In this document: positions 1 to 64,000 of the stretch, in pieces
How the letters are laid out: each line of letters starts with the position of its first letter
Position numbering within the stretch: the stretch's first letter is position 1
From: an uncultured Planctomycetota bacterium
Lineage (GTDB): Bacteria; Planctomycetota; Planctomycetia; Isosphaerales; Isosphaeraceae
DNA: 64,000 bases
Assembly (NCBI GenBank): GCA_963823665.1
Contig: CAWGMQ010000004.1
Coordinates: forward strand, 64,001 to 128,000
Direction: 5' to 3'
Program-made: the position numbers and the translations under genes
Notes under the pieces: model-generated
The model's database searches: none
Seen by the model: the letters and a program-made list of their open reading frames with translations, nothing else
Told to the model about the DNA's origin: nothing

Positions 1-1
1 G

Positions 2-1477
2 GCCCCACCCGTGGGACTACCCGGCGTGACCGCCCAACCGCCGTCATTGAAGAATGCGCGACGAGCACCTCTCAAGACGTCACGGGCGTGGGTGATTGTC
101 GCGTCCGCCGCCGCAGTTGGCCTGGCAGGGATTCTCGCGTCGGCTCTGTTCCTCATGAAGCACGGCGGGGACCTGAAAGTCGCCAGCGATGAGGGTGCCA
201 GAGCACCGACAAAACCGAACCTCAAGCCCAAGGAAGCGATCGCCGCGATTCCGAAAGCTGCCAGGCCCGGCCCGCAGCCTACGGATCAACCGCCAGAATC
301 GGTGAGTTCACCAATCGCAAGCGCGACTGTCTCCGGCGACCCGCCCGCTACCCGTACGCCGAAAGGTGAGTCCCCAAAGAAAAGGCAAGGAACGCCGTCT
401 GACTTCGTTCTGGTAGGACCGCCCCGAGATCCGACTCCGGGCGATGCCCCCGCCGCGATGGCCCACCCGGAAACCGGCAGCAACGTGAACAAATCGACTC
501 CGTCAATGAAGGCGAACATGGTGCTGGAATTCATTCTCAAGGAGAAAGGAAAGGAGTCGGTCCTCGAGCTGCCGGCATCCGCTCAGGGGCCGGTTGTTGT
601 CAAGAAACTCGATTTGACAACCTCGAAGAAACCCGCAAAGTCATCGGGCGGTTCGCTCCGCGCGACGACCGGCCCATCCGATCAGCCAGTGCTCAACATC
701 ATGGCCACCGTGGACGGCCCGCTGGGCCCTCGCGAGCAGGCGATTGCTCATTTCAAGGCAGACGCTCGGCAAGTCACATTCAACTGGGATAAGGCCGCAA
801 CCGACGCTCTGACAGCAGAAGCAGAAGAATTCCTTCGCATGAGCACTCTTAACATTGTCACCGAACGGAACGAAGTGCTGTACGCACTGCTCGCGCATCG
901 ACCGCGCCCGATCTCGCCGCCGATCGAGATTCCGGGCGACGTTCTGGAGGCCGCCCGCGGCAGGAAGAAGGCGGATTTGACCCTGGATGTTCGCTTGGCC
1001 CGTCTCTCTCGATCCGCAGTTCCGGTACTTACAGAACCGGCTTGTCCTTTTGAAGATGAAAGCTTATCCCAAGGGATCCTCCAGGGAATTACCGCTCGTC
1101 GAGGGCGATTCGCCCGGACAGTGGATCTGTAAGGGGAAAGACGGTTCCGATCGTCATGACCGTGAATATCAAGGAGAGCGATAATAAACTACGGTTCGTT
1201 TTTCCGCAAAATCCTTATCTGCTGGAATCCCGTGTCGCCGAGATCAATCGCGCGCGGTCGAGCCCCTTTAAAGATGGGAACGCCCTCGACCCGAAAGATG
1301 CCGCTCGATCGGACGCGCCGCAACAGCCAAGCCGGCTCGAGGCCGACCTTCGGCTGATCCAGAGCCTGTTCGAGCGCAAGGTATCGCTTCGTGGTCGGGC
1401 TCCGGGTCGACGACAAGGACAAGGTCGTCGAGCTGGTCGGGATCGACGAGTCTGCCCAGGAGAAAACCCCGCAATGA
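2..1477 (+). CDS. 3' part of a large membrane-anchored hypothetical protein (start outside window; frameshifted)
   Basis: Frame is open from the window edge. One TM (WVIVASAAAVGLAGILASALFL), then a Pro/Lys-rich linker and a globular region. Coding-like sequence continues through ORFs 987-1184 and 1156-1491 and probably ends ...VVELVGIDESAQEKTPQ* at 1477. Confidence 0.6.
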
Positions 1478-1494
1478 GCCGGATGATTTGAATC

Positions 1495-4438
1495 ATGGCC
1501 GATCATCATCAGATCGTTGAGCAGATCCGGGCGTTTCTCCAGTCGAGCGACCAGACGAGGAACGATCGCCTCGATGACCTGGCGAAGGCCTACGCGCAGG
1601 TGTGCACCGAGGCGAACGGACGGCTCGGGCGGTGCCAGCGCTTGTTGCAGCAGGGACTGCGCTCCGAGGCGATTCAACAAGCGGAAGCCGAGCCGCGGTT
1701 GCTCGATTTCGTGACGGCACTCGATTTCCCCGAGCGCGCCGACTGGGACGAGATCGTCGACATCTACGCGATGGCCGCCCCACCCAAGCTCATGGCCGAC
1801 GCACGGGCTGCACTTGCCGATGCCTACGCAGAAGCCGAACCGCTTCAGAACTTGCTGCGCAACCACCGCCGCCTGGCGACGCAGCGCGCCCCGCTGCGAA
1901 CCCGGATCGGCGTCATGCGAAAGCTCGCCGCCCAGGATCCGCGAAACCCGATCTGGGCCGAAGATCTCCGAGTATTCGAGAAAGCCCGGCTGCGGCAGAT
2001 TCAGATCGAGGCGGCCGAGGCCGTCCGGCTGCATGACGCGGACCATCTTGCCAGGTTGCTTTCGGAGGTCCAGGAACGAAACTGGATCGAGAGCCCGCCA
2101 AGGGCGGTCGTTCAGGGCTTGACGAAGGCCGCTGAGCAGCTACGTGGTGAACAGGCGGCAGCAGCGTTGGCCGATCTCGAGGCCCGCTTCTGCGAATCGC
2201 TGGCCGCTCGTGACGCAGCCCGCGGCCGAACGGCCCGCGACGAGTGGAACGCTTTGATGAAGACGTCCCCGGTCGATTTCACCGATCCGATCTTGGAGCG
2301 AGTCGGCCCCGCGCTCGACATGGCTCGAAGACGAGGACCGGCGAGCCGTCACCGCGCAAGCTTATGAAGTCGACTTGAACGCGCTCTCGAGCGCACTCGA
2401 TGGCACCGCATCCATCTCGGCCGCCGAGCTGGAGCGGCTCGAGCGCGAGCTCTTGCGGCACGGACGCGGCATTCCCGAAAAGATCCAGCGCAGGTACGAC
2501 ACGCGGTTCCGCGCGGCGTCCGCACGCGCGGACGGCGCACACGCCTGATCGTCCTCGCTGCTGCGGTGGCCCTCGGTCAGCGGCGCGCTGGTCCTGACTT
2601 TCTACCTGATCCAGAGCGGTATCCGCTCGAGGAAACGCCCAGAAGGCGGCGGCAATGGTCGCCGCGTTCCTCGAGAAACGGAAATACGAACAGGCCGAAG
2701 GCCTGCTCGCCAGTCTCGAGAAGGCCGATGCCAGCCTTGCTGGAAGACCCGTTGCTCGTCGATGCCCGCAAGCACTGCCGAGCGGCCGAGAGCAGGAGGC
2801 CGAGCGAGCCGAGAAGTTCGAGGACGCCATGGACGAGATCCGAAACGCGTCGCGCGGAGGAAGCGGAGCCGAAGGCCGTGGCCACCGCGAGAGAGCTGGC
2901 TCGCGGCGAGGCAGAGACACGCGCGCTCGAGGAGCTGATCCGCGAGCGCAAAGCCAACCGAAAGAACTGCACGCGAGAAGCGCGAGAGCGGCTACCGCCC
3001 GCGGCTCGAGACGATCGAGCGGTACAGTCAAACGGCTTGCCCAGCGGCTCGGTGCAAACCACGGTTGACTTCGACCGCTTTCAGGAAGAGCTCGACGGCT
3101 CGCGGCGCGAGCTCGACCTGCTCAAGCCCGAGATCGCCACATCGAGCGAGCGACCTGCGCGAGCAGAGCAGCGACGTGCAGAAGCGGCTCGAAGAGTGTA
3201 GAAAACCGCTTCGATCAGCTTCGAGGCCAGTCGCAGCGCAGGGACGAGATCACCGAAGCCGTCGCCTACAACGTCGCCGAGCCGGCCGGTGACCTGAGCC
3301 TCTTCGCAAGCCGCCTTCTTGCCTTCGTCAGGTCCTTTCCCGAGGAGCCGAGCGCGAAAGGCATTCGAGGCCACCCTGAGCGAACGGCCGCTCTGGGATG
3401 CGGTCGGTGCGTGGAACGACCTGGTCAAGAGCTGGAAGAAGCGAGGCGCAGAATTGAATGCGGAAGAAGCCCAGACTCGAGCCAGGGCGTGCGCCGGGTT
3501 CTTGAAAGACAACCCCGCATACCCGACCCTGCTGGCGTGGAAGATTACCGGCGCGTACATGGAATCGATCGCCCGCCGCACCACAGGTGAGGAAAACCCC
3601 CGCACGGCGCTCCAGTCGGTCTTCTCCCAGTCGCTGATCGCGAATCTGTTCATGGTTGTCGCCAACGACGGCACGAATCCGCCCAGGCGATACTACACCC
3701 GCAGTCTACCCAAGGAAAACAAAGGAAAGGTCGAGGTGAAGTACCTCGTGAGACGCGGCAAGGAAGAACGACATGACTTGGGTTGCTCCCAAGGATATCG
3801 TGTCGAAGGATCCGGCGCCGCAGTCACAGCTCGCGTCGGGTGCCAGGAAGCTCCTGTCCGACCCGTCGCTCCATGACCGCTGGGACGATGTCATGAGCGA
3901 CCTAATCAAATCGATCGTGAACGAGCCCAGGATCGATCCGATCTTGCAGGTGAATTTGCTCAAAGTGGTGATCGAATCGGCGGGGGCCGGCAGCGAGCCG
4001 GTTCGCATCGCCCTCGAGGGCGCAAAGAAGGTGCTTGACCAGGCGAAGATCAATCTCGACGTCGACTGGACCGACCCCGATAGCGACGAGCTCGCTAACC
4101 TGCGGAACCAGGCACGCCGAATGATTGCGGCGGCGCGAGAGAAGCTCCCGCACGAAAACCAGCTCAGTCGTACGCGCGATGAACTGGAACGAGCTGTCCT
4201 GCAAATTCACCGGACGGTGGGCTGGCTTGTGCGTGGCGCGGATGGCTTCGTCGTCAAGCACGGTGTGGCTCTTCCCGCCGATGGTGATTTGTGGGTCCTC
4301 GTGGCCTCGGGCCAGAAACGAGGGGAGTGGAAGAAGGTGGGCACGATCACCTCGGGCGGCAAGCAGAACATCGACGCGACGAAACAATCCGCGTTGGCTC
4401 CTGGCCGGCCGGTCTTTATGATCGTTCCATCGTTTTGA
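1495..4438 (+). CDS. Large alpha-helical hypothetical membrane protein (~980 aa when joined; many indels)
   Basis: ORFs 1495-2367, 2566-3201, 2655-3068, 3319-3876 and 3773-4438 overlap in alternating frames with continuous helical protein-like sequence. Hydrophobic stretch near 2545-2610. Confidence 0.65.
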
Positions 4439-4470
4439 AGCGCATTCCCGCTCGAGGAAACGACGGAACC

Positions 4471-5259
4471 ATGTCGATCGCACCCGGCCAGTGGTACGTG
4501 CGGATGCGAGGCCGCGTACTCGGCCCGTTCAGTCCGTCGCAGCTCGCATCCTTGCGCGATCGGGGGCGACTCGCGGAGGACCACGAGCTTTCGCAGGATC
4601 GCCGGAGCTGGATGAAGGCATCCGAGATGCCGGGCGTCTTTGCCCGGCCCGCGGAGTCACATTCACAGCCACAGCATTCCCGGGCCGTGGAGCTTGAGTG
4701 GCCCGTCTCCTCGTCACCGGGGGAAGTGCCGGCCCCGGCTCAGCTCTCGCCTGCCGCCGCGGTCGAAACGCAGTGGTTCGTCGCCCGCGGCAGCTCGCAT
4801 CAAGGTCCGATGACTCACGCGGACGTTCAGCGGATGATCAATTCCGGCGAGCTCGGAGGAAACTCGCTGGTCTGGAAGCACGGGATGCCGGCATGGCTGC
4901 CCGCCGCGCAGCTTCATGAATTTCGGTTCGAAGCCGTGGCGGCTGCGGGCTCACCCGCGGCCACGGCGGGCGCTTCGTTCCAGGCAGCCGGTGCCAATCC
5001 GTACGGTTATCTTCCGCCCACGAGCAGGATGGCGATCGCCAGCCTGGTGCTCGGGCTGCTGTGGCTTTGCGGCATCGGCAGTCTCCTGGCGACGATTTTC
5101 GGCGCATTGGCCCTCTCCCAGATCTCACGCGCAAACGGGGCGATCTCCGGCAAGGCACTGGCGCTCGCCGGGCTCGTTCTGGGAATCCTCGGGCTGACCT
5201 CTTCCATCGCCGTGGCGATCATCTTCAGCTTGCTCCGCATGTCGGCAACGCACAGTTAG
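4471..5259 (+). CDS. Tandem GYF_2 (DUF4339) domains plus DUF4190-like membrane hairpin
   Basis: Two GYF_2 motifs (WYVRMRGRVLGPFS...W and WFVARGSSHQGPMT...LVWKHGMPAW). C-terminal TSRMAIASLVLGLL...ALALAGLVLGIL. ATG at 4471. Confidence 0.85.
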   Translation: MSIAPGQWYVRMRGRVLGPFSPSQLASLRDRGRLAEDHELSQDRRSWMKASEMPGVFARPAESHSQPQHSRAVELEWPVSSSPGEVPAPAQLSPAAAVETQWFVARGSSHQGPMTHADVQRMINSGELGGNSLVWKHGMPAWLPAAQLHEFRFEAVAAAGSPAATAGASFQAAGANPYGYLPPTSRMAIASLVLGLLWLCGIGSLLATIFGALALSQISRANGAISGKALALAGLVLGILGLTSSIAVAIIFSLLRMSATHS

Positions 5260-5302
5260 ATCCTTCGCATCCGGCATCGCCGGCCAGATCCGCCTCGTAC
5301 AA

Positions 5303-8005
5303 TCACGGGCGCGCTGCTGGCGCCCCGGACGACGCCAGCTTCTGCCGCCACTCGAGCGCCTTCTGTGGCTCGCGTCGGCCTTCGTAGAAGGTGACAAGCC
5401 GCGTGATCGCCGCCGTGATTTCGTTTCGCTTGAAGAAGGGGATCGTCGTCTCGCCGGCTTTCAAGCCTTCGTAGCCACGGATCAAGAGCTGCTCGGCATC
5501 CGCGGGTTTGTGCTGCCCGGCCAGCGCCTCGCCGAGCTGGCTCATGGTCTGGAACAGCCTCCAGTCAGACGATTCCTTCGATTCGCGGAGTTTCAAGCAC
5601 TCCTCTAGCAACGATGCGGCCTCGTCCCAGCGGCGAGCTTCGAGGTGGATCGCCGCGAGATCGTTGAACGACTTGAGCGTATCCGGATGGCCCGACGTGA
5701 GTGTGGCTTTCCGGCGCTTGAGTACATCCTCGAGCATCGCGACGGCTTCCGGGTTCCGCCCGGCTTCGCGGAGGGCAAGCGCGAGGTTGTTCATGCTCTT
5801 GAGCGTGTCAAAATGATCGACCGGCAGCTTGGCCCGGCGCAGCTTGAGAACGCTCTCGAACTCGCGAACAGCCTCGTCGGTCCGGCCCGCAAGCTGATGT
5901 GCGGCTGCCACGTTGTTCTTTGAGATCAGCGTCTCGGCGTGGTCCGGGCCGAGCTTCGCGGTGCGGTGCTCGAGCGCTTCGACGAAGAGCGGCAGCGCGC
6001 GGTCAAGCCCGCCCAGGTCGAGATAGGCAGCGGCAAGGGTGTCCATCGCCGTCAGCGTATCGGGATGGCCTGCCGGCAATGTTGCCCGCGATCGTTCCAG
6101 CTCCTCCTCGTGAAGCGAAACCGCCTCGGCGAATCGGAACACAGCGCGATACGCGACGGCCAGGTTGTGCAGCGTGATCAGCGTGTCCGGATCGTCGCGC
6201 CCCAGCTTGGCGGTGCGGCGCTTGAGCACGTGCTCAAAGAGCGCGATTGACTCGTCGTTCCGCCCAACGGCGCGATAGGCCAATGCCAGGTTGTTTATAC
6301 CCATGAGTGTGTCAGGATCGTCGGCCCCAAGCTTGGCGCGAGCCAGACGAAGCTGTTTCTCATGAAGCGAAACCGCCTCGTCAATACGACCGGCGAGCCG
6401 GTACGCCACGCCCAGATTGTTCATCGAAGCCAGAGTTTCGGGATGGTCTTTACCCAGTTCAGAGGCGCGCAGCTCGAGCGCCCGCTCGTGTTGAGCGATG
6501 GCTAGCTTGGGTTCACTCAGGTAGAGGTAGGTCGTGCCGATCGTGTCGCGGATGGCCGCCTCAACGAGCGGCTGCGCGGCGAACTGGCCAGCCACCGCCG
6601 GCTCGGCCGCGTCGATCGCGGCGCGAACGGTGACATTGAAGCCCTTCCCACCTTTCTGACCCTCCGGCCGAGCAGCACCCAGGACAGTCTCGCTGAAAAA
6701 CTTGAGCACCGCCTTGGCCTTGGCTTCCTCGCGCCGGGCGCGCACGGCCTGCCACGTGCTGATCGCAGTCGCTGCGGCCATGACCACCACGATGGTGGCA
6801 GCCGTCAATAAAAACACACGGTGCTTCGAAGCGTATTTCCCGATCAGGTACGACGCGCTCGGAGGAGCCGCCTCGACCGGCTGCCCCGCGAGAAACCGCT
6901 GGAGATCCCGGGCCAGGTCGTTGGCCGTCTCGTACCGCCGGGTGCGCTCCTTGGAAAGTGCCTTCATCGCAATCCAGTCAAGCTCGCCGCGAACCAGCCG
7001 CGTCAGCTTCGTCGGCTCGGTATTCCGGCGTGCGGCGATCTTCGCGAGCTCAGCGTTTCTCGAAAGGCGCGCGCTCAAGCCCGGCGGTTCCTCTTCACGA
7101 ATCCGCCTGAGAACTTCGGAATATCCTGCTTGCCTCAGGCGCTCGTGCTCAAGCGGTGTTGTGCCGGTCAGTAGCTCGAAGAGGAGCACGCCCAATGCGT
7201 AGACGTCAGTCCGGGTGTCAACGTCGATCGCGCTGTTCTCGGCCTGCTCGGGGCTCATGTACTCGAGCGTGCCCACGATCGCGCCGTGCTGGGTGTAGAG
7301 CGTGCTCTCCGTGAGCCGCTGATCGATCGCTTTCGCCACGCCGAAATCGATCATCTTGGGCACAGGCGTACCGTCGTACAGCGACACCAGCACGTTCGAC
7401 GGCTTGATGTCGCGATGGATGATTCCGCGCTGATGGGCATGATGCGTGGCCTGGCAGACCGAGACGAGAAGTCCCAGGCGCTCCGCCGGCGTCAACTGGG
7501 CTTCGTCGCAATACGCCGTGATCGAAAGGCCCTTGACCAGCTCCATGACGAAGTACGGCCGGCTGGAGGCCGTCGTGCCGGCCTCGAAAACCTTGGCAAT
7601 GTTCGGATGATCCATCATCGCCAGCGCCTGGCGTTCAGCCTCGAAACGCGCCATGACCTGCCGCGAGTCCATGCCGGGCTTGATGATCTTCAAGGCAACT
7701 TTGCGGCGAATGGGCTGCGACTGCTCGGCGACGTAGACGGCCCCCATCCCCCCTTCGCCGATTTTTTCGAGCAGCTTGTACGACCCGATCACCGACCCGG
7801 GGCCTTCGAGCTGCGTGCACGCGAGCAGGGCGTTCTCCAGGAAGTTGCCCGCACTATCGAAGGACATGAACAGACTGGCGATCTCGTCGCGGATTGCCGC
7901 ATTGCCCCCGCAGGCCTCATCCAGGAAGCGGGCTCGCTCCTGGGAGGAATCGATCTCCAGCGCCTGATCGAAGATCCGCTGGACATCCGGCGCCGGATTC
8001 GACAT
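5303..8005 (-). CDS. Ser/Thr protein kinase with TM and kinesin-light-chain-type TPR repeats
   Basis: IGEGGMGAVY, VALKIIK, HRDIKPSN, IDFGVAK, GTLEYMSPEQ. Repeated HP(E/D)TLxSMNNL TPRs. Likely start MSNPAPDV at 8005. Confidence 0.95.
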   Translation of the reverse strand: MSNPAPDVQRIFDQALEIDSSQERARFLDEACGGNAAIRDEIASLFMSFDSAGNFLENALLACTQLEGPGSVIGSYKLLEKIGEGGMGAVYVAEQSQPIRRKVALKIIKPGMDSRQVMARFEAERQALAMMDHPNIAKVFEAGTTASSRPYFVMELVKGLSITAYCDEAQLTPAERLGLLVSVCQATHHAHQRGIIHRDIKPSNVLVSLYDGTPVPKMIDFGVAKAIDQRLTESTLYTQHGAIVGTLEYMSPEQAENSAIDVDTRTDVYALGVLLFELLTGTTPLEHERLRQAGYSEVLRRIREEEPPGLSARLSRNAELAKIAARRNTEPTKLTRLVRGELDWIAMKALSKERTRRYETANDLARDLQRFLAGQPVEAAPPSASYLIGKYASKHRVFLLTAATIVVVMAAATAISTWQAVRARREEAKAKAVLKFFSETVLGAARPEGQKGGKGFNVTVRAAIDAAEPAVAGQFAAQPLVEAAIRDTIGTTYLYLSEPKLAIAQHERALELRASELGKDHPETLASMNNLGVAYRLAGRIDEAVSLHEKQLRLARAKLGADDPDTLMGINNLALAYRAVGRNDESIALFEHVLKRRTAKLGRDDPDTLITLHNLAVAYRAVFRFAEAVSLHEEELERSRATLPAGHPDTLTAMDTLAAAYLDLGGLDRALPLFVEALEHRTAKLGPDHAETLISKNNVAAAHQLAGRTDEAVREFESVLKLRRAKLPVDHFDTLKSMNNLALALREAGRNPEAVAMLEDVLKRRKATLTSGHPDTLKSFNDLAAIHLEARRWDEAASLLEECLKLRESKESSDWRLFQTMSQLGEALAGQHKPADAEQLLIRGYEGLKAGETTIPFFKRNEITAAITRLVTFYEGRREPQKALEWRQKLASSGAPAARP

Positions 8006-8214
8006 GGTCGGATGTCCCGTCGGACGGCTGCGCGGGTGCAGGCCGCGAATGCCCCCCCCTCGCTCGGTGAGGCTCCCCCGGGGAAACACGCGCCCCGGCG
8101 CTCCGTGCCGATGGCGCGTGAACGTGCTGATATCCTATCCTGTCCCCAGGAGGATTGCCATCGATTCCCGCAAAAAGCAAGGGCGCTGTGACCAATCCGC
8201 GTCGATTACCACCA

Positions 8215-8508
8215 TCACAGCTCGACGCCACCTGGATCCTTCGGGCCAACCATGCCGGTGTCATCAGGCGTGAGCGAAACCGATCCGGGCGGGTTGATCG
8301 TCTGGACGTGCGCGGCTGCCATCGGCCCTGCAGCGTGGTCAATCAAGAGTCCGCCGTGCGCCGGCGCCGCAACCGGAATCGAGCTGAGCGACGTTCGGAT
8401 CTCGAGCGACTCGACCACGATAGAGCGCCGTCCGCAGCGGTTGCGGCTCGACCCAGCGGAATGGCCAGGACTCGTAAACCAATTAACAAACTGTCGCAGA
8501 GTGATCAT
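8215..8508 (-). CDS. Small (97 aa) protein with planctomycete LEPRxLL-type N-terminal export motif
   Basis: RNRCGRRSIVVESLEIRTSLS matches the RR..E.LE.R.LLS pattern. GGAG lies just upstream of the ATG at 8508. Confidence 0.65.
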   Translation of the reverse strand: MITLRQFVNWFTSPGHSAGSSRNRCGRRSIVVESLEIRTSLSSIPVAAPAHGGLLIDHAAGPMAAAHVQTINPPGSVSLTPDDTGMVGPKDPGGVEL

Positions 8509-8967
8509 GACTGGTCTCCACACCTTTTTTGTGAAACCGGAGGAAAGTTCAGGGCGTGGGATGACCACTGGCCTGGCGCGGGTTTCCGCCGCCGGCTTGA
8601 AGTCTTCGTCACTGCGCGAAGGACGGACGCACGCGGCTCACACTGAGCCGATCATCCGACCCGCCGCCCTACCCATGACCGCTTCGGTCAATGCTCGGAG
8701 GCGTTTTCCGGAGCCTCAAGCAAAGAGGCCTCGATCGCCGTCGTTCCAGAGCTAACCTCAGGTCTTCCCGACTGCCCACGTTCCATAGAGAAAGACGGCA
8801 GCGCCAGGGCCGACATGCGCTATCAGTCGCGTTTTTTTCAGTTTCGGAGCGAGGACACTCCCTGGCAGGGCTACTGTAGGGCCAGACTGACGGCGCGCGG
8901 TCAGGAACAGTAGAATGCAGGAGGCACGGCGGCGGTTGGGATCGACGTCGTTCCTGGAGATTCGCGC

Positions 8968-9808
8968 ATGAAGCCCATCGCAGACGGCATCCTGTCGCGC
9001 ATCACTCTGCCTGATTTCTCACCAACGTTGCTCTGGATCGGATGTCCACTCGCCCTCGCCGTTCTCGCCGCGCTCTGGTCATTCCGCATCGTGGATGAAC
9101 GCTCCGATCGTTCACACCGCTTTCCGACACGACAACCGCATCACGTCGCTGATCTTCCCGCCGAGGTCGCCGGCGACTATTTCAAGGGCGGTCGCGGTGA
9201 TGCGTTGCGTCTCAGAATCCTTGCTGACGGGCGCTACTCTTGCTTCGTTTCCGGGCATTCTGGCGTGACAGGGAGGGAGAATGGCTTCGCTCAGCTAGGT
9301 GGCGGAATCGTGGTCCTGCGTCGCGAGTCGGGAGATGATCTTCTGCCGGTAGCGCTCCGGGTGGTTCCGTGGAACGACCGCGTTTACCTCGTCCCGCTCG
9401 ACGAGATGACCGCTTTCTGTGATGCGATCGTCGCCGGCGAGGAACCCAGAACCCAAAACGCGGGCGCGTTTCTGCTCAAAGACAAACCGGGGCCGGTGCG
9501 CAGACCTCGCAGCCTTACCGCAGTTACCCGATGAGTGGGCGAAGGAACTCAATCGCACGTGCATTCTCGGGCGAGTTGTCTCCGTGGCGGGCCCGAATCG
9601 GGTTGTCATCGATCTGGGCGGTCGCGATGGTGTCAAGGTCCGGCACGTCGTCGTGCTCCGATCCGACGAAGGAGGCATGCCTGGGTTGGGTTTCGTGGTT
9701 TCGACCGATGAATCGACGAGCACACTCGATACGTCTTCGGATGTCCTCTCTCGACGAGCGAAAGCCTACGCCGGGCAGGTCGCCATCGTGTGGAAAGAAG
9801 CGAAGTAA
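8968..9808 (+). CDS. Membrane-anchored hypothetical protein (one frameshift near 9500)
   Basis: ORFs 8968-9534 and 9419-9808 join. N-terminal TM, ..VPWNDRVYLVP..FC..GEEPR motif, C-terminal beta-rich GRVVSV...VVIDLGGRDGV. Confidence 0.65.
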
Positions 9809-10024
9809 CGGACGTTGAGGCCGGTCCCTTTCATGTTCGGACCCATTCTGGCAATCGCCAGAATCCGCGACCATGCGCGATCCCCGTGGAAGCCACCCTC
9901 GTATTCAATATAGACCAGCCCCGCGCAAGCCGGGTGGTCGGATCGCGTCGTGAGTCGGGATATCGACCGCCGCATGGGCTACCAAGACCGTCACGCAATC
10001 CTCATACTGAATAGTGCAGGTAGC

Positions 10025-10053
10025 TTGAGGGTCGGATCGGGGGGGGGTACGAT
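10025..10053 (+). promoter_or_regulatory. Putative sigma70-type promoter with a G9 tract in the spacer
   Basis: TTGAGG (10025-10030), 17 nt spacer containing G9 (10039-10047), TACGAT (10048-10053). About 200 nt upstream of the GTPase ATG. Confidence 0.5.
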
Positions 10054-10253
10054 GAGGCGCTCGGTACGTTGGCCGGCCTGCGTCTGCTTCCGTCTTCGTG
10101 ACGGCCACCGCGATCATACGCGCCACTCGATGTCACTCGGTGGGCCCAAGGCGGGCGAGGGAGGGCGGGCGTGGAGCACGTCAGAGCGAGCTCCTTTGAT
10201 GTTTCGAAGCGGGCAAGGCGGGGCCGGCCCGCGGCGAAGTTGAAGGGTGGGTC

Positions 10254-12431
10254 ATGAGTCGACTGAAGTGGTGCAGCCTGACCACCGCGGCCTTGCTCTT
10301 CTGGCTTGCGTCGTCGACGGCCGCGCTCGCTCAGAATCAATCCGCGACTCGAAACGCAGGTCTTGCAAAGCTCCAGCAAGAGCTGACTACCCTCAAGCTC
10401 GAGATCCTCAAGGCCGAGTCCCTTGCCGAGGAGCTCAAGGATGAAGAACGCGTGCTCTCGACCGAACAGCAGGGGGCCGAATCAAGCGATACGCGATTCT
10501 TCCGCGCGCCCGAGAAAGTCTGGATGAAAGCGTTCCCCGGGAATTACGCGAAGGAAGGAGACTCCGACCGCGTGCTCGAAGAACTCGCGAGGACCCACAG
10601 AGACGTCGACAAAGACCAGAAAGAGGCAACCAGAGCGTGGACCTACGCTTTTGATCGGATGTTCGCCTTGCGTGAGAAACAAGCGGAAACCGAACGGATC
10701 ATCGGCTGGAAAATGGGCTCCAAGCCGGTCGAAGGAGCCGTGTCGCCGGGAATGATCGGCCTGGGCGCTCTGGCGGCGCTAGGGGGTCTGGTGCTTCTCT
10801 GTCACGAGAACCGCGGTCGCCTGAGGTGGCGGTTGCGGGCGCTGGGCAGCCGGCCCAGCATGATCACCGCTGCCATCGCTCTGCCCCTGGCGGCCGCCTG
10901 CGCCGGATGGGCGGGCCCGGGCGACGACGACGACACCCCGGCCACGCGCACGGTTAGTTCCGCTCTGGGCACCGCAGCGCTCGTCAAGGAGCTAGAGGGC
11001 GAGCGCGATGCGCTGAAGCAGCAGCTCGAAGAAAAGCAGCAAGCCAACGATGCCGCACGCGAACGGCTCGAGGACCGGCTCAGGGACGTGCGGCACGCGC
11101 GGGCGGCTTATTCGCTCAAGCCCGAAGAAGCACAGAAGAAGATTGTCGACCAGGCCGAGCAGTTCGAGGAGAAGGTCCAGAGAGCTTATCGTGATCTTCG
11201 CGTGGCGGCTCGCATGACCGCGCGAGCAATCGCCGAGGCTGAGGGCATCGAAAAGAAGCTCGAGCGAGATCAATCGGACCTCGAAGCGTTTGTCGTGGGA
11301 AGCAGGGGCACCGCCAGCAAGCTGGGGCTCCTCCGAATCGGCACCTCGATCCTCTTCGTCCTGGCGGCCGTCGTTCCGTTCTCGCTGGTACGCCGCCGCC
11401 GCCGCCGCGAGCGGCTCGAGCAGAGTAGGAAGTGTCCCCGTTGTCTCAACAAGGACACGCTCGACTTCGTTGCCCCGTCCTCTGATCACGAGTTTGACGA
11501 AGGGCAGACGATGTTCCGCTTGAAGGTGTGTAACGCCTGCGACTACGAGATTCGCGAAAACTACATCCACGAGAACCGGCTCTGTTTCCCCACGGTCGGC
11601 ATCAGGAGCAGCGGCAAGACGCACTGGCTGCTCATGCTTTACGACCAGATCAAGAACTCGAACATCCCGGTCGCCTCGGCGATCAGGAAGATTCCTTCCC
11701 GAGAGGACAAGCAATTCGACGAGATGGTGCAGCGCTTGCTCTACGCGGGTGGAGGCCTCGCTCCTACCGTCTACGGCTTGCCCAACCCGCTCACGTTTCA
11801 CGTGCATGACGCCGACCGGGCCGGCGCCAACAAGTCGATGGTCAATCTCTTCGACTACTCCGGCGAAATGCGGAACTTCGACATCGACACGAACGAATTC
11901 CGCCGCCGCGCCCTCTTGTGCGAGGGATTCACGCTCTTTCTCGACCCGACCCAGGCCTCCGAGGGCTCAGCCGGGCTGATCGCCTCGCAGATCGACTGCC
12001 TGTCGAAATTTGCCGAGGAGATGCACGCGATCCGGAGCCTGTCCGCGGACGCGCCGATCGATCTGCCGATCGCAATCTGCGTTTCCAAGATCGACCTCTT
12101 GACCACCAGAAGCTCAATGAGCACCCAGGCCATCCCGCTCGTCACGGCTCTCAGGCAGTCGATGACCAGGCGGGTTGATCTCGCGCTCATTCAGGAGCGG
12201 TCGCAGCTCTGTGCGGCGGCGATCAGTCAGTTGTTTCCCGGCTGGAACATCGAGCGCTCCCTGCGCGAGAACTTTGGCGGCCGGTACATGTTCTTCCCGA
12301 TGAGCGCGGTCGGGCTCGAGGAGGCCGAGCTCGGCATCGAAGACCTCCGCAAGCGAACGATTGCCCCGTGCGGAATGATCGAGCCCTTGCTCTGGCTGCT
12401 GCACATGCACGGTTACTGTGTATTCCACTAG
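10254..12431 (+). CDS. Membrane-anchored TRAFAC-class GTPase (DO-GTPase2-like) with coiled coils and Zn ribbon
   Basis: Signal peptide, two coiled coils, three TMs, CPRC...CNAC. G1 GIRSSGKT (11598-11621), G3 LFDYSGE, LFLDPTQ, G4 VSKID, G5 PMSAVG. Confidence 0.85.
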   Translation: MSRLKWCSLTTAALLFWLASSTAALAQNQSATRNAGLAKLQQELTTLKLEILKAESLAEELKDEERVLSTEQQGAESSDTRFFRAPEKVWMKAFPGNYAKEGDSDRVLEELARTHRDVDKDQKEATRAWTYAFDRMFALREKQAETERIIGWKMGSKPVEGAVSPGMIGLGALAALGGLVLLCHENRGRLRWRLRALGSRPSMITAAIALPLAAACAGWAGPGDDDDTPATRTVSSALGTAALVKELEGERDALKQQLEEKQQANDAARERLEDRLRDVRHARAAYSLKPEEAQKKIVDQAEQFEEKVQRAYRDLRVAARMTARAIAEAEGIEKKLERDQSDLEAFVVGSRGTASKLGLLRIGTSILFVLAAVVPFSLVRRRRRRERLEQSRKCPRCLNKDTLDFVAPSSDHEFDEGQTMFRLKVCNACDYEIRENYIHENRLCFPTVGIRSSGKTHWLLMLYDQIKNSNIPVASAIRKIPSREDKQFDEMVQRLLYAGGGLAPTVYGLPNPLTFHVHDADRAGANKSMVNLFDYSGEMRNFDIDTNEFRRRALLCEGFTLFLDPTQASEGSAGLIASQIDCLSKFAEEMHAIRSLSADAPIDLPIAICVSKIDLLTTRSSMSTQAIPLVTALRQSMTRRVDLALIQERSQLCAAAISQLFPGWNIERSLRENFGGRYMFFPMSAVGLEEAELGIEDLRKRTIAPCGMIEPLLWLLHMHGYCVFH

Positions 12432-12464
12432 ACTGATTGAATAAAGCTCTGAGAGATTTCTCTC

Positions 12465-15281
12465 ATGGGTTGGCCGAGCCCCGGCGATTACAACGGTGCC
12501 ATCCAGACCCCTCAGGCCGCCTTCCGCGACCCGAAGCTCAAGGATTGCGCCGTTGAATTGAAGCCGAGCAAGAGCATGCCGCTGCCCTGGGCGCGCACCG
12601 GCGCCAATGCGATCGTGTACCGGCTCTACAACGGATCGGGCTCGACAGCCGTGCGGGTCTTCCTGAACGCGCCCAAGTCCGAGCGCCAGGCGCGGTACGA
12701 GATGGTCGGGGCATACCTCCACCAGATGAAGCCCCGGTGCACGGTCGATTTTCACTACGACCCCGAGGGAATCCTGGTCGGACAGTGGCTCCCGATCCTG
12801 ACCATGGAGTGGGTTGAAGGCAAGACGCTCGGCTCATGGTTCCGCGACGCGGTGGAGCGGCAGGATTCGCCCGGCATCAAGCGGATGGCGCACGAGTGGA
12901 TCAAGCTCATGGGCGAGCTGCGGTCGCACCAGATCGCGCATTGCGACCTCCAGCACGGCAACGTGATGGTCGTGGGCGACCGGCTGATGCTGGTCGATTA
13001 CGACGGAATGTACGTGCCCGCGATGGGCCAAGGTGAAGAAAAAAACCGCGTTGCCTGGGAAAACGGCCTGCCTGCATACCAGCACCCGAGCCGGCCGGGC
13101 CAGCTCCTTTCCCCGGCGATCGACCACTTCTCGGCCTGGCTCATCCTGATCTCGCTGCGGGCCGTGGCCGACGACCTCTCACTCTGGCATCGCACGATCG
13201 GCTGCACCGAGGAGGAAAGCCTGCTCTTCACCGAGAGAGACTTGAAACAGCCCGACCGCTCCGCGTTGTGGCCCGAGCTGATCAACCATGCCAGAGACAG
13301 GAAAGTTCGCGAGTGGACGGCCGCGTTGCGGCGCTCGCTCGATCGTCCGTTCGAGGAGATTCCGCCGTTCTACCTCGACATTTTTGACCCGGTGCGCGAG
13401 GTGATCAAGGCGGGCGACTGGCGGCAAATCCATGCGCTGGCCTCGAGCCAGCGGTTTGCCAATGAGACGTTTCCGGCCGACGTCGCCCCCAAGGTGAACG
13501 AGGCGATCACGCGGGTCGACTGTGCCCAGCTCTTTGAAGAAAGCCTGCAGAGCGGCAACCTGAAAGCAATCGCCAAGGCTTACCGGCCCGACTTGCTCGA
13601 CGATTGGCTCGACCCGGCGACGGTGGCCAGGGGAAAGCAAGCCAGGGCCGCAGCCGGCCTCATCGACGAGCTCGCCCGCGCCGAGCAAAAAGACCCGGCC
13701 GGCCGGGCGCTGGTTGCTCTTTGGACCGCCCGCGGCAGCGAGCTCCAGGGCATTCCCGAGGCCGACGCGGTCAGGAAAAAAGTCGATCTGTGGAAGAAGC
13801 GAATTGCCGCCGCCGAAAAAGTCGATCAGGTCGTGCGCACAGCCGGGCGGGAGAAGGATATCTTCGAGTCCTGGCAGGCGCTCGACAAGCTGGGGGGCCA
13901 CCCCGATGCCGAGCCACACCGCGTCCGGGCCGAACAGGCTGCGAAATGCCTCAAGGCCCTCGAGGCGTTCGCCGCGCTGCCGCTGACCGAAGATGAGGCT
14001 GCCGACCGCACACTCCTCAAGACCTGGGGTGCGAATTCTAAAGTACTCACCGGCTGCAAGGAGGCCGATCCGTTCCTCGCGCGAGCCCGCGCAGCCAAGG
14101 GGCGCGAGCAGCGACTGGTTGATCTCAAGAGCCGGATCGAGCAGGCCGACCACGGCCAGGGAAGTGAGCGAGCGGTGATCGAGGCGGCCGAAGCGCTTCC
14201 GCCCCGATACGGCGCGAGCTTCTCCGAGCGAATCCGCCAGGCGCGCGAGCGCCTCTCCGCCTCCACCGCACTCGATCACGCACTCGCGGGCGCCCATCCC
14301 TCCGACCTGGCCATCGCCGATGCTGCCGAACGCGCCCGCACCGGTGGAACCTGGCCGGTGAATGCCGCAGTCGCCGCCCGCTGCGTGCTGGCGATCAATC
14401 GCCGCGACCTGCTGCGGACGCTGGATGCGATCTCTTCCGCACTACCTCTGGACGAACAAGACGCGCAGTGGGCCGCATTGTGGGACAACTCGCTCCTGGC
14501 CGACTGCGGCGATGCCCGTGAGCATCGCGCCCGGTATTCAAGTGCCCTCGCGCGCAACGCGGCGTTCGCCGAGCTGGAGCAGGGCCTTCTCGCCGGCGAT
14601 GCCATCAAGGTGAAGCGCTTCGCGCGCGACCCGATCCTGGCGGAACACCCCGGCCTGGCGCGCCGCAAGCCGGAGATCGACGCCCTGATCGCCAAGAGCG
14701 AGCAGGTCGAGCGGCTGCTGGCCGCCGCGAAATCGGGCCATGTCGATGCGTTTCTCGCCGAAGCTGAGCCTGGATTGCTCGCCGCGCACGCAATCGAGTT
14801 CCGTCCCTACCAATCCCAGATCGCCGCGTGGATCGACAAGCGGCTCGGGCAGGGTGACATCCTTCGCGCGGCTGACCCCATGTTCCTTGCCGACCCCGGG
14901 GGCCATGTCGTGACGGCTCGGTGGGCGTGGCAGCAGCCGCAGCTCGTTCAGCGCTGCCTGGTTGCCACCGACACGCGGCGATTCCTCGAGCGCCCCGAGG
15001 ACGCGACGCGGGGAACTGTCAACCTCGACCCGGACATGCACCGCCGCGCCAAGGGGGGTTCGGCGTTCGCGTTGCCGCCCGGGACCGCGAAATTATATGT
15101 GACCGTCTGGCCGGTGGTTGATCTGGGCTGGGACCGGCGGATCGGCCCGCCGTTCCGAATCGGGCCCTACAATGCCGCCAAAGCCGGCGAGTCCGGCCGC
15201 CCCGGCCCTCAGAAGGGTGCAGGCGAGCAGCGACTGCGGGCCGGTCTGCGCACCTTCCTGGAGCGACTACTTAACTCTTGA
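12465..15281 (+). CDS. TerY-P-type Ser/Thr kinase with helical repeats and a C-terminal beta-sandwich
   Basis: WPSPGDYNGAIQ start, MEWVEG, HCDLQHGN, LVDYDGMYVP, YQHP, DHFSAWLI. No TM seen. Confidence 0.85.
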   Translation: MGWPSPGDYNGAIQTPQAAFRDPKLKDCAVELKPSKSMPLPWARTGANAIVYRLYNGSGSTAVRVFLNAPKSERQARYEMVGAYLHQMKPRCTVDFHYDPEGILVGQWLPILTMEWVEGKTLGSWFRDAVERQDSPGIKRMAHEWIKLMGELRSHQIAHCDLQHGNVMVVGDRLMLVDYDGMYVPAMGQGEEKNRVAWENGLPAYQHPSRPGQLLSPAIDHFSAWLILISLRAVADDLSLWHRTIGCTEEESLLFTERDLKQPDRSALWPELINHARDRKVREWTAALRRSLDRPFEEIPPFYLDIFDPVREVIKAGDWRQIHALASSQRFANETFPADVAPKVNEAITRVDCAQLFEESLQSGNLKAIAKAYRPDLLDDWLDPATVARGKQARAAAGLIDELARAEQKDPAGRALVALWTARGSELQGIPEADAVRKKVDLWKKRIAAAEKVDQVVRTAGREKDIFESWQALDKLGGHPDAEPHRVRAEQAAKCLKALEAFAALPLTEDEAADRTLLKTWGANSKVLTGCKEADPFLARARAAKGREQRLVDLKSRIEQADHGQGSERAVIEAAEALPPRYGASFSERIRQARERLSASTALDHALAGAHPSDLAIADAAERARTGGTWPVNAAVAARCVLAINRRDLLRTLDAISSALPLDEQDAQWAALWDNSLLADCGDAREHRARYSSALARNAAFAELEQGLLAGDAIKVKRFARDPILAEHPGLARRKPEIDALIAKSEQVERLLAAAKSGHVDAFLAEAEPGLLAAHAIEFRPYQSQIAAWIDKRLGQGDILRAADPMFLADPGGHVVTARWAWQQPQLVQRCLVATDTRRFLERPEDATRGTVNLDPDMHRRAKGGSAFALPPGTAKLYVTVWPVVDLGWDRRIGPPFRIGPYNAAKAGESGRPGPQKGAGEQRLRAGLRTFLERLLNS

Positions 15282-15323
15282 TCATAATTCGGCGCCTTTG
15301 GCTCGAGCGCACCTGTAGGTAAC

Positions 15324-18300
15324 GTGATGACGACACCCAGCTCAAAAAGCCTCGAACGCACGCCGTCCATCGCCGGGCCGATCGAGCAGCTTTACGTCAT
15401 GCACTGCCTCAAGGAAGACAGCGTTCTGGGGCAAGAGGGCTTCAGCGTGCGCGCCTCGAGCCCCGGCGCAAACGACGCGGCGATCCTGGAATGGGCCCTC
15501 CGGCTCGATTACTACGAGCTGCCGCTGGACATGAAGTCGGGCACGCTTCTGGTTAACCAGGCGCCGCGGCGGCTGGCCCGCGTGCCCGGACCGCCGGGCC
15601 GGGTCGCTCTCGTGCACACAACCTATCTCCCGCAGGACACTGTCGGGCGATCGCACAGCTTTCTCTCGCACATCGCGATTCTTCCCGAGCTGCCAGATCT
15701 CGCCGCAGTGGCCGCGTGGGGTTCAACCGAGTGGCAGACCACGGAGTACCCCCGCGGCGATTCCAAGGTGCTCTCGCCGCTCGATCGCCTGCCGCGCGGC
15801 ACACTGATCGACGAGGCTGCCCTCAAAGGATTCCTCGCGAGCGGAGCAGCGCCGCAGGATCAGAGCCTCGCCCGGTCGATCTACCCGAGCCGCGTCGAGT
15901 CGAATCCCCAGGCGCGGCGGCGCTGGGTGCGGGCCGCGCTGCACGGCTTCCTCAAGGCCGGCGAGCCGAGCTCGCGCAAGGCGAGGCTCTGCATTCTCGC
16001 CGAGCCAGGCGCCGTGGCGCTTCTGATCTACGCAATCGCCCGGCTTTTACCGGAACGCATTGCCGGCGCATTCCCGTTTTCGACGTATGAGCCGCACTAC
16101 ACGTCGTTGCGAGACAACAAGGTGGCTCGCGTGATCGGCAGCTTCGCGCGGAACGGCCTCGATCGAGGTGATCTCGAGAGCCTGAGGCGCCGGGGATATG
16201 TGCTCGACACGCTTCGCAATGACGACGACCCCGATCTCGCCGTCGCGGCTGACTGGCCGCTCGAAGGGATCATCACTCTGGCGGCGGAAGGCAACTGGAA
16301 AGGTGTGGATGAAATTCGCGAGCTGTGGTCGCGAGACCCGCGCATCGCACCCGGCGTTTCTGCGACGGTGCTCGGCGAGGCGCTCAGGGTTCGTCCTCTG
16401 GCCGCCGCGCTGAAAAGCGGCACGCTCGGGCCCGAGGGCCTGCTCGAGCTGCGCCGGAACCATTTCGCAGCAGGGCTGCTCCGCGAGGACGAATTCCGGC
16501 GTCCCACCTGGGAGGCAGTGCGTAAGGTCTGGTTGCAGCCGGTCATCCGGCACGAGTTTGCCGACTTGTTTCGTGAGCACACCGAAGAACTGCTCGCCGA
16601 AGTGACCGGCCTCGTGGAATCCGGACCACCCGGAGCATGGCGCGAGGCCTGGGAGGCACTCAAGCCCGTGATCCCGGCCGAGCGGCGTCTCGACGACTTC
16701 TCGAAGCTGCTGGCGGCGATGGAACACACCGGCGCCGCGCTCCCCGCGGGCGAGCGGGCTAATCTTCTGGTCGACTGGTGTCAGGCCGCGCCGGCAATCG
16801 CAGTGTTTCCAACCGGGCTGCACTGGCTGCTGCATGCCGGCAGCGCCGAGGCCTTCCGCACGCTGCTGGCGTCATCGAAGGTGAGCACACGCCTGGCCGG
16901 CGTCGCAACCTGCCTGGCTCTCTGCGGCGGGGCAGACTGGTCGGCTGAACCCGCTTTTCTCGGCGACCTGCCCGACGACCAGTTCCACGCGTTCGCCACC
17001 GCATTGCCGGGCTTCGAAAACCGCAAGAGCGTCTATGACCGGCTGAAAGCAGCCAGGGGGTCGAGCAAGGTGCTGGTCGACCGGCTGGTCCGGCTTCGCT
17101 CCAGGTTGCCCGAATCGTGCGTGGAGGACGTGCTCTCCGCTCTGAACTGCGACGAGGCGGCGTGGCACGATTACTGGCTCAAAGGCGGGGCGCGAACTTT
17201 GCGGCGATGCTCGCGCACGTCGCGAGCGACTCGGGGCTGGCCCGGCGGATCTGGCAGGGTCTGCTCGGCCGGATGACCCCCGAGAATTTCGCCGACGGCG
17301 AGGCTTCCGGCATCGACGTGTTCGCCGAGATTGCGCGCCGTTATCCAAACTCGCTCTCCCGCGATCAGCAAGAGCGGCTCGAGAGCTGGAATGCGATCAC
17401 GCAGGCGTTCGTGAGCCCGGACACGAAAATGCCGGCGGCCGAGCGGGCCGCGAACCTCGCCTCGGCCTGCCGCGCGGCAAATGTCAAGCGCGAGGACCTG
17501 GCTGCACAGTGGTTTGACACGCACATTCTGACCGCATCGAGCCCGGCAGATTTGAAGAAGAAGTCCGAACAATTTGGACGCGCCCTGCTAGGGTTGTTCG
17601 AGACGGAAGACGCTGCTGCCGCGCAGGCACTCAAGCTGGCGAACGGCGTGGAGAAGCGCGAGCAGCGCCGCAAGTGCACAAGCGCGATGTTCCAGGCGAT
17701 CGTCTCAGGCGAGAACCACGATCGCCTGGCGCTCAAATTCGAGAGCCTGCTAAGGGAGACCGATATCCGCCCCGCGCCCGACGTGGATTTGCTGCAACGA
17801 GGAAAGCCGCGGGGGAGCACAGGCAAGGGAATTGGGATCGGCCCTTTTCGGCTTTCGCCGCAGGGGACGCGAAATCTGCTGACCTTCGTGGGTGGCGCAA
17901 CGTTCGCGCTATTGCTCATGCTGGTGCTGTTTCCCTTGGTGACGCAAGTCGGGAACTGGTTGTGGCCATCAAACGAATTGAACCAGACCGTTCTGGCTCT
18001 CGACGTTGCCAAGAAGGCAGAGCGGGCGCTCTCTGCCCGGATCAAGGAAAAGGATGAGGGTCTTGCAAACATGCAGAACCAGCTCGATTCGGGCAAGGCC
18101 GAAATCCGGCGGCTCGCGGGCGAGCTCAAGTCGGCGAAGGAGCAACATCAGAATCAGCTAGACGCAACAGGATCTGATGCTCGTCCGCAAACAGGCGTCG
18201 ATAACGCCGGAGTCCGCCGGACCCCAGTGTTCGTCGCGGGGACGGTCACGACCATCGACCTGCGGCAAGTCGCCCGCGGGGCCCCGACGAAGAACGGTTC

Positions 18301-19742
18301 GCCAAAGGAAGCGGCGGGCCCGGGAAGGTCGTCACCAACCGGCGGTGACAACATGACTCGCAGCGGCATTGGCGCCGGCACTCCGTCCGAAAACGCAGCA
18401 CTGATTCGGAATCTGCTCGACGTCCTGGTCATTGATCGCCCCATCGCATACCAGCGCGACATCGCTCGGTCTCTCGAGCTCGTGAAACAGGCGGAGCAAA
18501 TGCAGATCGGCGATGCTTACTCTGCTCGCCTCAGGCTGGTGCGACGGCTCCTCACCGGCTTGACGTTCGGAGACTTACCGATCGATCCCGGGGCGGCCAA
18601 GCTGACGACCGATGATTCGCACACGGATCTCGCATTTCTCAGTGGCAATGACGGCCGGTCGGTCCTTGCGACGATCAGGAATCACGTCGTCCCTCTCAAT
18701 CTCTATTTCTTCGAAACGAATGCAGGAGGGTTGTCCTGGAAGGCGAAGGTCCCGACGCTCAAGGAACGCACGCCGAACGTCTTGACCGCGAGCTTGTCCG
18801 GGCGCACGTTCCTCGCGGGCCGGAAAACAGACGACCGATTGGACAATCTTCGTATTTATACAGCCAAAAATCTGTATGAATTAGTATATCAGAAAGACCG
18901 GCTGAGAAGGAACATTATACCTGACGAAGAACGCACGATCTCATTGCAGTCCGAGAACCTCCGCCAAACTGGCCGTCACTGACGTTGATCGCTACGCACT
19001 TGCCGGACCAGCGGGAGTGATGAAGTGGCCTCCAGGTGTGACGGTGGAATCGTCCGGGGGCAATGCTCTCGCGGTTGACTTGAAAGCTTTCAACGACCTG
19101 GTCGAAGGTGAGCCGGTCATTTCGGCGATGACGTTCGACTATACTGGACATATCCTGATCATCGGTTTCCGAAATAGCAAACAACTGCCCGTGTTCGAGC
19201 TAGCGAATGATAAACTGAACCCCGTGGTGCTTCCGAAGTATCCTCACGATGTCCGGGCTTGGGCGCACGGCGTTCACGGAAACCTGGCCGTGGCTACGGA
19301 CCGGGACGTCTTCGTCGGAGAGATCGTCCATACCAGCGACACGGGCACCTTCGAGTCGGTCACACTGACGCCCCCAGTCCCACTGAAATCGAGGAGCTCA
19401 CCGGGCCATCTGACCTGCGTGGCGTTCAGTCCGAAGGGTTCGATTGTCGCGACTGGAGACGAGAACGGCGCGATCGCAATCCGTCCGCTGGATCGATCGA
19501 ACGAGGGAGGCGAGATCCTTCGACTTGGTCACATCGGGCCGATCCAGAAGCTCGCGTTCAGCCCCGACGGTCGCGTGCTCGCGGCGCTCGCCAGCCGTCC
19601 GGACGCAAAGGACGATAGCTCTGCCGACGACAAGAGCAAGGTTCACCCGGGCGTGATCCGCCTTTGGGTCACCGAGGGTTGGGAGCGTACTGATCAGGTG
19701 CGAGGCCAAAGCGGCGCGGCCGTCGCGCCTGATGCAAAATGA
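15324..19742 (+). CDS. GAP1-N2/GAP1-M-like protein with helical region, TM, coiled coil and WD40 propeller (~1470 aa joined)
   Basis: EQLYVMHC...GQEGFSVRASSPG, YLPQDTVGRSHSFLSH, FPFSTYE. Frameshifts near 17190 (G run) and 18960. TM near 17880-17960. WD40 motifs TCVAFSPKG and GHIGPIQKLAFSPDG...IRLW. Confidence 0.75.
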
Positions 19743-19817
19743 CGATTGTGACTCACTGAAATCCGTGTATCTACGTCGCTCCGAGGGCGACGAGCTCATA
19801 GAGGCCTGCTTCCGCAC

Positions 19818-21171
19818 ATGCGAAAAAGCCTCCTCATCCTGTTGTTGTGTGCTCCGCTTCTCTGGATTGCCGGGGCGGAAGGGACGCGGCTTTATAATGT
19901 CTATCGGTGGTCGAGCCCGGAGCTCGAGTCGACCGACGACGACCCGCCTCCCAGGCCGGAGGTCCTCGCCAAGGCCAGGAAGACGGCGGATGCGATCCTC
20001 GAGCTGCCCGACGGCGTGACGTCCGCCGTCGTCAAACTCGAACCGCCGCCGCCGGGTGCCCCTCTTGAGCCTCACGTGGGCAGCGCAGTCCTGAACCACT
20101 CCAAAAAGCGGGCCGAACGCGCCTTCGAGGTTGAGCAAGCCAAGGACGATGGGCTCAAGGTCGAGCAGCAGATCAGACAAATCCTCAAGAAAATGCGCGG
20201 ACAGGACGGCTGGCCGTCGGTGCCGGACAAAGAGAAAGAGCTCGACGGAGTGCTCGAGGAATACGTGGAGAAGGTGCACGACCCCGAGCTGGTGGCTTCG
20301 GCGCACGCCCAGTCGGCCTGGGTTCCTCGAGAAGAGAAGTTTTCGCGGGCCGAACTCGAAGGGCGCTTCAAGGCAATCGACCAGTGGTCGCCGAAGGATG
20401 CCGGCAAGGCGCCACCCTTTGACGATTTCATCGCGAGCTACCGTGGCTACTTGAACGACCACGAGCTGGCCAAGGAAGCGTATGCGGTGAAGCTGACCGG
20501 AGAAGCCAAAGCAAGGCTCGCGCTGGCGCAGCGCGGCGCCCTACTCGTCAGCATCCTCAAAAACTCGGTCGCGCCAGAATCCGACCCGGATCCGATGAAA
20601 CAACGCATCGAAGCGATCGCGGCCATCGCGAAGTTGAACGACGACAATCCCGGTGAACCCGTCCACTCGACGCTCAGGCACATCGTGCAGGTTCTTTGCG
20701 ACGAGTTTCTGAAGCCCGAGCCGCTCGACGAATACGTGAGCCTGACGACGGCGAATTCGCTGGCGCCGGAGAAAGTCAAGCGAACAGATATCCAGGTCAG
20801 CCTGAAGAGCAGCGGCGAGACCGTTTCACTCGGGCCGGACGGGGAATACAAGATCAAGCCGCAAGACGTTGAATCCATCACGCTGGTCTCCAAGATGGTC
20901 GAAGCGCCAGCCCCCTGACGGAGGCGTTCCACCGCTACAGGGAACGGAGTATAGTGAAGCCATCAGGGCATTCAACAGCGTGCGCGAGGGGATCAAGCAA
21001 TGGTCCAGTCAGGAGCTGGATAAGCTACTTGACACCTGCAAGAAGAACGAATCGAAGCTCAAACAAGGAGGCGGTGCCGGGAGCGGAGGGCAAACGCTGA
21101 TCGATCGCATCACGAAACTCCGTGAAATTGTGCACAGCCACCCGAGCCTGTTTGCGTCCGATGTTCCGTGA
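19818..21171 (+). CDS. Exported or membrane-anchored helical hypothetical protein (frameshift in C run near 20915)
   Basis: MRKSLLILLLCAPLLWIAGA leader. ORFs 19818-20918 and 20869-21171 join by removing one C. Confidence 0.7.
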
Positions 21172-21246
21172 CCTCCATCGTCTCGTGAGAATGTCCATTG
21201 TTTCGCCAGTTTCCGTAAATCCGAATCCAAACTCGAGGAGCCCCCG

Positions 21247-22177
21247 ATGCCCAGCGGCAAGTACCAGCAAAGTGCCTCGCGCGCCAATCCGGCGTGCATC
21301 ATCTTCCTGCTCGACCAATCCTACTCGATGAACAACGGGATTGCCGGCAGTCCGCGGCCCAAGATCGACGCGCTGGCGACCGGGATCAACCGGTTCCTCG
21401 CCGATCTCATCACCCTTTGCGAGAAGGGTGAAGAAAAGCCGCGCAACTACTTCGACGTGGGCGTGATCGGCTATACGACCGATCGGATCGACCCACCCAA
21501 CCCCATCATCGGCTCCGTGCTCTCCGGAGCCAACGGAACGCTCGCCGGGCCGAGACCTGGTCTCCGTGAGCGACTTGTTTGACGACCCGCTGGCAATCGA
21601 AGACAAGCAGAAGATGGTCGACGACGGGGCCGGCGGCTTGATCAGCACGACCTTCAAGCTGCCGGTCTGGTATCGCAAGCCGGCCGACGCCCAGATGAGC
21701 GGCACGCCGATGTGTGCGGCGCTCGAATATGTGCGGAATATCGTGGCGCCGTGGTGCGCCAGCCATCCCGGCAGCTTCCCGCCAGTCGTCATTCACTTGA
21801 CCGACGGCGAGCCGACCGACGGCGAGCCCCAGGCGGCTGCCGATGCGCTCAAGGGGCTCTCGACCGACGACGGCGAGCTGCTGCTGTTCAACTGCCACAT
21901 CTCGGAGTCGCAGGCAAGCCCGGTCGTCTTCCCGAACAGCGAGCAAATCCTGCCGGATGAGCTGGCGAAATCACTCTTCCGGATGTCGAGCGAGCTGCCC
22001 GACAAGCTGCGCGGCGTCGCGGAGTCGAAGGGCGTGCTGGTGGGCCTCGGAGCGCGGGGCATGGTCTTCAACGCCGACGGAGCACAGATGCTGCTCCTCA
22101 TCCAGATGGGAACAGTGGGCGCACAGCAGGCAGCGCCCACGGAGTCATCCGCACCGCATTCACCGCTCCACTATTGA
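21247..22177 (+). CDS. TerY-like vWA domain protein (frameshift near 21550)
   Basis: SRANPACIIFLLDQSYSM (MIDAS DxSxS), GTPMCAAL, FPPVVIHLTDGEPTDG, LLFNCHIS, LFRMSSELP. Confidence 0.9.
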
Positions 22178-22224
22178 TTGATCGCGTCGCGCTTTTTGAA
22201 ACCTCAAGCGGTGATTTCTGGGCC

Positions 22225-23500
22225 ATGAGCATGCCATTCGAAAACGACGAAGCGAACCGAGCCGGCGATCATCAGCTCCGATCGCTGCTGGTCAACAAGC
22301 TGTCCGCCGCGCGAAGGCTCGGCGACTTCGTTCGTGGTCTGTGGTCGAGCGCAGAAAGCCCCGAAACGCAGCCTGAGGCCGGCCCCGAGATTCCCGCCGG
22401 GAGCCTGCCGCTGCCCGACGTGGCTCTGGCAGCCGGAGCTTGTCGTCGCAGAATCTGAGCCCGAGAGCATTCCCGAGCCCGCAGCAGAACCGGCGCGACC
22501 CGCTCGGTTCGAGCTGCGCGTGCTCTGGGCCCCGAAGGGAGGCAACGACGAGAACGAGTGGGAAGACGGCTACGCCACCAATGCCGGCAACGGCATCGTT
22601 GCGCTCGCCGACGGCGCCGGCGACGGCATTTTCTCAAAACTGTGGGCCGACCTCTTGCTCGAAAGCTTCGTCGCCGAACCCATACCGCTCGAAGACGCGG
22701 CCGCGGTCGAGCCGTGGATTCTGGCGCAGCGGCGGGCGTGGCTCGATGCCATCCGGTACCCGGACCAGCGCTGGTCGATCCAGATGAAGATCGATCGATC
22801 GTGCGGCGCGGCGACGTTCGTCTCCCTCAAGCTCGATCCCGGGAGCGACGCGGGCGACGATCCGGGCCAGGCGATCGGCTGGACCGCCTGGGCCGTGGGC
22901 GATGCCTGCTTGTTCCACATTCGCGGCGGCGGCCTGACCGGGTCGTTCCCGGTCACGGCCTCGAGCGAGTTCGGCACCACGCCTTACCTCTATCAGTCGA
23001 AGCCGATGCGGCCGACGCCCACCGCGGTCGTGACGCGAGGAGAGCTGGGGCCGGACGACCTGATCATCTTTGCCACCGACGCCGTGGCCCAGCGGCTGCT
23101 CTTTGAAGTCGAGTCCGGAGCTCCGCCGGATTGGCGCCGTTTCTGGGACCTCGATCAGGAGACCTGGCGGCAGGAAATCGCGGAGCTCCGGGCACAAAAC
23201 GCAATTGTCAACGACGATTGCACGCTCCTGGTCATTCGCCTGCCGGTCGCGTCGCCGGAAGCTGCGGAACCGTACGACATCGAGCCGGCCCAGGTACCCG
23301 CTGATGCAGCGCCCGAGGAGATAGCCCCGACGGTATTCGACATGGCATGCGTCCGGGAAGTGACCGGCCGCCACGAGCAAGAGTGTGAGCCAACATCCGT
23401 GGCCGAGAGTGAAAGCGAGTTCGACGGCTCGCCCACGGCAATGCGTTCGGATAGCGCAACGTCCGAGCGGCCCTCGTCACGGGACGACGATCATGATTGA
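22225..23500 (+). CDS. PP2C-family protein phosphatase, TerY-P type (frameshift near 22430)
   Basis: PKGG...EWED, ALADGAG, GAATF, AVGDACLF, FATDAVA, NDDCTL. Acidic low-complexity ends. Confidence 0.85.
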
Positions 23501-25934
23501 ACAACGTAAGCTGCCAGTGCCGATTTGCCCGGCGATCGCAATGGCGGCGCTCTTGATCGCAGCCGGCGGCCGCGCCGCGCCGGTGATGGCGCAGGATGCT
23601 CCCAACGAAAAAGCAACGACCGCGGCGCAACGGCTTGTGGCGAAGCTGCGGGCGGCGTGCGAGTCAGAAGTCAAGCTGCGCGGGGTGTTGGTCGAGGCGG
23701 ACGAGCTGCACGACGGCCTCCTTTCGCTCAAGGGAACGATCGATCGCCGGGAGCAGGCGAGCTTGATCGAGGCGGAAGCCAAGCGATTGCTGGACGAAAC
23801 GCCGGCCTGGAAAGCCGATGTTCCAGGCGGAGTGAGCGCCGCCAAGCTGATCGTATTTCCGATCAGGAGCGAGGTGCTCCCGAAGCTGCGCGCCGACATG
23901 GCCAAAGCGGCATCGCCCGCGGCGGCCAATCCCAGCTTGTTCCGTCAGACCCGGATTGACGACCTTTATTTCGATGCGGATGGATGTTTGCGGGTCGACG
24001 CCCTGTGCATCAATCAGCGAGCCTATCTCGCGCGCAAGAACCCGGCCGCGTTTCCGAAGGACGACCCGGTGGGGGAGATTCGCCGGGAGGTCCATAAACG
24101 GCTGCAGGGCTATCCTCTTCCGGAAAATGTCGACCGAAAGTTGATCGCAGATCTTCGAGGCGGCCGGCTTGCATTCGAGCCAAACCCGGCGCGGCTTCTA
24201 CAGCAGTTTGCGAATGAGGCAAAGCTCGACGACGTTGTGTTCCGTGACGCGTGGTTTGACGCGAAGGGTGAGCTGAAGGTCGACGGTCTGCTCGGTGGCG
24301 AAAAGACGGACGAGCGAGCTTTGGCGGCGAGCCTGGCGGCCCGGCCCGAGGTCGCGAGTGTGTATGCTAGACCCTCCGGTGAGCCGGCGATGAAGCCCGC
24401 AGACGTGGTCGCGCCGATGTCGGTTGCTCCGTGGCGAACGACGCTGCTCGCGGGCGTTCAGAAACGCTTCGCGGACGACGCGAATTCCAAGGGGTCCTTG
24501 AGCATTCTACGTCATTGCCGGATTGACCGCGCACGGTTCACGTGCTCGGAAAACGCGGGCCTGACCCTCAAGTTTGAATTCGTCGCGCTGGTCACTGGCA
24601 AAGAGCAGGTTGCCGTCGGCACACACCTCATGAAGGCCAGCAAAGAACAGATCAAGTTCCCATTCGACGTGGATCCGATCCCCACACGCCTCAACTCGCC
24701 TCTTCCCGCGCTGCAGCAGAAAGTGGCGACGACTCCCGCGCTCGACGGCGCACGGCTGGACGATCTGGTATTTGGTCCGACCGGCAAGCCGACGCTGGTG
24801 GGTCGATGGCTCGGGCCCGCGCAGGCGGAGACAATTGATGCGGTGCTGGTCCCCCTGGTCGTGGAGCACACAAAGGGAAAGGTAACCGGTCCGCTCGAGA
24901 AGAGGTTGATCGCACTCCCAAGCGACCGGCTGCTCAAAAGCCTTCGGAAGAGGTTGCTCACCTCGCCCAACGAGACCAGCCTCGATCGGCTCTTCTTCCG
25001 GCCCGCCGCCCTACAAAACGTCCGCCCCGAGATCGTGCTGCAAGGGGCCACGCTCGAGACCACGCTTTCGGAGACGAAGAGTCATATCGAATGGTGGTTG
25101 AAGGTCGATGAGCTTGCCAGGGACGTGGGTACCGCGGTCGTCGAGCTCACGCCTCGTTCCAGGAGCCTTCTCACCGAGCTGCGCAAGCTGGTGGCGGGCG
25201 ACACGGCGCTCGACGGGGTGCTGGTCAAGAGCGCTTCGTTTGACGAAGAAAACAACCTTGTCCTCACAGGCCGCCAGGACCGCGACGGCCAGGCGCAGGG
25301 TGCCATCGCGCTCATTCCGAAAGCCGCGGCCGTCGCCTGGAAGGGATTGCCGCCTCCAAAAGCCGCGGCGGAAGGAGCTTTCGCCGTTTTTCCGCTTGCG
25401 TCGTTGCTCAAGGACTTGTCGAGCAAACTCCAATCCTACAGTGAATCCGACGGCGTGATGTTGACACGAGCATACTATGACGAGAAGGCTGAGCTGGTGC
25501 TTGCCGGGCGGGCCTCGAGCCCGCGGGGCGACCACTCGCCGCTCGAGCGGCGAATCAAAATGTTGATCGGGGACGATGCAGATATCAAGCTGGCGTCGCT
25601 CTCGCTCAAGCCCGAAGAAGCCGACCCCGAGCGGAAAGACAAGATCGTGGGCAAGAGCGTCGACGCGCTTGCCGCGGGAAATCTCGCGAGCTTCCCCCTG
25701 AGCGATCTCGACGAGGTCGTTTTCCTGGCGCCCAAGGATTCGATGGCCTGGTACCTGCGCGGAGCTTACTACTACCTGAGCAGGGATCAACCCCTTGCGA
25801 AGCGAGATCTCGGTCGCGCCCGCGCACTGGAAAAAAAATATCCGTCTTTGGACCGTGATCGGCGCCAGATCCTGGAGCGATTTCAAGGGCCCCTTCGTTC
25901 GACGCTCGAGGAGCTGATGGAGGCATCGCGTTAG
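23493..25934 (+). CDS. Secreted protein with ~8 BON-like repeats and a C-terminal TPR
   Basis: Signal peptide ending VMA-QD. Recurring LDGVxLxxxxFDxxGxLxLxG units. AWYLRGAYYY...AKRDLGRA TPR. Start overlaps the PP2C stop. Confidence 0.7.
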   Translation: MIEQRKLPVPICPAIAMAALLIAAGGRAAPVMAQDAPNEKATTAAQRLVAKLRAACESEVKLRGVLVEADELHDGLLSLKGTIDRREQASLIEAEAKRLLDETPAWKADVPGGVSAAKLIVFPIRSEVLPKLRADMAKAASPAAANPSLFRQTRIDDLYFDADGCLRVDALCINQRAYLARKNPAAFPKDDPVGEIRREVHKRLQGYPLPENVDRKLIADLRGGRLAFEPNPARLLQQFANEAKLDDVVFRDAWFDAKGELKVDGLLGGEKTDERALAASLAARPEVASVYARPSGEPAMKPADVVAPMSVAPWRTTLLAGVQKRFADDANSKGSLSILRHCRIDRARFTCSENAGLTLKFEFVALVTGKEQVAVGTHLMKASKEQIKFPFDVDPIPTRLNSPLPALQQKVATTPALDGARLDDLVFGPTGKPTLVGRWLGPAQAETIDAVLVPLVVEHTKGKVTGPLEKRLIALPSDRLLKSLRKRLLTSPNETSLDRLFFRPAALQNVRPEIVLQGATLETTLSETKSHIEWWLKVDELARDVGTAVVELTPRSRSLLTELRKLVAGDTALDGVLVKSASFDEENNLVLTGRQDRDGQAQGAIALIPKAAAVAWKGLPPPKAAAEGAFAVFPLASLLKDLSSKLQSYSESDGVMLTRAYYDEKAELVLAGRASSPRGDHSPLERRIKMLIGDDADIKLASLSLKPEEADPERKDKIVGKSVDALAAGNLASFPLSDLDEVVFLAPKDSMAWYLRGAYYYLSRDQPLAKRDLGRARALEKKYPSLDRDRRQILERFQGPLRSTLEELMEASR

Positions 25935-25947
25935 TCGGAGGTTTCCG

Positions 25948-27555
25948 ATGGCGACCGGCGGCCTGGAGGGTATGACCGATGGTGCGCCGCCGGCCTGGTC
26001 TCGTTTCAGGGTCTGGGTGGATGCGAGCGTCGGTGTCACCCTCGTCGTTGTGCTTGGAGTGATCTACGTCGTGGATGCTCGGACGTTCTCTTCGGCGCCA
26101 CCTGCGCTTTCACAATCGGACCACAGGGAGGCGGCGCTCGAGCCCCCCGAGCCGCCCCCGCCGCCTCCACTCGAGGAGCGCGCTGCGTTCGATCCGACCC
26201 CCAGAATCGAGCTTCACACGACGGACGACGGCCGGTTCGGCCTGCTTTGCCTCTCCGGCAACCCCGACGACAGCACCGACGACGGCAAGAGGCTGACGTT
26301 CAGCCCGGACGGGAAGACGAACAACACGCGCGTCATGGTCGACGGCCGGGCGCCCATCTTCGGCGGATCGCAGGGCGAGACCCTCGAGTCGTGGCACGCC
26401 GGTCCCGGCGAATCGACGGTCATGGACTGGTCCTATCGAGATGTACTGGTGCGGCAATCGCTCCGGCTCGTGCCCGGCGAAGTCTCGCACCGCGTCGATA
26501 CCGTGCGCGTGGCATACGAGCTCACGAACAAGGGTTCGAAGACCCGCCAGGTGGGTCTGCGCGTCATGCTGGATACGCTCATCGGGGATAACGACGGTGT
26601 GCCGTTCATCGTGCCCGGCCGCGACGGGATCGTCACCCGAACGCTGGACATGACTGGGGGCGACGTGCCTGACTTCGTGCGCTCGCTCGAGCGGCCGAGC
26701 CTCGCGAGCCCGGGTGTGATCGTTGATCTCAACCTCGTGCCCGAACCGGGCGAGCCCCGGCCCAGCGAGGTTTTGCTTTCTCACTGGCCCGGTGCGGAGG
26801 CGGGATGGTCCTACGCTCGCCCCGCGTCGTTTGTCGACGACACGGCGGTGGCCGTCTATTACGCGCCCCAGGCCCTCGAGCCGGGCCAGACGCGTTCGAT
26901 CGGATTTGGATACGGCCTGGGAACGATATCGAGCACCGGGACCAGAAATGCGCAGTTGAGCCTCACAGCCGGCGGCCCGATCAAGGCCGGTGCAGCGTTC
27001 TGGCTGGTCGCGCTCGTGAACAAGCCCCGGCCGGGCCAGACGGTCACGCTCGTATTGCCGCAGGGGCTGGCACCTCGCCGTCCCGGATCACTCTCGCAAT
27101 CGGTGCAGGGCTCCGGCGCATACACGCAGTTGAGCTGGCTGGTCGAGGTCGCACCGGAAGTTCTCGGAGAGGTAACGGTCGCAGCCTTACTGGAGCCTGG
27201 CGGAATCAGCGAACAGCAATCGCTCAGTGTCGGGCCCGCGGACGCACAGCTATCGCTCGTGCCTCGTGGACCGTTCCGTTCGGGCCGGCCATTCTGGATC
27301 TCGGCGCTCGTGCATAACCCGCATTCCGGTCAGTCGGTAACCGTTACACTTCCCGACGGCTTGACTCTCGCGAAAGGCCACACCCCGTCGAAAAGCACGG
27401 GTGCCGCTGATCCGGCCGGATTTGCCCAGATCAATTGGCTGGTAATTCCCACATCGCGCCAGGGCGGCCGTGTGGAGCTTCAAGCGCAGCTTGTTCCCGA
27501 AGGGGTCGTTGCCCGTGCGACAGTCGAGATCAAGCCCGGTGATTTGACGCATTGA
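25948..27555 (+). CDS. Membrane-anchored beta-rich extracytoplasmic protein with two tandem Ig-like repeats
   Basis: N-terminal TM, Pro linker, GNPDDSTDDGKRL...VGLRVMLDTLIGDNDGVPF domain, two AQLSL...FW..ALV..P..GQ.V...LP.GL...Q..WLV repeats. Confidence 0.75.
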   Translation: MATGGLEGMTDGAPPAWSRFRVWVDASVGVTLVVVLGVIYVVDARTFSSAPPALSQSDHREAALEPPEPPPPPPLEERAAFDPTPRIELHTTDDGRFGLLCLSGNPDDSTDDGKRLTFSPDGKTNNTRVMVDGRAPIFGGSQGETLESWHAGPGESTVMDWSYRDVLVRQSLRLVPGEVSHRVDTVRVAYELTNKGSKTRQVGLRVMLDTLIGDNDGVPFIVPGRDGIVTRTLDMTGGDVPDFVRSLERPSLASPGVIVDLNLVPEPGEPRPSEVLLSHWPGAEAGWSYARPASFVDDTAVAVYYAPQALEPGQTRSIGFGYGLGTISSTGTRNAQLSLTAGGPIKAGAAFWLVALVNKPRPGQTVTLVLPQGLAPRRPGSLSQSVQGSGAYTQLSWLVEVAPEVLGEVTVAALLEPGGISEQQSLSVGPADAQLSLVPRGPFRSGRPFWISALVHNPHSGQSVTVTLPDGLTLAKGHTPSKSTGAADPAGFAQINWLVIPTSRQGGRVELQAQLVPEGVVARATVEIKPGDLTH

Positions 27556-27564
27556 GAGGTGTGT

Positions 27565-28788
27565 ATGTCTCTAGGACGGCTGATTTACTATAGTGCGATT
27601 ATCGGCGGGTGGTCGGCTCTTGTAGGGTGGCTGATCTCGGAGCTCACGCTGAGCCCCGGCGAAGGGAATCTGAGCGTTGCACTCACGTGCGCGCTCGTCG
27701 GCGCTGCGATCGGAATGGGACTGAACTTGCTCGCCGGGATGGCCAACGCCCGGTTCACCCAGCAGTTGAAGCGAGCCGTGCCGGGCTTGCTCGCGGGGGG
27801 ATTGGGCGGAGCGGTTGGAGGATTTCTGGGAAACGTCCTGTTCAGCGTCTTCAGCGTTTTCGGCGCCAATGTCCGGGCAATCGGCTGGATGGTGATGGGG
27901 GCCGGGATCGGTGTCGTCGAAGGGCTTTACGAGCGATCGCCGGCGAAGTTGCGCAACGGGCTGATCGGGGGTGCGATCGGGGGGTTTCTGGGCGGGATCC
28001 TCTTTGACCCGATCTCGCACATGATGGCGTCGAGCTCCTCCGGCATGAGCAGCCGGGCGACCGCATTCGTGATTCTGGGTATGTGCATCGGTATCTTGAT
28101 CGGCCTCGTGAAGGTCGTTTTCAAGGACGCGTGGCTCACGGTCCTGGACGGCTACCGCCCTGGCCGCCAGCTTATTCTCTCGGACGCACAGACAATCCTG
28201 GGCCGGGCCGAGTATGCGGCCTTGCCGTTCATGGGCAAGAACGATTCCACGCTGGAACTGGTCCACGCCAAGATCGTGCGCCAGCCCAACGGACGATTCG
28301 TCCTCGAAGACAACAAGACCAAGGAGGGCACGCGGCTGAATAATGTGCGGATCGACGGCCCGACGGTGCTGAGCGACGGAGACGTGATCCGCGTGGGGTA
28401 CAACTCGATCAAGTTCAGCGAGCGCCACCGCAAGGCCGGCGAGCCTGCCATGGCTCAAGCGGCCCCCCCAGCCAGGCCGACGGTCCAGGCACCGGCTCCG
28501 GTGCCGATCCCCCCGCTGCCGGCCGCAGCGACCACCGTCAAGCCGCCGGCCTCGGCTGTTCCTCCATCGAGCAGACAGGCTCCGATTCCAGCCGCTTCCC
28601 CCGTCATGAAGCCGCCGGCTCCGGCGCCCGCGCCGAAGCCCGTGCCGGCCGCACCGCTTGCTGCAACCGCCAGCCCTCGACCGCCTGCGCCGGTGACCGC
28701 GTTCGACGGATCGATGATTTGTCCAAGCTGCAAGAAGCCCGTACCCAAGGGCCAGCGTTACTGCATCGTCTGCGACATGTATTTCTGA
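27565..28788 (+). CDS. Gly-rich multi-TM protein with FHA domain, Pro-rich linker and C-terminal Zn ribbon
   Basis: About 6 GxxxG-rich TMs. AWLTVLDG...ILGR...HAKI...GTRLN...LSDGDVIRVG. CPSC...YCIVCDMYF. Confidence 0.85.
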   Translation: MSLGRLIYYSAIIGGWSALVGWLISELTLSPGEGNLSVALTCALVGAAIGMGLNLLAGMANARFTQQLKRAVPGLLAGGLGGAVGGFLGNVLFSVFSVFGANVRAIGWMVMGAGIGVVEGLYERSPAKLRNGLIGGAIGGFLGGILFDPISHMMASSSSGMSSRATAFVILGMCIGILIGLVKVVFKDAWLTVLDGYRPGRQLILSDAQTILGRAEYAALPFMGKNDSTLELVHAKIVRQPNGRFVLEDNKTKEGTRLNNVRIDGPTVLSDGDVIRVGYNSIKFSERHRKAGEPAMAQAAPPARPTVQAPAPVPIPPLPAAATTVKPPASAVPPSSRQAPIPAASPVMKPPAPAPAPKPVPAAPLAATASPRPPAPVTAFDGSMICPSCKKPVPKGQRYCIVCDMYF

Positions 28789-28792
28789 GCGG

Positions 28793-30364
28793 TCATTCAC
28801 GCGTCTGCGCGTCGCGTTCGTCCAGGATGATGACGAGCGCGCGCTCGGCAGCCTGCTTGACCAGAGCGTCCCGATCGTCGCACAAGGAGCGGATTTTCGG
28901 GACGGCAATCGCGGACTTGGTTCCGAAGTGTCCAAGCGCCTCGATGGCTGCGATGCGAGCGGGTCCGGAATCCGAGCGAAGGACACCCAGAAGAGCCGTC
29001 ACCGCTTTGTCGGCCAGCGGAGTGTCCGGGGCGATCAGGCCCAGCGCTCGAGCCGCTTCTTGCTCGATGTTAACGTTGTGGCCGGGGCCAGATTCCCTCA
29101 CCAGTTGGATGAGGACGGGGATGGCCGGCGCGGCGTCCGGGCCGAAATGGCTCAGGGCATAGATCGCGGGGGACTGAAGGATGCGGTCGCCGGATCGGAG
29201 CGTGTCGGTCAGCCGCGCGATTGCCTCTTCGGAAAACTCTGACCCGGGTGCGATTCGACCGAGAACGCCAGAGGCGGCCGACGCGAGATTCTGTCGTGCG
29301 TAACCCGGCACGGGTCCATCTTTGCCGACTGGGTCCGTCAAGATGCGAAGCAGATCGGGGACGGCGTCTCCCGCTTTGGGCCCGAGCCGGCCCAGGAGAT
29401 TGGTGACCGCCGATCGGACTGCCCAATCGCGACTTTCCAGGCCCTTGATCAGAGCCGGCACGCATTCCGCTGTGACTGCTGGTGGAAGGATGTCCGCGTT
29501 CAACGCGCGCAATCCCCTGGTGCGGACCGCTTCGTCAGGGTCATGCTCCGCCAGTTCCACCAGGGAAGGCATCCACGAATCGAGGCCGCGCCGAAATTTA
29601 GCCAGCGTGCGGACCGCCGATTCTCGGTTCTCGGCTGATTGATCCTTCAAGCTCGTTGCGAGCGCCTGAGGTGGCCCGGCCATTGAGCCGGCCGCGGCGG
29701 CCAGAGCGACGATGGCCGCACCGCGAACCTTGACCTCGGGATCGCCAAGCAAGTCGGTAACGGCGGCGATCACCGCGCGGGTATCAACCGGAGTGTTACC
29801 CACGGCCGTAGCACGCGGCGCCGCTTTCATTCCGCCAGGTAGAGGCGTGTCGTCGACGAGTAGACGCCGCGCGGAGGCGATGTACCCCAGGGTGATCGCC
29901 GACGCGGCCCGCACACCCGGCTGCGGATCGTGCAGTAACTTGACGAGCGCCGTTACCGCAGCGGCGATGGACTGGCGGTCGGCGCCGGTCTCAACAACAC
30001 GAATGCCAAACTCGCCGAGCGCTTCGGCCGATGCGGCGCGGACCTGCGGATCCTGGTCGTCGAGCATTTCGGTCAGCGAACGGACGGCGATCGCATTGTC
30101 CGCGAAGCTCAGCCGGCCCAGGACCTGAATCGCCGCCACGCGTTTTGTCGTATTCGGCAACCGTAGCGTCTCACGCGCGCGGGCCTCGAGTGCTCGCTCC
30201 TCAGCGAGGTATGGATCGCGGTTCTGCCACACCACGCGCGCCATCCACAAAATCAGCGCGCAGCACGCAACCAGCGCGATCAGCCCGCGCAGACCCGTCT
30301 GATAGCGCCGGGCCCGTTTGACCTTGGGCAACTCTGCTGGAGGAGGATCATCATGCTCGGCCAT
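28793..30364 (-). CDS. HEAT/PBS-lyase repeat protein with N-terminal membrane anchor
   Basis: Repeated L.D.D..VR.A.A.ALG and G..A..AVP.L motifs. RRYQTGLRGLIALVACCALILW anchor. Confidence 0.9.
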   Translation of the reverse strand: MAEHDDPPPAELPKVKRARRYQTGLRGLIALVACCALILWMARVVWQNRDPYLAEERALEARARETLRLPNTTKRVAAIQVLGRLSFADNAIAVRSLTEMLDDQDPQVRAASAEALGEFGIRVVETGADRQSIAAAVTALVKLLHDPQPGVRAASAITLGYIASARRLLVDDTPLPGGMKAAPRATAVGNTPVDTRAVIAAVTDLLGDPEVKVRGAAIVALAAAAGSMAGPPQALATSLKDQSAENRESAVRTLAKFRRGLDSWMPSLVELAEHDPDEAVRTRGLRALNADILPPAVTAECVPALIKGLESRDWAVRSAVTNLLGRLGPKAGDAVPDLLRILTDPVGKDGPVPGYARQNLASAASGVLGRIAPGSEFSEEAIARLTDTLRSGDRILQSPAIYALSHFGPDAAPAIPVLIQLVRESGPGHNVNIEQEAARALGLIAPDTPLADKAVTALLGVLRSDSGPARIAAIEALGHFGTKSAIAVPKIRSLCDDRDALVKQAAERALVIILDERDAQTRE

Positions 30365-30431
30365 GCCAGCCTCCTGCGTCGATCCACGCGCCCGTATGGG
30401 GATTCACTACGACCCGTATCTGACAATCATA

Positions 30432-33066
30432 CTACAATCGGGCTGCAAGCTCCCGGAATCGGTCTGGCCAGGAGCCAGGGCCTAGCTCGGGATGCAAGAG
30501 TCGGAACTGTTCCCAGACACGGCGCGCGCGCTGGCGGTCGATCCGCTCGAGGGTCTCGATCTGGTGAAACTTGGCCTCAAACCACGCGGCGGAGTCACGA
30601 GGAAGTCGCTCGAGCAGCTCGCGCCAGCTTTCAAGCGCGCGATCGGTATGGCCGGCGCGTTGATTCGCCAGACCCGTCAGGCGCATGATCTCGGGATCGT
30701 CGGGTCTGGCGATGCGGAGGACACTGAGAGAGCGGAGGGCGATCTCGGGCTTGTCTGCCTCGACAGCGTACCGAGCCATCCTGAGGTAGACGAGGCGCAG
30801 CGTGGGATTGGTTTTCACTCGATCCGGGAAATCAGCGAGGGCAGACGCCAGCCGCCGGTGAATATCGAGGGCCGCGGCGGCCCTCACCGGGCGCTCGGCC
30901 GCACTCGCGGCATGGAAGTCTTGATCGGCTAGTTCGGCCAGTGCCGTGAGGCAGGCGCGTTCGTGCGCCGCGGCGCCGGGCTGTCCGACGAGCCAGGTCG
31001 CGTGCTCGCGAATCGCCGCGGAATCGCCGTCGGCCCGAGCAAGCTGAAATCGGCGGACCCGATATTCGATGGTACCAGGGTCACCGGCCTTGCGCTTGGA
31101 TACGAGTGCCTCCGCCTCGTTGAGGGCTGCCCGCGCGCGCTCACGGTCCGGCGGGTTGGCTGCCAGCGCCAGGTCGACACTGAACAGCAACAGATCGAGC
31201 CGGCCGCCGGGGTCAGCATCGCCACGGATTTGCGGCAGGGCTTCGCGCAACACGGTGGCAAGAGACTCGGTCATAGGCGACGAAGCCCGGTCAGCCGCGG
31301 TGAGCGCGACCCAGCGCCCGTGCAGCTTTCGCGCGATCGCGACCTGTGTTGCCGTATCCTTCGCCGGGTCTTTTGTGAGTTCTTCGGGCGAGGCGAGCTC
31401 CCGGCGCAGGCGTGCGACCAGCTCGTCGGCCCGAGCCGCGCCGGGGTGGTCGGGATGGGCCTGCCGGAACGCTCGTGCTTCCTCGGCGATGCGCTCGAGG
31501 CGCCGGGCGGGAGGATCGTCGGCCAGGCTCCAGCCCACGAGCAATGCCATCCACTCGGCGTCGCCCTCCGGCAGCTTCTGGGCCTTCCATTCTTCGGCGG
31601 CCTTCCGAAAGGCGTCGCGGGCTTGCGCCAGCTCGCCCAGCCGGAACAAGCACCACGCCTGGCCGAAGCGGCATTCCGCGCTAAGGGCGGGCTCGGGTTT
31701 GTCAGCGAGCGCGGCCGTGAAGGCGGCGAGCGCGTTCGAGTATCGCTCGGCGCCCGCCCCCGTTTCCGCAGCGCCCAGCGCGGCCTGGCCGCGCAGCCAG
31801 TTCGCGAACGCCCCCGGCGAGACCGCAGACGACAGGTCTCGGCTGCCAAGCTGCGAGCGAGCCAGGTCGGACCGGCCAAGCTGAATGAAGCCGCGAATGC
31901 CCAGCGCCGCCAGGCGGTCGCCGAGCTCTCGCGCTGGCGACGGTCCGGGGCCAGCACCCCGAACGAGCAACGAGCACAAGGCCGCCTTCGCTGGGGAAAA
32001 GGGCGGTGCCACCCGATCAATGGCCGCCTGTGCGACGGAGAGCCCTTCATCACCTTGGTTGGCCCGGAGCAGAGCCCACACGTGCCAGCGGTCGACCCAG
32101 TCACGCACCGAGTGATGGACATCAGCGCGGCGCAGCGCTGCGAAGGCAGCACGCGCGCTTTCGCTCCCGCCGTCGGCTAGCTCCGAGAGAGCGAACCCCA
32201 GCGTGATCCGAGCGGTTGTTTCCGAATCCAGGCCCTCGAAATCATCGGCCTTGAGCGTCTCGTCTTCCACGCCGAGCAAGCGGCGAAAGCCCTGGCGCGC
32301 GACGCGAAAGCCCTCACCTCGTCCGTCCGGCGACAGCAGTCTCTCATAGAAATTTGCCCACGATGCGAAATAGACGGCTCGACTGGCGGACTGTGATACC
32401 GTTCTGAGCTCGGCTTCGACTGAATCGCGCCGCGGGCCCGCGTCCAGACTGTCGGCCTGCTCATCGAGGCGCTTCACGTGGCCGATCAGCTCGTCGCGCG
32501 CGGTCAAGCTCAGGCCGGCATTTGCCGAGACGGGCCAGAGCATCCGAACGGGCGGCGGCGTCCGAGGGATTACCCACCCACTTGAGAGCCTGCGGCTCGG
32601 CCCGGTTGTAATCACCTTCGAGCATGGTCAGCCGAACCCGGGGTCCGCCGGCCGCCGGGTGCGCGGCAATTAACTTGTTCAGCCGCCCGGTCAGGTCGGC
32701 CAGTTCCTTCTCTTCGGTGACCGCCGAAAGGCGATCGGCGTAGACCTGGGCGAGCCGGGCGGCGATCGCTGTCGTTGCGCTCAGCGCGCGAGGGCGCTCG
32801 AGCTCGCGCTCGAGATTCCGAATCTGAAGCTTCGCGAGCCCCAGTCGCTCGAGATACCCGTCGAGCCGCTCGATATCCGGCGGCGGGTGATCCTTGATCT
32901 GCGCAAAAAGACGACCGGCGCACGCGAAGAGCGCGATGAAAAGCAAGAGCGCCCGTCCTGCTCGACTACTAGCGCGATGGCTTGCCGGAGACCAGGAAGA
33001 CTGTCGCGAAGCCCGCATCTCGGCACGCCGCGACAGCCGAGGCCGTGTGGAGAAAAGGTCCATCAT
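30432..33066 (-). CDS. Large exported TPR-like helical protein (frameshift near 32500; start uncertain)
   Basis: ALLLFIALFACAGRLFAQ leader. ECRFGQAWCLFRLGELAQA and ALESWRELL...WFEAKF TPR-like units. ORFs 32461-33066 and 30432-32615 join. Confidence 0.75.
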
Positions 33067-33412
33067 GACTGATTCTCACGGAGATCGAACCGCCGAGCCG
33101 CGCCAGCGGCTCGAGCTGCTTTTTCAGTTCAAGCGCAGAGCCGGCGGTCTGGCCCCCGATTTGAAAATGAACGCTATCGCCCTGCGCGATGACTTCGACC
33201 ACAAGGGTCTCCAGATCCGGATCAGGTGCGACATCCGCCCGCAATTCGCCCGGCACGAGCTGCGCGTGCGGTTCCACCGGTGCCGGCACGGCGCCCCATG
33301 ACGCCGCGACCAGAACGGCAGCGATCACCGCCAGAAATGCCGAGGTCACCACCAATGACGAAACGGGCGCGCCCGGCGGCCAAGGCGGATGCGTGCGATA
33401 AAAAAACTGCAT
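32969..33412 (-). CDS. exbD: Divergent ExbD/TolR-like protein
   Basis: Single N-terminal TM. C-terminal ISVRI....PF...ASAVAACRDAGFATVFL matches the ExbD periplasmic fold. Downstream of exbB. Confidence 0.6.
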   Translation of the reverse strand: MQFFYRTHPPWPPGAPVSSLVVTSAFLAVIAAVLVAASWGAVPAPVEPHAQLVPGELRADVAPDPDLETLVVEVIAQGDSVHFQIGGQTAGSALELKKQLEPLARLGGSISVRISHDGPFLHTASAVAACRDAGFATVFLVSGKPSR

Positions 33413-33428
33413 GAAAACGCTCCACCGC

Positions 33429-33862
33429 TCAGCGAACTTTTGAATTTGAAGCTTCCGGACCGCTCGCACTGGCCGCCGCCAGGTCGACCAGCAACGTGCA
33501 TCGAGCTACGCCTGCGTCGCGCAAACGGATGAGCAAAGCATCGACCATGGCACCCGCGCACCGGGGTCAATGCTGAGCTCGACCCTTCTTTTTGTGCCGG
33601 AGGCGGCCACGGCGCCAGCCACGTCCTCGAGCGCGACTAGCGTGCCATCGCCTCCCACCGTGATCGCGCCGTCGGACGAGATGGCCAGACGCACGGGAAC
33701 TTCGGCCTCTTGTCCCGCCGCAGCGGGCGTGGCCGCACGGGGCGGCTCTCGCCCGGAGCCCAGCTTCCACCGCGCGATTCCTGCCAGTGCCAGCACCACC
33801 GCCAGGCCGAGTATCACCGGAGCGACTTCGAACACTTTCATAAGATTCTTGCGAAATGTCAT
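33429..33862 (-). CDS. exbD: Divergent ExbD/TolR-like protein (frameshift near 33553)
   Basis: TM, then VRLAISSDGAITVGG...VELSIDPGAR(G)AMVDALLIRLRDAGVARCTL. ATGA overlap with the exbB stop. Confidence 0.65.
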
Positions 33863-34475
33863 CGGCGCCCCAGTGGCTGGAGAATCAATTCCGCACGTCG
33901 TCCAGCCTCCTGCACGAGCGTGTCGAGCCGGGCGCGCAGCAAGCTGGCGGCGATCAGACTGGGAATGGAGACCAGCAGGCCGAGCACGGTTGTGCTCAAG
34001 GCCGCACCCGCGGCGGCGGCGATGTCGGCGGCGCGGGACGAGTCGCCCGCGGCCGCGACACGCGAGAGCGACGCGCCCAGTGAAAGCGCGGTTCCAAGCA
34101 CCCCGACGAGAGGCGCGACCGCACCGAGTGTTCCCAGCGCTCGGCGCGCCGGTACAGGCCATCCGCGAGCCCCTCGCCCTCTTCCTGACAGCTCGACCGG
34201 ATCTCGCCGGCGGTGGCATTCGGGTCGTCGCGGGCGCGCCGGATACCCGCGATGACCACTCGAGCCAGCAGCGACTGGTGGGCAGGATCCTCGGCGAGCC
34301 TGACCGCATCACCGTAAGCACGCAGCTTGACCGAATTCGCGAGAGCCTCCGCGGTCGCGCGGGGAACGATGCGAGCCTGGCGGACGGTGAAGAGCCCTTC
34401 GAAGAGGATCGCGAGCGCGACGACCGAAAGACCGAGCAAGAGCCACCAGACGACGTTGCCGCCGATCTCGCTCAT
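33859..34475 (-). CDS. exbB: MotA/TolQ/ExbB proton-channel family protein (frameshift near 34140)
   Basis: WLLLGLSVVALAILFE, LGAVAPLVGVLGTA, AALSTTVLGLLVSIP. Confidence 0.85.
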
Positions 34476-35764
34476 CGCGGAATCTCCTTCGCTTTCGGCC
34501 GCGCAGTCCGCTTGCGAGGCGAAGGCTCATCGGAGCGCGACGGCCGGCCCGAACCAATACCCTCGTCCTCGGGCGAGTCGCCGGCTTCGGTCTTCGATTC
34601 AGCGGTCTCGAGGTCTGCGGCGGCTCTGACCACGGCCGAGTCTGGTCCAAGTTCGGCGATGAGGCGCGCTCCGTGATCGGTCCCCCGGAAGGATCGCAGC
34701 AGCTCGATCTGCACGGCGCGCGCCGCAGCGGCGTCGTGCTGGCCCAGGAGTGCCTGTTGCGCTGCGTAGAGTGCGGCCGCGGCCAGGGCGCGCTGGTCGT
34801 TACCGTGCGATGCGGCGACATTGAGCAAATCGAGCACCCCATCGCTCGGGTTACCCTTGCCAGTCTCAAGCCGCGCGGTGCCGCTCAAGTAATCAATCAG
34901 TCCGCGGTTTGAAGGCAGGCACGCTTCGCGAAGCCGTTCGAATCGCGACAGCGCCTCGGTCTTCTGCCCGCGCACTGCCACTGCCTGCGCCCGTAACGCA
35001 TCCGCGATTTCCCCGACGGGCCGCGACGGCGAACCAAGCGCGGCAAGCTCGGCGTCGGCCGACGCGGCATCGCCCGCCGCCAGGGCCAAGGCGGCGACGT
35101 AGAGCTTGAGCGCCTGAGGGGGCGAAGGACTCAGCTTTCGCAGCCGCGCCCGCACGTGCGGTAGCGCGGCGGCGGCCCGGGTGCGATCGAATCCCACGAG
35201 GGCGAGATCGGGGCTCAGGCCCGTCTCCGAGTCAAATAACAACCGGCGACGACCGGGGAGCGATCCCAGTTCCTTGTTCGACCGCCGCATACTAGCACAA
35301 ACAAGGTACGGCTCGATCGCATCCTCCGATTGGTGGAGCGCCAGATTCGCCCACATGAGCGCCTGGGCCACCATGTAGGCGGAATTCGATCGCCGGTCTG
35401 CAAATCTGGCAAAGAGCGCCTTGGCGGGCTCCAGCAGCGAGGGATAGGCACCTTCGGCCAGTTTGGTGTGGATCTCGTGCAGCGGCCCGGAGAGCTCCTG
35501 GCGCATGCGATCAAAGCGAGCCTGGTCCCTGGATACGGTTCCGCCCTCGATCTCTTCCCAGCCGATCGGCCGCGACGCCGGTCCAAGCCGCACGCCGTCT
35601 TCATCGAATGAGTATACCTGTTTGTCCTTGAGCCTCATGCCCGGCCGCATGACCAGATCATCACCCGAGGCGAGCGGGGAGATCGCGATCAGCAGCCACG
35701 CAGCGAGTGGCTTCGCGAGCCAGGTGCGCCCGCCCGCGGCTTCAGGGCGACGTGAGGTCGACAT
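34472..35764 (-). CDS. Secreted protein with small N-terminal beta domain and TPR-like helices
   Basis: Signal peptide ending LASG-DD, Ala/Leu-rich helical repeats, overlap-coupled to exbB. Confidence 0.7.
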   Translation of the reverse strand: MSTSRRPEAAGGRTWLAKPLAAWLLIAISPLASGDDLVMRPGMRLKDKQVYSFDEDGVRLGPASRPIGWEEIEGGTVSRDQARFDRMRQELSGPLHEIHTKLAEGAYPSLLEPAKALFARFADRRSNSAYMVAQALMWANLALHQSEDAIEPYLVCASMRRSNKELGSLPGRRRLLFDSETGLSPDLALVGFDRTRAAAALPHVRARLRKLSPSPPQALKLYVAALALAAGDAASADAELAALGSPSRPVGEIADALRAQAVAVRGQKTEALSRFERLREACLPSNRGLIDYLSGTARLETGKGNPSDGVLDLLNVAASHGNDQRALAAAALYAAQQALLGQHDAAAARAVQIELLRSFRGTDHGARLIAELGPDSAVVRAAADLETAESKTEAGDSPEDEGIGSGRPSRSDEPSPRKRTARPKAKEIPR

Positions 35765-36944
35765 GTCGATATGTCCCCTTCGAATCGGCGGCGATCTTGC
35801 GAAGCCAGGGCTCGGCGCTGCGGTCGACGAACGAGATGGCGTGGATCGGCACGACGCGGCGTGCGGAATTGAGCGGCGGAATCATTTCTGCGACCTCCGG
35901 CGCGAACAATCCGTCGGTCATGAAAAAGATGGCGTCCGGACGGGGATGCACCTGGGTGAACGCGATCTGAAACGCGGGGAGCGGATTGGTCGTGCCCCCG
36001 GGGTCCTGGCCGGCCATCCATGCCTCGAGACTGGCTGCGTCGCGCCTGCCGGAGAGCCAGTGCGTGCCTGGAAAAGGCACGGCTGTGTCGTCGTATAAAA
36101 TGACGTAAAACTTGGCACCGGACTTGAGTCCCTTGACAGTCGCGTTGATCTCAGCGACCAGCCGCTCGAACTTGGCGCCGCTCATGCTGCCGGAGCGGTC
36201 TGCGATGATCAGGAAGCGGCGGCCGGAGGCTTCGGCGCCCATGAAGGTCGCCTTGCCGGGCGTTCCCGCTCCCGAGCCAGTCGGGTCGAGCAGCAGCCCG
36301 GTCTTGGAATCGCCGCCCGCAAATCCCAGCGGAACAAGGAAGTTGCCGGTGAGGTCGTCATTGCGGCGGATCAACATCCCCAGGTTCTCGGCCGAAGGTA
36401 ATGCGGCGAGCGCCAAAGCAACCACGTCGGCGCGGTCCGATCCGACGAGCGGCCCCGGATCAAGCTTGCCTTCGCTCGGACTTGCAAGACCGAGCGGGGC
36501 AGGGGGGCGTGCGAGGTGAACTTCAAGGCCGATCGGGCCAGTAGCTGGGCGACCGTGGGCCTGCATGGCGGAGCCGACCGTGCGCGACAGTGACAACTGC
36601 AACGGCCGCGCCAGCCATCCAAGAAACGCCGTCACGACAACCGCAAGCAAGACGACCGCGGCCCGTTCAACCTTGCGGTCGGAGCGGAGCTTCGCGCTCG
36701 GTGTCTGCGCCGCGGGCCGCGCCGTCCTCGCAGGTGCTTGCCGTGCGACGACCGGCGCAGCGGTCGAGGGCGGCGGTGGCTGCGGCTTGGAAACGGGCGT
36801 GGCCGTCGGGACGGACGCTCTGGGAATTGGAGGGGGCGACGGCGCGGGCGCCGATTGGCGGCACTTCGGGCAGAGCGAGCCGGCTCCCGGCGCGCCGGCT
36901 CCGAGGTAATCGGAACCGCATCGCGTGCACGTCCGGACGTTCAT
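35742..36944 (-). CDS. Zn-finger, Pro-rich, TM, vWA domain protein
   Basis: CTRC...CPKC, TM, FMGAEASGRRFLIIADRSGSM, GGTTNPLPAF, AIFFMTDG, IHAISF. Confidence 0.88.
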   Translation of the reverse strand: MNVRTCTRCGSDYLGAGAPGAGSLCPKCRQSAPAPSPPPIPRASVPTATPVSKPQPPPPSTAAPVVARQAPARTARPAAQTPSAKLRSDRKVERAAVVLLAVVVTAFLGWLARPLQLSLSRTVGSAMQAHGRPATGPIGLEVHLARPPAPLGLASPSEGKLDPGPLVGSDRADVVALALAALPSAENLGMLIRRNDDLTGNFLVPLGFAGGDSKTGLLLDPTGSGAGTPGKATFMGAEASGRRFLIIADRSGSMSGAKFERLVAEINATVKGLKSGAKFYVILYDDTAVPFPGTHWLSGRRDAASLEAWMAGQDPGGTTNPLPAFQIAFTQVHPRPDAIFFMTDGLFAPEVAEMIPPLNSARRVVPIHAISFVDRSAEPWLRKIAADSKGTYRHVDLTSP

Positions 36945-37035
36945 GGCTCAACCCCACAGATCGCAGGCCCGACCCAGGGCCCGCTTTTCTCCAGTTGAAT
37001 CCGATGCAAACCTGGCCCGGGGAACTGGTGCCGCT

Positions 37036-38217
37036 TCACTGGCCACCTACGGAAAGCGAGAACGGGAAATTCGGAAAAGGGATCTTCCGCGCGGTCACCG
37101 TGTAGGACCAATCGCCGGGCGCAGCGTCGGGGACGTCGATGGTGAAGGTCGAGGCACCCTCCTGCTCGAATGGCTCCGCATTCGGCCCGCGGACAGAGAG
37201 CGCCAGCCGCGCACCCTGGTTGGCGAAGCTGAGGACGAACCGGAGCGGCCGGCGCTTGTCGTTCTTGTAGGTACTGGTGACCGGCTGGGCCTCGCCCGAG
37301 GTGCTCAGGAGGCTCTCTTTCTGGGGAGAAAAGCCTCCAGAAATCATCATCTTGTGGGCGGCTGCCGTCTCCTTGGCAGTCACCGCGGCGAAAACCAGGA
37401 ACTTCAGCAGCTTGGTCTCGAGCTCGCTGTTGACCTTCTCGTTATGGAACGAGGTGAAGATGATCGTCCCACGCTCGAATGGAACCCTGGCGAGCAGCGG
37501 TGCTGTCACGCGCTCGCCACCGGTCTTGGGCCGGTATTCGCCTCTGAGAAAGAACGTTGCCTGGTCGGCTGCGAATCGCGCCGGCTTCCAGCCGGGAAGG
37601 TCGAACTTCAGCTCGGCCTTGGCCGTGCCGAGATGTTCGCGAAGCCCGTCATTGACGACCTCGGCCTGCACGGTCTGCGCGGCACCCTCGACGATATCCT
37701 CACCGTCGAAGAGCTCGGGGAAGCAGAGGTGAATGAGATTGAGCCGCCAGTCGGATGCATAGAGCGTGCCGCCGCGGCCGACGTAAGCGCGAAGCGCCTC
37801 GCGGATGCGTTCGAGCACCTCTTCATTCCACTTGGCGATATGGACCCCGGGACGATCGCCATCACCCAGATTGGTTTTGGTCAGCCACCGTTCCGCGTCC
37901 GTGCCGCAGGTGAAGAACACCACGTCATAATCGACCAGCTTGGATACATCTTCGAGCGCTTCGAGTGGAATGCGTGTGTACGAAAAGCCTGATCCGAGCT
38001 GGCCCAGGAGCTTACCCATGTCATCATACTGAGGCGGCGTCACGGCCAATCGAAGCGGCACTACCTCTCCGGGATCAGACACTGGCTCCGCAGTGATCTT
38101 CACCGCGGGCGGCGACCCCGACGTGCGACCTCGGTCTACAAGGAAAACGAGGCCGAGGGCGACAACCAGGGCGACGGCAACGGCCCCATCGAACGCAACG
38201 GTCCGAGAGTTCGACAT
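37036..38217 (-). CDS. Membrane-anchored class I GATase-like fold protein with C-terminal PPC-like beta domain
   Basis: N-terminal TM, YDVVFFTCG, YVGRGGTLYASDW, GTIIFTSFHNE, LALSVRGPN...IDVPDAAPGDWSYTV. Confidence 0.6.
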   Translation of the reverse strand: MSNSRTVAFDGAVAVALVVALGLVFLVDRGRTSGSPPAVKITAEPVSDPGEVVPLRLAVTPPQYDDMGKLLGQLGSGFSYTRIPLEALEDVSKLVDYDVVFFTCGTDAERWLTKTNLGDGDRPGVHIAKWNEEVLERIREALRAYVGRGGTLYASDWRLNLIHLCFPELFDGEDIVEGAAQTVQAEVVNDGLREHLGTAKAELKFDLPGWKPARFAADQATFFLRGEYRPKTGGERVTAPLLARVPFERGTIIFTSFHNEKVNSELETKLLKFLVFAAVTAKETAAAHKMMISGGFSPQKESLLSTSGEAQPVTSTYKNDKRRPLRFVLSFANQGARLALSVRGPNAEPFEQEGASTFTIDVPDAAPGDWSYTVTARKIPFPNFPFSLSVGGQ

Positions 38218-38585
38218 GGTTGGACAGCTCCTCTACCCACTTCCGGTCGCGACGCCGCTCTGCGCTGCGGGCGATTCATCCCTTGGCGATCTTATACCAC
38301 ACCCAACGAGGCCGCAACTGCTGGAGGCAGACCGTGGACGAGACGCGTCCTTGACGCGCACCCTGACGAGCCGTGACAACCGTCGCGCGCCCGGCATTCT
38401 TGCCCTTCCTACGCATGTGATGGACAATTGGGTCGATTGCGGCAATCCCAAGCCGTCGAGATCGCGACTTGCTGCGCAAGTCCGGCAGACCGCGAGCGTC
38501 ATCTCCATCGGGACCAGAGCAAGCATTGCACCGGAGTTGTTGGCGGGGACGGCCCCGCACCTATCCAAATCGGGGAGCAAGATCG

Positions 38586-39950
38586 ATGGAGCCTTTCGTA
38601 AGCGACGACACGACCCGCGAAGGCGATCTCAAGGACTGGCAGGCGTTTTGTGTGGCTTATTACAATCCGATCATTCGGGCGCTCAAGCTACTGCGCGTGC
38701 CGGAAGGGGAAATGGATGACCTGGCCCAGTCGTTTATTCTGAAAGCCGCTCAGAAGAACTTTCTCGATAGCTTTCGCGCCTTCCAGGACAAGGAGGAGAG
38801 GGACGGCAAACGCGCGCGGTTCCGCACGTATCTCTATCGCTCGCTTCAGAACCACGTGCGCGATTTTTATCGAAAGAAGATCGCGGATACGCGAAACCAT
38901 CGATTGGAATCGTTCAATGCTGCGGAGCTGACGGCACCGCCTGACGCGGTGCTCCATCCGGATTCGATCTTCGCTCTCGACGTGCTTCACCAGGCGCTTC
39001 AGGCCCTGCGGCGGCATTGTGAGCGAAGCGGCAAGCCCCAATTCTGGATGTTCTTCGAAGAAACGTTGCTGGCCGACGAGTTCCGCGGCCGCCGCGGCAA
39101 GACCCGGCGCGAGCTGCTGGAGGCCTTTCCCGAGCTCGACTCGCAGCGAATCGACAACGCTGTGACCACTGCCAAGCGAGCTTTCCGGCGATTTGTCGAG
39201 GACCTGATTCCGCAGGATCCGCGCGACGAGGAACGACCGCGCGAAAAGTTTGACGAGTGGATGGCCATCCTCCGTGACTCGAACGCCTCGCAGTTCAACC
39301 TTCTGCACGTGGCCTATCGGGTTTTGCCCTTTCTTGCTCCGGACATGAGCCAGACGGCGTCGGCGGAGCTGCTGGTGCCCGCGCATGCCGATGAATCGCC
39401 GCCGTGCACCTACGAACAGCCCGTTCTGGTACCCGACGACGATGAGCTAGCCATCCTCCTCGGCTTCCGTCTGGAGCTGCCCCTTTCCGAGATGCTCGAC
39501 GCAGCCGAGCTCACCAGGTTTATTCCGCCGACAAACCACCTCTGGTCCTTCGCCCGGGCAAGGTCGGCCAAGAGCCAGGCAGCCGCCAAGCCCGCCCGGC
39601 CACTCTGCTTGCTGACGCTCATCGACCCGACCCCCGAAGAGGCCGAGGCACTCGAGGGGGTCGATCTCGTCGCACTGCTGGCGCGGCTCAAGCTGCTCGC
39701 GAAACAGCTTCGCCATCGGGGCGATCACTCCGTGCCCGAGGTCTTCGCACAGCTTCTTTACACGCTCGTGAGTGTTCTGGCGCACGTGAAGTGCGGCGTT
39801 GACTTGCACTCGGTCGGCTCTCCATCGCTCGCCCGCAACGTACGATGGTTTCAGAAACAGTCTTGGCTCGACGACCGCCTCAGGCCGCTCCTGGGCGTCG
39901 CGCTCGAATCGCTCGAGAGAGCGCCCGCAACGGGGATGGAGGCCAGCTAA
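38586..39950 (+). CDS. ECF-type sigma factor with long C-terminal extension
   Basis: sigma2-like WQAFCVAYYNPI...DDLAQSF...RARFRTYLYRSLQNHVRD. sigma4-like ...IDNAVTTAKRAFRR. Over 200 further residues. Confidence 0.75.
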   Translation: MEPFVSDDTTREGDLKDWQAFCVAYYNPIIRALKLLRVPEGEMDDLAQSFILKAAQKNFLDSFRAFQDKEERDGKRARFRTYLYRSLQNHVRDFYRKKIADTRNHRLESFNAAELTAPPDAVLHPDSIFALDVLHQALQALRRHCERSGKPQFWMFFEETLLADEFRGRRGKTRRELLEAFPELDSQRIDNAVTTAKRAFRRFVEDLIPQDPRDEERPREKFDEWMAILRDSNASQFNLLHVAYRVLPFLAPDMSQTASAELLVPAHADESPPCTYEQPVLVPDDDELAILLGFRLELPLSEMLDAAELTRFIPPTNHLWSFARARSAKSQAAAKPARPLCLLTLIDPTPEEAEALEGVDLVALLARLKLLAKQLRHRGDHSVPEVFAQLLYTLVSVLAHVKCGVDLHSVGSPSLARNVRWFQKQSWLDDRLRPLLGVALESLERAPATGMEAS

Positions 39951-39972
39951 GACGTCGTCATCGCGAAAGTCG

Positions 39973-42774
39973 CTACAAATACAAATCGCAGTGAATGCAA
40001 TAGCGCTTGCCGGGCACTCCGGGAACCGGCCGGCCGCACGACGGGCAGTTGCCAGAGTTGGTGGACACGGGCACCGGCCTTTGAGACGGTGCGCTGGCGG
40101 GGATCGGGGCTGGCGCGGGCCGCGGTGGCGGAGCCACGACCGCAGATGACGCCGCCGCCACCGAAGGCGCCGGCCGCGGTGCGGGAGCCGCCAGCGCAGG
40201 CTTGGTCTGGGCCGGAACGCCCAGCGGATTGAAAGCAGCCTGAGGAACGACCGGAGGGGGCACCGTGGCGGGCGCGGGGCTCGGGCGCGGCGCAACCGGC
40301 GTAGCTTGGGGCGGCGAGGAAGGCAGAGCAACGGGGGCCGGTTGCGGTGCGCGAGCGGTTGCTGTGGCAGCCGTCCGCAAGGTGACCGTCACGGCCCCGA
40401 CCGAGTGCGGCTCGCCGGCACGGAGCTCGGTCTGTTCGTTCGTTGCAGCGTCCTGGCGGATGACCTTCCCCGCCTCGAACGAATAGCGGAAAGCGACCGG
40501 TGGGGTTCCGCGCGCATAGATCGTTGCGGCCCGCGCGTCGCTGCCGATGCTGACCGGTGTTGGTCCGAGATTCACGGTGCGGATCTCGCAGCCGCCGTAG
40601 CAGATCTCGAGCCATGCCTTGCGTGCGATGCGCTCGGCCAGGGCCAGTGTGAGGCCAAGGGCGAGTCCCAGCAGCGTCGCGCCCAGGATTCGGCCCGAAG
40701 CGTCAGCGGCTGGCATTCCACGAATCGCCACGGCGAGCCCGAGGTAACCAAGCGCCCCGGCGGCTCCTCCGATCGCTCCGCCCAGCAAGCTGCGGCCTGA
40801 TCGAAGGTTGGGCACGAAGAAAGACAGCACAATTCCGGCGAGCGCTCCGAGCAGCGTCCAGCCCAGAACGCGGAATAGCCCTGCGCCGGCGAGCGCATCG
40901 GGCGCGGCGAGAAACAGGAGCTGACCCGCGGCCCCACCGGCGAGACCGGCGAGCAGGCCGCCCAGCCAGCTTCGCGCTGCGGCGCCGGCGGGCAAGATGC
41001 CTTCCTTCAAGTAGTGATGCTGGCCGGCACAAAGGGCCATGGCGATCATCGCCGTGATCATTGCGGTCCAGGCGGCGATCGCAAGGAGCAACTGGCCCGA
41101 GCTCTCAACGGCGAACTTTTCCTGGGACTGCACGCCTCCGAGCACGGCCGGCGGTGAGATCGGCGGCAAGTCAGTGGCGCGAGCGGCCGGTGGCGGAACG
41201 GGCGTGGGCGGGCGCGCAGCCGCCGCGGGCTCGAGTTGAGCCGGCTGACTGGCCGTCGTGATCCGGGCGATCTCGCGGCTGACGGTGGGCAGCAGCGACG
41301 CAAATTTGTTTTCACCGCTCACCGCGCCTTGAAGATCGAAGAAGGTTCCGGGCGAGTCGTCCTGGAGGGCAGCGTAGATCTCGCGATGTGGCTCATTGAT
41401 CACCAGATGGAGCTGGTCGATCTTGTTTTTCCGAAGAATCTCGGCCGCTTCGCCGATGGATTCGGTCTCCTTGTCGGGGATCTTGGGCGGAGCATCGGTG
41501 ATCAGGATGAGAACGCGAGTGGCGTCGGCGCGGAACGGCTGGCGGGCGGCCAGCGCGAGCCCGTCCAGGGCGCTCTCGGGTGTGTCACCCCCGCCGTCGG
41601 CCACAAGTTTGCGTCCGACCTCGCGGCCGAATTCCGCATAATCCCGGGTGAAAACTTCACCGGCAACGTTGATCACGAACGGCTCCTCGATCGAAGTCGG
41701 CGCGCCGGCCGGAGCGGCCGGAGCACCCGGAGGCATCGGATCACTGCGCCCTCGCGTGCGGCCTCGGCGCGCCGGAGCTCGCCCCCTGGGAGCGGGCATC
41801 CGGAAATCGGCAACTCCATTCAAACGGTCGCGGAACGCGACCAGTCCAATGCGCGCGTCTAGCTTGCGTTTTCCCAGCTCTTGCGCGAACTCGATGATGC
41901 CGTCTCGCACCCCGTTGATTGCAAATTGCATGCTTCCGGTGACGTCGAGAACAAACATCACGTCGACGCCGCGCCCTTGCCTGGGGGCATTGATCGTCAG
42001 GCCGAATCGGCTCATCGCGACCGGAGGCTCCGGAGCTTCCGCCGGACCTCGCGGTCCGGTGGCTTTGACCGAAACGTTTGTCGAGCCGGGTTGCGCTTCG
42101 CGGGCGGCGTCCAGCTCGATCTCGATCCGCGTCGTGTCCGCCGGCACGGTCAGGCCGGTCGCTTTCACTCCTGGGGGAAGGCCCTCGAGCTCGAGCATGA
42201 CGGGGCCCGTGAAATTGTCACGCGCTATCAGGACGCCGCAGCGATTCTTGCCGGAAGGATCGATGGCAACCTCGGGCGAGACGCTCATCCGCAGCGCGGG
42301 TGGCGGCGGCAGCGTCCTCCGAACCGTGAGGCGTGTCGTCGCCTCAGCCTGCGGGGGCGAACCGCCGCGCGCGGGCCCCTCGGCCTTGAATGTGATTTCT
42401 TCCGAGCTGACCGCGGCGTCGGCCGCGGCCGAAACCTGAACCTCGAAATCCGTACGATTTGCCGGGATGGTGATGGCATCGATGCGCACACCCGCCGGAG
42501 GATTGACCGCCTTGATCGTCACCGGCTCGTCAAATCCCACACGCGCGATTTTGACGCCGAGCCGGTTCGTGCCGCCCTGATAAAGATCGATCGCCGGCGA
42601 AGCTGCGACGCGTAGCGGGGGAATCACCACGGCCACCGGCGCCTCAGGCCGGAGCAGCCGCCACACGGCCTCGCCCAACGCCGTGGCGCCCAGGAGGCCG
42701 CCCAGAGCGCCACAGATTCCAAAGATCAAGGGCTTCGGCAGCGCTTGCCACATCGATCGAGCCGGGGCTTTCAC
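39973..42774 (-). CDS. Multi-TM protein with two Ig-like repeats, vWA, degenerate FHA, Pro-rich linker and Zn ribbon
   Basis: DVMFVLDVTGSM, DGGGDTPESALDGL, ILITDAPP. Gly-rich TMs, KAWLEI...VSIGS, CPSC...RYCIHCDLYL. Confidence 0.85.
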   Translation of the reverse strand: MKAPARSMWQALPKPLIFGICGALGGLLGATALGEAVWRLLRPEAPVAVVIPPLRVAASPAIDLYQGGTNRLGVKIARVGFDEPVTIKAVNPPAGVRIDAITIPANRTDFEVQVSAAADAAVSSEEITFKAEGPARGGSPPQAEATTRLTVRRTLPPPPALRMSVSPEVAIDPSGKNRCGVLIARDNFTGPVMLELEGLPPGVKATGLTVPADTTRIEIELDAAREAQPGSTNVSVKATGPRGPAEAPEPPVAMSRFGLTINAPRQGRGVDVMFVLDVTGSMQFAINGVRDGIIEFAQELGKRKLDARIGLVAFRDRLNGVADFRMPAPRGRAPARRGRTRGRSDPMPPGAPAAPAGAPTSIEEPFVINVAGEVFTRDYAEFGREVGRKLVADGGGDTPESALDGLALAARQPFRADATRVLILITDAPPKIPDKETESIGEAAEILRKNKIDQLHLVINEPHREIYAALQDDSPGTFFDLQGAVSGENKFASLLPTVSREIARITTASQPAQLEPAAAARPPTPVPPPAARATDLPPISPPAVLGGVQSQEKFAVESSGQLLLAIAAWTAMITAMIAMALCAGQHHYLKEGILPAGAAARSWLGGLLAGLAGGAAGQLLFLAAPDALAGAGLFRVLGWTLLGALAGIVLSFFVPNLRSGRSLLGGAIGGAAGALGYLGLAVAIRGMPAADASGRILGATLLGLALGLTLALAERIARKAWLEICYGGCEIRTVNLGPTPVSIGSDARAATIYARGTPPVAFRYSFEAGKVIRQDAATNEQTELRAGEPHSVGAVTVTLRTAATATARAPQPAPVALPSSPPQATPVAPRPSPAPATVPPPVVPQAAFNPLGVPAQTKPALAAPAPRPAPSVAAASSAVVAPPPRPAPAPIPASAPSQRPVPVSTNSGNCPSCGRPVPGVPGKRYCIHCDLYL

Positions 42775-42854
42775 GATTTCGACCTCCCGACCACGAAGCG
42801 AGCCTGAGTTCCTCGTTCAAATGTACCAGGAATCTCACGGTTGGTCGATTGACT

Positions 42855-45515
42855 TCACGGAAACGGCCTGTCGAACGCTTCGCTCGGGCTTCTCCAGGCG
42901 CGCTTCCAGTGCTCGTCGTAGGGCTCAATCAGTGTTTCGATCAGATCGCCGAGCACCGGAGGTATCGAGCCGTCCGCCAGAAGATACGGCTTGTCGCCGG
43001 CGCGGGAAAGCGATTCGAACGTGGCAACAGCCGCTCTCGGGTCAGCAGATACTTCAATGCGGAGGATCGATCCCACAAACCGGCGAGCGTCCATCCCGCC
43101 GCGCGGCAGAGCTGCGTTTGCCTGTGTGAGGAACAAGTCGGCCGCCCCGCGGTCGTAGCGAGCGAGGAAAACTGCTGCAGCGGCGACTCGGTTGTCCGGT
43201 AATCCGCGCTGCCGGGCCGTGTCGCTCTTGGGCATCAGCGCGACCGCTTTCCAGAAGACTTCTTCAAGGTGCTCCGGCGCCACTTTCTCCACGATCGGCA
43301 GAATCGACGCGGCCGGGTTGGTGAATATGTTGATCAAGAACGGTAAACCCTCCGCGGCGCCCGGTTGTGCAATCAGTCCGTCGATCAGTTGGATCGAGCG
43401 GTCAAGCGCGAGCCGCGCGGCCGCCTTGTCGCGGTCGGTCACTGCAAGCGCCAGCACAGCCCAACCGCAAGCCTGCGCTGAAGGCGTTTTCATCTCGCCA
43501 ATGAGCCGCTCCGCTCGCTTCGGATCGGTTTTCGCCATCGGCCCGCACAGCCAGAGCGCAAAATGACTTCTGCTCATCGGCTGACTGGGCGGCGATTCCT
43601 CGATGAGCTGAAAGACGCGTTCCGCATCGGCCGGGCGTTCGTTCGCCAGGGCTGCTGCGATCCAGATGTAACATTCCTTGCGGCGCCCCTTGCTCATGTC
43701 GCGGAGCAGAGCCAATACCTGATCCAGCTCGAGCCGTGCCGCGGTCGGGAGCGAGTACGGCTGGTAATACGCTTCCTGCGGCAGCCGCGCTGCGAGTTTC
43801 AAGCTTTCATCGATCAGCGGGCGCGCATGTTCGATGTCGCCGAGATCCAGCCAGCCCCGCGCAACTCGCGCAAGCTGATTGAGCCGGGTCGCGGGTTTGA
43901 ATTCCTTCCCTCCGCCGGCGGGCGCGCGCACTTGAACGGTGGCGCGCTCCAGGAGCGCACGCTTCCGCTGTTTCTCCGCGGCCGGCAGCGCCGCAGCCAT
44001 GAGCAGGTAACCGTACACCTGATCTTCCCGCGCCTCGAGTGCGCCGACAATCGATTCGGCCTCCACCGGATCGGAGAAAACCAGCTCAGCAGCGATCCTG
44101 CATCGGATGTTGTAGTCGCGATTGGCATCCAGGAAATGCGCGGTCGGCAGCAGTGCAAGCGCGCCCTGCGGGTCGACCTGAGCCAGGCGGCGCAGGCACT
44201 CCCACTTCGACCTATCGTCCCCGTTCTTCAGTGCAAATTGCAGGTATGGCTCGAGCACGCGCCGCGCCAGTGCACGCGACTCCTCGGACGAAATCGGGGC
44301 AGGCAGGGGCGAGAGGATGCGGTCGGGTTGTTCGCTTGTGCGCACCAGGGTGAGCTTCTGCTCCTTCGGTTCCCTGGCCGGCACGGCTGGCCATCCCTGG
44401 AACCGAAAGCCCCGCGCCGCGACCAGCAGATAGGTTCTCTCGGGCAGCACGCCTTCGAGCAGGAATCGCCCCTGCGCATCCGTAGCGGTCGTTGGTGACC
44501 CAGAAGGCAGCGAGACACGTGCGCCGGCGACGGGCTGACCTTGGCGATCCTGCACGAGACCGAAGAGCTTCCGGTGCGTCGGCAGTCGCAAGGGCGGGGC
44601 ATTCGTCAGCTCGGTGGTTGCCGTGATCCAGTCGGAGTTGATGGCAGAACCGCCTTCGACCCGGATCGTGATCCGGTACGACGAGCCGGTCAGGAGCTGC
44701 TGCGGTGTCTCGAACGACCCATCTTTACGACTGCGAAGCGGCCCGGAATCAAAGTGAATCAGAGTAGAACCGGCCGACGTCAGCTCGCCCGTGCCTGCTG
44801 GCGAGTACCGCAGGTTCTGCACCCACACTTCCACAGGAATGTCGCCCGCCGGCTCGCCGGAGTCATAGGCGAGCGAGCCAGCTATACGCGCCGGCCGGCC
44901 CAACTTGAGCGTGAAGCGATCGCTGCCGGGACGTTCGGGGAGCGGCAGAGAGTGAGGGGCGATGCCGGGAGCGCTTGCCCGCACCGCCAGCGGATCGATC
45001 GTCACCGGGAGGCACATGAGCGTCGCGGTTCCGTCCGCGGCCGTGACGACCGTCAATCGTTCCAGCCAATCGTCGGGTGTATAAAACGAGGTGATGCGGA
45101 GGGGAGCGAGACGCACGCCCGCCAGGGGACGGCCCTCGAAATCGAGCACGGTCAGAGTCCGTTTGAACGGCTCCGCGAGGGTTAACCGCAGCGGCGCCGG
45201 TGCCGCGTTCCCGGTAAGATCCACTCGCTGCGCGGTAACCGACCGGCTGGGATGGTAAGCCCAGATGACTGGAAGAGGCTCGGTCATGCTCAACCGAGGG
45301 CGGTCGAATTTGAGGCGAAACGCCCCCTGCGCGTCGGTCATCGACCGTGCCAGCGTAGGTATCGATCCGTCCGCGACATTCGGTCTGGCGAGCACGACGT
45401 CAACACCGGACATCGGCTCTCCCACCCGGTCGACCACGACGCCGGTCAGAACGAGCGAGTCCGGAGCTTGCTGAGTCAGCAACCCGCCAAGCAAGCAGAC
45501 GCAGAGCACGAACAT
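42855..45515 (-). CDS. Exported carboxypeptidase-regulatory-like domain protein with helical C-terminus
   Basis: Repeated G.V.D..G.P..G..V...TDAQG.F units and an N-terminal hydrophobic leader. Confidence 0.8.
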   Translation of the reverse strand: MFVLCVCLLGGLLTQQAPDSLVLTGVVVDRVGEPMSGVDVVLARPNVADGSIPTLARSMTDAQGAFRLKFDRPRLSMTEPLPVIWAYHPSRSVTAQRVDLTGNAAPAPLRLTLAEPFKRTLTVLDFEGRPLAGVRLAPLRITSFYTPDDWLERLTVVTAADGTATLMCLPVTIDPLAVRASAPGIAPHSLPLPERPGSDRFTLKLGRPARIAGSLAYDSGEPAGDIPVEVWVQNLRYSPAGTGELTSAGSTLIHFDSGPLRSRKDGSFETPQQLLTGSSYRITIRVEGGSAINSDWITATTELTNAPPLRLPTHRKLFGLVQDRQGQPVAGARVSLPSGSPTTATDAQGRFLLEGVLPERTYLLVAARGFRFQGWPAVPAREPKEQKLTLVRTSEQPDRILSPLPAPISSEESRALARRVLEPYLQFALKNGDDRSKWECLRRLAQVDPQGALALLPTAHFLDANRDYNIRCRIAAELVFSDPVEAESIVGALEAREDQVYGYLLMAAALPAAEKQRKRALLERATVQVRAPAGGGKEFKPATRLNQLARVARGWLDLGDIEHARPLIDESLKLAARLPQEAYYQPYSLPTAARLELDQVLALLRDMSKGRRKECYIWIAAALANERPADAERVFQLIEESPPSQPMSRSHFALWLCGPMAKTDPKRAERLIGEMKTPSAQACGWAVLALAVTDRDKAAARLALDRSIQLIDGLIAQPGAAEGLPFLINIFTNPAASILPIVEKVAPEHLEEVFWKAVALMPKSDTARQRGLPDNRVAAAAVFLARYDRGAADLFLTQANAALPRGGMDARRFVGSILRIEVSADPRAAVATFESLSRAGDKPYLLADGSIPPVLGDLIETLIEPYDEHWKRAWRSPSEAFDRPFP

Positions 45516-45630
45516 GGCTTTGTTCCCTGGTCTTATCGGTGGTCTAGCCGCGGACGAGAATGAATCAGCTCTCGCACTGGGCCATCATAAGGGCCTTCGG
45601 AGCTTCGCTCAATCACGGACACGCGCGGTA

Positions 45631-47062
45631 TCAGCGTTCCGGCGCATCCCGGTAATCAAGCGGCGGCTTCTGGTTGTTTCCCAGGAGGGATTCGTACTTT
45701 CGCCCTTCAAGGCGGCGGCGATGTTCGGCGCGGGCTTCCTCGAGCGTCATCGGGTCCCGGAATAAATCGCCCGCGGTGGCCGCGAGGACCCGCGCGGCCA
45801 GGATCATTCCCTTGCGGCCGATGCTCGTGCCGCCGGCGGCGACGGCCTGCCACGAGTGGGCCGGTGTTCCCGGCACCCAGCAGGCGGTGCTGAAACCGGC
45901 TGTCGGCACGACCCAGGAGACGTCGCCCACGTCGGTCGACCCCTTGCCGACCCGGCCCGTGGGCGTTTCGACCTGGCTGAGTGATTCGATCGGAAGAGGC
46001 TGCGCGAGAGTCTCACGAATCTTCGCAGCGAACGCCTTCTCTGTGTCGTCGTAGCTCAGGTCATTGAGCCGCCGGAGGTTCTTCCGGACGACTCGCGCGA
46101 GCGCTTCGTTTGGCAGGATTTCGACGATCCCGCCGAGGTACTCGGTTTCGAGCTGCGTTTCCGTAGCGAGCGCCCCGGCCTGTGCGCATTTGAGGAGGCG
46201 AGGGTAAAGCGTGCGGACGACGTCGGATCGCGGGTGGCGAATGTAGAAAAACGCCTCGGCAAAGTCCGGGACGACGTTAGGCGCACTTCCGCCCGCGGTG
46301 ATCACGTGGTGGATTCGCGTAAAGTCCGGGGTATGCTCGCGCAAGAGCTCGGACGCGTGGGCGCAGAGCTCGAGGGCGTCCAGCGCCGAGCGTCCCTGCT
46401 CCGGGGCCCCAGCGGCATGGGCGCTCTTGCCCCGGAACCGGAACTTGACGGCGATCCGCGCCTGGCTTGCCTCATCGCCGGCCGAGTTCCTGGAGGCCGG
46501 GTGCCAGTGGAGCACGGCGTCGCAGTCATTGAGCAGTCCCGCACGCACGAGGAACGCCTTGGCGCTGCCGCCCTCCTCAGCCGGGCAGCCGTAATAGCGA
46601 AGAGTTCCCTTCAAGGCACCGGACCGCAATTCTCCGGCCAGCGCGATCGACGCCTCGGCCGACGCGACACCGAAGAGGTGGTGGCCGCAGGCGTGGCCGG
46701 CTGCGATGCCCGCACGCGGCTTGCGCTCGGGCACGTTTTCTTGCGCGAGGCCCGGCAGCGCGTCGTATTCGCCCAGGATGGCGATCACCGGCTTGCCCGA
46801 GCCGATCGTCGCGATGAAGGCGGTCGGAATTCCGGCAACCCCGCGCTCGACTCGAAATCCCGCGGATTCAAGCGACTGGGACAGGAGCGCCGCGGAGCGG
46901 TCCTCGTGATAGCCCACCTCGGCCCATTCCCAGATTTTGAGGGCTTCTGCCCACGCAGCCTCAGACCGCGCGAATCGATTCGTCGAGCGACCGCTGAGCG
47001 AATGCGGGTGCGGTTGTGATGAGCGCGCTCAAGACCGCGAGACTTGCGCCGATCGATTTCAT
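45631..47062 (-). CDS. abgB: M20 amidohydrolase, AbgB-like, with signal peptide (frameshift near 46960)
   Basis: ILGEYDALPGL, GHACGHH, GCPAEEGG, HWHP, GSTDVGDVSW, HSWQ. Leader MKSIGASLAVLSALITTAPAFAQ. Confidence 0.85.
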
Positions 47063-47133
47063 TGCTGGTAGCTCCCGTAGACCGAAACAATTTCGACCCT
47101 GGAGATCGTCGCTGGCAGAATGACGCGCGTCAA

Positions 47134-47577
47134 TCAGACCTTTCGGGATCGGCTCGGGATCTCCAGAGCTCGCTCCAGGATTCGACCTGCTTCCTTCAGT
47201 GTGGCGCGTTCGTTGCGCGACAGCGGACGCAGCCATTCGGCCAGGAGTCCAACCCGAGCGCTGCGACCCTGCCGCATGATCTGCTCACCCTTGGGAGTCG
47301 CGTGCAACCATGCGACCCGCCCGTCGGATTCGTCGGGAACGCGGCTGATCAGGCCGTCCGATTCGAGCGCCTTGACGATCTTTGTCATGCTGGGCGGCCT
47401 GACCTGCTCGGCGGTCGCAAGCGCACCGAGCGTGAGCGGCCCAGCGAAGACCACGACCGAAAGCGCCGACAGCTCAGCCGGACTGATTCCAGTCGCCGCA
47501 TCTGCGCGCCGCACTCGGCGCAAGAGATGGATCGCGACCGAATGCAGACGATCCGCCACGTCCTCGACTTCCGACAT
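47134..47577 (-). CDS. MarR-family transcriptional regulator
   Basis: LSALSVV...TLGALATAEQVRPPSMTKIVKALE..GLI.R..D..DGR. GGAGG upstream. Confidence 0.92.
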   Translation of the reverse strand: MSEVEDVADRLHSVAIHLLRRVRRADAATGISPAELSALSVVVFAGPLTLGALATAEQVRPPSMTKIVKALESDGLISRVPDESDGRVAWLHATPKGEQIMRQGRSARVGLLAEWLRPLSRNERATLKEAGRILERALEIPSRSRKV

Positions 47578-47619
47578 CCGCAAGCACCTCCGACTTGACT
47601 CTCGCCCCTCACACGATTA

Positions 47620-47638
47620 TAGTTAGTTTGGCTAACTA
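47620..47638. promoter_or_regulatory. Palindromic operator, probably bound by the adjacent MarR
   Basis: TAGTTAG-tttgg-CTAACTA perfect inverted repeat in an AT-rich gap between divergent genes. Confidence 0.75.
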
Positions 47639-47731
47639 ATTTGTAGACCGCGAGCTCCACGGAACATTCCAACGAGCCCGCGGCCGGCCGGACACATCGT
47701 CTTCGTCTAACAATTGCCGGAGTCTCCTGAG

Positions 47732-48433
47732 ATGGCAAGTGAGAGGGAACAGGTGTTTGCCGCGGTGCGTTCGGGCGACGTGGACATTCTGGCGGGATTG
47801 CTGGCAGGAAGCCAGTCGCTGGCTTCATCGCGAGATGAGAATGGCGTGTCGCTGCTCTTGACAGCGTGTTACCACCGCCGGCCGGAAATGGCAGAGCTGA
47901 TACAGGCTTCGGCCGGTCCGCTCGACATCTTCGAATCGTCTGCCGTCGAAGGCGGGGCGGACCGCGGGGCCAGACTGCTCGAGGAGGATCGTGCGCTCGC
48001 TCGAGCATTCGCGTCCGACGGCTTCACTGCGTTACATCTGGCGGCTTATTTCGGGCGCGAAGCGATGGCGGGCATGCTGCTCGAACACGGAGCGGAGCCT
48101 GACGCTGTATCGCGAAATGCGATGGCTTTGCGGCCGCTGCACAGCGCAGCGGTCAGTCGGTCTCTCCCCATCGTCAAGCGCTTGCTCGAGCGCGGAGCCG
48201 ACCTGAACGCCCAGCAGCACGGCGGCTGGACACCGCTCCACGCCGCCGCATTCACCGGCAACGTGCCCATGGCCGAGTGCCTGCTCGCGCACGGCGCCGA
48301 CCCATCACTCAAAAGCGACGACGGCAAGACCGCGATCGACGTGGCCGTCGAGAAAGGCCACGCTTCCGTGACCGATTTGCTGAGGGGCAGGGCGGCGAAA
48401 GGCGGGGAATCAAGGAAACGGAACGAGGGCTGA
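47732..48433 (+). CDS. Ankyrin repeat protein
   Basis: DGFTALHLAAYFG, RPLHSAA, GGWTPLHAAA, DGKTAIDVA. Confidence 0.93.
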   Translation: MASEREQVFAAVRSGDVDILAGLLAGSQSLASSRDENGVSLLLTACYHRRPEMAELIQASAGPLDIFESSAVEGGADRGARLLEEDRALARAFASDGFTALHLAAYFGREAMAGMLLEHGAEPDAVSRNAMALRPLHSAAVSRSLPIVKRLLERGADLNAQQHGGWTPLHAAAFTGNVPMAECLLAHGADPSLKSDDGKTAIDVAVEKGHASVTDLLRGRAAKGGESRKRNEG

Positions 48434-48504
48434 CCGTCGACGAATCTGCTTCCTCTACCGCGCATCAAAGCGGGCATAAGAGCCACCGCTCGTCCAGCCA
48501 CCAG

Positions 48505-49527
48505 TCACAAGGGGAGCACGCCGGTGTTCGGCAAAGCCCGTTCGAATTCTCTTAGTTCGGCTTCGGAGATGGCTGCGTGGTCGAGGATGAGCCAGCGAAG
48601 GCTGGTCAGCTTTCGCAAGTGAACGGAACCTGCATGCATCCTTCTTGTGCTCCGCAGTGTCAGCTCTTTGAGACAAGTGAGTCTTTTCAATGCGGCGAGC
48701 CCATCGTCGCTCGGTTCGCGCAGAGTGAGCTTAAGCTCCTTGAGGTTGGTGAGTGCCTTGAGCTGGGTGAGACCTCCCGCTGTGAGGTCGGGTAGCGAGA
48801 GACCGAGCGCGCTGATTTTGGTCATCGCGGCCAAATGTACGAGTCCCCCCTCGGTGAGATCACACCCCTGCAGATCGAGCGATTCGATCTCAGTCAGCCC
48901 CTTCAGGTGCAAGAGGCCTCGATCGGTCACCTCGCAAGTCGGCAGTCTGAGCACACGAAGGCGACGAAGCTGCGCGAGATTCGCCAGCCCGATGTCGGTG
49001 ACCTCGCCCTCGCAGGTGCGGAGAGACAATTCCCTGAGACTGGTGAGATCCTGCAGTGCGGAAAGGCTCAAGTCGTCGATATGGGAGTAACTGAGCCTCA
49101 GCTTCTGAAGTCGATGAAGGCCCTTCAAATGCTTCAGTTCGTCGTTCGACAGGGGCATTCCGCGAACTCGCAGCTCTTCGAGGTCGGCGAGACAGCCAAC
49201 GGCGGCGAGATGAGCCTCGGATGGCGGCCAGCGGATGGAAGCAACGGCGACATGGCCGAAGTAATCGACCCCGAGCGTGTCGACAATCCACTTCCGCCAT
49301 ACTGAGTCAGCCAGGTTCTGCCGGGCGCTGTAGATCCAGGCCTCCTTGTACAAAACGGCGCCGTCTGCTCGTTCGATCTCTGCCACCGCCTCGCGCTGCA
49401 AGCGCGCGGAATTGACGAGCCAGCCCAATCCGCCGCCAATGGCGAGGACGAGCAAGCTCGCGGTGCGTACATTGAGCCGCAAGTACCTCCGCCAGCGCCG
49501 CGACCTCAGGTGCGTTGAATCGTGCAT
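48505..49527 (-). CDS. Leucine-rich repeat protein with N-terminal membrane anchor
   Basis: Repeated (V)TD.GL.HL..L..L..L.L units. YLRLNVRTASLLVLAIGGGLGWLV anchor. Confidence 0.9.
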   Translation of the reverse strand: MHDSTHLRSRRWRRYLRLNVRTASLLVLAIGGGLGWLVNSARLQREAVAEIERADGAVLYKEAWIYSARQNLADSVWRKWIVDTLGVDYFGHVAVASIRWPPSEAHLAAVGCLADLEELRVRGMPLSNDELKHLKGLHRLQKLRLSYSHIDDLSLSALQDLTSLRELSLRTCEGEVTDIGLANLAQLRRLRVLRLPTCEVTDRGLLHLKGLTEIESLDLQGCDLTEGGLVHLAAMTKISALGLSLPDLTAGGLTQLKALTNLKELKLTLREPSDDGLAALKRLTCLKELTLRSTRRMHAGSVHLRKLTSLRWLILDHAAISEAELREFERALPNTGVLPL

Positions 49528-49770
49528 CGTGGCCTCCTGCCACCGAGCTTCGGTATTCCCCTAACCCAAGCTGGCTCCCGGTTTCCGGATGACTGTACCG
49601 CGCAAGGCGCGCTCTGACCAGTTAAACATCGCCCCATGTGATGTGCGCGTGCCGGCGGCCTCCGAGTCGGTTCCGAAGCATCGCGAGCGCCTGGGCGCGT
49701 GGCATGCACGCGGAGTTTCGCGATACAATGCTACGCGAGATGAGCCGCTTCGGAAATCGAGCTTCGACCG

Positions 49771-51105
49771 GTGACAGCCCGGCAGGAACGAGATGAAGTC
49801 TGCGTTTGCATCGATCACGAGGCGATTTCGATCCAGCGGCCGGTGCCGACAGCAGCTCATGCCGTTTCTCGGCGCACCAGGCGCCTGGACCGCACCTTCC
49901 GGCGATTGATCCTTGCCGTCATGGGGTTCGTACTGGCCGCGAGCTGGATCGCGTGGCCATCCGGAAGCTCGACCGCCTTGGGGTTGCTGCAGCGCGCGAA
50001 ATCGGGCGCATTGCGTTCGCTCGGATTTGAACCCGACCGGTCGGAGATCGATGCCTACTGGCGCGACCGCCGTGATCGCCGTGAAGTCCGAACGCGCGAG
50101 CGATACAAGACGATATGCGAAGGGCTTGCACCCGAGAAACAGGCGTTCCTTCGCGCGGCCGGCATGGGCCCAGACCGAGCCGTGGTGCGATGGGGCAATT
50201 ACGACATGACGCTCGTGATGTCGGGTGAGGTCTTCGCGTCCGTCAATTCGGGCCGTGTCTACCAACTGCGCCCCTGCGTGCGTTCGTTCTGGATTCGGCA
50301 AATCGACACTTTCGGAATGGATTTCTGCGTGTTCCAGCTCCCGGATACACCTGAGATCCGCAGGCTTGCCGGGCCCGCAGGGGCGGAGGTCATTCCAGGG
50401 CTCTTTCAAACAACAAACTCCTGGGGTTGCCGGGGCCCGGAGCCCGACACGAACGCTCCTGTTCGTGGACTTGTGCTCGGCGACTCGTTCATGCAGGGTT
50501 ACCTGGTGGGTGACGAACAGACACCACCCGAACAGGTTCGACGATTCCTGCGTGACGAACTTGGCAAGGAAGTCTCGATCCTGAACACGGGAACCCTCGG
50601 TTACTGCCCCGAGCATTACTATTACACTTTGAAGGAATTCATTGGGAGGTTCCGACCCCGGTTCGTCGTGGTGGGCCTTTACTCGAACGATTTCGGCGAA
50701 GATGGCGACGTACTCTCGGGCCGAGCCGACTGGATCGAGGAGCAGCACTGGCTCAATTTGATTGTGCGGCTGTGCCGCTCACACAACGCTCTCTGCCTCT
50801 TCGCACCTGTGCCTTGTGAGATCCAGCTCATCGCCACGCGCAATCAGGGACACTGGCCCGGCGGGGCCGCCAACATCACGGGCGCGTCCGGGCGAAACTT
50901 CTGTGACCCGACCGAAGCGTTCATTGAAGAGGATCTGAAGTTCCGCCCGCCGTGGAATCCGCGAGGCATCATCCGGGGCGGCCGCTGCCATCTCTATAAT
51001 GGCGATCTTGGCGACGGCCACCTCTCACCCGCAGGGACGGCGCTCTGGGGCAAGGTCGTCGCGCGGCGGCTCGCTCAGCTCATCGCCAAGGAGCCGGAGG
51101 AATAG
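49771..51105 (+). CDS. SGNH/GDSL hydrolase family protein (start uncertain)
   Basis: LVLGDSFMQG, LNTGTLGY, YSNDF, DGHLSPAG. N-terminal TM. Confidence 0.85.
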   Translation: MTARQERDEVCVCIDHEAISIQRPVPTAAHAVSRRTRRLDRTFRRLILAVMGFVLAASWIAWPSGSSTALGLLQRAKSGALRSLGFEPDRSEIDAYWRDRRDRREVRTRERYKTICEGLAPEKQAFLRAAGMGPDRAVVRWGNYDMTLVMSGEVFASVNSGRVYQLRPCVRSFWIRQIDTFGMDFCVFQLPDTPEIRRLAGPAGAEVIPGLFQTTNSWGCRGPEPDTNAPVRGLVLGDSFMQGYLVGDEQTPPEQVRRFLRDELGKEVSILNTGTLGYCPEHYYYTLKEFIGRFRPRFVVVGLYSNDFGEDGDVLSGRADWIEEQHWLNLIVRLCRSHNALCLFAPVPCEIQLIATRNQGHWPGGAANITGASGRNFCDPTEAFIEEDLKFRPPWNPRGIIRGGRCHLYNGDLGDGHLSPAGTALWGKVVARRLAQLIAKEPEE

Positions 51106-51106
51106 A

Positions 51107-51556
51107 TCAATTCGATTCCTTCTTCCGCTCGTATGTGACCATGAACAGCTTGGTACCCTTCTTGGTCTTGAACTCGGTCGGCCGGGATTCGCCTGAGAGG
51201 TCGTAGCAGATCTTCAGCGTGTCGTCCTTGAGCTCATAGATTGCCAGGAACGTCTTGCCTTTGTTCGGGCCTTCGACGCCCTTGATGTCCATCGTCTTGG
51301 GGTCTGCTTTCGTGTCGTAAGTAATGGTTCCTTTGTCCGGCGACTCGGCGACGGCTTCGTATTCGTCTTTCTTGAGCGTCAACTTCAGATTCTCGTAGAA
51401 TTTCTTCGGCATCTCCTTGCCGGCCATCTCCGCCTTGGCCGCCTGCCACGTGCCGTCGATTTTCGGCTCTTCCTTCTTGGCGTCATCGCAACGGGCGACG
51501 CACGGCAGCGCAAGCAGAATGACAATGGATGTGCGAGCAAAAAACGGCCTCATCAT
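51107..51556 (-). CDS. Planctomycete TIGR03067-type domain protein
   Basis: Signal peptide, IDGTWQ, PKTMDI...GPNKGKTFLAIYELKDDTLKICY...RPTEF. Confidence 0.9.
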   Translation of the reverse strand: MMRPFFARTSIVILLALPCVARCDDAKKEEPKIDGTWQAAKAEMAGKEMPKKFYENLKLTLKKDEYEAVAESPDKGTITYDTKADPKTMDIKGVEGPNKGKTFLAIYELKDDTLKICYDLSGESRPTEFKTKKGTKLFMVTYERKKESN

Positions 51557-51597
51557 GGTTCTCCGATTCTTGAAGATGGAACTGAAAAGTCTGGAAA

Positions 51598-52515
51598 TCA
51601 ACGTGCGCGAACTGGACGCACCGGGACGCAACAATCCAGGTCGAATTCCGCCCAGTTCTCGGTCGTGGTGGGATAGCTGCGAAACACTTCCATCGCCGGG
51701 GCGTGAGTCGGCTCGAGGCCGCTGCGAGGCAGCCAGCGGTAGAAAAGATGCCTCCATGCTCGATCAACCTTCTGGATATCGCCCCGGCAGTGGAGTTCTC
51801 CGAATCGGCCCGCGGGGATGGTTCCCGAACTGATTCCGTCGTCCGCCGGCATGCCGTCCGGCAGAACCAGGCACCAGTCGAAACGATATTTCGCCATTGG
51901 TGTGATGTCAGGATCATCCTGGCTCATGCCGATCAAGGTGGCTTTGGGAACGACGCCGTGGCGGAGGCCCCAGTCGATGATTTTCCGATATCCCGCGAAG
52001 ATCTTATCGGGCTGGTAGCCGCCGATCACGCGAACATAGCCGATTCGCAATGCGGAGCGCTCGCGAACCCGCACGCGGAAGCGGTCGGGGTTTGCGGCAG
52101 CCGGTAACGCACCAAAACCATATCCGGCGTTGGCCATCAGGTCTTGCCGGATCTTGCTCATTTCGAGAAAGACTTCGCGCGTGTAAGCGCGGGGACTGAA
52201 GCCATAGGCTTGCTTGAAAGCCCGAGAAAAATCTGAAGAAGACGCAAAGCCGTAGCGAAGCGCGATTGACGTCAGGCTTCGTTTGGGGGTGTGCGCCATC
52301 GCGAAGACCGCCCGCTCCAGCCGCAGTCTTACGATGAACGCGTGCACCGGCTCGCCGACCACCGATCGAAAGACACGGTGGAAGTGAAACGGCGAGAAAT
52401 GAGCCAGGCGGGCCAGCTTCTCCAGAGGAAGGGACTCGTCGAGGTGCCCGGAGATAAAGTCCATCACGCGATTGACCCGACGGCAATAGATCTCGGCAGA
52501 TCGCCTCGCGTTCAT
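51598..52515 (-). CDS. AraC-family regulator with GyrI-like effector domain
   Basis: LARLAHFSPFHFHRVF, IALRYGFASSSDFSRAFK, DDPDIT...YRFD, WLPRSG. Confidence 0.93.
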   Translation of the reverse strand: MNARRSAEIYCRRVNRVMDFISGHLDESLPLEKLARLAHFSPFHFHRVFRSVVGEPVHAFIVRLRLERAVFAMAHTPKRSLTSIALRYGFASSSDFSRAFKQAYGFSPRAYTREVFLEMSKIRQDLMANAGYGFGALPAAANPDRFRVRVRERSALRIGYVRVIGGYQPDKIFAGYRKIIDWGLRHGVVPKATLIGMSQDDPDITPMAKYRFDWCLVLPDGMPADDGISSGTIPAGRFGELHCRGDIQKVDRAWRHLFYRWLPRSGLEPTHAPAMEVFRSYPTTTENWAEFDLDCCVPVRPVRAR

Positions 52516-52844
52516 GGGCACCTCAATGGCCACGCTGCCCTTCCCTTCCCCTGTTGCTGTCCCCGGCTTCAATCCGGCTCGTTCGCTTTGCCGGTGACAA
52601 GATTCGCATGCGAAACGCGTTCGAACAATCTATCATCGAACCGGACGGCGACGGAACCTCGCGAAGAAATTTACGTGCTGAATTGGTGTGAAGGGCGATC
52701 GCTTGGCTCGCGAAAGCGTTATACTGAACGATGCGGTCCGCTTGTGCGGGGCGCGAGATCCGAGCACGGCTCGCCAAGGGCGGAATTGCCACCCGGCGAG
52801 CCAACGAGCGAGAACCGGTCCAGAACCTGGGGCAAATTCCCCTG

Positions 52845-54127
52845 ATGACGAGTGCAAGCCCGCCTGCCGCAGTCACGCGGAGCCGACGCCCTATCATCGC
52901 GGCTGCTGTGTTCATTCTGCTCGCGCTTGGCGCGGTGGGTTTCTACCTGGGCAGGGACACGATCGGCCGGCGGGAGGCGCACGCGGTCACCCTGGCGCTC
53001 AACGAGGGGCGACGCGACGACGCCGCGATTGCGCTTGATCGCTGGCTGAAAGCCTCGCCTGAATCCGCTGAAGCGCATTTCCTGAAGGCACGGCTCGCCT
53101 GGATCGAGGGTGATCTGCCGGTGGCGCAGGCGGAGCTGGACCAAGCGGAAAAGCTCGGACACCCGCAACAGGCTCTGGCCAGGCTGACGGGACTTCTTCT
53201 GGCGCGAGGGAGCCGGAAAACCGGTGCCGAGCCGTTTCTACGTCATGCGCTCGACGCCTCGCAAGGCGCCGATCGGGAGGTGGCGGAGGCCCTGGTCCGG
53301 CTGTACATGGAGGGCTTTCGCCTGAACGACGCCACCGTGGTGCTCGACCGATGGATGAAGGCGGCGCCTCGCGATGCGCGCCCATACACGCTTCAAGCCG
53401 AGATCGATTGGCGGACGCACGAGGATGATGAGGTCATCATCAGCCGCTACCGGGCGGCGCTCGAGCGCGACGGCAGTCTGAGCGAAGCGCGGCTGGGGCT
53501 GGCCAAGCATCTTCACATGAGCCGCCGCTTTCCAGAGGCCGCGGTTGAGTATGCCGCGTATCTGGCCCGGCAGCCGCAAGATTCGGCCGGTTATCTGGGG
53601 GCGGGCCAGAACGCTCTCGACATGGGAGACGACAATGCCGCCGGGCCGATCCTGGATCGGGCGCTCGAGCTGGCGCCTCACGATTCCGAAGTGCTGGCCG
53701 CCTGCGCCACGCTCCAGGTGCATCGAGGTCAGCTCGAAAAAGCGGTTACGCTGTTCGATCAAGCCATCGCGGCAGACCCAACTGACCACTGGAATTGCTA
53801 TCAGCGCATGCTTATTCTTTCCAGGTTAGGCCGAAAGGCTGAAGCGAACGTCGAGCGTCTGCGAGTCGAGCGGCTTAAGCGCGATCAAGACCACGTCAAC
53901 GACCTCAGGCGGGCGCTGTGCGCAGGCCGCTCGATGCCAAGCTCCGCAGCGAGACCGCGAGCTGGCTGATGGAACACGGTCACGAGGACGAAGCGGTTGA
54001 TTGGGCGAACCTCGTGCTGCAAGGGGACCCGACTCACCCCGCGATGAACCGGCTGCTCGCCGATCATTTTCGCAAGAAGGGCCAGCCAGGCCTGGCGAAA
54101 TTCTATGAAGCGCAAATGCGCCGGTGA
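52845..54127 (+). CDS. Membrane-anchored TPR protein (frameshift near 53920)
   Basis: TM followed by many TPRs (AEAHFLKARLA, EARLGLAKHL). ORF 53918-54127 continues it. Confidence 0.85.
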
Positions 54128-54193
54128 ACGAGTAATGTTTCGACCAACGGACGGCTGACCAAGAGACAACCCAAACGGAATTCGAGTTGATCA

Positions 54194-55542
54194 ATGATGA
54201 AAGCACCTCGACGGATCGCGTGGTTCGCCGCTCTGTTGATCCTGGCTGCAGGGCATCACCGCATCGCCGCAGGAAGTCAGGACGCGCGGCGCGCGCCCAA
54301 CGTCCTGCTGATCGTCGTGGACGATCTGGGATACGGCGACCTCGGCTGTTACGGCTCGAAGGAGATCCGCACGCCGGCGATTGACCGCCTGGCGACGGAA
54401 GGGGTGCGCCTGACCGATTTCTACGCCAACAGCGCCATGTGCTCGCCGACGCGCGCGGCCTTGTTGACCGGCGCTATCCCCAGCGCGCCGGATTTGACTG
54501 GGCAATCGGTTATGGCGAGCGAGGGCGAGGGCTGGCGGCGTCGGAGACGTCGCTGCCGCGGATGATGCGCGACGCAGGGTACCGCACGGCCTTCTTCGGC
54601 AAGTGGCACCTCGGCTACGACGACCGGTATAGCGCGATTGCCCACGGGTTCGACGAGTTTTTCGGCATCCTCGCCGCCGACATCGACTATTACGGCCATA
54701 AGGAAGCCACCGGCGAGCCGGGGCTCTACGAGGGGACCAAGCTGGTCGACCGGCCGGGATACATGACGGACCTGATCGCCGAACGGGCGCTCCAGTTCAT
54801 CGACAAGAATGCGGCGAAGCCGTTCTTTCTCGAGGTCGCCTTCAATGCGCCCCACTACCCGTTTCAGCCGCCGGGAAAGCCCGATGACGTGCGGACCATG
54901 CGGAACTACGGACCGAACGCCGGCACGCGAGCCGATTACATCCAGATGGTCGAATGCGTGGATCGCCGGATCGGCGAGATCGTTCGTTCGCTGGACCAGC
55001 ACCAGCTTGCTGCGAATACGCTGGTCGTGTTCGTGGATGACAACGGCGGCGAGCGGCTCTCGAGCAATGCCCCGTTCGCCGGCGGTAAGGCAACGCTTCT
55101 GGAAGGGGGAATTCGCGTCCCTTGCGTGATTCGCTGGCCGGGCGTGGTTCCAGCGGGGCGGGTATCGCACCAGGTGACGATGACGATGGACCTGACGGCA
55201 AGCATTCTTTCGGCCTGCGGCGTCAAACCGCCTGCGGGCCGGGTCTTGGACGGCGAGGATCTGCTGCCGATTCTGGCCGGGAAGGCCCCCGAGCGCGAGC
55301 GCACGGTATTCTGGCGGATCCGTCATCCGGCGGCACTTCGGCTGCAGAAGGCGGTGCGTCGCGGACGCTGGAAGTACTTGACCGAAGGACGAATCAGCGT
55401 GCTCTTCGATCTAGAATCTGACCCGGGCGAGAAGCGCGACGTCGCCCGCGAGAACCCGGAGACTCTCGCGGAGCTCAAGCAGGCGATTGCGGACTGGGAA
55501 AAGCAGGTGCCGCCCCCGAGGGGCAATGTGCCGCTGCGATGA
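54194..55542 (+). CDS. Sulfatase, formylglycine-dependent (frameshift near 54470)
   Basis: [58 protein letters not shown]. Confidence 0.95.
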
Positions 55543-55578
55543 GCTGGCACGGTCATTGACCTGCGGCGTTGCGTTCGA

Positions 55579-58500
55579 TCATCGAGCGCCGCTCTCGTCG
55601 AGCTCGGCCAGCCGCAGGCAGCGCGCTTCCCATTCCGAAGCGGTCAGAACGTGGACCATACCGTCGGAGGAAAGCTCCATGCGGGTGAGCTCTTCGACCC
55701 AGCACTTGATGCGCTCGATCGTTCCCGTGGCGGGTGGGGGCACCTCCCAGATTCGCGCGGTGGCGTCGGCGGAAGCGGTCAGCACGGCGCGGCCGTCGGG
55801 CCGGAAGCCAACGGAAACGACTCGGCCACCGTGTTCGCGCACTGGACTGATCGGCTTGCCAGCAGCGAGGTCCCAGATCCGGGCCGTTCCGTCGCCGCAA
55901 CCCACCAGCACGGCGCGGCCGTCGGGGGAAATTGCCAGGTCCATGATCAGACTTTGAAGCATGAGCGGCGGCGCAACGGACTTGCCGGTTGCGGGATCCC
56001 AGAACCGCAGGGCCTTGTCCCAGCCTCCGCTCACGATGAGTTTACCGTCGGGCCGGAATGCCAGCCCGCGCAACGAACCCTGATGCGTGAGCGGCTCCCC
56101 GAAAGGCGCGTGAGTGGCGGCATTCCAGAGACGGCCGGTCATGTCGTCGCTGCCCGTGACGATCGTGCCTCCATCGGGGCTGAACTTGATGGCCTCGATC
56201 CGCGTCGCTCGCTTCTGCTCGAGAGTGGCTCCGACCGGCTTTCGCGTGGCGAGGTCCCAGAAGCGAACGACGCCGTCGTGATCGCCGACCAGGATCGTGC
56301 GGCCGTCGGGGCTGAATGTGACGACATTGGCCGGAGCGGGCAGTTGCAGCGGCTCACCGATCGGTTGACCGGTAGCTCTGCTCCAGAGGCCCACCGTCCG
56401 GTTGCCGCCACCGGTGGCGACGGTTCCGCCATCGGGACTGAAGGCGATCGCGCGCATCATAGCGTGCTGGTCAAGGACCCCGCCGATGGAGCGGCCGGTT
56501 GCGGCGTCATGCAGGCGGGCTGTGCCGTCCGAGCACGCGACCAGGATCACCCGACCGTCCGGGCTGAAGCACGCGCGCGAGACAACGCTTGGCTGCGGAA
56601 ATCTGAGCTCGCGCGAAAGGCTGGTAGCCGTGTCCCAGACCTGGGCCTCAAAATCCCAGCCGGCGGTGACGAGAAGTGATCCATCACCGCTGAACGTGGC
56701 GTGATTCACAGTGCCGACGTGTTCGAGCGGGCTGCCGACGGAGCGCCCCGTGGCGGCATCCCAGAGTCTGGCTGTGTTGTCGTCGCCGCAGGTGACGGCC
56801 GTTCGACCGTCCGGACTGAATGTGACGAAAGTGAGCTCGCTCTCGTGCCGCAGTGGGGCGCTAATGGGCTCGCCCGTGGCGGCGTTCCAGAGCCGCCCGG
56901 AACGATCCATGCTGCCGGTCAATACCGTCTTGCCATCAGGGCTGAACGCGACGGAGAAGAGGATCGCGGCGTGCACGAGCGGCTTGCCGATCTGCTTGGC
57001 AGTGGCGACGTCCCAGAGCCGGGCGATGCCGTCGAAGCCGCCGGTGACCACTGTCTTGCCGTCAGGACTGATCGCCGCGCGGAGGATCTCTTGTCCGTGG
57101 AAGAGCGGTGGACTCACCGGTTCGCCCGTGGCGGCATTCCACAGGCGAGCGGTCTTGTCGATGCTTGCGGTCATGATCGTCAGGCCGTCGGGGCTGAATG
57201 CCAGGTCGGTCACCCAGCCTTCGTGGGCCATTGGTTTGGCGGCGGCCGCACCGGTCGCCGCCGAGTACACCCGCGCAGTCCGATCCTTGCCGCCGATCGC
57301 GATCCGCGAGCCGTCGCGGCTGAACGCGGCACAAATGATCGCTTCTTGATGTGGGATGGGTGCGCCCAAGGCCCGTCCGGTGGCGATCTCGCGAAGGCGG
57401 AGCGTGTTCGCGTTGTCGGCGACGAGCAAGACCGTGCGGTCGGGGTTGAACCAGGTGTCAAGCTCGTCGCGAAACGCGGTCCGGGACCAGCCGATGCCGC
57501 CATCTGCATCGTTGATCCAGGCGAGCGGATCCTCGAAGACGCAGGGCGGGCCCTGCGGCTTTCCGGTCGAGGCATCCCACATCGTCACATTCATTGTCGG
57601 GTTGGTGTCGAAGCAGTTCACCGTGATGAGCGTATGGCTTTCGGGCCGGAACACAACGGCCGCGACCCGGGTCGTAGGGTGGCGCAGAATCGCCTTGAGA
57701 GACGTGAGCTGCCGGCTCCACGCGGCGAGGTTTGCCCGGAGCGCGCCTTTGAGATTCTCGCTGTCGGCAGGAGTGACGTCGAGCGCGCGCGCCATCCAGA
57801 GCAGCCCGCGGTTGACCTCGCCGCGCTCGCAGAGCGAAAGTGCGCGATCCATGGTCAGGTTTGCGGAGAGCAGCTCGGCGCGAGACTTCTCGCGAAAAGC
57901 TTCGTGATAGTTGTTTTCGGCCAGCCGGCGCTGCACGTCGGTGCGGTCTTTCTCGGCGCGAACCATCACGCCGTTGACTGCGAGCGCAACGACGGCTGAA
58001 GCAAGCAAGACGGCGAGCGCCGCCACGGCCGGCTTGTGCCGCCGCGCCCATCGCGCGGCTCGTTGCGGCGCCGGCTCGCGGTAGACCCGCACCGGCTCGT
58101 CAGCCAGCCAGCGATCAACCTCGGCGGCCAGAGCTGTGGCCGATTCATAGCGGTGCACAGGTTGAATCGCCATGGCCTTGCGCACAATCGCCTCGAGCGC
58201 TGGCGGCACACCGCGATCGACCTGGCGCGGCGGCGGGTAATCGCCGCGCTTCACTCTGGGCAGGAGCGACTGAATGTCTGGCTCGTCGAAGGGAGGCTTG
58301 CCCGTCAAGATGCAGTAGAGCGTGGCTCCGAGACTGTAGACGTCGCTGGCGGGTCCGATCGAGGCGAGCGTGCCCTCAGCTTGCTCGGGGCTCATATACG
58401 AGGGCGTGCCGATGATGGTGCCCTGGACGGTCTCGGCATTTGAGTTGCCGCTCGAGGGCATGAAGGTGGCCTCGGCTGAATGAGCGGCGCCCAACTCCTC

Positions 58501-59449
58501 ACGGCCGACAACCTTGGCCAGGCCCCAGTCAACGACGAGGGTCTCGCCGTAGGGTCCGAGCATGATGTTCGAAGGCTTGAGATCCCGATGGATCACACCC
58601 CGGCTATGTGCATACGCTACTGTATTGCAAACGTCGATGAATCTTGAGAGAAGCTGGCGTAGTGATAGCGCATGGTCGCCCGGGGACCGCCCGCCTTTCG
58701 CGCCAGCTTTGCGGTGAGCGTCGATGGCTTCCTTGAGTGTCTCGCCGCGCACGAATCGCATCGCGTAGAACGGCCGGCCGTCTGCTCTCGTGCCCAGGCC
58801 ATAGACCGGTACAACGCCGGGATGCTCGAGGCGCCCCGTGACCTCGGCCTCCAGCAGGAACCTGGCGCGGCTGGCGAGGTTCCCGGCCTGGTCGGGCAAA
58901 ATCTCCTTGAGGGCCACTTCGCGGTGGAGCTCGGCGTCGAGTGCGACACTGACGACGCCGATGCCTCCGCGGGCGTGCGGCCGCAAAACCCGAAAACGAG
59001 CACCGGCTGAACTCGGCTGGCCCAGGCCGAGGCTGAAATCAGTGGTTGCCTGGGGGTCGATGTCCGATCCGGCAACGGTTCTCATCACGGGGCGAGATGA
59101 TCTCCGGCGCGGCACCGTTGTGCATCGAAAGTTGGGCCAAAGTCGCGTCAAGCTCGGGCTCGCCGAGTTGCCGTAACCCGGTGACGATGGCCGGCGGCGG
59201 CGAGACGGCCGCGAGACTTCGCTCCATGCTGCCGCCGTGCTTGGCGACATGACGGCGCACCAGGTTTTCCAGGGTCGCGCGATCGTGAGTGGCCAACGCG
59301 CCCCGGTCCACAAGCACCTGAGCCAGCGACCCGCCCCGGTTCTTCGACCAGCGCTGGAAGGCATCGAGCAAGTCGGCTTGCTCGAACAGGCCGAGCTGAA
59401 GCCCCAGAATGCCGAAGAGCAGGTTGGTGTCGACTTCGACGGATGCCAT
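55579..59449 (-). CDS. Ser/Thr protein kinase with WD40 repeats (frameshift near 59075)
   Basis: [11 protein letters not shown]-terminus, [38 protein letters not shown], many AFSPDG...ARLW repeats. Confidence 0.93.
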
Positions 59450-59598
59450 CGCAGGTTTTCCAGGCAGTCATTCCTTGCGCGAAATTGTGTTTGGAGCTTA
59501 CCATGCCAGACAAGGTCGTGCCAAATCGGAGGCACGAGAGACCGATGATGCACATTGAGTGCAAGAGCGATTTCTACCTCTACGAACCGAGGACGATC

Positions 59599-60952
59599 AT
59601 GGCGACCTACCAGTTTCCCGAAGGCTTCGTCTGGGGCGCGGCGACGGCGGCCGCTCAGATCGAGGGGGCCGCGCGATCAGGCGGCAAGGGCGAATCGATC
59701 TGGGACCGATTTCGCCACGCTGCCCGGCAAGATCAAGAACGGCGATACCCCCGAGATCGCTTGCGATCATTATCACCGTTATGAGGCTGACTTCGACCTG
59801 CTCCGTCAGCTCGGCATCGCCCACTACCGGCTTTCGATCGCATGGCCGCGGGTCTTTCCCATAAGCGACGGAAACGATCAACGCACAAGGGCTTGATGAT
59901 TACTCGCGGATGATCGACGCTCTGCTCGAACGGGAGATCACGCCGTGGGTCACGCTCTTCCACTGGGACTTGCCGCAGGCGCTGGAAGACCGGGGCGGCT
60001 GGCTCGTTCGCGGAACCGTCGACGCCTTCAGCCGCTACAGCGAGGCGGTCGTGAAACGATTGGGCGACCGAGTGAAGAACTGGTTCACGGTGAATGAGAT
60101 TCCTTGTTTCATCGGCAATGGATATGGCAACGGGTACTTCGCGCCGGGCAGCCGAGTGAGCGCGCGCGAGCTGAACCAGGCTTATCACCACGCGCTGCTG
60201 GCGCATGGGTTTGGGGTCGAGGCTGTGCGGACACACGCGATGGCCGGAGCGCGTGTGGGTCTGGTGCATAACCACCTGCCCGCGCCGCCGATTCCGGTGA
60301 CCGAGACCGAGGCCGACGTTGTCGCTGCGCGAGCCGAGTACGCGCGGACCAACGGGCAACTGATGGGCCCTGTTTTCCTGGGAGAGTATCCCGAATCGTT
60401 TCTTCGCGACGCCGGAGTCGAATGCTCCGCAGGTCGAGCCGGGCGACATGGAACGTATCGCGCTGCCGACGGATTTTCTGGGGCTCAATGTTTACGCGGG
60501 GAATTTCGTGCGCGCGGGGCGTGACGGCCAGCCGGACGTCTTGCCGTTTCCGCGCGGATATCCCGAGGCCGCTTTGTGGTGGCTCAAGATCACGCCGCAA
60601 AGTCTTGTACTGGGCGGTGCGACTCGCGGCCGAGGTTTTCGGGGTCAAGACGTTTTACATGACCGAGAGCGGAGCGACATTCGACGACGAAGTGACACCA
60701 GACGGCGAGGTGCTCGACTTGCACCGGCGCGAGTATTTGCGGAGCTACCTGGTCGAGCTGCACCGGGCCGTGGCCGAGGGCTATGACGTGCGCGGCTACT
60801 TCGTCTGGTCGCTGCTCGACAATTTCGAGTGGGCGGAGGGGTATGAGAAACGGTTTGGAATCGTGCACGTGGATTTCGCAACGCAGCGTCGCACGCCGAA
60901 GCTCTCGGCGCGGTGGTATTCGGAAGTGATTCGGAATAATCGGATTGTTTGA
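59599..60952 (+). CDS. GH1 beta-glucosidase (several frameshifts)
   Basis: [66 protein letters not shown]. Confidence 0.93.
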
Positions 60953-61117
60953 TGTATGCGGTTCAATGCACTGGTCGCGGCTCCGCGCGAATTGTTTCGC
61001 GAATTGCCTGGAAATGATTCCATGACACGCTTACGGTGGAATGTGGACAAAACTGCCGCTTGGTCAGCGGGCTCCGCGCGACGGATCCCGAGCACCTCAC
61101 ATGACGGGGCAAGACCG

Positions 61118-61240
61118 ATGGCATATCGCTTGATTGCTTCGATGGTGGCGTTGATATCGGTCATCATGGCGCCGTCACCGGCGGTTTCCCAGGATGAAGT
61201 CTGGAGGGAGCATCTCTCGGCCGGATACGACGCGCACTAA
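61118..61240 (+). pseudogene. 5' fragment of a secreted TPR protein gene interrupted by an IS
   Basis: Signal peptide MAYRLIASMVALISVIMAPSPAVSQ, then WREHLSAGYDAH, ending at the IS junction. Confidence 0.75.
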
Positions 61241-62907
61241 GTTCAGGTTTCGCACATTCTGAAGGCGCTTTGCGATCGGCCGAGCCGGCATTTTCGTGTC
61301 ACTCGGTTGCTCGCGACGGAGCGGGTGCAGCTTCAGTTAGCCTGGTCGACGCCGATCACGCCACTCGGCTGAGAAGATCGGTGACCTGCGCAAGCCAGGT
61401 TTTTATAGCGCGCTGATCTAAAAGCACTGCGCGAGTTTTTTCTTCAAGGCTAACACGGCGCAGTGTGGTCAATAGATCAGCAAACGAGGGTTCTTGCTTC
61501 CGTTGATACCACGGGCGGATGGGAAATCGGACGAATCGATGTCCGGTCTGGTGGAACCACACTATCACCAAGCTGTAGAGCATCAGCGCCATGGGCGCGG
61601 TACGCCCGACCGCCTTCGGCAGACGATTCGCTGGGTCTTCGAGCCCCAGGAACTGTTTGCAATTCTCGAAGGTGCATTCAATCGCCCAGCGATAGGAGTA
61701 CACCGTCAGAATTTGCCGTGCGCTCCAATCAAGCTTGGTGCAGTAGAACATCTGATCGGGGCGTTTCCCTTCCAGATCATGTACCAAGACGATCGTCAGC
61801 TCGCGGTCTCCACCTGCCTTGTAGTAGAGGGCCTTGATCGTTTTGACGGCGAGCCTGGCATGCAACCCGAACTGGTTGAATTTAAGTTCAGTCCAAGGTT
61901 GGCTGGGATCATTGGCCCACTGGGCCATGCTCGGCAGACGGGCACCTTTTTTTCGAGGCGCTCCTTTGCGTCCTTTCTTCTCGACGGGGGCACGCTCGTA
62001 AAGCGCACCCTTGGGATGGACATGGCTGATGAGATGAACGTTCGTCGGCAGATGCGACAGGATGCTCTTGCCCCCATAGGCGCTGTCGCCGGTAAGAAAG
62101 ATCTCATCGTCAGGATACCACTGAGCTACCAAGTGGATGAGCTCGCGAGCCAGTTCAGGGCGAGTGCGATGATCAGGATTGGGTTTGCAACCTTTACCCC
62201 GACCCTTCTTCCCCTTGGTGAGTCCTTGCCGATTGCGGTACAGACGCATGGTGATTGGCAAGGCGAAGACCTTGGTGGGTGCCCAAAACGGGTTCACGAC
62301 GATCAGGCAAAGCACGACCCAGTCGTGGCCCCAACTGACCAGCGACTTGGCGCGACTGGAGATCAGCGGATCGTAGTGCATGCCCGCGCCGTAGAGAGTC
62401 AATCCTCGTTTACGGCAGAGCGTGTCATCGACGGCCCAATACAGGGTAGCACCAGGCGCAGGATTGAGCCGACCAGTTTGGCCAAGCACAAGGCGAAGTG
62501 ATCGGGGTCCCACGCGGCATGACTGAAGAAGCGATGGAACCGACACCAATGGCCGTTGCCAATGTTACCGCTGGCAAAGATGAGCTCGGTCACGTAACGA
62601 TGACGGTGCGAAAGCAACCAACCCGTGACGATTTCAACGAAGGTCAGGAAGGTTGGGGTCGTGAAGACATCGGCGAATTGATGTAGCAGCTCAGTGAACG
62701 AAGCGGTAAGTTCCATTGGTCGGCTTCCTTGCCTGGGTGCCTATTTGGTTTGTAAGCCCCAGACAGGATGCCATACGTGTGCAAGGAAGCCGACATCAAT
62801 TGTCGCGACGCGGCTCTCGCCTTCCGGCGCGGAACAGGTCGCGACGCGGCCGAATCACGCATCAACGTATACGCGGCCAATGCCTGCGAAATGTGCGAAA
62901 CCTGAAC
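61241..62907 (-). mobile_element. IS701-family-like insertion sequence, ~1.67 kb
   Basis: Perfect 18 bp terminal inverted repeats GTTCAGGTTTCGCACATT (61241-61258) and AATGTGCGAAACCTGAAC (62890-62907). CTAAG at both junctions. Visibly lower GC. Confidence 0.9.
61356..62716 (-). CDS. DDE transposase, IS701-like (frameshift near 62459)
   Basis: FHRFFSHAAW, AVDDTLCRKRG, WGHDWV, TGDSAYG, YSYRWAIECTFENCKQFLG. Confidence 0.9.
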
Positions 62908-62910
62908 TAA

Positions 62911-64000
62911 GAGGGCAGCTACGTCGAGGCCGAACGTCTGCTGAGGCTGGCGCTGGCTGAGGTGGAGCGATCGGGAAAGGACGACGCCAGCACGGCTGAG
63001 GTAGCCGACTACCTGGCAAGGCTACTAACGGACCTGGCGAAATTCGATGAGGCCGAGTCACTCGCCAAACGAGCCTTGAGAATCAACGAAGCCGCGCTTG
63101 GACCGAACAGCCGCGAAGTCGCCAGCAATTTCGATACGCTGGGCTCGCTCTGTGACCGACTGGGCCGGAACGCCGAGTCCAAAGCGAATTATCGGCGGGC
63201 ACTGGCCATCGTCCTCGCGCTTCCGGACGCGGATGTCGATGACCTCGCCGGAGCAGAGCAGAATCTCGGCAGTCTGCTCAGTAAAGTTCGTAAGCTTGAG
63301 GAAGCCGAGAAGCTTACCCGGCGGGCGCTCGAGCGCTGGGAGGAAGCCTTTGGGCCCGACGACGAGCATGTGGCGAGAACGTTGAACAACCTGGCGATCG
63401 TTTACCACAGGAGTGACCGGCTTTCTGATGCCGAGACTTCGTATCGACGGTCATGCGCCATTCTGGAGAAATCGCTGGGGCCGAAGCATCCGCTGGTCGC
63501 CACGAGTCTGCACAACCTGGGATTCGTTCTCAAGAAAATGGGGCGGTACGACGAGACGGAGCGAGTTCTGAAGCGATCAATGGCGATTCGCGAGGGCCTT
63601 GCCGGAAACCATGCGCTCGAGATCGCGGACAGCAATGATAATCTGGGCGGGCTCCGATTCCGGCAGGGGCGCTATGTCGAGGCTGATTCACTCTCGCGCA
63701 GGGCACTTGCCGTCTATGAAAAACTCTTGTGGCCGGACCACGACTACGTCGCGAGCACTCTCGTCGACATTGCCCGCATTTCCAACGCCCTCGATCGGTT
63801 CGCCGAGGCTGAACCGCTCGCGAAACGGGCGCTCGCGAGCAAACGAAAGAACGGCGGCGATCTCGCGGAGGCGATGGTCACGCTGGCCGATTGCTACATC
63901 GGACTGAAGAAACCGGCGGAGGCGGAGGGACTCTTGAAGAATGCTCTCGAGATCGACACGAAAACGCACGGCAGCGAAACCAGCGAGGTGGCTGATTCGC
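62911..64000 (+). pseudogene. 3' part of the IS-interrupted TPR gene (runs off window)
   Basis: Frame from 62911 reads EGSYVEAERLLRLAL...GPDDEHVARTLNNLA...GPKHPLVATSLHNLG and is in phase with the 5' fragment once the IS is removed. Confidence 0.85.

Follow-up and report, generated by a model that had tools for sequence, protein, structure and literature searches.

A conserved nine-gene operon of soil planctomycetes appears to be a lineage-specific variant of predicted GTPase-centric systems

Does an operon that combines a GTPase/GAP1 pair with the kinase, vWA and PP2C proteins of the TerY-P triad represent a new kind of bacterial system, and what might it do? The question is raised by a locus from an uncultured planctomycete, located in the 64,000-nucleotide stretch of DNA that we analysed (the window). 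Nine closely spaced genes, all on the + strand and separated by -11 to 77 nt, occupy positions 10254-28788 (Table 1), and a convergent gene (28793-30364) is their 3' neighbor. A sequence-only reading had described these genes as encoding a transmembrane (TM)-anchored zinc-ribbon GTPase, a kinase, a GAP1-N2-like/TM/WD40 giant, an exported protein, vWA and PP2C proteins, a BON-like repeat/TPR protein, an anchored Ig-repeat protein and a multi-TM FHA/zinc-ribbon protein, most of them membrane-bound or exported. Profile matches, structure models and gene order in relatives confirm the arrangement, and the structure models refine the description of two of the proteins, the BON-like/TPR and Ig-repeat ones. 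The parts predicted to be cytoplasmic are the zinc-ribbon GTPase, GAP1-N2/M, kinase, TerY vWA, PP2C and FHA domains. Predicted envelope parts are the GTPase coiled coils, the GAP1 beta-propeller, the exported gene 4 and gene 7 proteins, and the anchored gene 8 protein; the envelope parts diverge far faster than the cytoplasmic ones.

Table 1. Positions of the operon genes and of the adjoining GAP1-N2 system, counted from the first letter of the window.
Feature	Position	Strand	Remarks
Gene 1, DO-GTPase2-type zinc-ribbon membrane-anchored GTPase (putative)	10254..12431	+	725 aa
Gene 2, TerY-P-type Ser/Thr kinase	12465..15281	+	kinase domain ~1-300 plus ~640-aa C-terminal region
Gene 3, GAP1 giant	15324..19742	+	~1470 aa read through
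Gene 4, exported protein (predicted)	19818..21171	+	~450 aa; signal-peptide-like start
Gene 5, TerY-type vWA	21247..22177	+	DxSxS MIDAS motif (LLDQSYSM)
Gene 6, PP2C phosphatase	22225..23500	+	~425 aa; ATG start 22225
Gene 7, exported protein (predicted)	23490..25934	+	814 aa; alternative start GTG 23385
Gene 8, N-terminally anchored envelope protein	25948..27555	+	
Gene 9, polytopic FHA/zinc-ribbon membrane protein	27559..28788	+	
Second GAP1-N2 system, adjoining, outside the operon	1..5259	+	GAP1 from G000:C4:63081 (upstream of the window) to 1132
GYF_2 + DUF4190 membrane protein of the second system	4291-5259		GYF_2 E 3e-21

As assembled, the window contains 14 ORF pieces in place of nine intact genes, with genes 3, 4, 5 and 6 broken. 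The breaks are five 1-nt frameshifts, at ~17189 and 18956 (gene 3, split into three ORFs), 20891-20905 (gene 4), 21548-21550 (gene 5, an extra C relative to locus L004) and 22417-22431 (gene 6, leaving its ATG start and PP2C domain in different frames). Five frame breaks within 18.5 kb could mean that the locus is a decaying pseudogene cluster in which GAP1, the gene 4 protein, TerY and PP2C are inactive, and for two sites, ~17189 and ~20891-20905, the contig comparison gave no independent evidence about the indel. However, all five are single-base indels, the coding signal runs on past each break, and none is found in the same-genus relative, which has six other frameshifts in the operon and two in the neighboring HEAT gene. 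At three of the five sites (18956, ~21545-21551 and 22417-31) the indel is missing from independent contigs, those of runs X3 and X4; X3 contigs have one base fewer at 18956 and a net -1 base at 22417-22431. A contig from run X1, which may be the window's own sample and in which 11 of 17 compared contigs are at least 99% alike, is also without the extra TerY base. Because the relative shares none of the frameshifts and contigs from other runs lack three of them, these are most likely assembly errors and we therefore take the genes to be intact in nature; decay is very improbable. Counterparts of the broken genes are found whole in other loci, gene 3 as a single ORF of 1506 aa (L006) or 1439 aa (L010) and gene 4 as an intact 460-codon frame (L004).

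The first gene encodes the putative GTPase switch. After a signal-like start come three hydrophobic segments (residues 165-183, 203-221 and 357-375) with two coiled-coil stretches between them, followed by an Arg run, a CxxC..CxxC ribbon and the GTPase domain (~440-725). The protein scores 18.1 bits against the Pfam family DO-GTPase2 (PF19993), below the cut-off of 27, and 12.7 against PF19975. A search gave 341 homologues. In an alignment, C394, C397, C426, C429, G449, G454, K455, D534, G537, K612 and D614 are invariant, and the Walker-B glutamate E538 is conserved in at least 90%. The P-loop GxxxxGK[ST] and the DxxG-E and KxD motifs vary little or not at all, and the four cysteines make up the zinc ribbon. 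PF19993 itself is matched by 48 of the 120 homologues listed. With family-typical motifs and family members among its homologues, gene 1 is classed as a probable DO-GTPase2-type GTPase despite its sub-cut-off score.

The gene 3 product is clearly a GAP1 protein. Its order is GAP1-N2, GAP1-M, a helical region, one TM segment (~residue 850), a coiled-coil/low-complexity stretch and a C-terminal WD40 beta-propeller. The match to GAP1-N2 (PF20013), at 40.9 bits, exceeds the cut-off of 24, which 39 of 40 long relatives also reach; in the genome search the score was 44.4 bits. GAP1-M scores 20.8 bits, just below its cut-off of 24, and several relatives score 24.2-32.5 bits; profile searches gave no match to GAP1-C. 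Thus, of the profiles proposed as a check on the GTPase/GAP1 assignment, GAP1-N2 is clearly matched and DO-GTPase2 and GAP1-M fall below cut-off in the window's own proteins. The propeller is only 34% identical between the two same-genus genomes, whereas TerY is 95-98% identical at the amino acid level in the same comparison. No nucleotide alignment with the same-genus genome is obtained over 17943-19514, and the propeller is nearer to those of more distant genomes (46-47%).

All three proteins of the TerY-P triad match PADLOC profiles, as the earlier reading had anticipated, one of them in part only. Gene 5 matches TerY in two pieces (E 3.4e-61 and 3.8e-16; profile positions 3-76 and 93-275), and gene 6 matches PP2C (E 1.8e-17) and has the DGxGxG and DDCT motifs. 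Gene 6 is without the degenerate vWA-like N-terminal domain of its relatives, whose ORFs are 566-636 aa and carry a QxSxS vWA-like N-terminus. Gene 2 matches STK_OB (E 8e-46) over profile positions 1-273 of 562, the kinase half; in profile searches its C-terminal region had no family match and no OB fold or zinc ribbon. Its best PDB match is KSR1 (E 3e-4), spanning the catalytic loop and DFG region, and the HxDLQHGN and VDYD motifs are conserved. The gene 2 protein may not be a normal active kinase, because Arg replaces the beta3 Lys in five of five orthologues.

The combination could in principle be fortuitous, a stand-alone TerY-P triad lying next to a separate GTPase/GAP1 pair. The matches to all three TerY-P profiles fit this idea, as does the report that TerY-P-like modules act alone or plug into other systems (PMC11090510). 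However, the kinase gene is placed after the GTPase gene and before GAP1, ~6 kb from TerY and PP2C, and the kinase lacks the C-terminal OB fold or zinc ribbon found in TerY-P kinases. The order is also kept in relatives. All nine genes are present in three of seven related loci (L005, L006 and L011), eight in L007 and a five-gene core in L010; L008 is covered to gene 7 only, and L009 stops at a contig end after the kinase gene. Six of the related loci extend as far as GAP1, and in each the kinase keeps its interleaved position; in none of them does GAP1 directly follow the GTPase gene. Since other genomes of the family have the same gene order, the arrangement is not due to chance. The same pairing is described in actinobacteria (PMC7159879), and we consider chance neighbors extremely unlikely. 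The nine-gene operon of soil planctomycetes is real and conserved, and the proposed interleaving of the two modules in one operon stands.

What do the remaining genes add? Gene 4 has no Pfam or Atlas match, and its start agrees with the earlier suggestion of export. For gene 7, an AF2 model (pLDDT 86) gives a chain of small alpha/beta modules of the ring-building-motif or BON-like type, ending in TPRs (residues 710-814; structural match with Z ~10), much as had been proposed. Foldseek matches the modules weakly to the YscD periplasmic domain (4alz, E 6.3e-4), PrgH and CdsD (TM-scores 0.12-0.31), and also to DolP (E 0.023). The gene 9 protein begins with a Gly-rich membrane domain (residues 1-195), which has 5-6 hydrophobic segments and 15 GxxxG motifs. 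An FHA domain follows (214-280), scoring 41.1 bits where the cut-off is 20.7, and a Pro/Ala-rich linker then leads to a zinc ribbon with a CxxC..CxxC tail, as expected for a multi-TM FHA/zinc-ribbon protein. Against the YscD cytoplasmic domain it scores 22.5 bits, below the cut-off of 33.2. YscD/PrgH-type proteins of type III secretion inner-membrane rings have a cytoplasmic FHA domain, a TM segment and periplasmic ring-building motifs. The operon likewise has an FHA domain on a membrane protein and tandem periplasmic alpha/beta modules, but these are on separate proteins here, the matches are weak and there are no secretion-system genes.

The claim of an anchored Ig-repeat protein held in part for gene 8. 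The AF2 model (pLDDT 89, pTM 0.79) has an anchoring TM helix (19-46) and two beta-sandwiches of FNIII or another Ig-like type (337-430 and 434-530), but also a large beta domain ahead of them, a beta-supersandwich (82-346) similar to galactose mutarotase and the GH94 N-terminal domain (Z 15.1, rmsd 3.0 A, ~200 residues aligned). In other proteins, homologous ectodomains are joined to a sigma-70 domain or to double zinc ribbons. Because of this fold match and these fusions, gene 8 may have a role as a sensor. It is absent from L007 and L010 and 64-80% identical among relatives, and so is not fast-evolving. The gene 7 and gene 8 models are confident structures for proteins that had previously been blank.

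Is the operon then a new kind of system? The combination had been put forward as undescribed, and this did not hold up. Kaur, Burroughs, Iyer and Aravind (eLife 2020, PMC7159879) predicted GAP1-N2 GTPase-centric systems computationally, and their "third theme", accounting for 10% of neighborhoods, consists of a kinase, PP2C and standalone vWA. Their sections on these systems describe TM-bearing GTPases, often with zinc ribbons at the N-terminus, GAP1 with GAP1-M and GAP1-C domains following GAP1-N, GAP1 proteins whose C-terminal TM segments are joined by extracellular domains, a GAP1 gene directly downstream of the GTPase gene and a rapidly evolving FNIII-repeat protein. The operon resembles these systems in its zinc-ribbon TRAFAC GTPase with Walker-B glutamate and N-terminal TM segments; in a GAP1 protein with an N2 domain, a putative M domain and a TM segment plus extracytoplasmic domain towards the C-terminus; in the presence of kinase, PP2C and standalone vWA genes and of a membrane protein with beta-sandwich repeats; and in having no classical toxin and more than one such system per genome. 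It differs in its host, a planctomycete, whereas the third theme is said to be restricted to actinobacteria. It also differs from what these sections describe in the kinase gene that separates GTPase from GAP1, in a kinase that ends in a long unmatched region rather than a zinc ribbon or beta-rich domain, in the hypervariable periplasmic WD40 propeller at the GAP1 end, and in four extra envelope genes (exported; alpha/beta-module plus TPR; mutarotase-like plus Ig-like anchored; polytopic FHA/zinc-ribbon). Thus the existing model, as those sections give it, covers the five-gene core but not the envelope accessory genes or the planctomycete host range. Because the core combination was predicted in 2020, the operon is, judged by its genes, a lineage-specific variant rather than a new kind of system. 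We found no description in the literature of the four envelope accessory genes or the hypervariable GAP1 propeller. The literature likewise yielded no experiments on any DO-GTPase/GAP1 system, and the only paper found is computational.

The TerY-P triad has been reported to act on its own against phage in cases where an OB fold is attached to the kinase (Gao et al. 2020, cited in PMC11090510). The three protein types of the operon match, and the TerY MIDAS and PP2C motifs are present. However, the triad here is neither contiguous nor stand-alone and lies inside a GTPase/GAP1 membrane system, and its kinase has only the kinase half of STK_OB. The planctomycete operon extends the kinase/PP2C/vWA theme beyond actinobacteria, which bears on the view of TerY-P modules as portable signaling cassettes. 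It is also the most complete membrane-spanning version in this analysis, with nine genes divided between cytoplasmic switches and envelope parts.

We postulate, with a probability of roughly 0.6, that the operon encodes a single membrane-spanning DO-GTPase system of the GAP1-N2 type with the kinase/PP2C/vWA theme, in a planctomycete-specific form that works as follows. Periplasmic domains, with the hypervariable propeller and the glycan-binding-like supersandwich as candidate sensors, would detect phage attack, contact, damage or a similar event at the envelope. GAP1 and the GTPase might relay the signal by their TM helices, altering the nucleotide state of the GTPase. The kinase would phosphorylate a partner, PP2C would reset it, and the vWA protein could act as adaptor. 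The phospho-threonine would be read by the FHA domain of the gene 9 protein, a glycine-zipper-like membrane protein that would be the most likely output, by membrane permeabilisation or complex assembly. The output step is a guess, because Pfam and PADLOC profiles recognised no effector, nuclease or toxin domain among the operon genes, as the sequence-only reading had also noted. The proposal makes three questions concrete: the identity of the sensing part, that of the killing or signaling part, and the activity of a kinase that carries Arg in place of the beta3 Lys.

The same components could instead form a lineage-specific housekeeping or developmental machine, not involved in conflict, in which the switches organise a periplasmic scaffold during budding, at the cell pole or in envelope or glycan remodelling. 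The likeness of gene 7 to type III basal-body ring-building motifs, the weak YscD match of the FHA protein, the carbohydrate-enzyme-like supersandwich and the want of an effector domain in those profile searches would all suit such a role. So would the surroundings: the window around the operon is not a defence island; it encodes sulfatases along with repeat and signaling proteins, and the ORFs scanned there included no mobile-element genes. In contrast, the distribution is sporadic. Of the 121 genomes of the order, 8 have the gene 1 GTPase, and of the 47 high-quality ones 3 do. One relative (L010) retains only the core, the propeller diverges sharply within a genus in which TerY hardly changes, and a second GAP1-N2 system lies next door. 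These four observations point to an accessory, fast-evolving system more than to an essential one, and we regard a housekeeping role as possible, if unlikely.

A bolder version of the postulated system is a trans-envelope surveillance machine in which attack, as phage or antagonist contact at the cell wall, would be sensed in the periplasm, not the cytoplasm, by the propeller, the glycan-binding-like anchored protein and a ring-forming alpha/beta chain, and in which a GTPase threshold and a kinase/PP2C/FHA relay would open a glycine-zipper effector. We find this quite doubtful. If true, it would be the first worked example both of any DO-GTPase/GAP1 system and of a defence system whose periplasmic receptor diversifies.

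The occurrence of the two modules likewise suits an accessory, conflict-like system. In a phylum sample of 401 genomes, TerY turned up in 4 and GAP1-N2 in 36, and the window's genome alone had both. The named GTPase homologues are from Gemmataceae, Isosphaeraceae and Fimbriiglobus. The second GAP1-N2 system, ~10 kb from the operon at the start of the window, has the same GAP1-N2 and DO-GTPase2-like families (the latter as an ORF at L003:16155-16982). Unlike the operon, it has a much shorter GAP1 (a 778-aa open frame) and no kinase, PP2C, vWA or envelope accessory genes. It corresponds to the planctomycete GAP1-N2 system with a GYF-domain/TM-rich protein in PMC7159879. In one and the same search, the GAP1-N2 domain of the second system scored 101 bits and that of gene 3 scored 44, and the operon's GAP1-N2 therefore belongs to a divergent branch.

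The focal operon is a variant of a computationally predicted kind of GAP1-N2 system, found in another phylum. GTPase-centric systems are defined by a DO-GTPase together with GAP1, and those with GAP1-N2 are membrane-proximal, have planctomycetes among their hosts, and carry an FNIII-repeat protein (passages on these systems in Kaur et al. 2020, PMC7159879). The same passages describe a third theme, a kinase, a PP2C and a standalone vWA protein, that accounts for 10% of neighbourhoods and is called "restricted to actinobacteria". The focal operon has the core features of the GAP1-N2 systems as well as this third theme. However, its host phylum is Planctomycetota, whereas the theme is given there as actinobacterial. 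The sequence-only reading had proposed a new system with an undescribed combination of genes. The interleaving of GTPase and GAP1 with the kinase, TerY and PP2C stands, but the novelty does not, since GAP1-N2 with the kinase/PP2C/vWA theme already appears in those passages (PMC7159879). Full-text literature searches on DO-GTPase/GAP1-N2 GTPase-centric systems, outside the source data of the 2020 paper, returned no other relevant paper.

The operon also encodes a vWA protein, a PP2C and a kinase of the TerY-P type, as had been predicted and as matches to the PADLOC profiles TerY, PP2C and STK_OB confirm. The TerY-P kinase carries a tail, either zinc-ribbon or OB, and anti-phage activity is reported for the OB form (relevant part of PMC11090510). 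In contrast, the focal kinase is without either tail, and its gene is separated from those for TerY and PP2C by two genes.

The + strand ORFs of the operon extend from 10254 to 28788 with intergenic gaps of -11 to 77 nt, a co-oriented, closely spaced cluster as first described, and the 3' border is a convergent HEAT-repeat gene (Table). The source genome, G000, is 16.46 Mb in 12 contigs and 91.9% complete; the window is G000:C4:64001-128000. Promoter and terminator counts from a scan of 9400-29200 are at background (2 vs 2.1 expected; 20 vs 15.6 +/- 4.6). No nuclease, protease or toxin family is among the profile matches (Pfam, PADLOC) of any operon product, in keeping with the earlier view that no nuclease or toxin effector is evident.

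Table. Genes, profile matches and frameshifts (window coordinates unless a locus is named)
Feature	Position	Strand	Match or remark
Gene 1, GTPase	10254-12431	+	DO-GTPase2, weak: 18.1 bits (cut-off 27)
Gene 2, kinase	12465-15281	+	PADLOC STK_OB, E 8e-46, profile positions 1-273 of 562 only
Gene 3, GAP1, first ORF	at 15324	+	GAP1-N2 40.9 bits (cut-off 24); GAP1-M 20.8 bits (cut-off 24)
Gene 3, GAP1, C-terminal ORF	at 19017	+	WD40
Gene 5, TerY, two ORFs	at 21247 and 21566	+	TerY profile positions 3-76 and 93-275
Gene 6, PP2C	ORF at 22334	+	PP2C, E 1.8e-17
Gene 9	27559-28788	+	FHA 41 bits (cut-off 20.7); zinc-ribbon hints
HEAT-repeat gene	28793-30364		convergent
Frameshift 1, GAP1	~17189		single base
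Frameshift 2, GAP1	18906-18979		single base
Frameshift 3, gene 4	~20891-20905		single base
Frameshift 4, TerY	~21548-21550		extra C
Frameshift 5, PP2C	~22417-22431		single base
PP2C with vWA-like N-terminus	L006:13203-15020		
PP2C with vWA-like N-terminus	L007:7213-9120		
PP2C with vWA-like N-terminus	L010:10718-12415		
Second system, DO-GTPase2-like ORF	L003:16155-16982		
Second system, GAP1-N2 gene	runs into window 1-1132		101 bits
Second system, membrane protein	4291-5259		GYF_2 + DUF4190
Ser/Thr kinase + TPR, 928 aa	5303-8089	-	
Ser/Thr kinase + WD40, 1365 aa	55579-59676	-	126-nt periodic DNA repeats

Four genes are in pieces as assembled, through five single-base breaks located by comparison with G429, a collinear relative of the same genus (stretches L004/L005, 78-83% nucleotide identity) and the sole close relative found among the genome contigs compared. 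None of the five breaks is common to both genomes. G429 has its own at other positions, in the GTPase, kinase, GAP1, PP2C, gene 7 (two) and the adjoining HEAT gene (two); the density is five in 18.5 kb of the window operon and eight in the homologous stretch of G429. GAP1 is a single unbroken ORF in the related loci L006 (1506 aa) and L010 (1439 aa). The true start of PP2C, ATG at 22225, is in a different frame from the PP2C domain. To check the breaks, contigs from four soil-metagenome runs were aligned to 15000-23600. In run X1, which is possibly the window's own sample, 11 of 17 aligned contigs are at least 99% alike, and one contig is without one base at 21550, in the TerY break. Contigs from runs X3 and X4 are without one base at 21545 or 21551, and an X3 contig is missing one base at 18956 and has a net change of -1 base at 22417-22431. 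No indel is listed for aligned contigs of the four runs at ~17189 or ~20891-20905. From these sequence comparisons, the five breaks are most likely errors of assembly, and we take all nine genes of the operon to be intact. The G000 assembly and those of several relatives (L004/L005, L008, L011) often carry single-base frameshifts, and gene calls in such assemblies will come out fragmented.

The GTPase of gene 1 begins with a signal-like start and hydrophobic segments (165-183, 203-221, 357-375), followed by an Arg run, the zinc ribbon and the GTPase domain. C394, C397, C426, C429, G449, G454, K455, D534, G537, K612 and D614 are invariant across 74 aligned homologues. E538 is nearly so, in agreement with the "conserved glutamate in Walker B" ascribed to DO-GTPases in the pertinent text of PMC7159879. 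PF19993 was found on 48 of the 120 homologues listed (of 341), whose source names include Gemmataceae, Isosphaeraceae and Fimbriiglobus. A PDB sequence search with the GTPase domain gave no match at E <= 1. The GAP1-N2 domain proposed for gene 3 was recovered above its cut-off, and GAP1-M just below its own. A single TM segment lies ~850 residues into the protein, ahead of a coiled-coil or low-complexity stretch and a WD40 propeller. A search of 1.84 billion proteins with the GAP1 N-terminal region gave 403 representatives at E <= 0.001, and GAP1-N2 is at or above cut-off in 39 of 40 long ones scanned. The C-termini of these 40 vary: several end in WD40 and many in nothing recognisable, and in four (P0263, P0280, P0285, P0293) an MgtE-type membrane domain replaces the propeller, which could be an alternative membrane output. 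A predicted complex of GAP1 1-330 with GTPase 385-725 scored 0.00, which counts neither for nor against interaction. Downstream of GAP1 in genome G436 (L008:11830-12937) is a second stretch like the GAP1 C-terminal region and WD40 (31-43% identity) that may be a duplicated sensor module. The kinase retains the motifs HxDLQHGN and VDYD, the beta3 lysine position is Arg in all five orthologues (window 12465-13400), and the best PDB sequence match is pseudokinase-like KSR1 (E 3e-4).

The system is sporadically distributed. Among genomes of the order, the GTPase domain (E <= 1e-20) is present in 8 of 121, counting G000, and in 3 of the 47 of high quality. Searches of 20-kb stretches at the seven other loci with the window proteins bore out conserved co-occurrence: all nine genes are in the G000 order in three (L005, L006, L011). 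L007 has eight, with gene 8 absent; L008 has genes 1-7, where its stretch ends; and L009, a 4.2-kb contig, has the GTPase and kinase only. L010 has a core of five genes (GTPase, kinase, GAP1-WD40, TerY, PP2C), with an esterase and a sulfatase next. TerY synteny rests on a C-terminal TerY query and the G000-G429 comparison. Of 401 genomes sampled evenly across the phylum, 36 have GAP1-N2 and four have TerY, and both are in G000 only.

Along the operon, G000 and G429 have diverged to very different degrees. Amino acid identity is 95-98% for TerY, 88-97% for the GTPase domain, 88% for the kinase, 84% for GAP1-N, 80% for gene 8, 73% for gene 4, 58-73% for gene 7, 69% for the periplasmic N-terminal half of the GTPase, 63% for the GAP1 middle and 34% for the propeller. 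There is no nucleotide alignment between the two genomes at 17943-19514, and the G000 propeller is nearer to more distant genomes (46-47% to L007 and L011, vs 34% to G429). No diversity-generating template repeat matching 17943-19514 was found within the window. Because the distribution is sporadic and the propeller is diversifying, we think from sequence that the system is more probably accessory or conflict-related than housekeeping.

From the observed parts, predicted membrane sides, linkage and uneven divergence, we infer a possible chain of events. Envelope domains would sense an event, which GAP1 and the GTPase would turn into a nucleotide-state switch. The kinase would write a phospho-mark and PP2C would erase it; the glycine-zipper-like gene 9 membrane protein would read it through its FHA domain, with TerY as a putative adaptor. 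The output would be the gene 9 membrane domain or an assembled complex.

In L006, L007, L010 and L011, PP2C carries an additional vWA-like domain at its N-terminus, in which QxSxS replaces the DxSxS metal site. G000 and G429 have lost this domain, and their PP2Cs begin at a Met within the linker. The envelope proteins were partly redefined. Gene 8, described as an anchored Ig-repeat protein, does have a TM helix and two Ig-like sandwiches in its model (74 sequences, pLDDT 89.3), but residues 82-346 are instead modelled as a domain like galactose mutarotase-like proteins and the GH94 phosphorylase N-terminal domain (Z 15.1, rmsd 3.0 A, ~200 residues aligned). In other proteins, homologues of the ectodomain occur as fusions with double zinc ribbons or, in one case, with a sigma-70 domain, which fits a predicted sensory role for the gene 8 ectodomain. 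Gene 7, described as a BON-like repeat/TPR protein, is modelled (18 sequences, pLDDT 86.1) as a chain of beta-hairpin-plus-helix modules with a C-terminal TPR (Z ~10). The TPR part thus holds, and a Protein Atlas search gave TPR leads only. The BON part is weak (DolP, E 0.023), and the modules also weakly match periplasmic ring-building motifs of YscD (E 6.3e-4), PrgH and CdsD. We rejected membership of operon proteins in the YscD/PrgH family, given the weak matches and the placement of the FHA domain and the modules on different proteins. Gene 9 is a multi-TM FHA/zinc-ribbon protein as proposed: residues 1-195 are 18% Gly and contain 15 GxxxG motifs and 5-6 hydrophobic segments; the FHA domain, a Pro/Ala linker and CxxC..CxxC come after them. 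The gene 4 product has a signal-like start; Pfam and Protein Atlas searches gave no match for it.

A second, classical GAP1-N2 system begins just upstream of the window (G000:C4:62155-64000, equivalent to L003:16155-18000, and window 1-5259). It lies ~10 kb upstream of the focal operon, and thus two paralogous systems are side by side. The second system agrees with the planctomycete GYF theme as outlined in Kaur et al. (PMC7159879). No mobile-element genes are among the window ORFs scanned. Elsewhere in the window are genes for kinase-TPR, kinase-WD40, TPR, LRR, ankyrin and vWA proteins and for sulfatases, with large kinase-WD40 and kinase-TPR genes flanking the region.

What the first reader, a model, noticed from the sequence alone, without database searches (positions are those of the whole stretch)
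10254..12431. Receptor-like GTPase with two extracytoplasmic coiled coils and three TMs
Seen: signal peptide, coiled coil, TM, Arg-rich loop, TM, long coiled coil, TM, RRRRRR, Zn ribbon, then a GTPase with intact G1/G3/G4/G5. The positive-inside rule puts both coiled coils outside and the GTPase inside. The leader/coiled-coil/TM unit appears twice. GTPases of this type that I recall are mostly soluble. Inference: a transmembrane-signalling or membrane-tethering GTPase.
Basis: partly seen in the sequence, partly recalled or inferred. Interest (0 to 1): 0.72.

Follow-up and report, generated by a model that had tools for sequence, protein, structure and literature searches.

The report
Membrane defence GTPase with internal lipobox
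A planctomycete membrane protein joins two predicted outside-facing helical hairpins to a cytoplasmic GTPase of a known, computationally predicted defence-system family, and its middle membrane segment looks like a second, internal signal peptide (lipoprotein-type in one whole branch) that would likely cut the protein into a two-piece receptor.

Summary
The ORF (725 aa) and its layout are real and conserved, not an assembly fusion. In 65 of 79 planctomycete loci it is one long ORF; 10 loci are cut by contig ends and 4 are frameshifted.

The GTPase belongs to the DO-GTPase2/GAP1-N2 conflict systems of Kaur et al. 2020, who already note membrane-anchored members. It heads a conserved operon: kinase, GAP1-N2, exported protein, TerY vWA, PP2C (a TerY-P triad).

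New: 'TM2' behaves as an internal export signal.
- Gemmata-type clade: 28 of 28 end it in Gly-Cys, 23 of them after exactly 15 uncharged residues (background 1 in 9,213).
- This protein keeps Cys216 at that spacing plus an SPase I-like site.
- Pirellula-type homologs have a plain TM.
- No internal start codon explains it.

Most likely a membrane-embedded switch whose periplasmic helices couple to the GTPase through one continuous predicted helix, probably cut into two associated chains. Cleavage, lipidation and signalling are untested. The two halves are not shown to be a duplication. An earlier scan note described the same operon on this DNA; none was found on other DNA.

The parts
10254..12431 (+). 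Membrane-embedded DO-GTPase2-type GTPase, 725 aa (P0001)
10254..10331 (+). N-terminal signal peptide, aa 1-26, predicted SPase I type (ALA|Q)
   Evidence: hydropathy; AxA-type ends in homologs
10332..10733 (+). Predicted extracytoplasmic helical hairpin 1 (aa 27-160; W129 nearly invariant)
10740..10802 (+). TM1 (aa 163-183)
10803..10853 (+). Cytoplasmic Arg-rich helix with invariant R187 and R191; also the n-region of the internal signal
10854..10913 (+). Internal signal-peptide-like segment ('TM2', aa 201-220): Cys216 at the lipobox spacing, predicted SPase I-like site A220|G221
10914..11318 (+). Low-confidence linker and predicted extracytoplasmic helical hairpin 2 (aa 221-355)
11322..11429 (+). 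TM3 and Arg-rich stop-transfer (aa 357-392), modelled as part of one helix 292-391
11433..11540 (+). Four-Cys zinc ribbon (C394, C397, C426, C429)
   Evidence: invariant in 57 of 57; found in 139 of 140
11574..12428 (+). TRAFAC GTPase domain with G1, G3 (DYSGE), G4 (SKID), G5
12465..15281 (+). TerY-P-type Ser/Thr kinase (HCDLQHGN, VDYD), helical middle, C-terminal FNIII-like domain (lead only)
   Evidence: PADLOC STK_OB 8e-46 over the kinase part
15324..19742 (+). GAP1-N2/GAP1-M protein with TM and C-terminal WD40 region; read in several frames here, one 1506-aa ORF in L003
   Evidence: Pfam 2.6e-10
19818..21171 (+). Exported or membrane-anchored protein of unknown family (frameshifted here)
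21247..22177 (+). TerY-like vWA protein (frameshifted here)
   Evidence: PADLOC TerY 3.8e-16 and 3.4e-61
22229..23500 (+). PP2C phosphatase of the TerY-P type (open frame; start not fixed)
   Evidence: PADLOC PP2C 2.3e-17
23385..27555 (+). Two further ORFs with N-terminal hydrophobic segments, no Pfam or PADLOC match
27559..28788 (+). Multi-TM FHA protein; relatives lie just upstream of the GTPase in other loci
   Evidence: Pfam FHA 2.4e-10

Best explanation
This is the membrane-embedded DO-GTPase2-type GTPase that heads a planctomycete GAP1-N2/TerY-P operon, a predicted conflict (anti-invader) system, and it likely works as a trans-membrane switch that is probably cut at an internal signal peptide into two associated chains.

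Shown: the architecture, intact GTPase motifs, the operon, and the clade-specific internal signal motif.

Inferred steps:
1. Sec exports hairpin 1 with the N-terminal signal, and TM1 stops transfer.
2. The Arg-rich loop plus 'TM2' acts as a second signal that exports hairpin 2, and TM3 stops transfer. This leaves the Zn ribbon and GTPase in the cytoplasm.
3. In the Gemmata-type clade Lgt/LspA would lipidate and cleave at Gly|Cys. In this protein LspA at C216 or SPase I at A220 would cleave. Pirellula-type members stay uncut.
4. The two hairpins pack into one periplasmic bundle.
5. A change there (phage attack, envelope damage, or binding of the co-encoded exported protein or GAP1 ectodomain) moves the continuous helix 292-391 and changes the GTP state.
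6. The GTPase then licenses GAP1-N2 and the kinase/vWA/PP2C module, or the HSP70 module in L067.
For: Family: DO-GTPase2 matches 53 of 57 aligned members at E<=0.01, best 2e-12. Walker-B Glu in 127 of 140; G1 and G4 in 140 of 140. Ras/Rag/YcjX-like fold.

Operon: kinase downstream in 59 of 64 loci with enough DNA; GAP1-N2 in 47 of 50. TerY-P triad by PADLOC. L067 has the same GTPase with GrpE-HSP70-HSP70/vWA, a second published GAP1-N2 theme. Patchy spread: 9 of 61 related genomes with strong matches, own genome included.

Internal signal: 28 of 28 Gly-Cys in a tree-defined clade with SH-aLRT 100; spacing 15 in 23 of 28; other Gly-Cys in the N-halves 1 in 9,213 residues. Relaxed lipobox plus polar linker in 27/28 (Gemmata-type), 3/6 (sister rows), 7/24 (query clade), 0/82 (Pirellula-type). 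SPase I-like score >=8 in 11/24 of the query clade vs 0/82 Pirellula-type; query 12.0. No conserved internal start: 2 of 22 loci. Lgt and LspA families are in the genome.

Model: continuous helix 292-391; N-half pTM 0.76, consistent with one rigid unit.
Against: No experiment shows cleavage, lipidation, GTP hydrolysis, signalling or anti-phage activity. The DO-GTPase systems are presented as computational predictions in the sections I read.

The query itself scores 18.1 bits on DO-GTPase2, under the cut-off of 27.

The lipobox departs from the consensus [LVI][ASTVI][GAS]C (PMC6139136): Pro at -2 in 16 of 28, Ala at -3 in the query. My count used a recalled Prosite-type pattern relaxed to allow Pro.

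In the query clade only 7 of 24 keep a lipobox-like Cys, and 82 Pirellula-type rows have a plain TM, so processing cannot be essential family-wide. The clades are kin, so the counts are not independent events. The SPase I matrix was trained on the family's own N-terminal signals and partly reflects Ala-rich composition.

The ectodomain is constant in layout while the GAP1 ectodomain varies, and the L058 paralog lacks both hairpins. Both facts fit a scaffold as well as a sensor.
Confidence: 0.55

Rival explanations
1. Scaffold only: the periplasmic bundle anchors the GTPase and gathers the exported partner and GAP1 into an inner-membrane complex. Sensing is done by the variable GAP1 ectodomain or the FNIII-like domain, and the internal signal is a leftover topogenic device whose cleavage is neutral.
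For: The GAP1 C-terminal region varies (WD40 in L003 and L009, almost none in Gemmata-type loci), while the GTPase ectodomain keeps its layout. Kaur et al. assign sensing to GAP1-associated variable modules and FNIII domains. The L058 paralog has the TM1-loop-TM2 core without hairpins (hhalign probability 88%). The signal type switches between clades.
Against: Invariant Gly-Cys with tight spacing across a divergent 28-row clade argues for selection on the Cys. Invariant R187/R191 and the unbroken helix into the Zn ribbon suggest mechanical coupling.
Confidence: 0.25
2. Same anatomy, but the system answers envelope or chemical stress (Ter/PSP-like) rather than phages.
For: The longest structural match among the listed hits is YcjX (Z 14.0, 243 residues, rmsd 4.0). 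A DO-GTPase family protein in PSP-linked operons is predicted to act in membrane stress (bioRxiv 2020.09.24.301986; that it is YcjX is my inference). TerY-P triads are linked to tellurite resistance (PMC10542128).
Against: Patchy presence and swappable effector modules are conflict-system hallmarks. A TerY-P variant is reported as a stand-alone antiphage system (PMC10542128 citing Gao et al. 2020).
Confidence: 0.12
3. Membrane tether or fusogen: either an atlastin/dynamin-like machine, or a processed C-terminal chain whose lipid end goes to the outer membrane so that it bridges both membranes like a u-spanin, with the GTPase controlling extension or collapse.
For: After lipobox cleavage the chain would be lipid-Cys, about 130 helical residues, TM, GTPase. 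That is the u-spanin topology (PMC6139136). The residue after Cys is Ser or Gly in 22 of 28 and Asp in 3; by the recalled E. coli +2 rule that does not retain it in the inner membrane.
Against: Pirellula-type members fix the same end in the inner membrane with an uncut TM. The model folds hairpin 2 back. The helical domains lie on the opposite side of the membrane from the GTPase, unlike atlastin or dynamin stalks (recalled).
Confidence: 0.07
4. Assembly artefact joining a membrane protein gene to a soluble GTPase gene.
For: The assembly is indel-prone: neighbouring GAP1, exported-protein and TerY genes are frameshifted, and 4 of 79 loci show the gene split.
Against: 62 of 79 loci have both N-terminal units and the GTPase in one ORF, and 3 more have an equally long ORF. 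The 4 splits fall at different places over overlapping frames. Of 26 longer proteins hit by the N-half profile, 22 carry DO-GTPase2 and the other 4 are the query and its closest full-length relatives.
Confidence: 0.01

Closest known systems
GAP1-N2-type DO-GTPase (double-GTPase) conflict systems, Kaur et al. 2020 eLife (PMC7159879)
   Same: TRAFAC GTPase with Walker-B Glu, N-terminal Zn ribbon, downstream GAP1-N2 with TM, FNIII-like partner (lead), kinase-PP2C-vWA and HSP70-GrpE themes; N-terminal TMs reported in about 13% of DO-GTPases, four N-terminal TMs in one paralog type.
   Different: Here a single GTPase has two ~130-residue extracytoplasmic hairpins, one Zn ribbon, no C-terminal TM, and an internal signal peptide or lipobox. 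The kinase theme, described there as restricted to actinobacteria, is here the dominant planctomycete context. Figure 6 and the source-data PDF could not be seen and may show this architecture.
TerY-P triad (TerY vWA, PP2C, Ser/Thr kinase); antiphage version of Gao et al. 2020 as cited in PMC10542128
   Same: All three components are in the operon.
   Different: The kinase ends in a helical region and an FNIII-like domain; the PADLOC match covers only positions 1-273 of 562. The triad is wired to a membrane GTPase and GAP1.
YcjX GTPase (PDB 6nz4)
   Same: Longest structural alignment among the listed hits (Z 14.0, 243 residues); tied with Rag-like 8yl2 (Z 14.8).
   Different: YcjX has no fused membrane or periplasmic half (recalled); only 14% identity.
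Bradyrhizobium FbcH cytochrome b-c1 precursor (recalled; search found no paper)
   Same: One gene whose internal signal peptide is cut to give two membrane-bound chains.
   Different: SPase I type and respiratory; no lipobox, no GTPase.
u-spanin T1 gp11 (PMC6139136)
   Same: Lipid-Cys at one end and an inner-membrane TM at the other, as the processed C-terminal chain would have.
   Different: Phage lysis protein, N-terminal signal, mainly beta, no cytoplasmic enzyme; analogy only.

Membership tests
DO-GTPase (GAP1-N2 type) | TRAFAC GTPase fold with G1/G3/G4 | tested here: met
   G1 and G4 in 140 of 140; Ras/Rag/MglA-like fold
DO-GTPase (GAP1-N2 type) | Conserved glutamate in the Walker B motif | tested here: met
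   DYSGE in the query; Glu in 127 of 140
DO-GTPase (GAP1-N2 type) | Pfam DO-GTPase2 score above the curated cut-off | tested here: inconclusive
   Query 18.1 bits vs cut-off 27; 53 of 57 members match at E<=0.01, best 2e-12
DO-GTPase (GAP1-N2 type) | One or two N-terminal zinc ribbons | tested here: met
   One four-Cys ribbon in 139 of 140
DO-GTPase (GAP1-N2 type) | GAP1-N2 gene downstream | tested here: met
   40.9 bits vs cut-off 24; 47 of 50 loci with at least 5 kb downstream
DO-GTPase (GAP1-N2 type) | FNIII-repeat component | tested here: inconclusive
   Kinase C-terminal domain resembles Fn3_SaeA clusters at 0.90-0.91; no Pfam FNIII hit in 14 copies; domain present in 49 of 51 loci
DO-GTPase paralog with four N-terminal and one C-terminal TM (Kaur et al.) | C-terminal TM, and a second GTPase paralog in the operon | tested here: not met
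   No TM after the GTPase; a second paralog nearby in 1 of 79 loci. The four N-terminal hydrophobic segments are present.
TerY-P triad | TerY vWA, PP2C and Ser/Thr kinase genes together | tested here: met
   PADLOC 3.4e-61, 2.3e-17, 8e-46; TerY within the 10 kb flank in 21 of 42 loci
TerY-P triad (antiphage OB-fold type) | Kinase fused to an OB fold | tested here: inconclusive
   STK_OB model matched only over 1-273 of 562; the C-terminus looks FNIII-like
Bacterial lipoprotein signal (SPase II) | Basic n-region, uncharged h-region, small residue, Cys, polar linker | tested here: met
   27 of 28 Gemmata-type rows and the query, with a relaxed pattern
Bacterial lipoprotein signal (SPase II) | Strict consensus [LVI][ASTVI][GAS]C | tested here: not met
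   Pro at -2 in 16 of 28; Ala at -3 in the query (consensus)
Bacterial lipoprotein signal (SPase II) | Located at the N-terminus of the translated chain | tested here: not met
   Lies about 200 residues in, behind a signal peptide and TM1; no conserved internal start
Bacterial lipoprotein signal (SPase II) | Diacylglyceryl modification and LspA cleavage | not testable with these tools
   Lgt and LspA families are present in the genome
Atlastin/dynamin-like membrane remodelling GTPases | Helical stalk on the same side of the membrane as the GTPase | tested here: not met
   Predicted topology puts both hairpins across the membrane from the GTPase; the feature itself is recalled
Atlastin/dynamin-like membrane remodelling GTPases | Dynamin-superfamily GTPase fold | tested here: inconclusive
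   Top fold matches are Ras/Rag/YcjX-like; a family not listed is not excluded
u-spanin | Phage lysis cassette context and N-terminal outer-membrane lipoprotein signal | tested here: not met
   Context is a GAP1-N2/TerY-P operon; the signal is internal

The most novel reading that the evidence does not exclude
A natural bacterial polyprotein is cut and lipidated at an internal lipobox, and the lipid end of the C-terminal chain goes to the outer membrane. One chain (lipid, ~130-residue helix, inner-membrane TM, Zn ribbon, GTPase) then spans the planctomycete periplasm as an envelope gauge, switching between extended and hairpin forms to fire a defence GTPase. The milder part alone, internal lipidation giving a two-chain inner-membrane receptor GTPase, I put at about 0.5 for the Gemmata-type clade.
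Probability: 0.08. Interest if true: 0.85.

Novelty: new variant of a known kind. Interest (0 to 1): 0.56.

Why it matters
Lipoprotein signals are taken to be N-terminal. A clade-wide internal lipobox that alternates with an SPase I-like site and a plain TM at the same position gives a natural test of whether Lgt/LspA process internal signals, and of how one protein swaps membrane anchors in evolution. A search for six 'internal lipobox'-type phrases returned one unrelated paper (open-access library only).

For the DO-GTPase systems, whose trigger is unknown, this is a member with an obvious outside-to-inside path and a cultured carrier (Gemmata algarum, L036, though GAP1-N2 was not found within that locus). 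That makes the sensing question testable. It also extends the kinase/PP2C/vWA theme beyond actinobacteria.

Tried and rejected
- Duplication of the two halves: not separable from composition (35.3 forward vs 37.1 reversed; coiled parts alone 3.8% probability).
- Covariation between halves: top pairs were clade markers, uninformative.
- Fold of the N-half: no Foldseek match at E<=0.001, no VIA match at Z>=8, no usable Atlas hit. This is not proof of a new fold.
- PDB sequence search: nothing below E 0.76. No dynamin or atlastin among the listed fold hits; absence only.
- Twin-arginine reading of the Arg-rich loop: rejected by eye, RR is not conserved before the h-region.
- Internal start codon: 2 of 22 loci, no conserved ATG column.
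- Stand-alone N-half genes: the 6 hits of 181-636 aa look partial or frameshifted (4 read directly, 2 known).
- Positive control for xPGC lipoboxes by DNA pattern: only 2 of 28 matches looked like N-terminal signals, anecdotal. The BamD/YfiO search gave no clear orthologs.
- Phylum sample with the N-half profile: only the own genome of 301, with 6 candidates scored per genome, so low sensitivity.
- Sequencing runs: no RNA holder listed.
The search of 1.84 billion representatives with the N-half profile was still queued at the end, so fusions of this module to other output domains remain open.
- Paper searches for SaeA, FbcH and planctomycete lipoboxes gave nothing relevant.
Full report
OBSERVATION. 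The ORF at 10254-12431 (+) encodes 725 aa. Hydropathy gives four segments before the GTPase (7-25, 165-183, 203-221, 357-375) and none after. Across 57 aligned homologs (57 full-length ones chosen from 76 hits) the TM1-TM2 loop and the stretch after TM3 carry a median of 6 Lys/Arg, against 2-4 on the other flanks. So both helical domains are predicted outside and the GTPase inside. AlphaFold2 (pLDDT 82.3, pTM 0.67) builds two hairpins and one unbroken helix, 292-391, from the periplasm through TM3 to the Zn ribbon. The N-half alone gives pTM 0.76, consistent with the hairpins packing as one body; I had no coordinates to confirm contacts. The two halves are not demonstrably duplicates: forward score 35.3, reversed control 37.1.

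NOT AN ARTEFACT. The GTDB scan kept the best 80 of 113 matches as 79 loci, all titled Planctomycetota. In 62 loci both N-terminal units and the GTPase share one ORF, 3 more have an equally long ORF with a unit under threshold, 10 are cut by contig ends, and 4 are split over overlapping frames at different places. The N-half profile found 26 longer proteins: 22 annotated DO-GTPase2, plus the query and 3 close relatives. The window's own assembly is indel-prone (GAP1, the exported protein and TerY are frameshifted against intact homologs), which splits genes rather than joining them.

FAMILY. The GTPase is DO-GTPase2-like: weak in the query (18.1 bits, cut-off 27) but matched in 53 of 57 members, with the Walker-B glutamate in 127 of 140 and a Ras/Rag/YcjX-like fold. 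Kaur et al. 2020 (PMC7159879; I read the abstract, passages, section 29 and part 1 of section 35, and searched its two text supplements) define these systems. They report N-terminal TMs in about 13% of DO-GTPases and a paralog type with four N-terminal and one C-terminal TM. The source-data PDF and Figure 6 could not be seen and may contain this architecture. A membrane-bound DO-GTPase is therefore not new in itself.

OPERON. The recurring gene order is GTPase, kinase, GAP1-N2 (with a TM and a variable outer part), exported protein, TerY, PP2C. Counting all loci with enough DNA: kinase 59 of 64, GAP1-N2 47 of 50, TerY 21 of 42 within the 10 kb flank. PADLOC identifies the three TerY-P components in the window. 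A stand-alone TerY-P variant is antiphage according to PMC10542128 (passages; Gao 2020 and Anantharaman 2012 not read). The kinase's last domain resembles FNIII (SaeA-type) clusters at 0.90-0.91, a lead only (no Pfam hit). L067 pairs the same GTPase with GrpE-HSP70-HSP70/vWA, so the GTPase is a constant part and the effectors are swappable. Presence is patchy: 9 of 61 related genomes have strong matches, own genome included, and 2 more have weak coiled-coil hits.

THE INTERNAL SIGNAL. Anchoring all homologs on invariant R187 showed three forms of 'TM2', which map onto the GTPase tree (140 rows, quick method).

Form 1, the Gemmata-type clade (28 rows, SH-aLRT 100): all 28 have Gly-Cys, followed mostly by Ser, Gly or Asp and a Gly/Ser/Pro linker. 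Between the last Lys/Arg and the Cys lie 14-19 uncharged residues, exactly 15 in 23 rows. Elsewhere in these N-halves Gly-Cys occurs once in 9,213 residues. Four of 6 sister rows have it too.

Form 2, the query clade (24 rows): 7 keep a lipobox-like Cys, the query's C216 again after 15 uncharged residues. Eleven score >=8 on an SPase I matrix trained on 82 of the family's own N-terminal signals; the query's best site is A220|G221 at 12.0. The ends of TM1 and TM3 score >=8 in 0 of 24 and 0 of 23.

Form 3, the Pirellula-type (82 rows): a more hydrophobic segment, 0 lipobox-like, 0 SPase I-like.

No internal start codon is conserved upstream (2 of 22 loci with a start and SD-like motif). Lgt and LspA families are in the genome. 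Against: Pro at -2 in 16 of 28 breaks the strict consensus (PMC6139136 passages), my pattern was relaxed for it, the rows are kin, and the genome-wide control was only anecdotal (2 of 28 pattern matches were N-terminal-looking signals ending in PGC). Six phrases for internal lipoboxes found one unrelated paper; subscription literature is not covered. The FbcH precedent for an internal SPase I signal is recalled.

MECHANISM. Best reading (0.55): a trans-membrane GTPase switch of a predicted conflict system, likely matured into two chains (hairpin 1-TM1-loop, and hairpin 2-TM3-Zn ribbon-GTPase). The chains would stay packed and pass an outside change down the long helix to the GTPase, which licenses GAP1-N2 and the phospho-switch. 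My odds for the steps: family membership about 0.9, topology 0.9, cleavage 0.5-0.6 in the Gemmata-type clade and about 0.4 in this protein, outside-in signalling about 0.5. Rivals: scaffold only (0.25), envelope-stress function (0.12; bioRxiv 2020.09.24.301986 passage), tether or inner-outer membrane bridge (0.07), artefact (0.01). Because the Pirellula-type keeps that end of hairpin 2 in the inner membrane with an uncut TM, the simplest role of the lipid is to replace that anchor.

VERDICT. A new variant of a known kind. The family and membrane anchoring are known. The double-hairpin ectodomain, the planctomycete TerY-P context and above all the switchable internal signal peptide/lipobox are not described in what I could read (searches). 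An earlier scan note on the same DNA called the operon a trans-envelope conflict candidate; look-ups by sequence and words found nothing elsewhere. Interest 0.56.

Noticed in passing
window 1-5259 and L082:13400-17133 (just upstream of the window): A second GAP1-N2 system 5 kb before this one: a heavily frameshifted Zn-ribbon DO-GTPase2 gene, GAP1-N2/GAP1-M (9.7e-28), unknown ORFs and a GYF-GYF-DUF4190 gene, matching the GYF-linked planctomycete type of Kaur et al..
   Followed up: partly
L058:5294-6925: A second GTPase paralog with signal peptide, three TMs and Zn ribbon but without both helical hairpins; may be the published four-N-terminal-TM form.
   Followed up: partly
L067:1900-14066: The same membrane GTPase with an internal Gly-Cys, followed by GrpE, HSP70, HSP70-vWA, a kinase-less protein sharing the kinase's middle and C-terminal domains, and GAP1-N2.
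   Followed up: partly
L053, L060, L034, L015 (downstream of the GTPase): GTPase gene with no kinase or GAP1 directly downstream: orphan copies or rearranged operons.
   Followed up: no
window 15324-22177: GAP1, the exported protein and TerY are each split by frameshifts relative to intact homologs; assembly indels or decay.
   Followed up: partly
window 23385-25934 and 25948-27555: Two large ORFs with N-terminal hydrophobic segments and apparent internal repeats, no Pfam or PADLOC match; likely exported members of the operon.
   Followed up: no
L083:7710-8597 (own genome, contig C5): A third, short DO-GTPase2 (1.1e-11) beside a TPR-like gene, with no GAP1-N2 found on that contig.
   Followed up: no
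own genome, contigs C3, C4, C11: Three Lgt loci and two LspA-family matches in one genome.
   Followed up: no
window 10803-10853: R187 and R191 are the only invariant residues of the N-half and sit on one face of a cytoplasmic helix; they could bind lipid head groups or reach the GTPase as an arginine finger.
   Followed up: no
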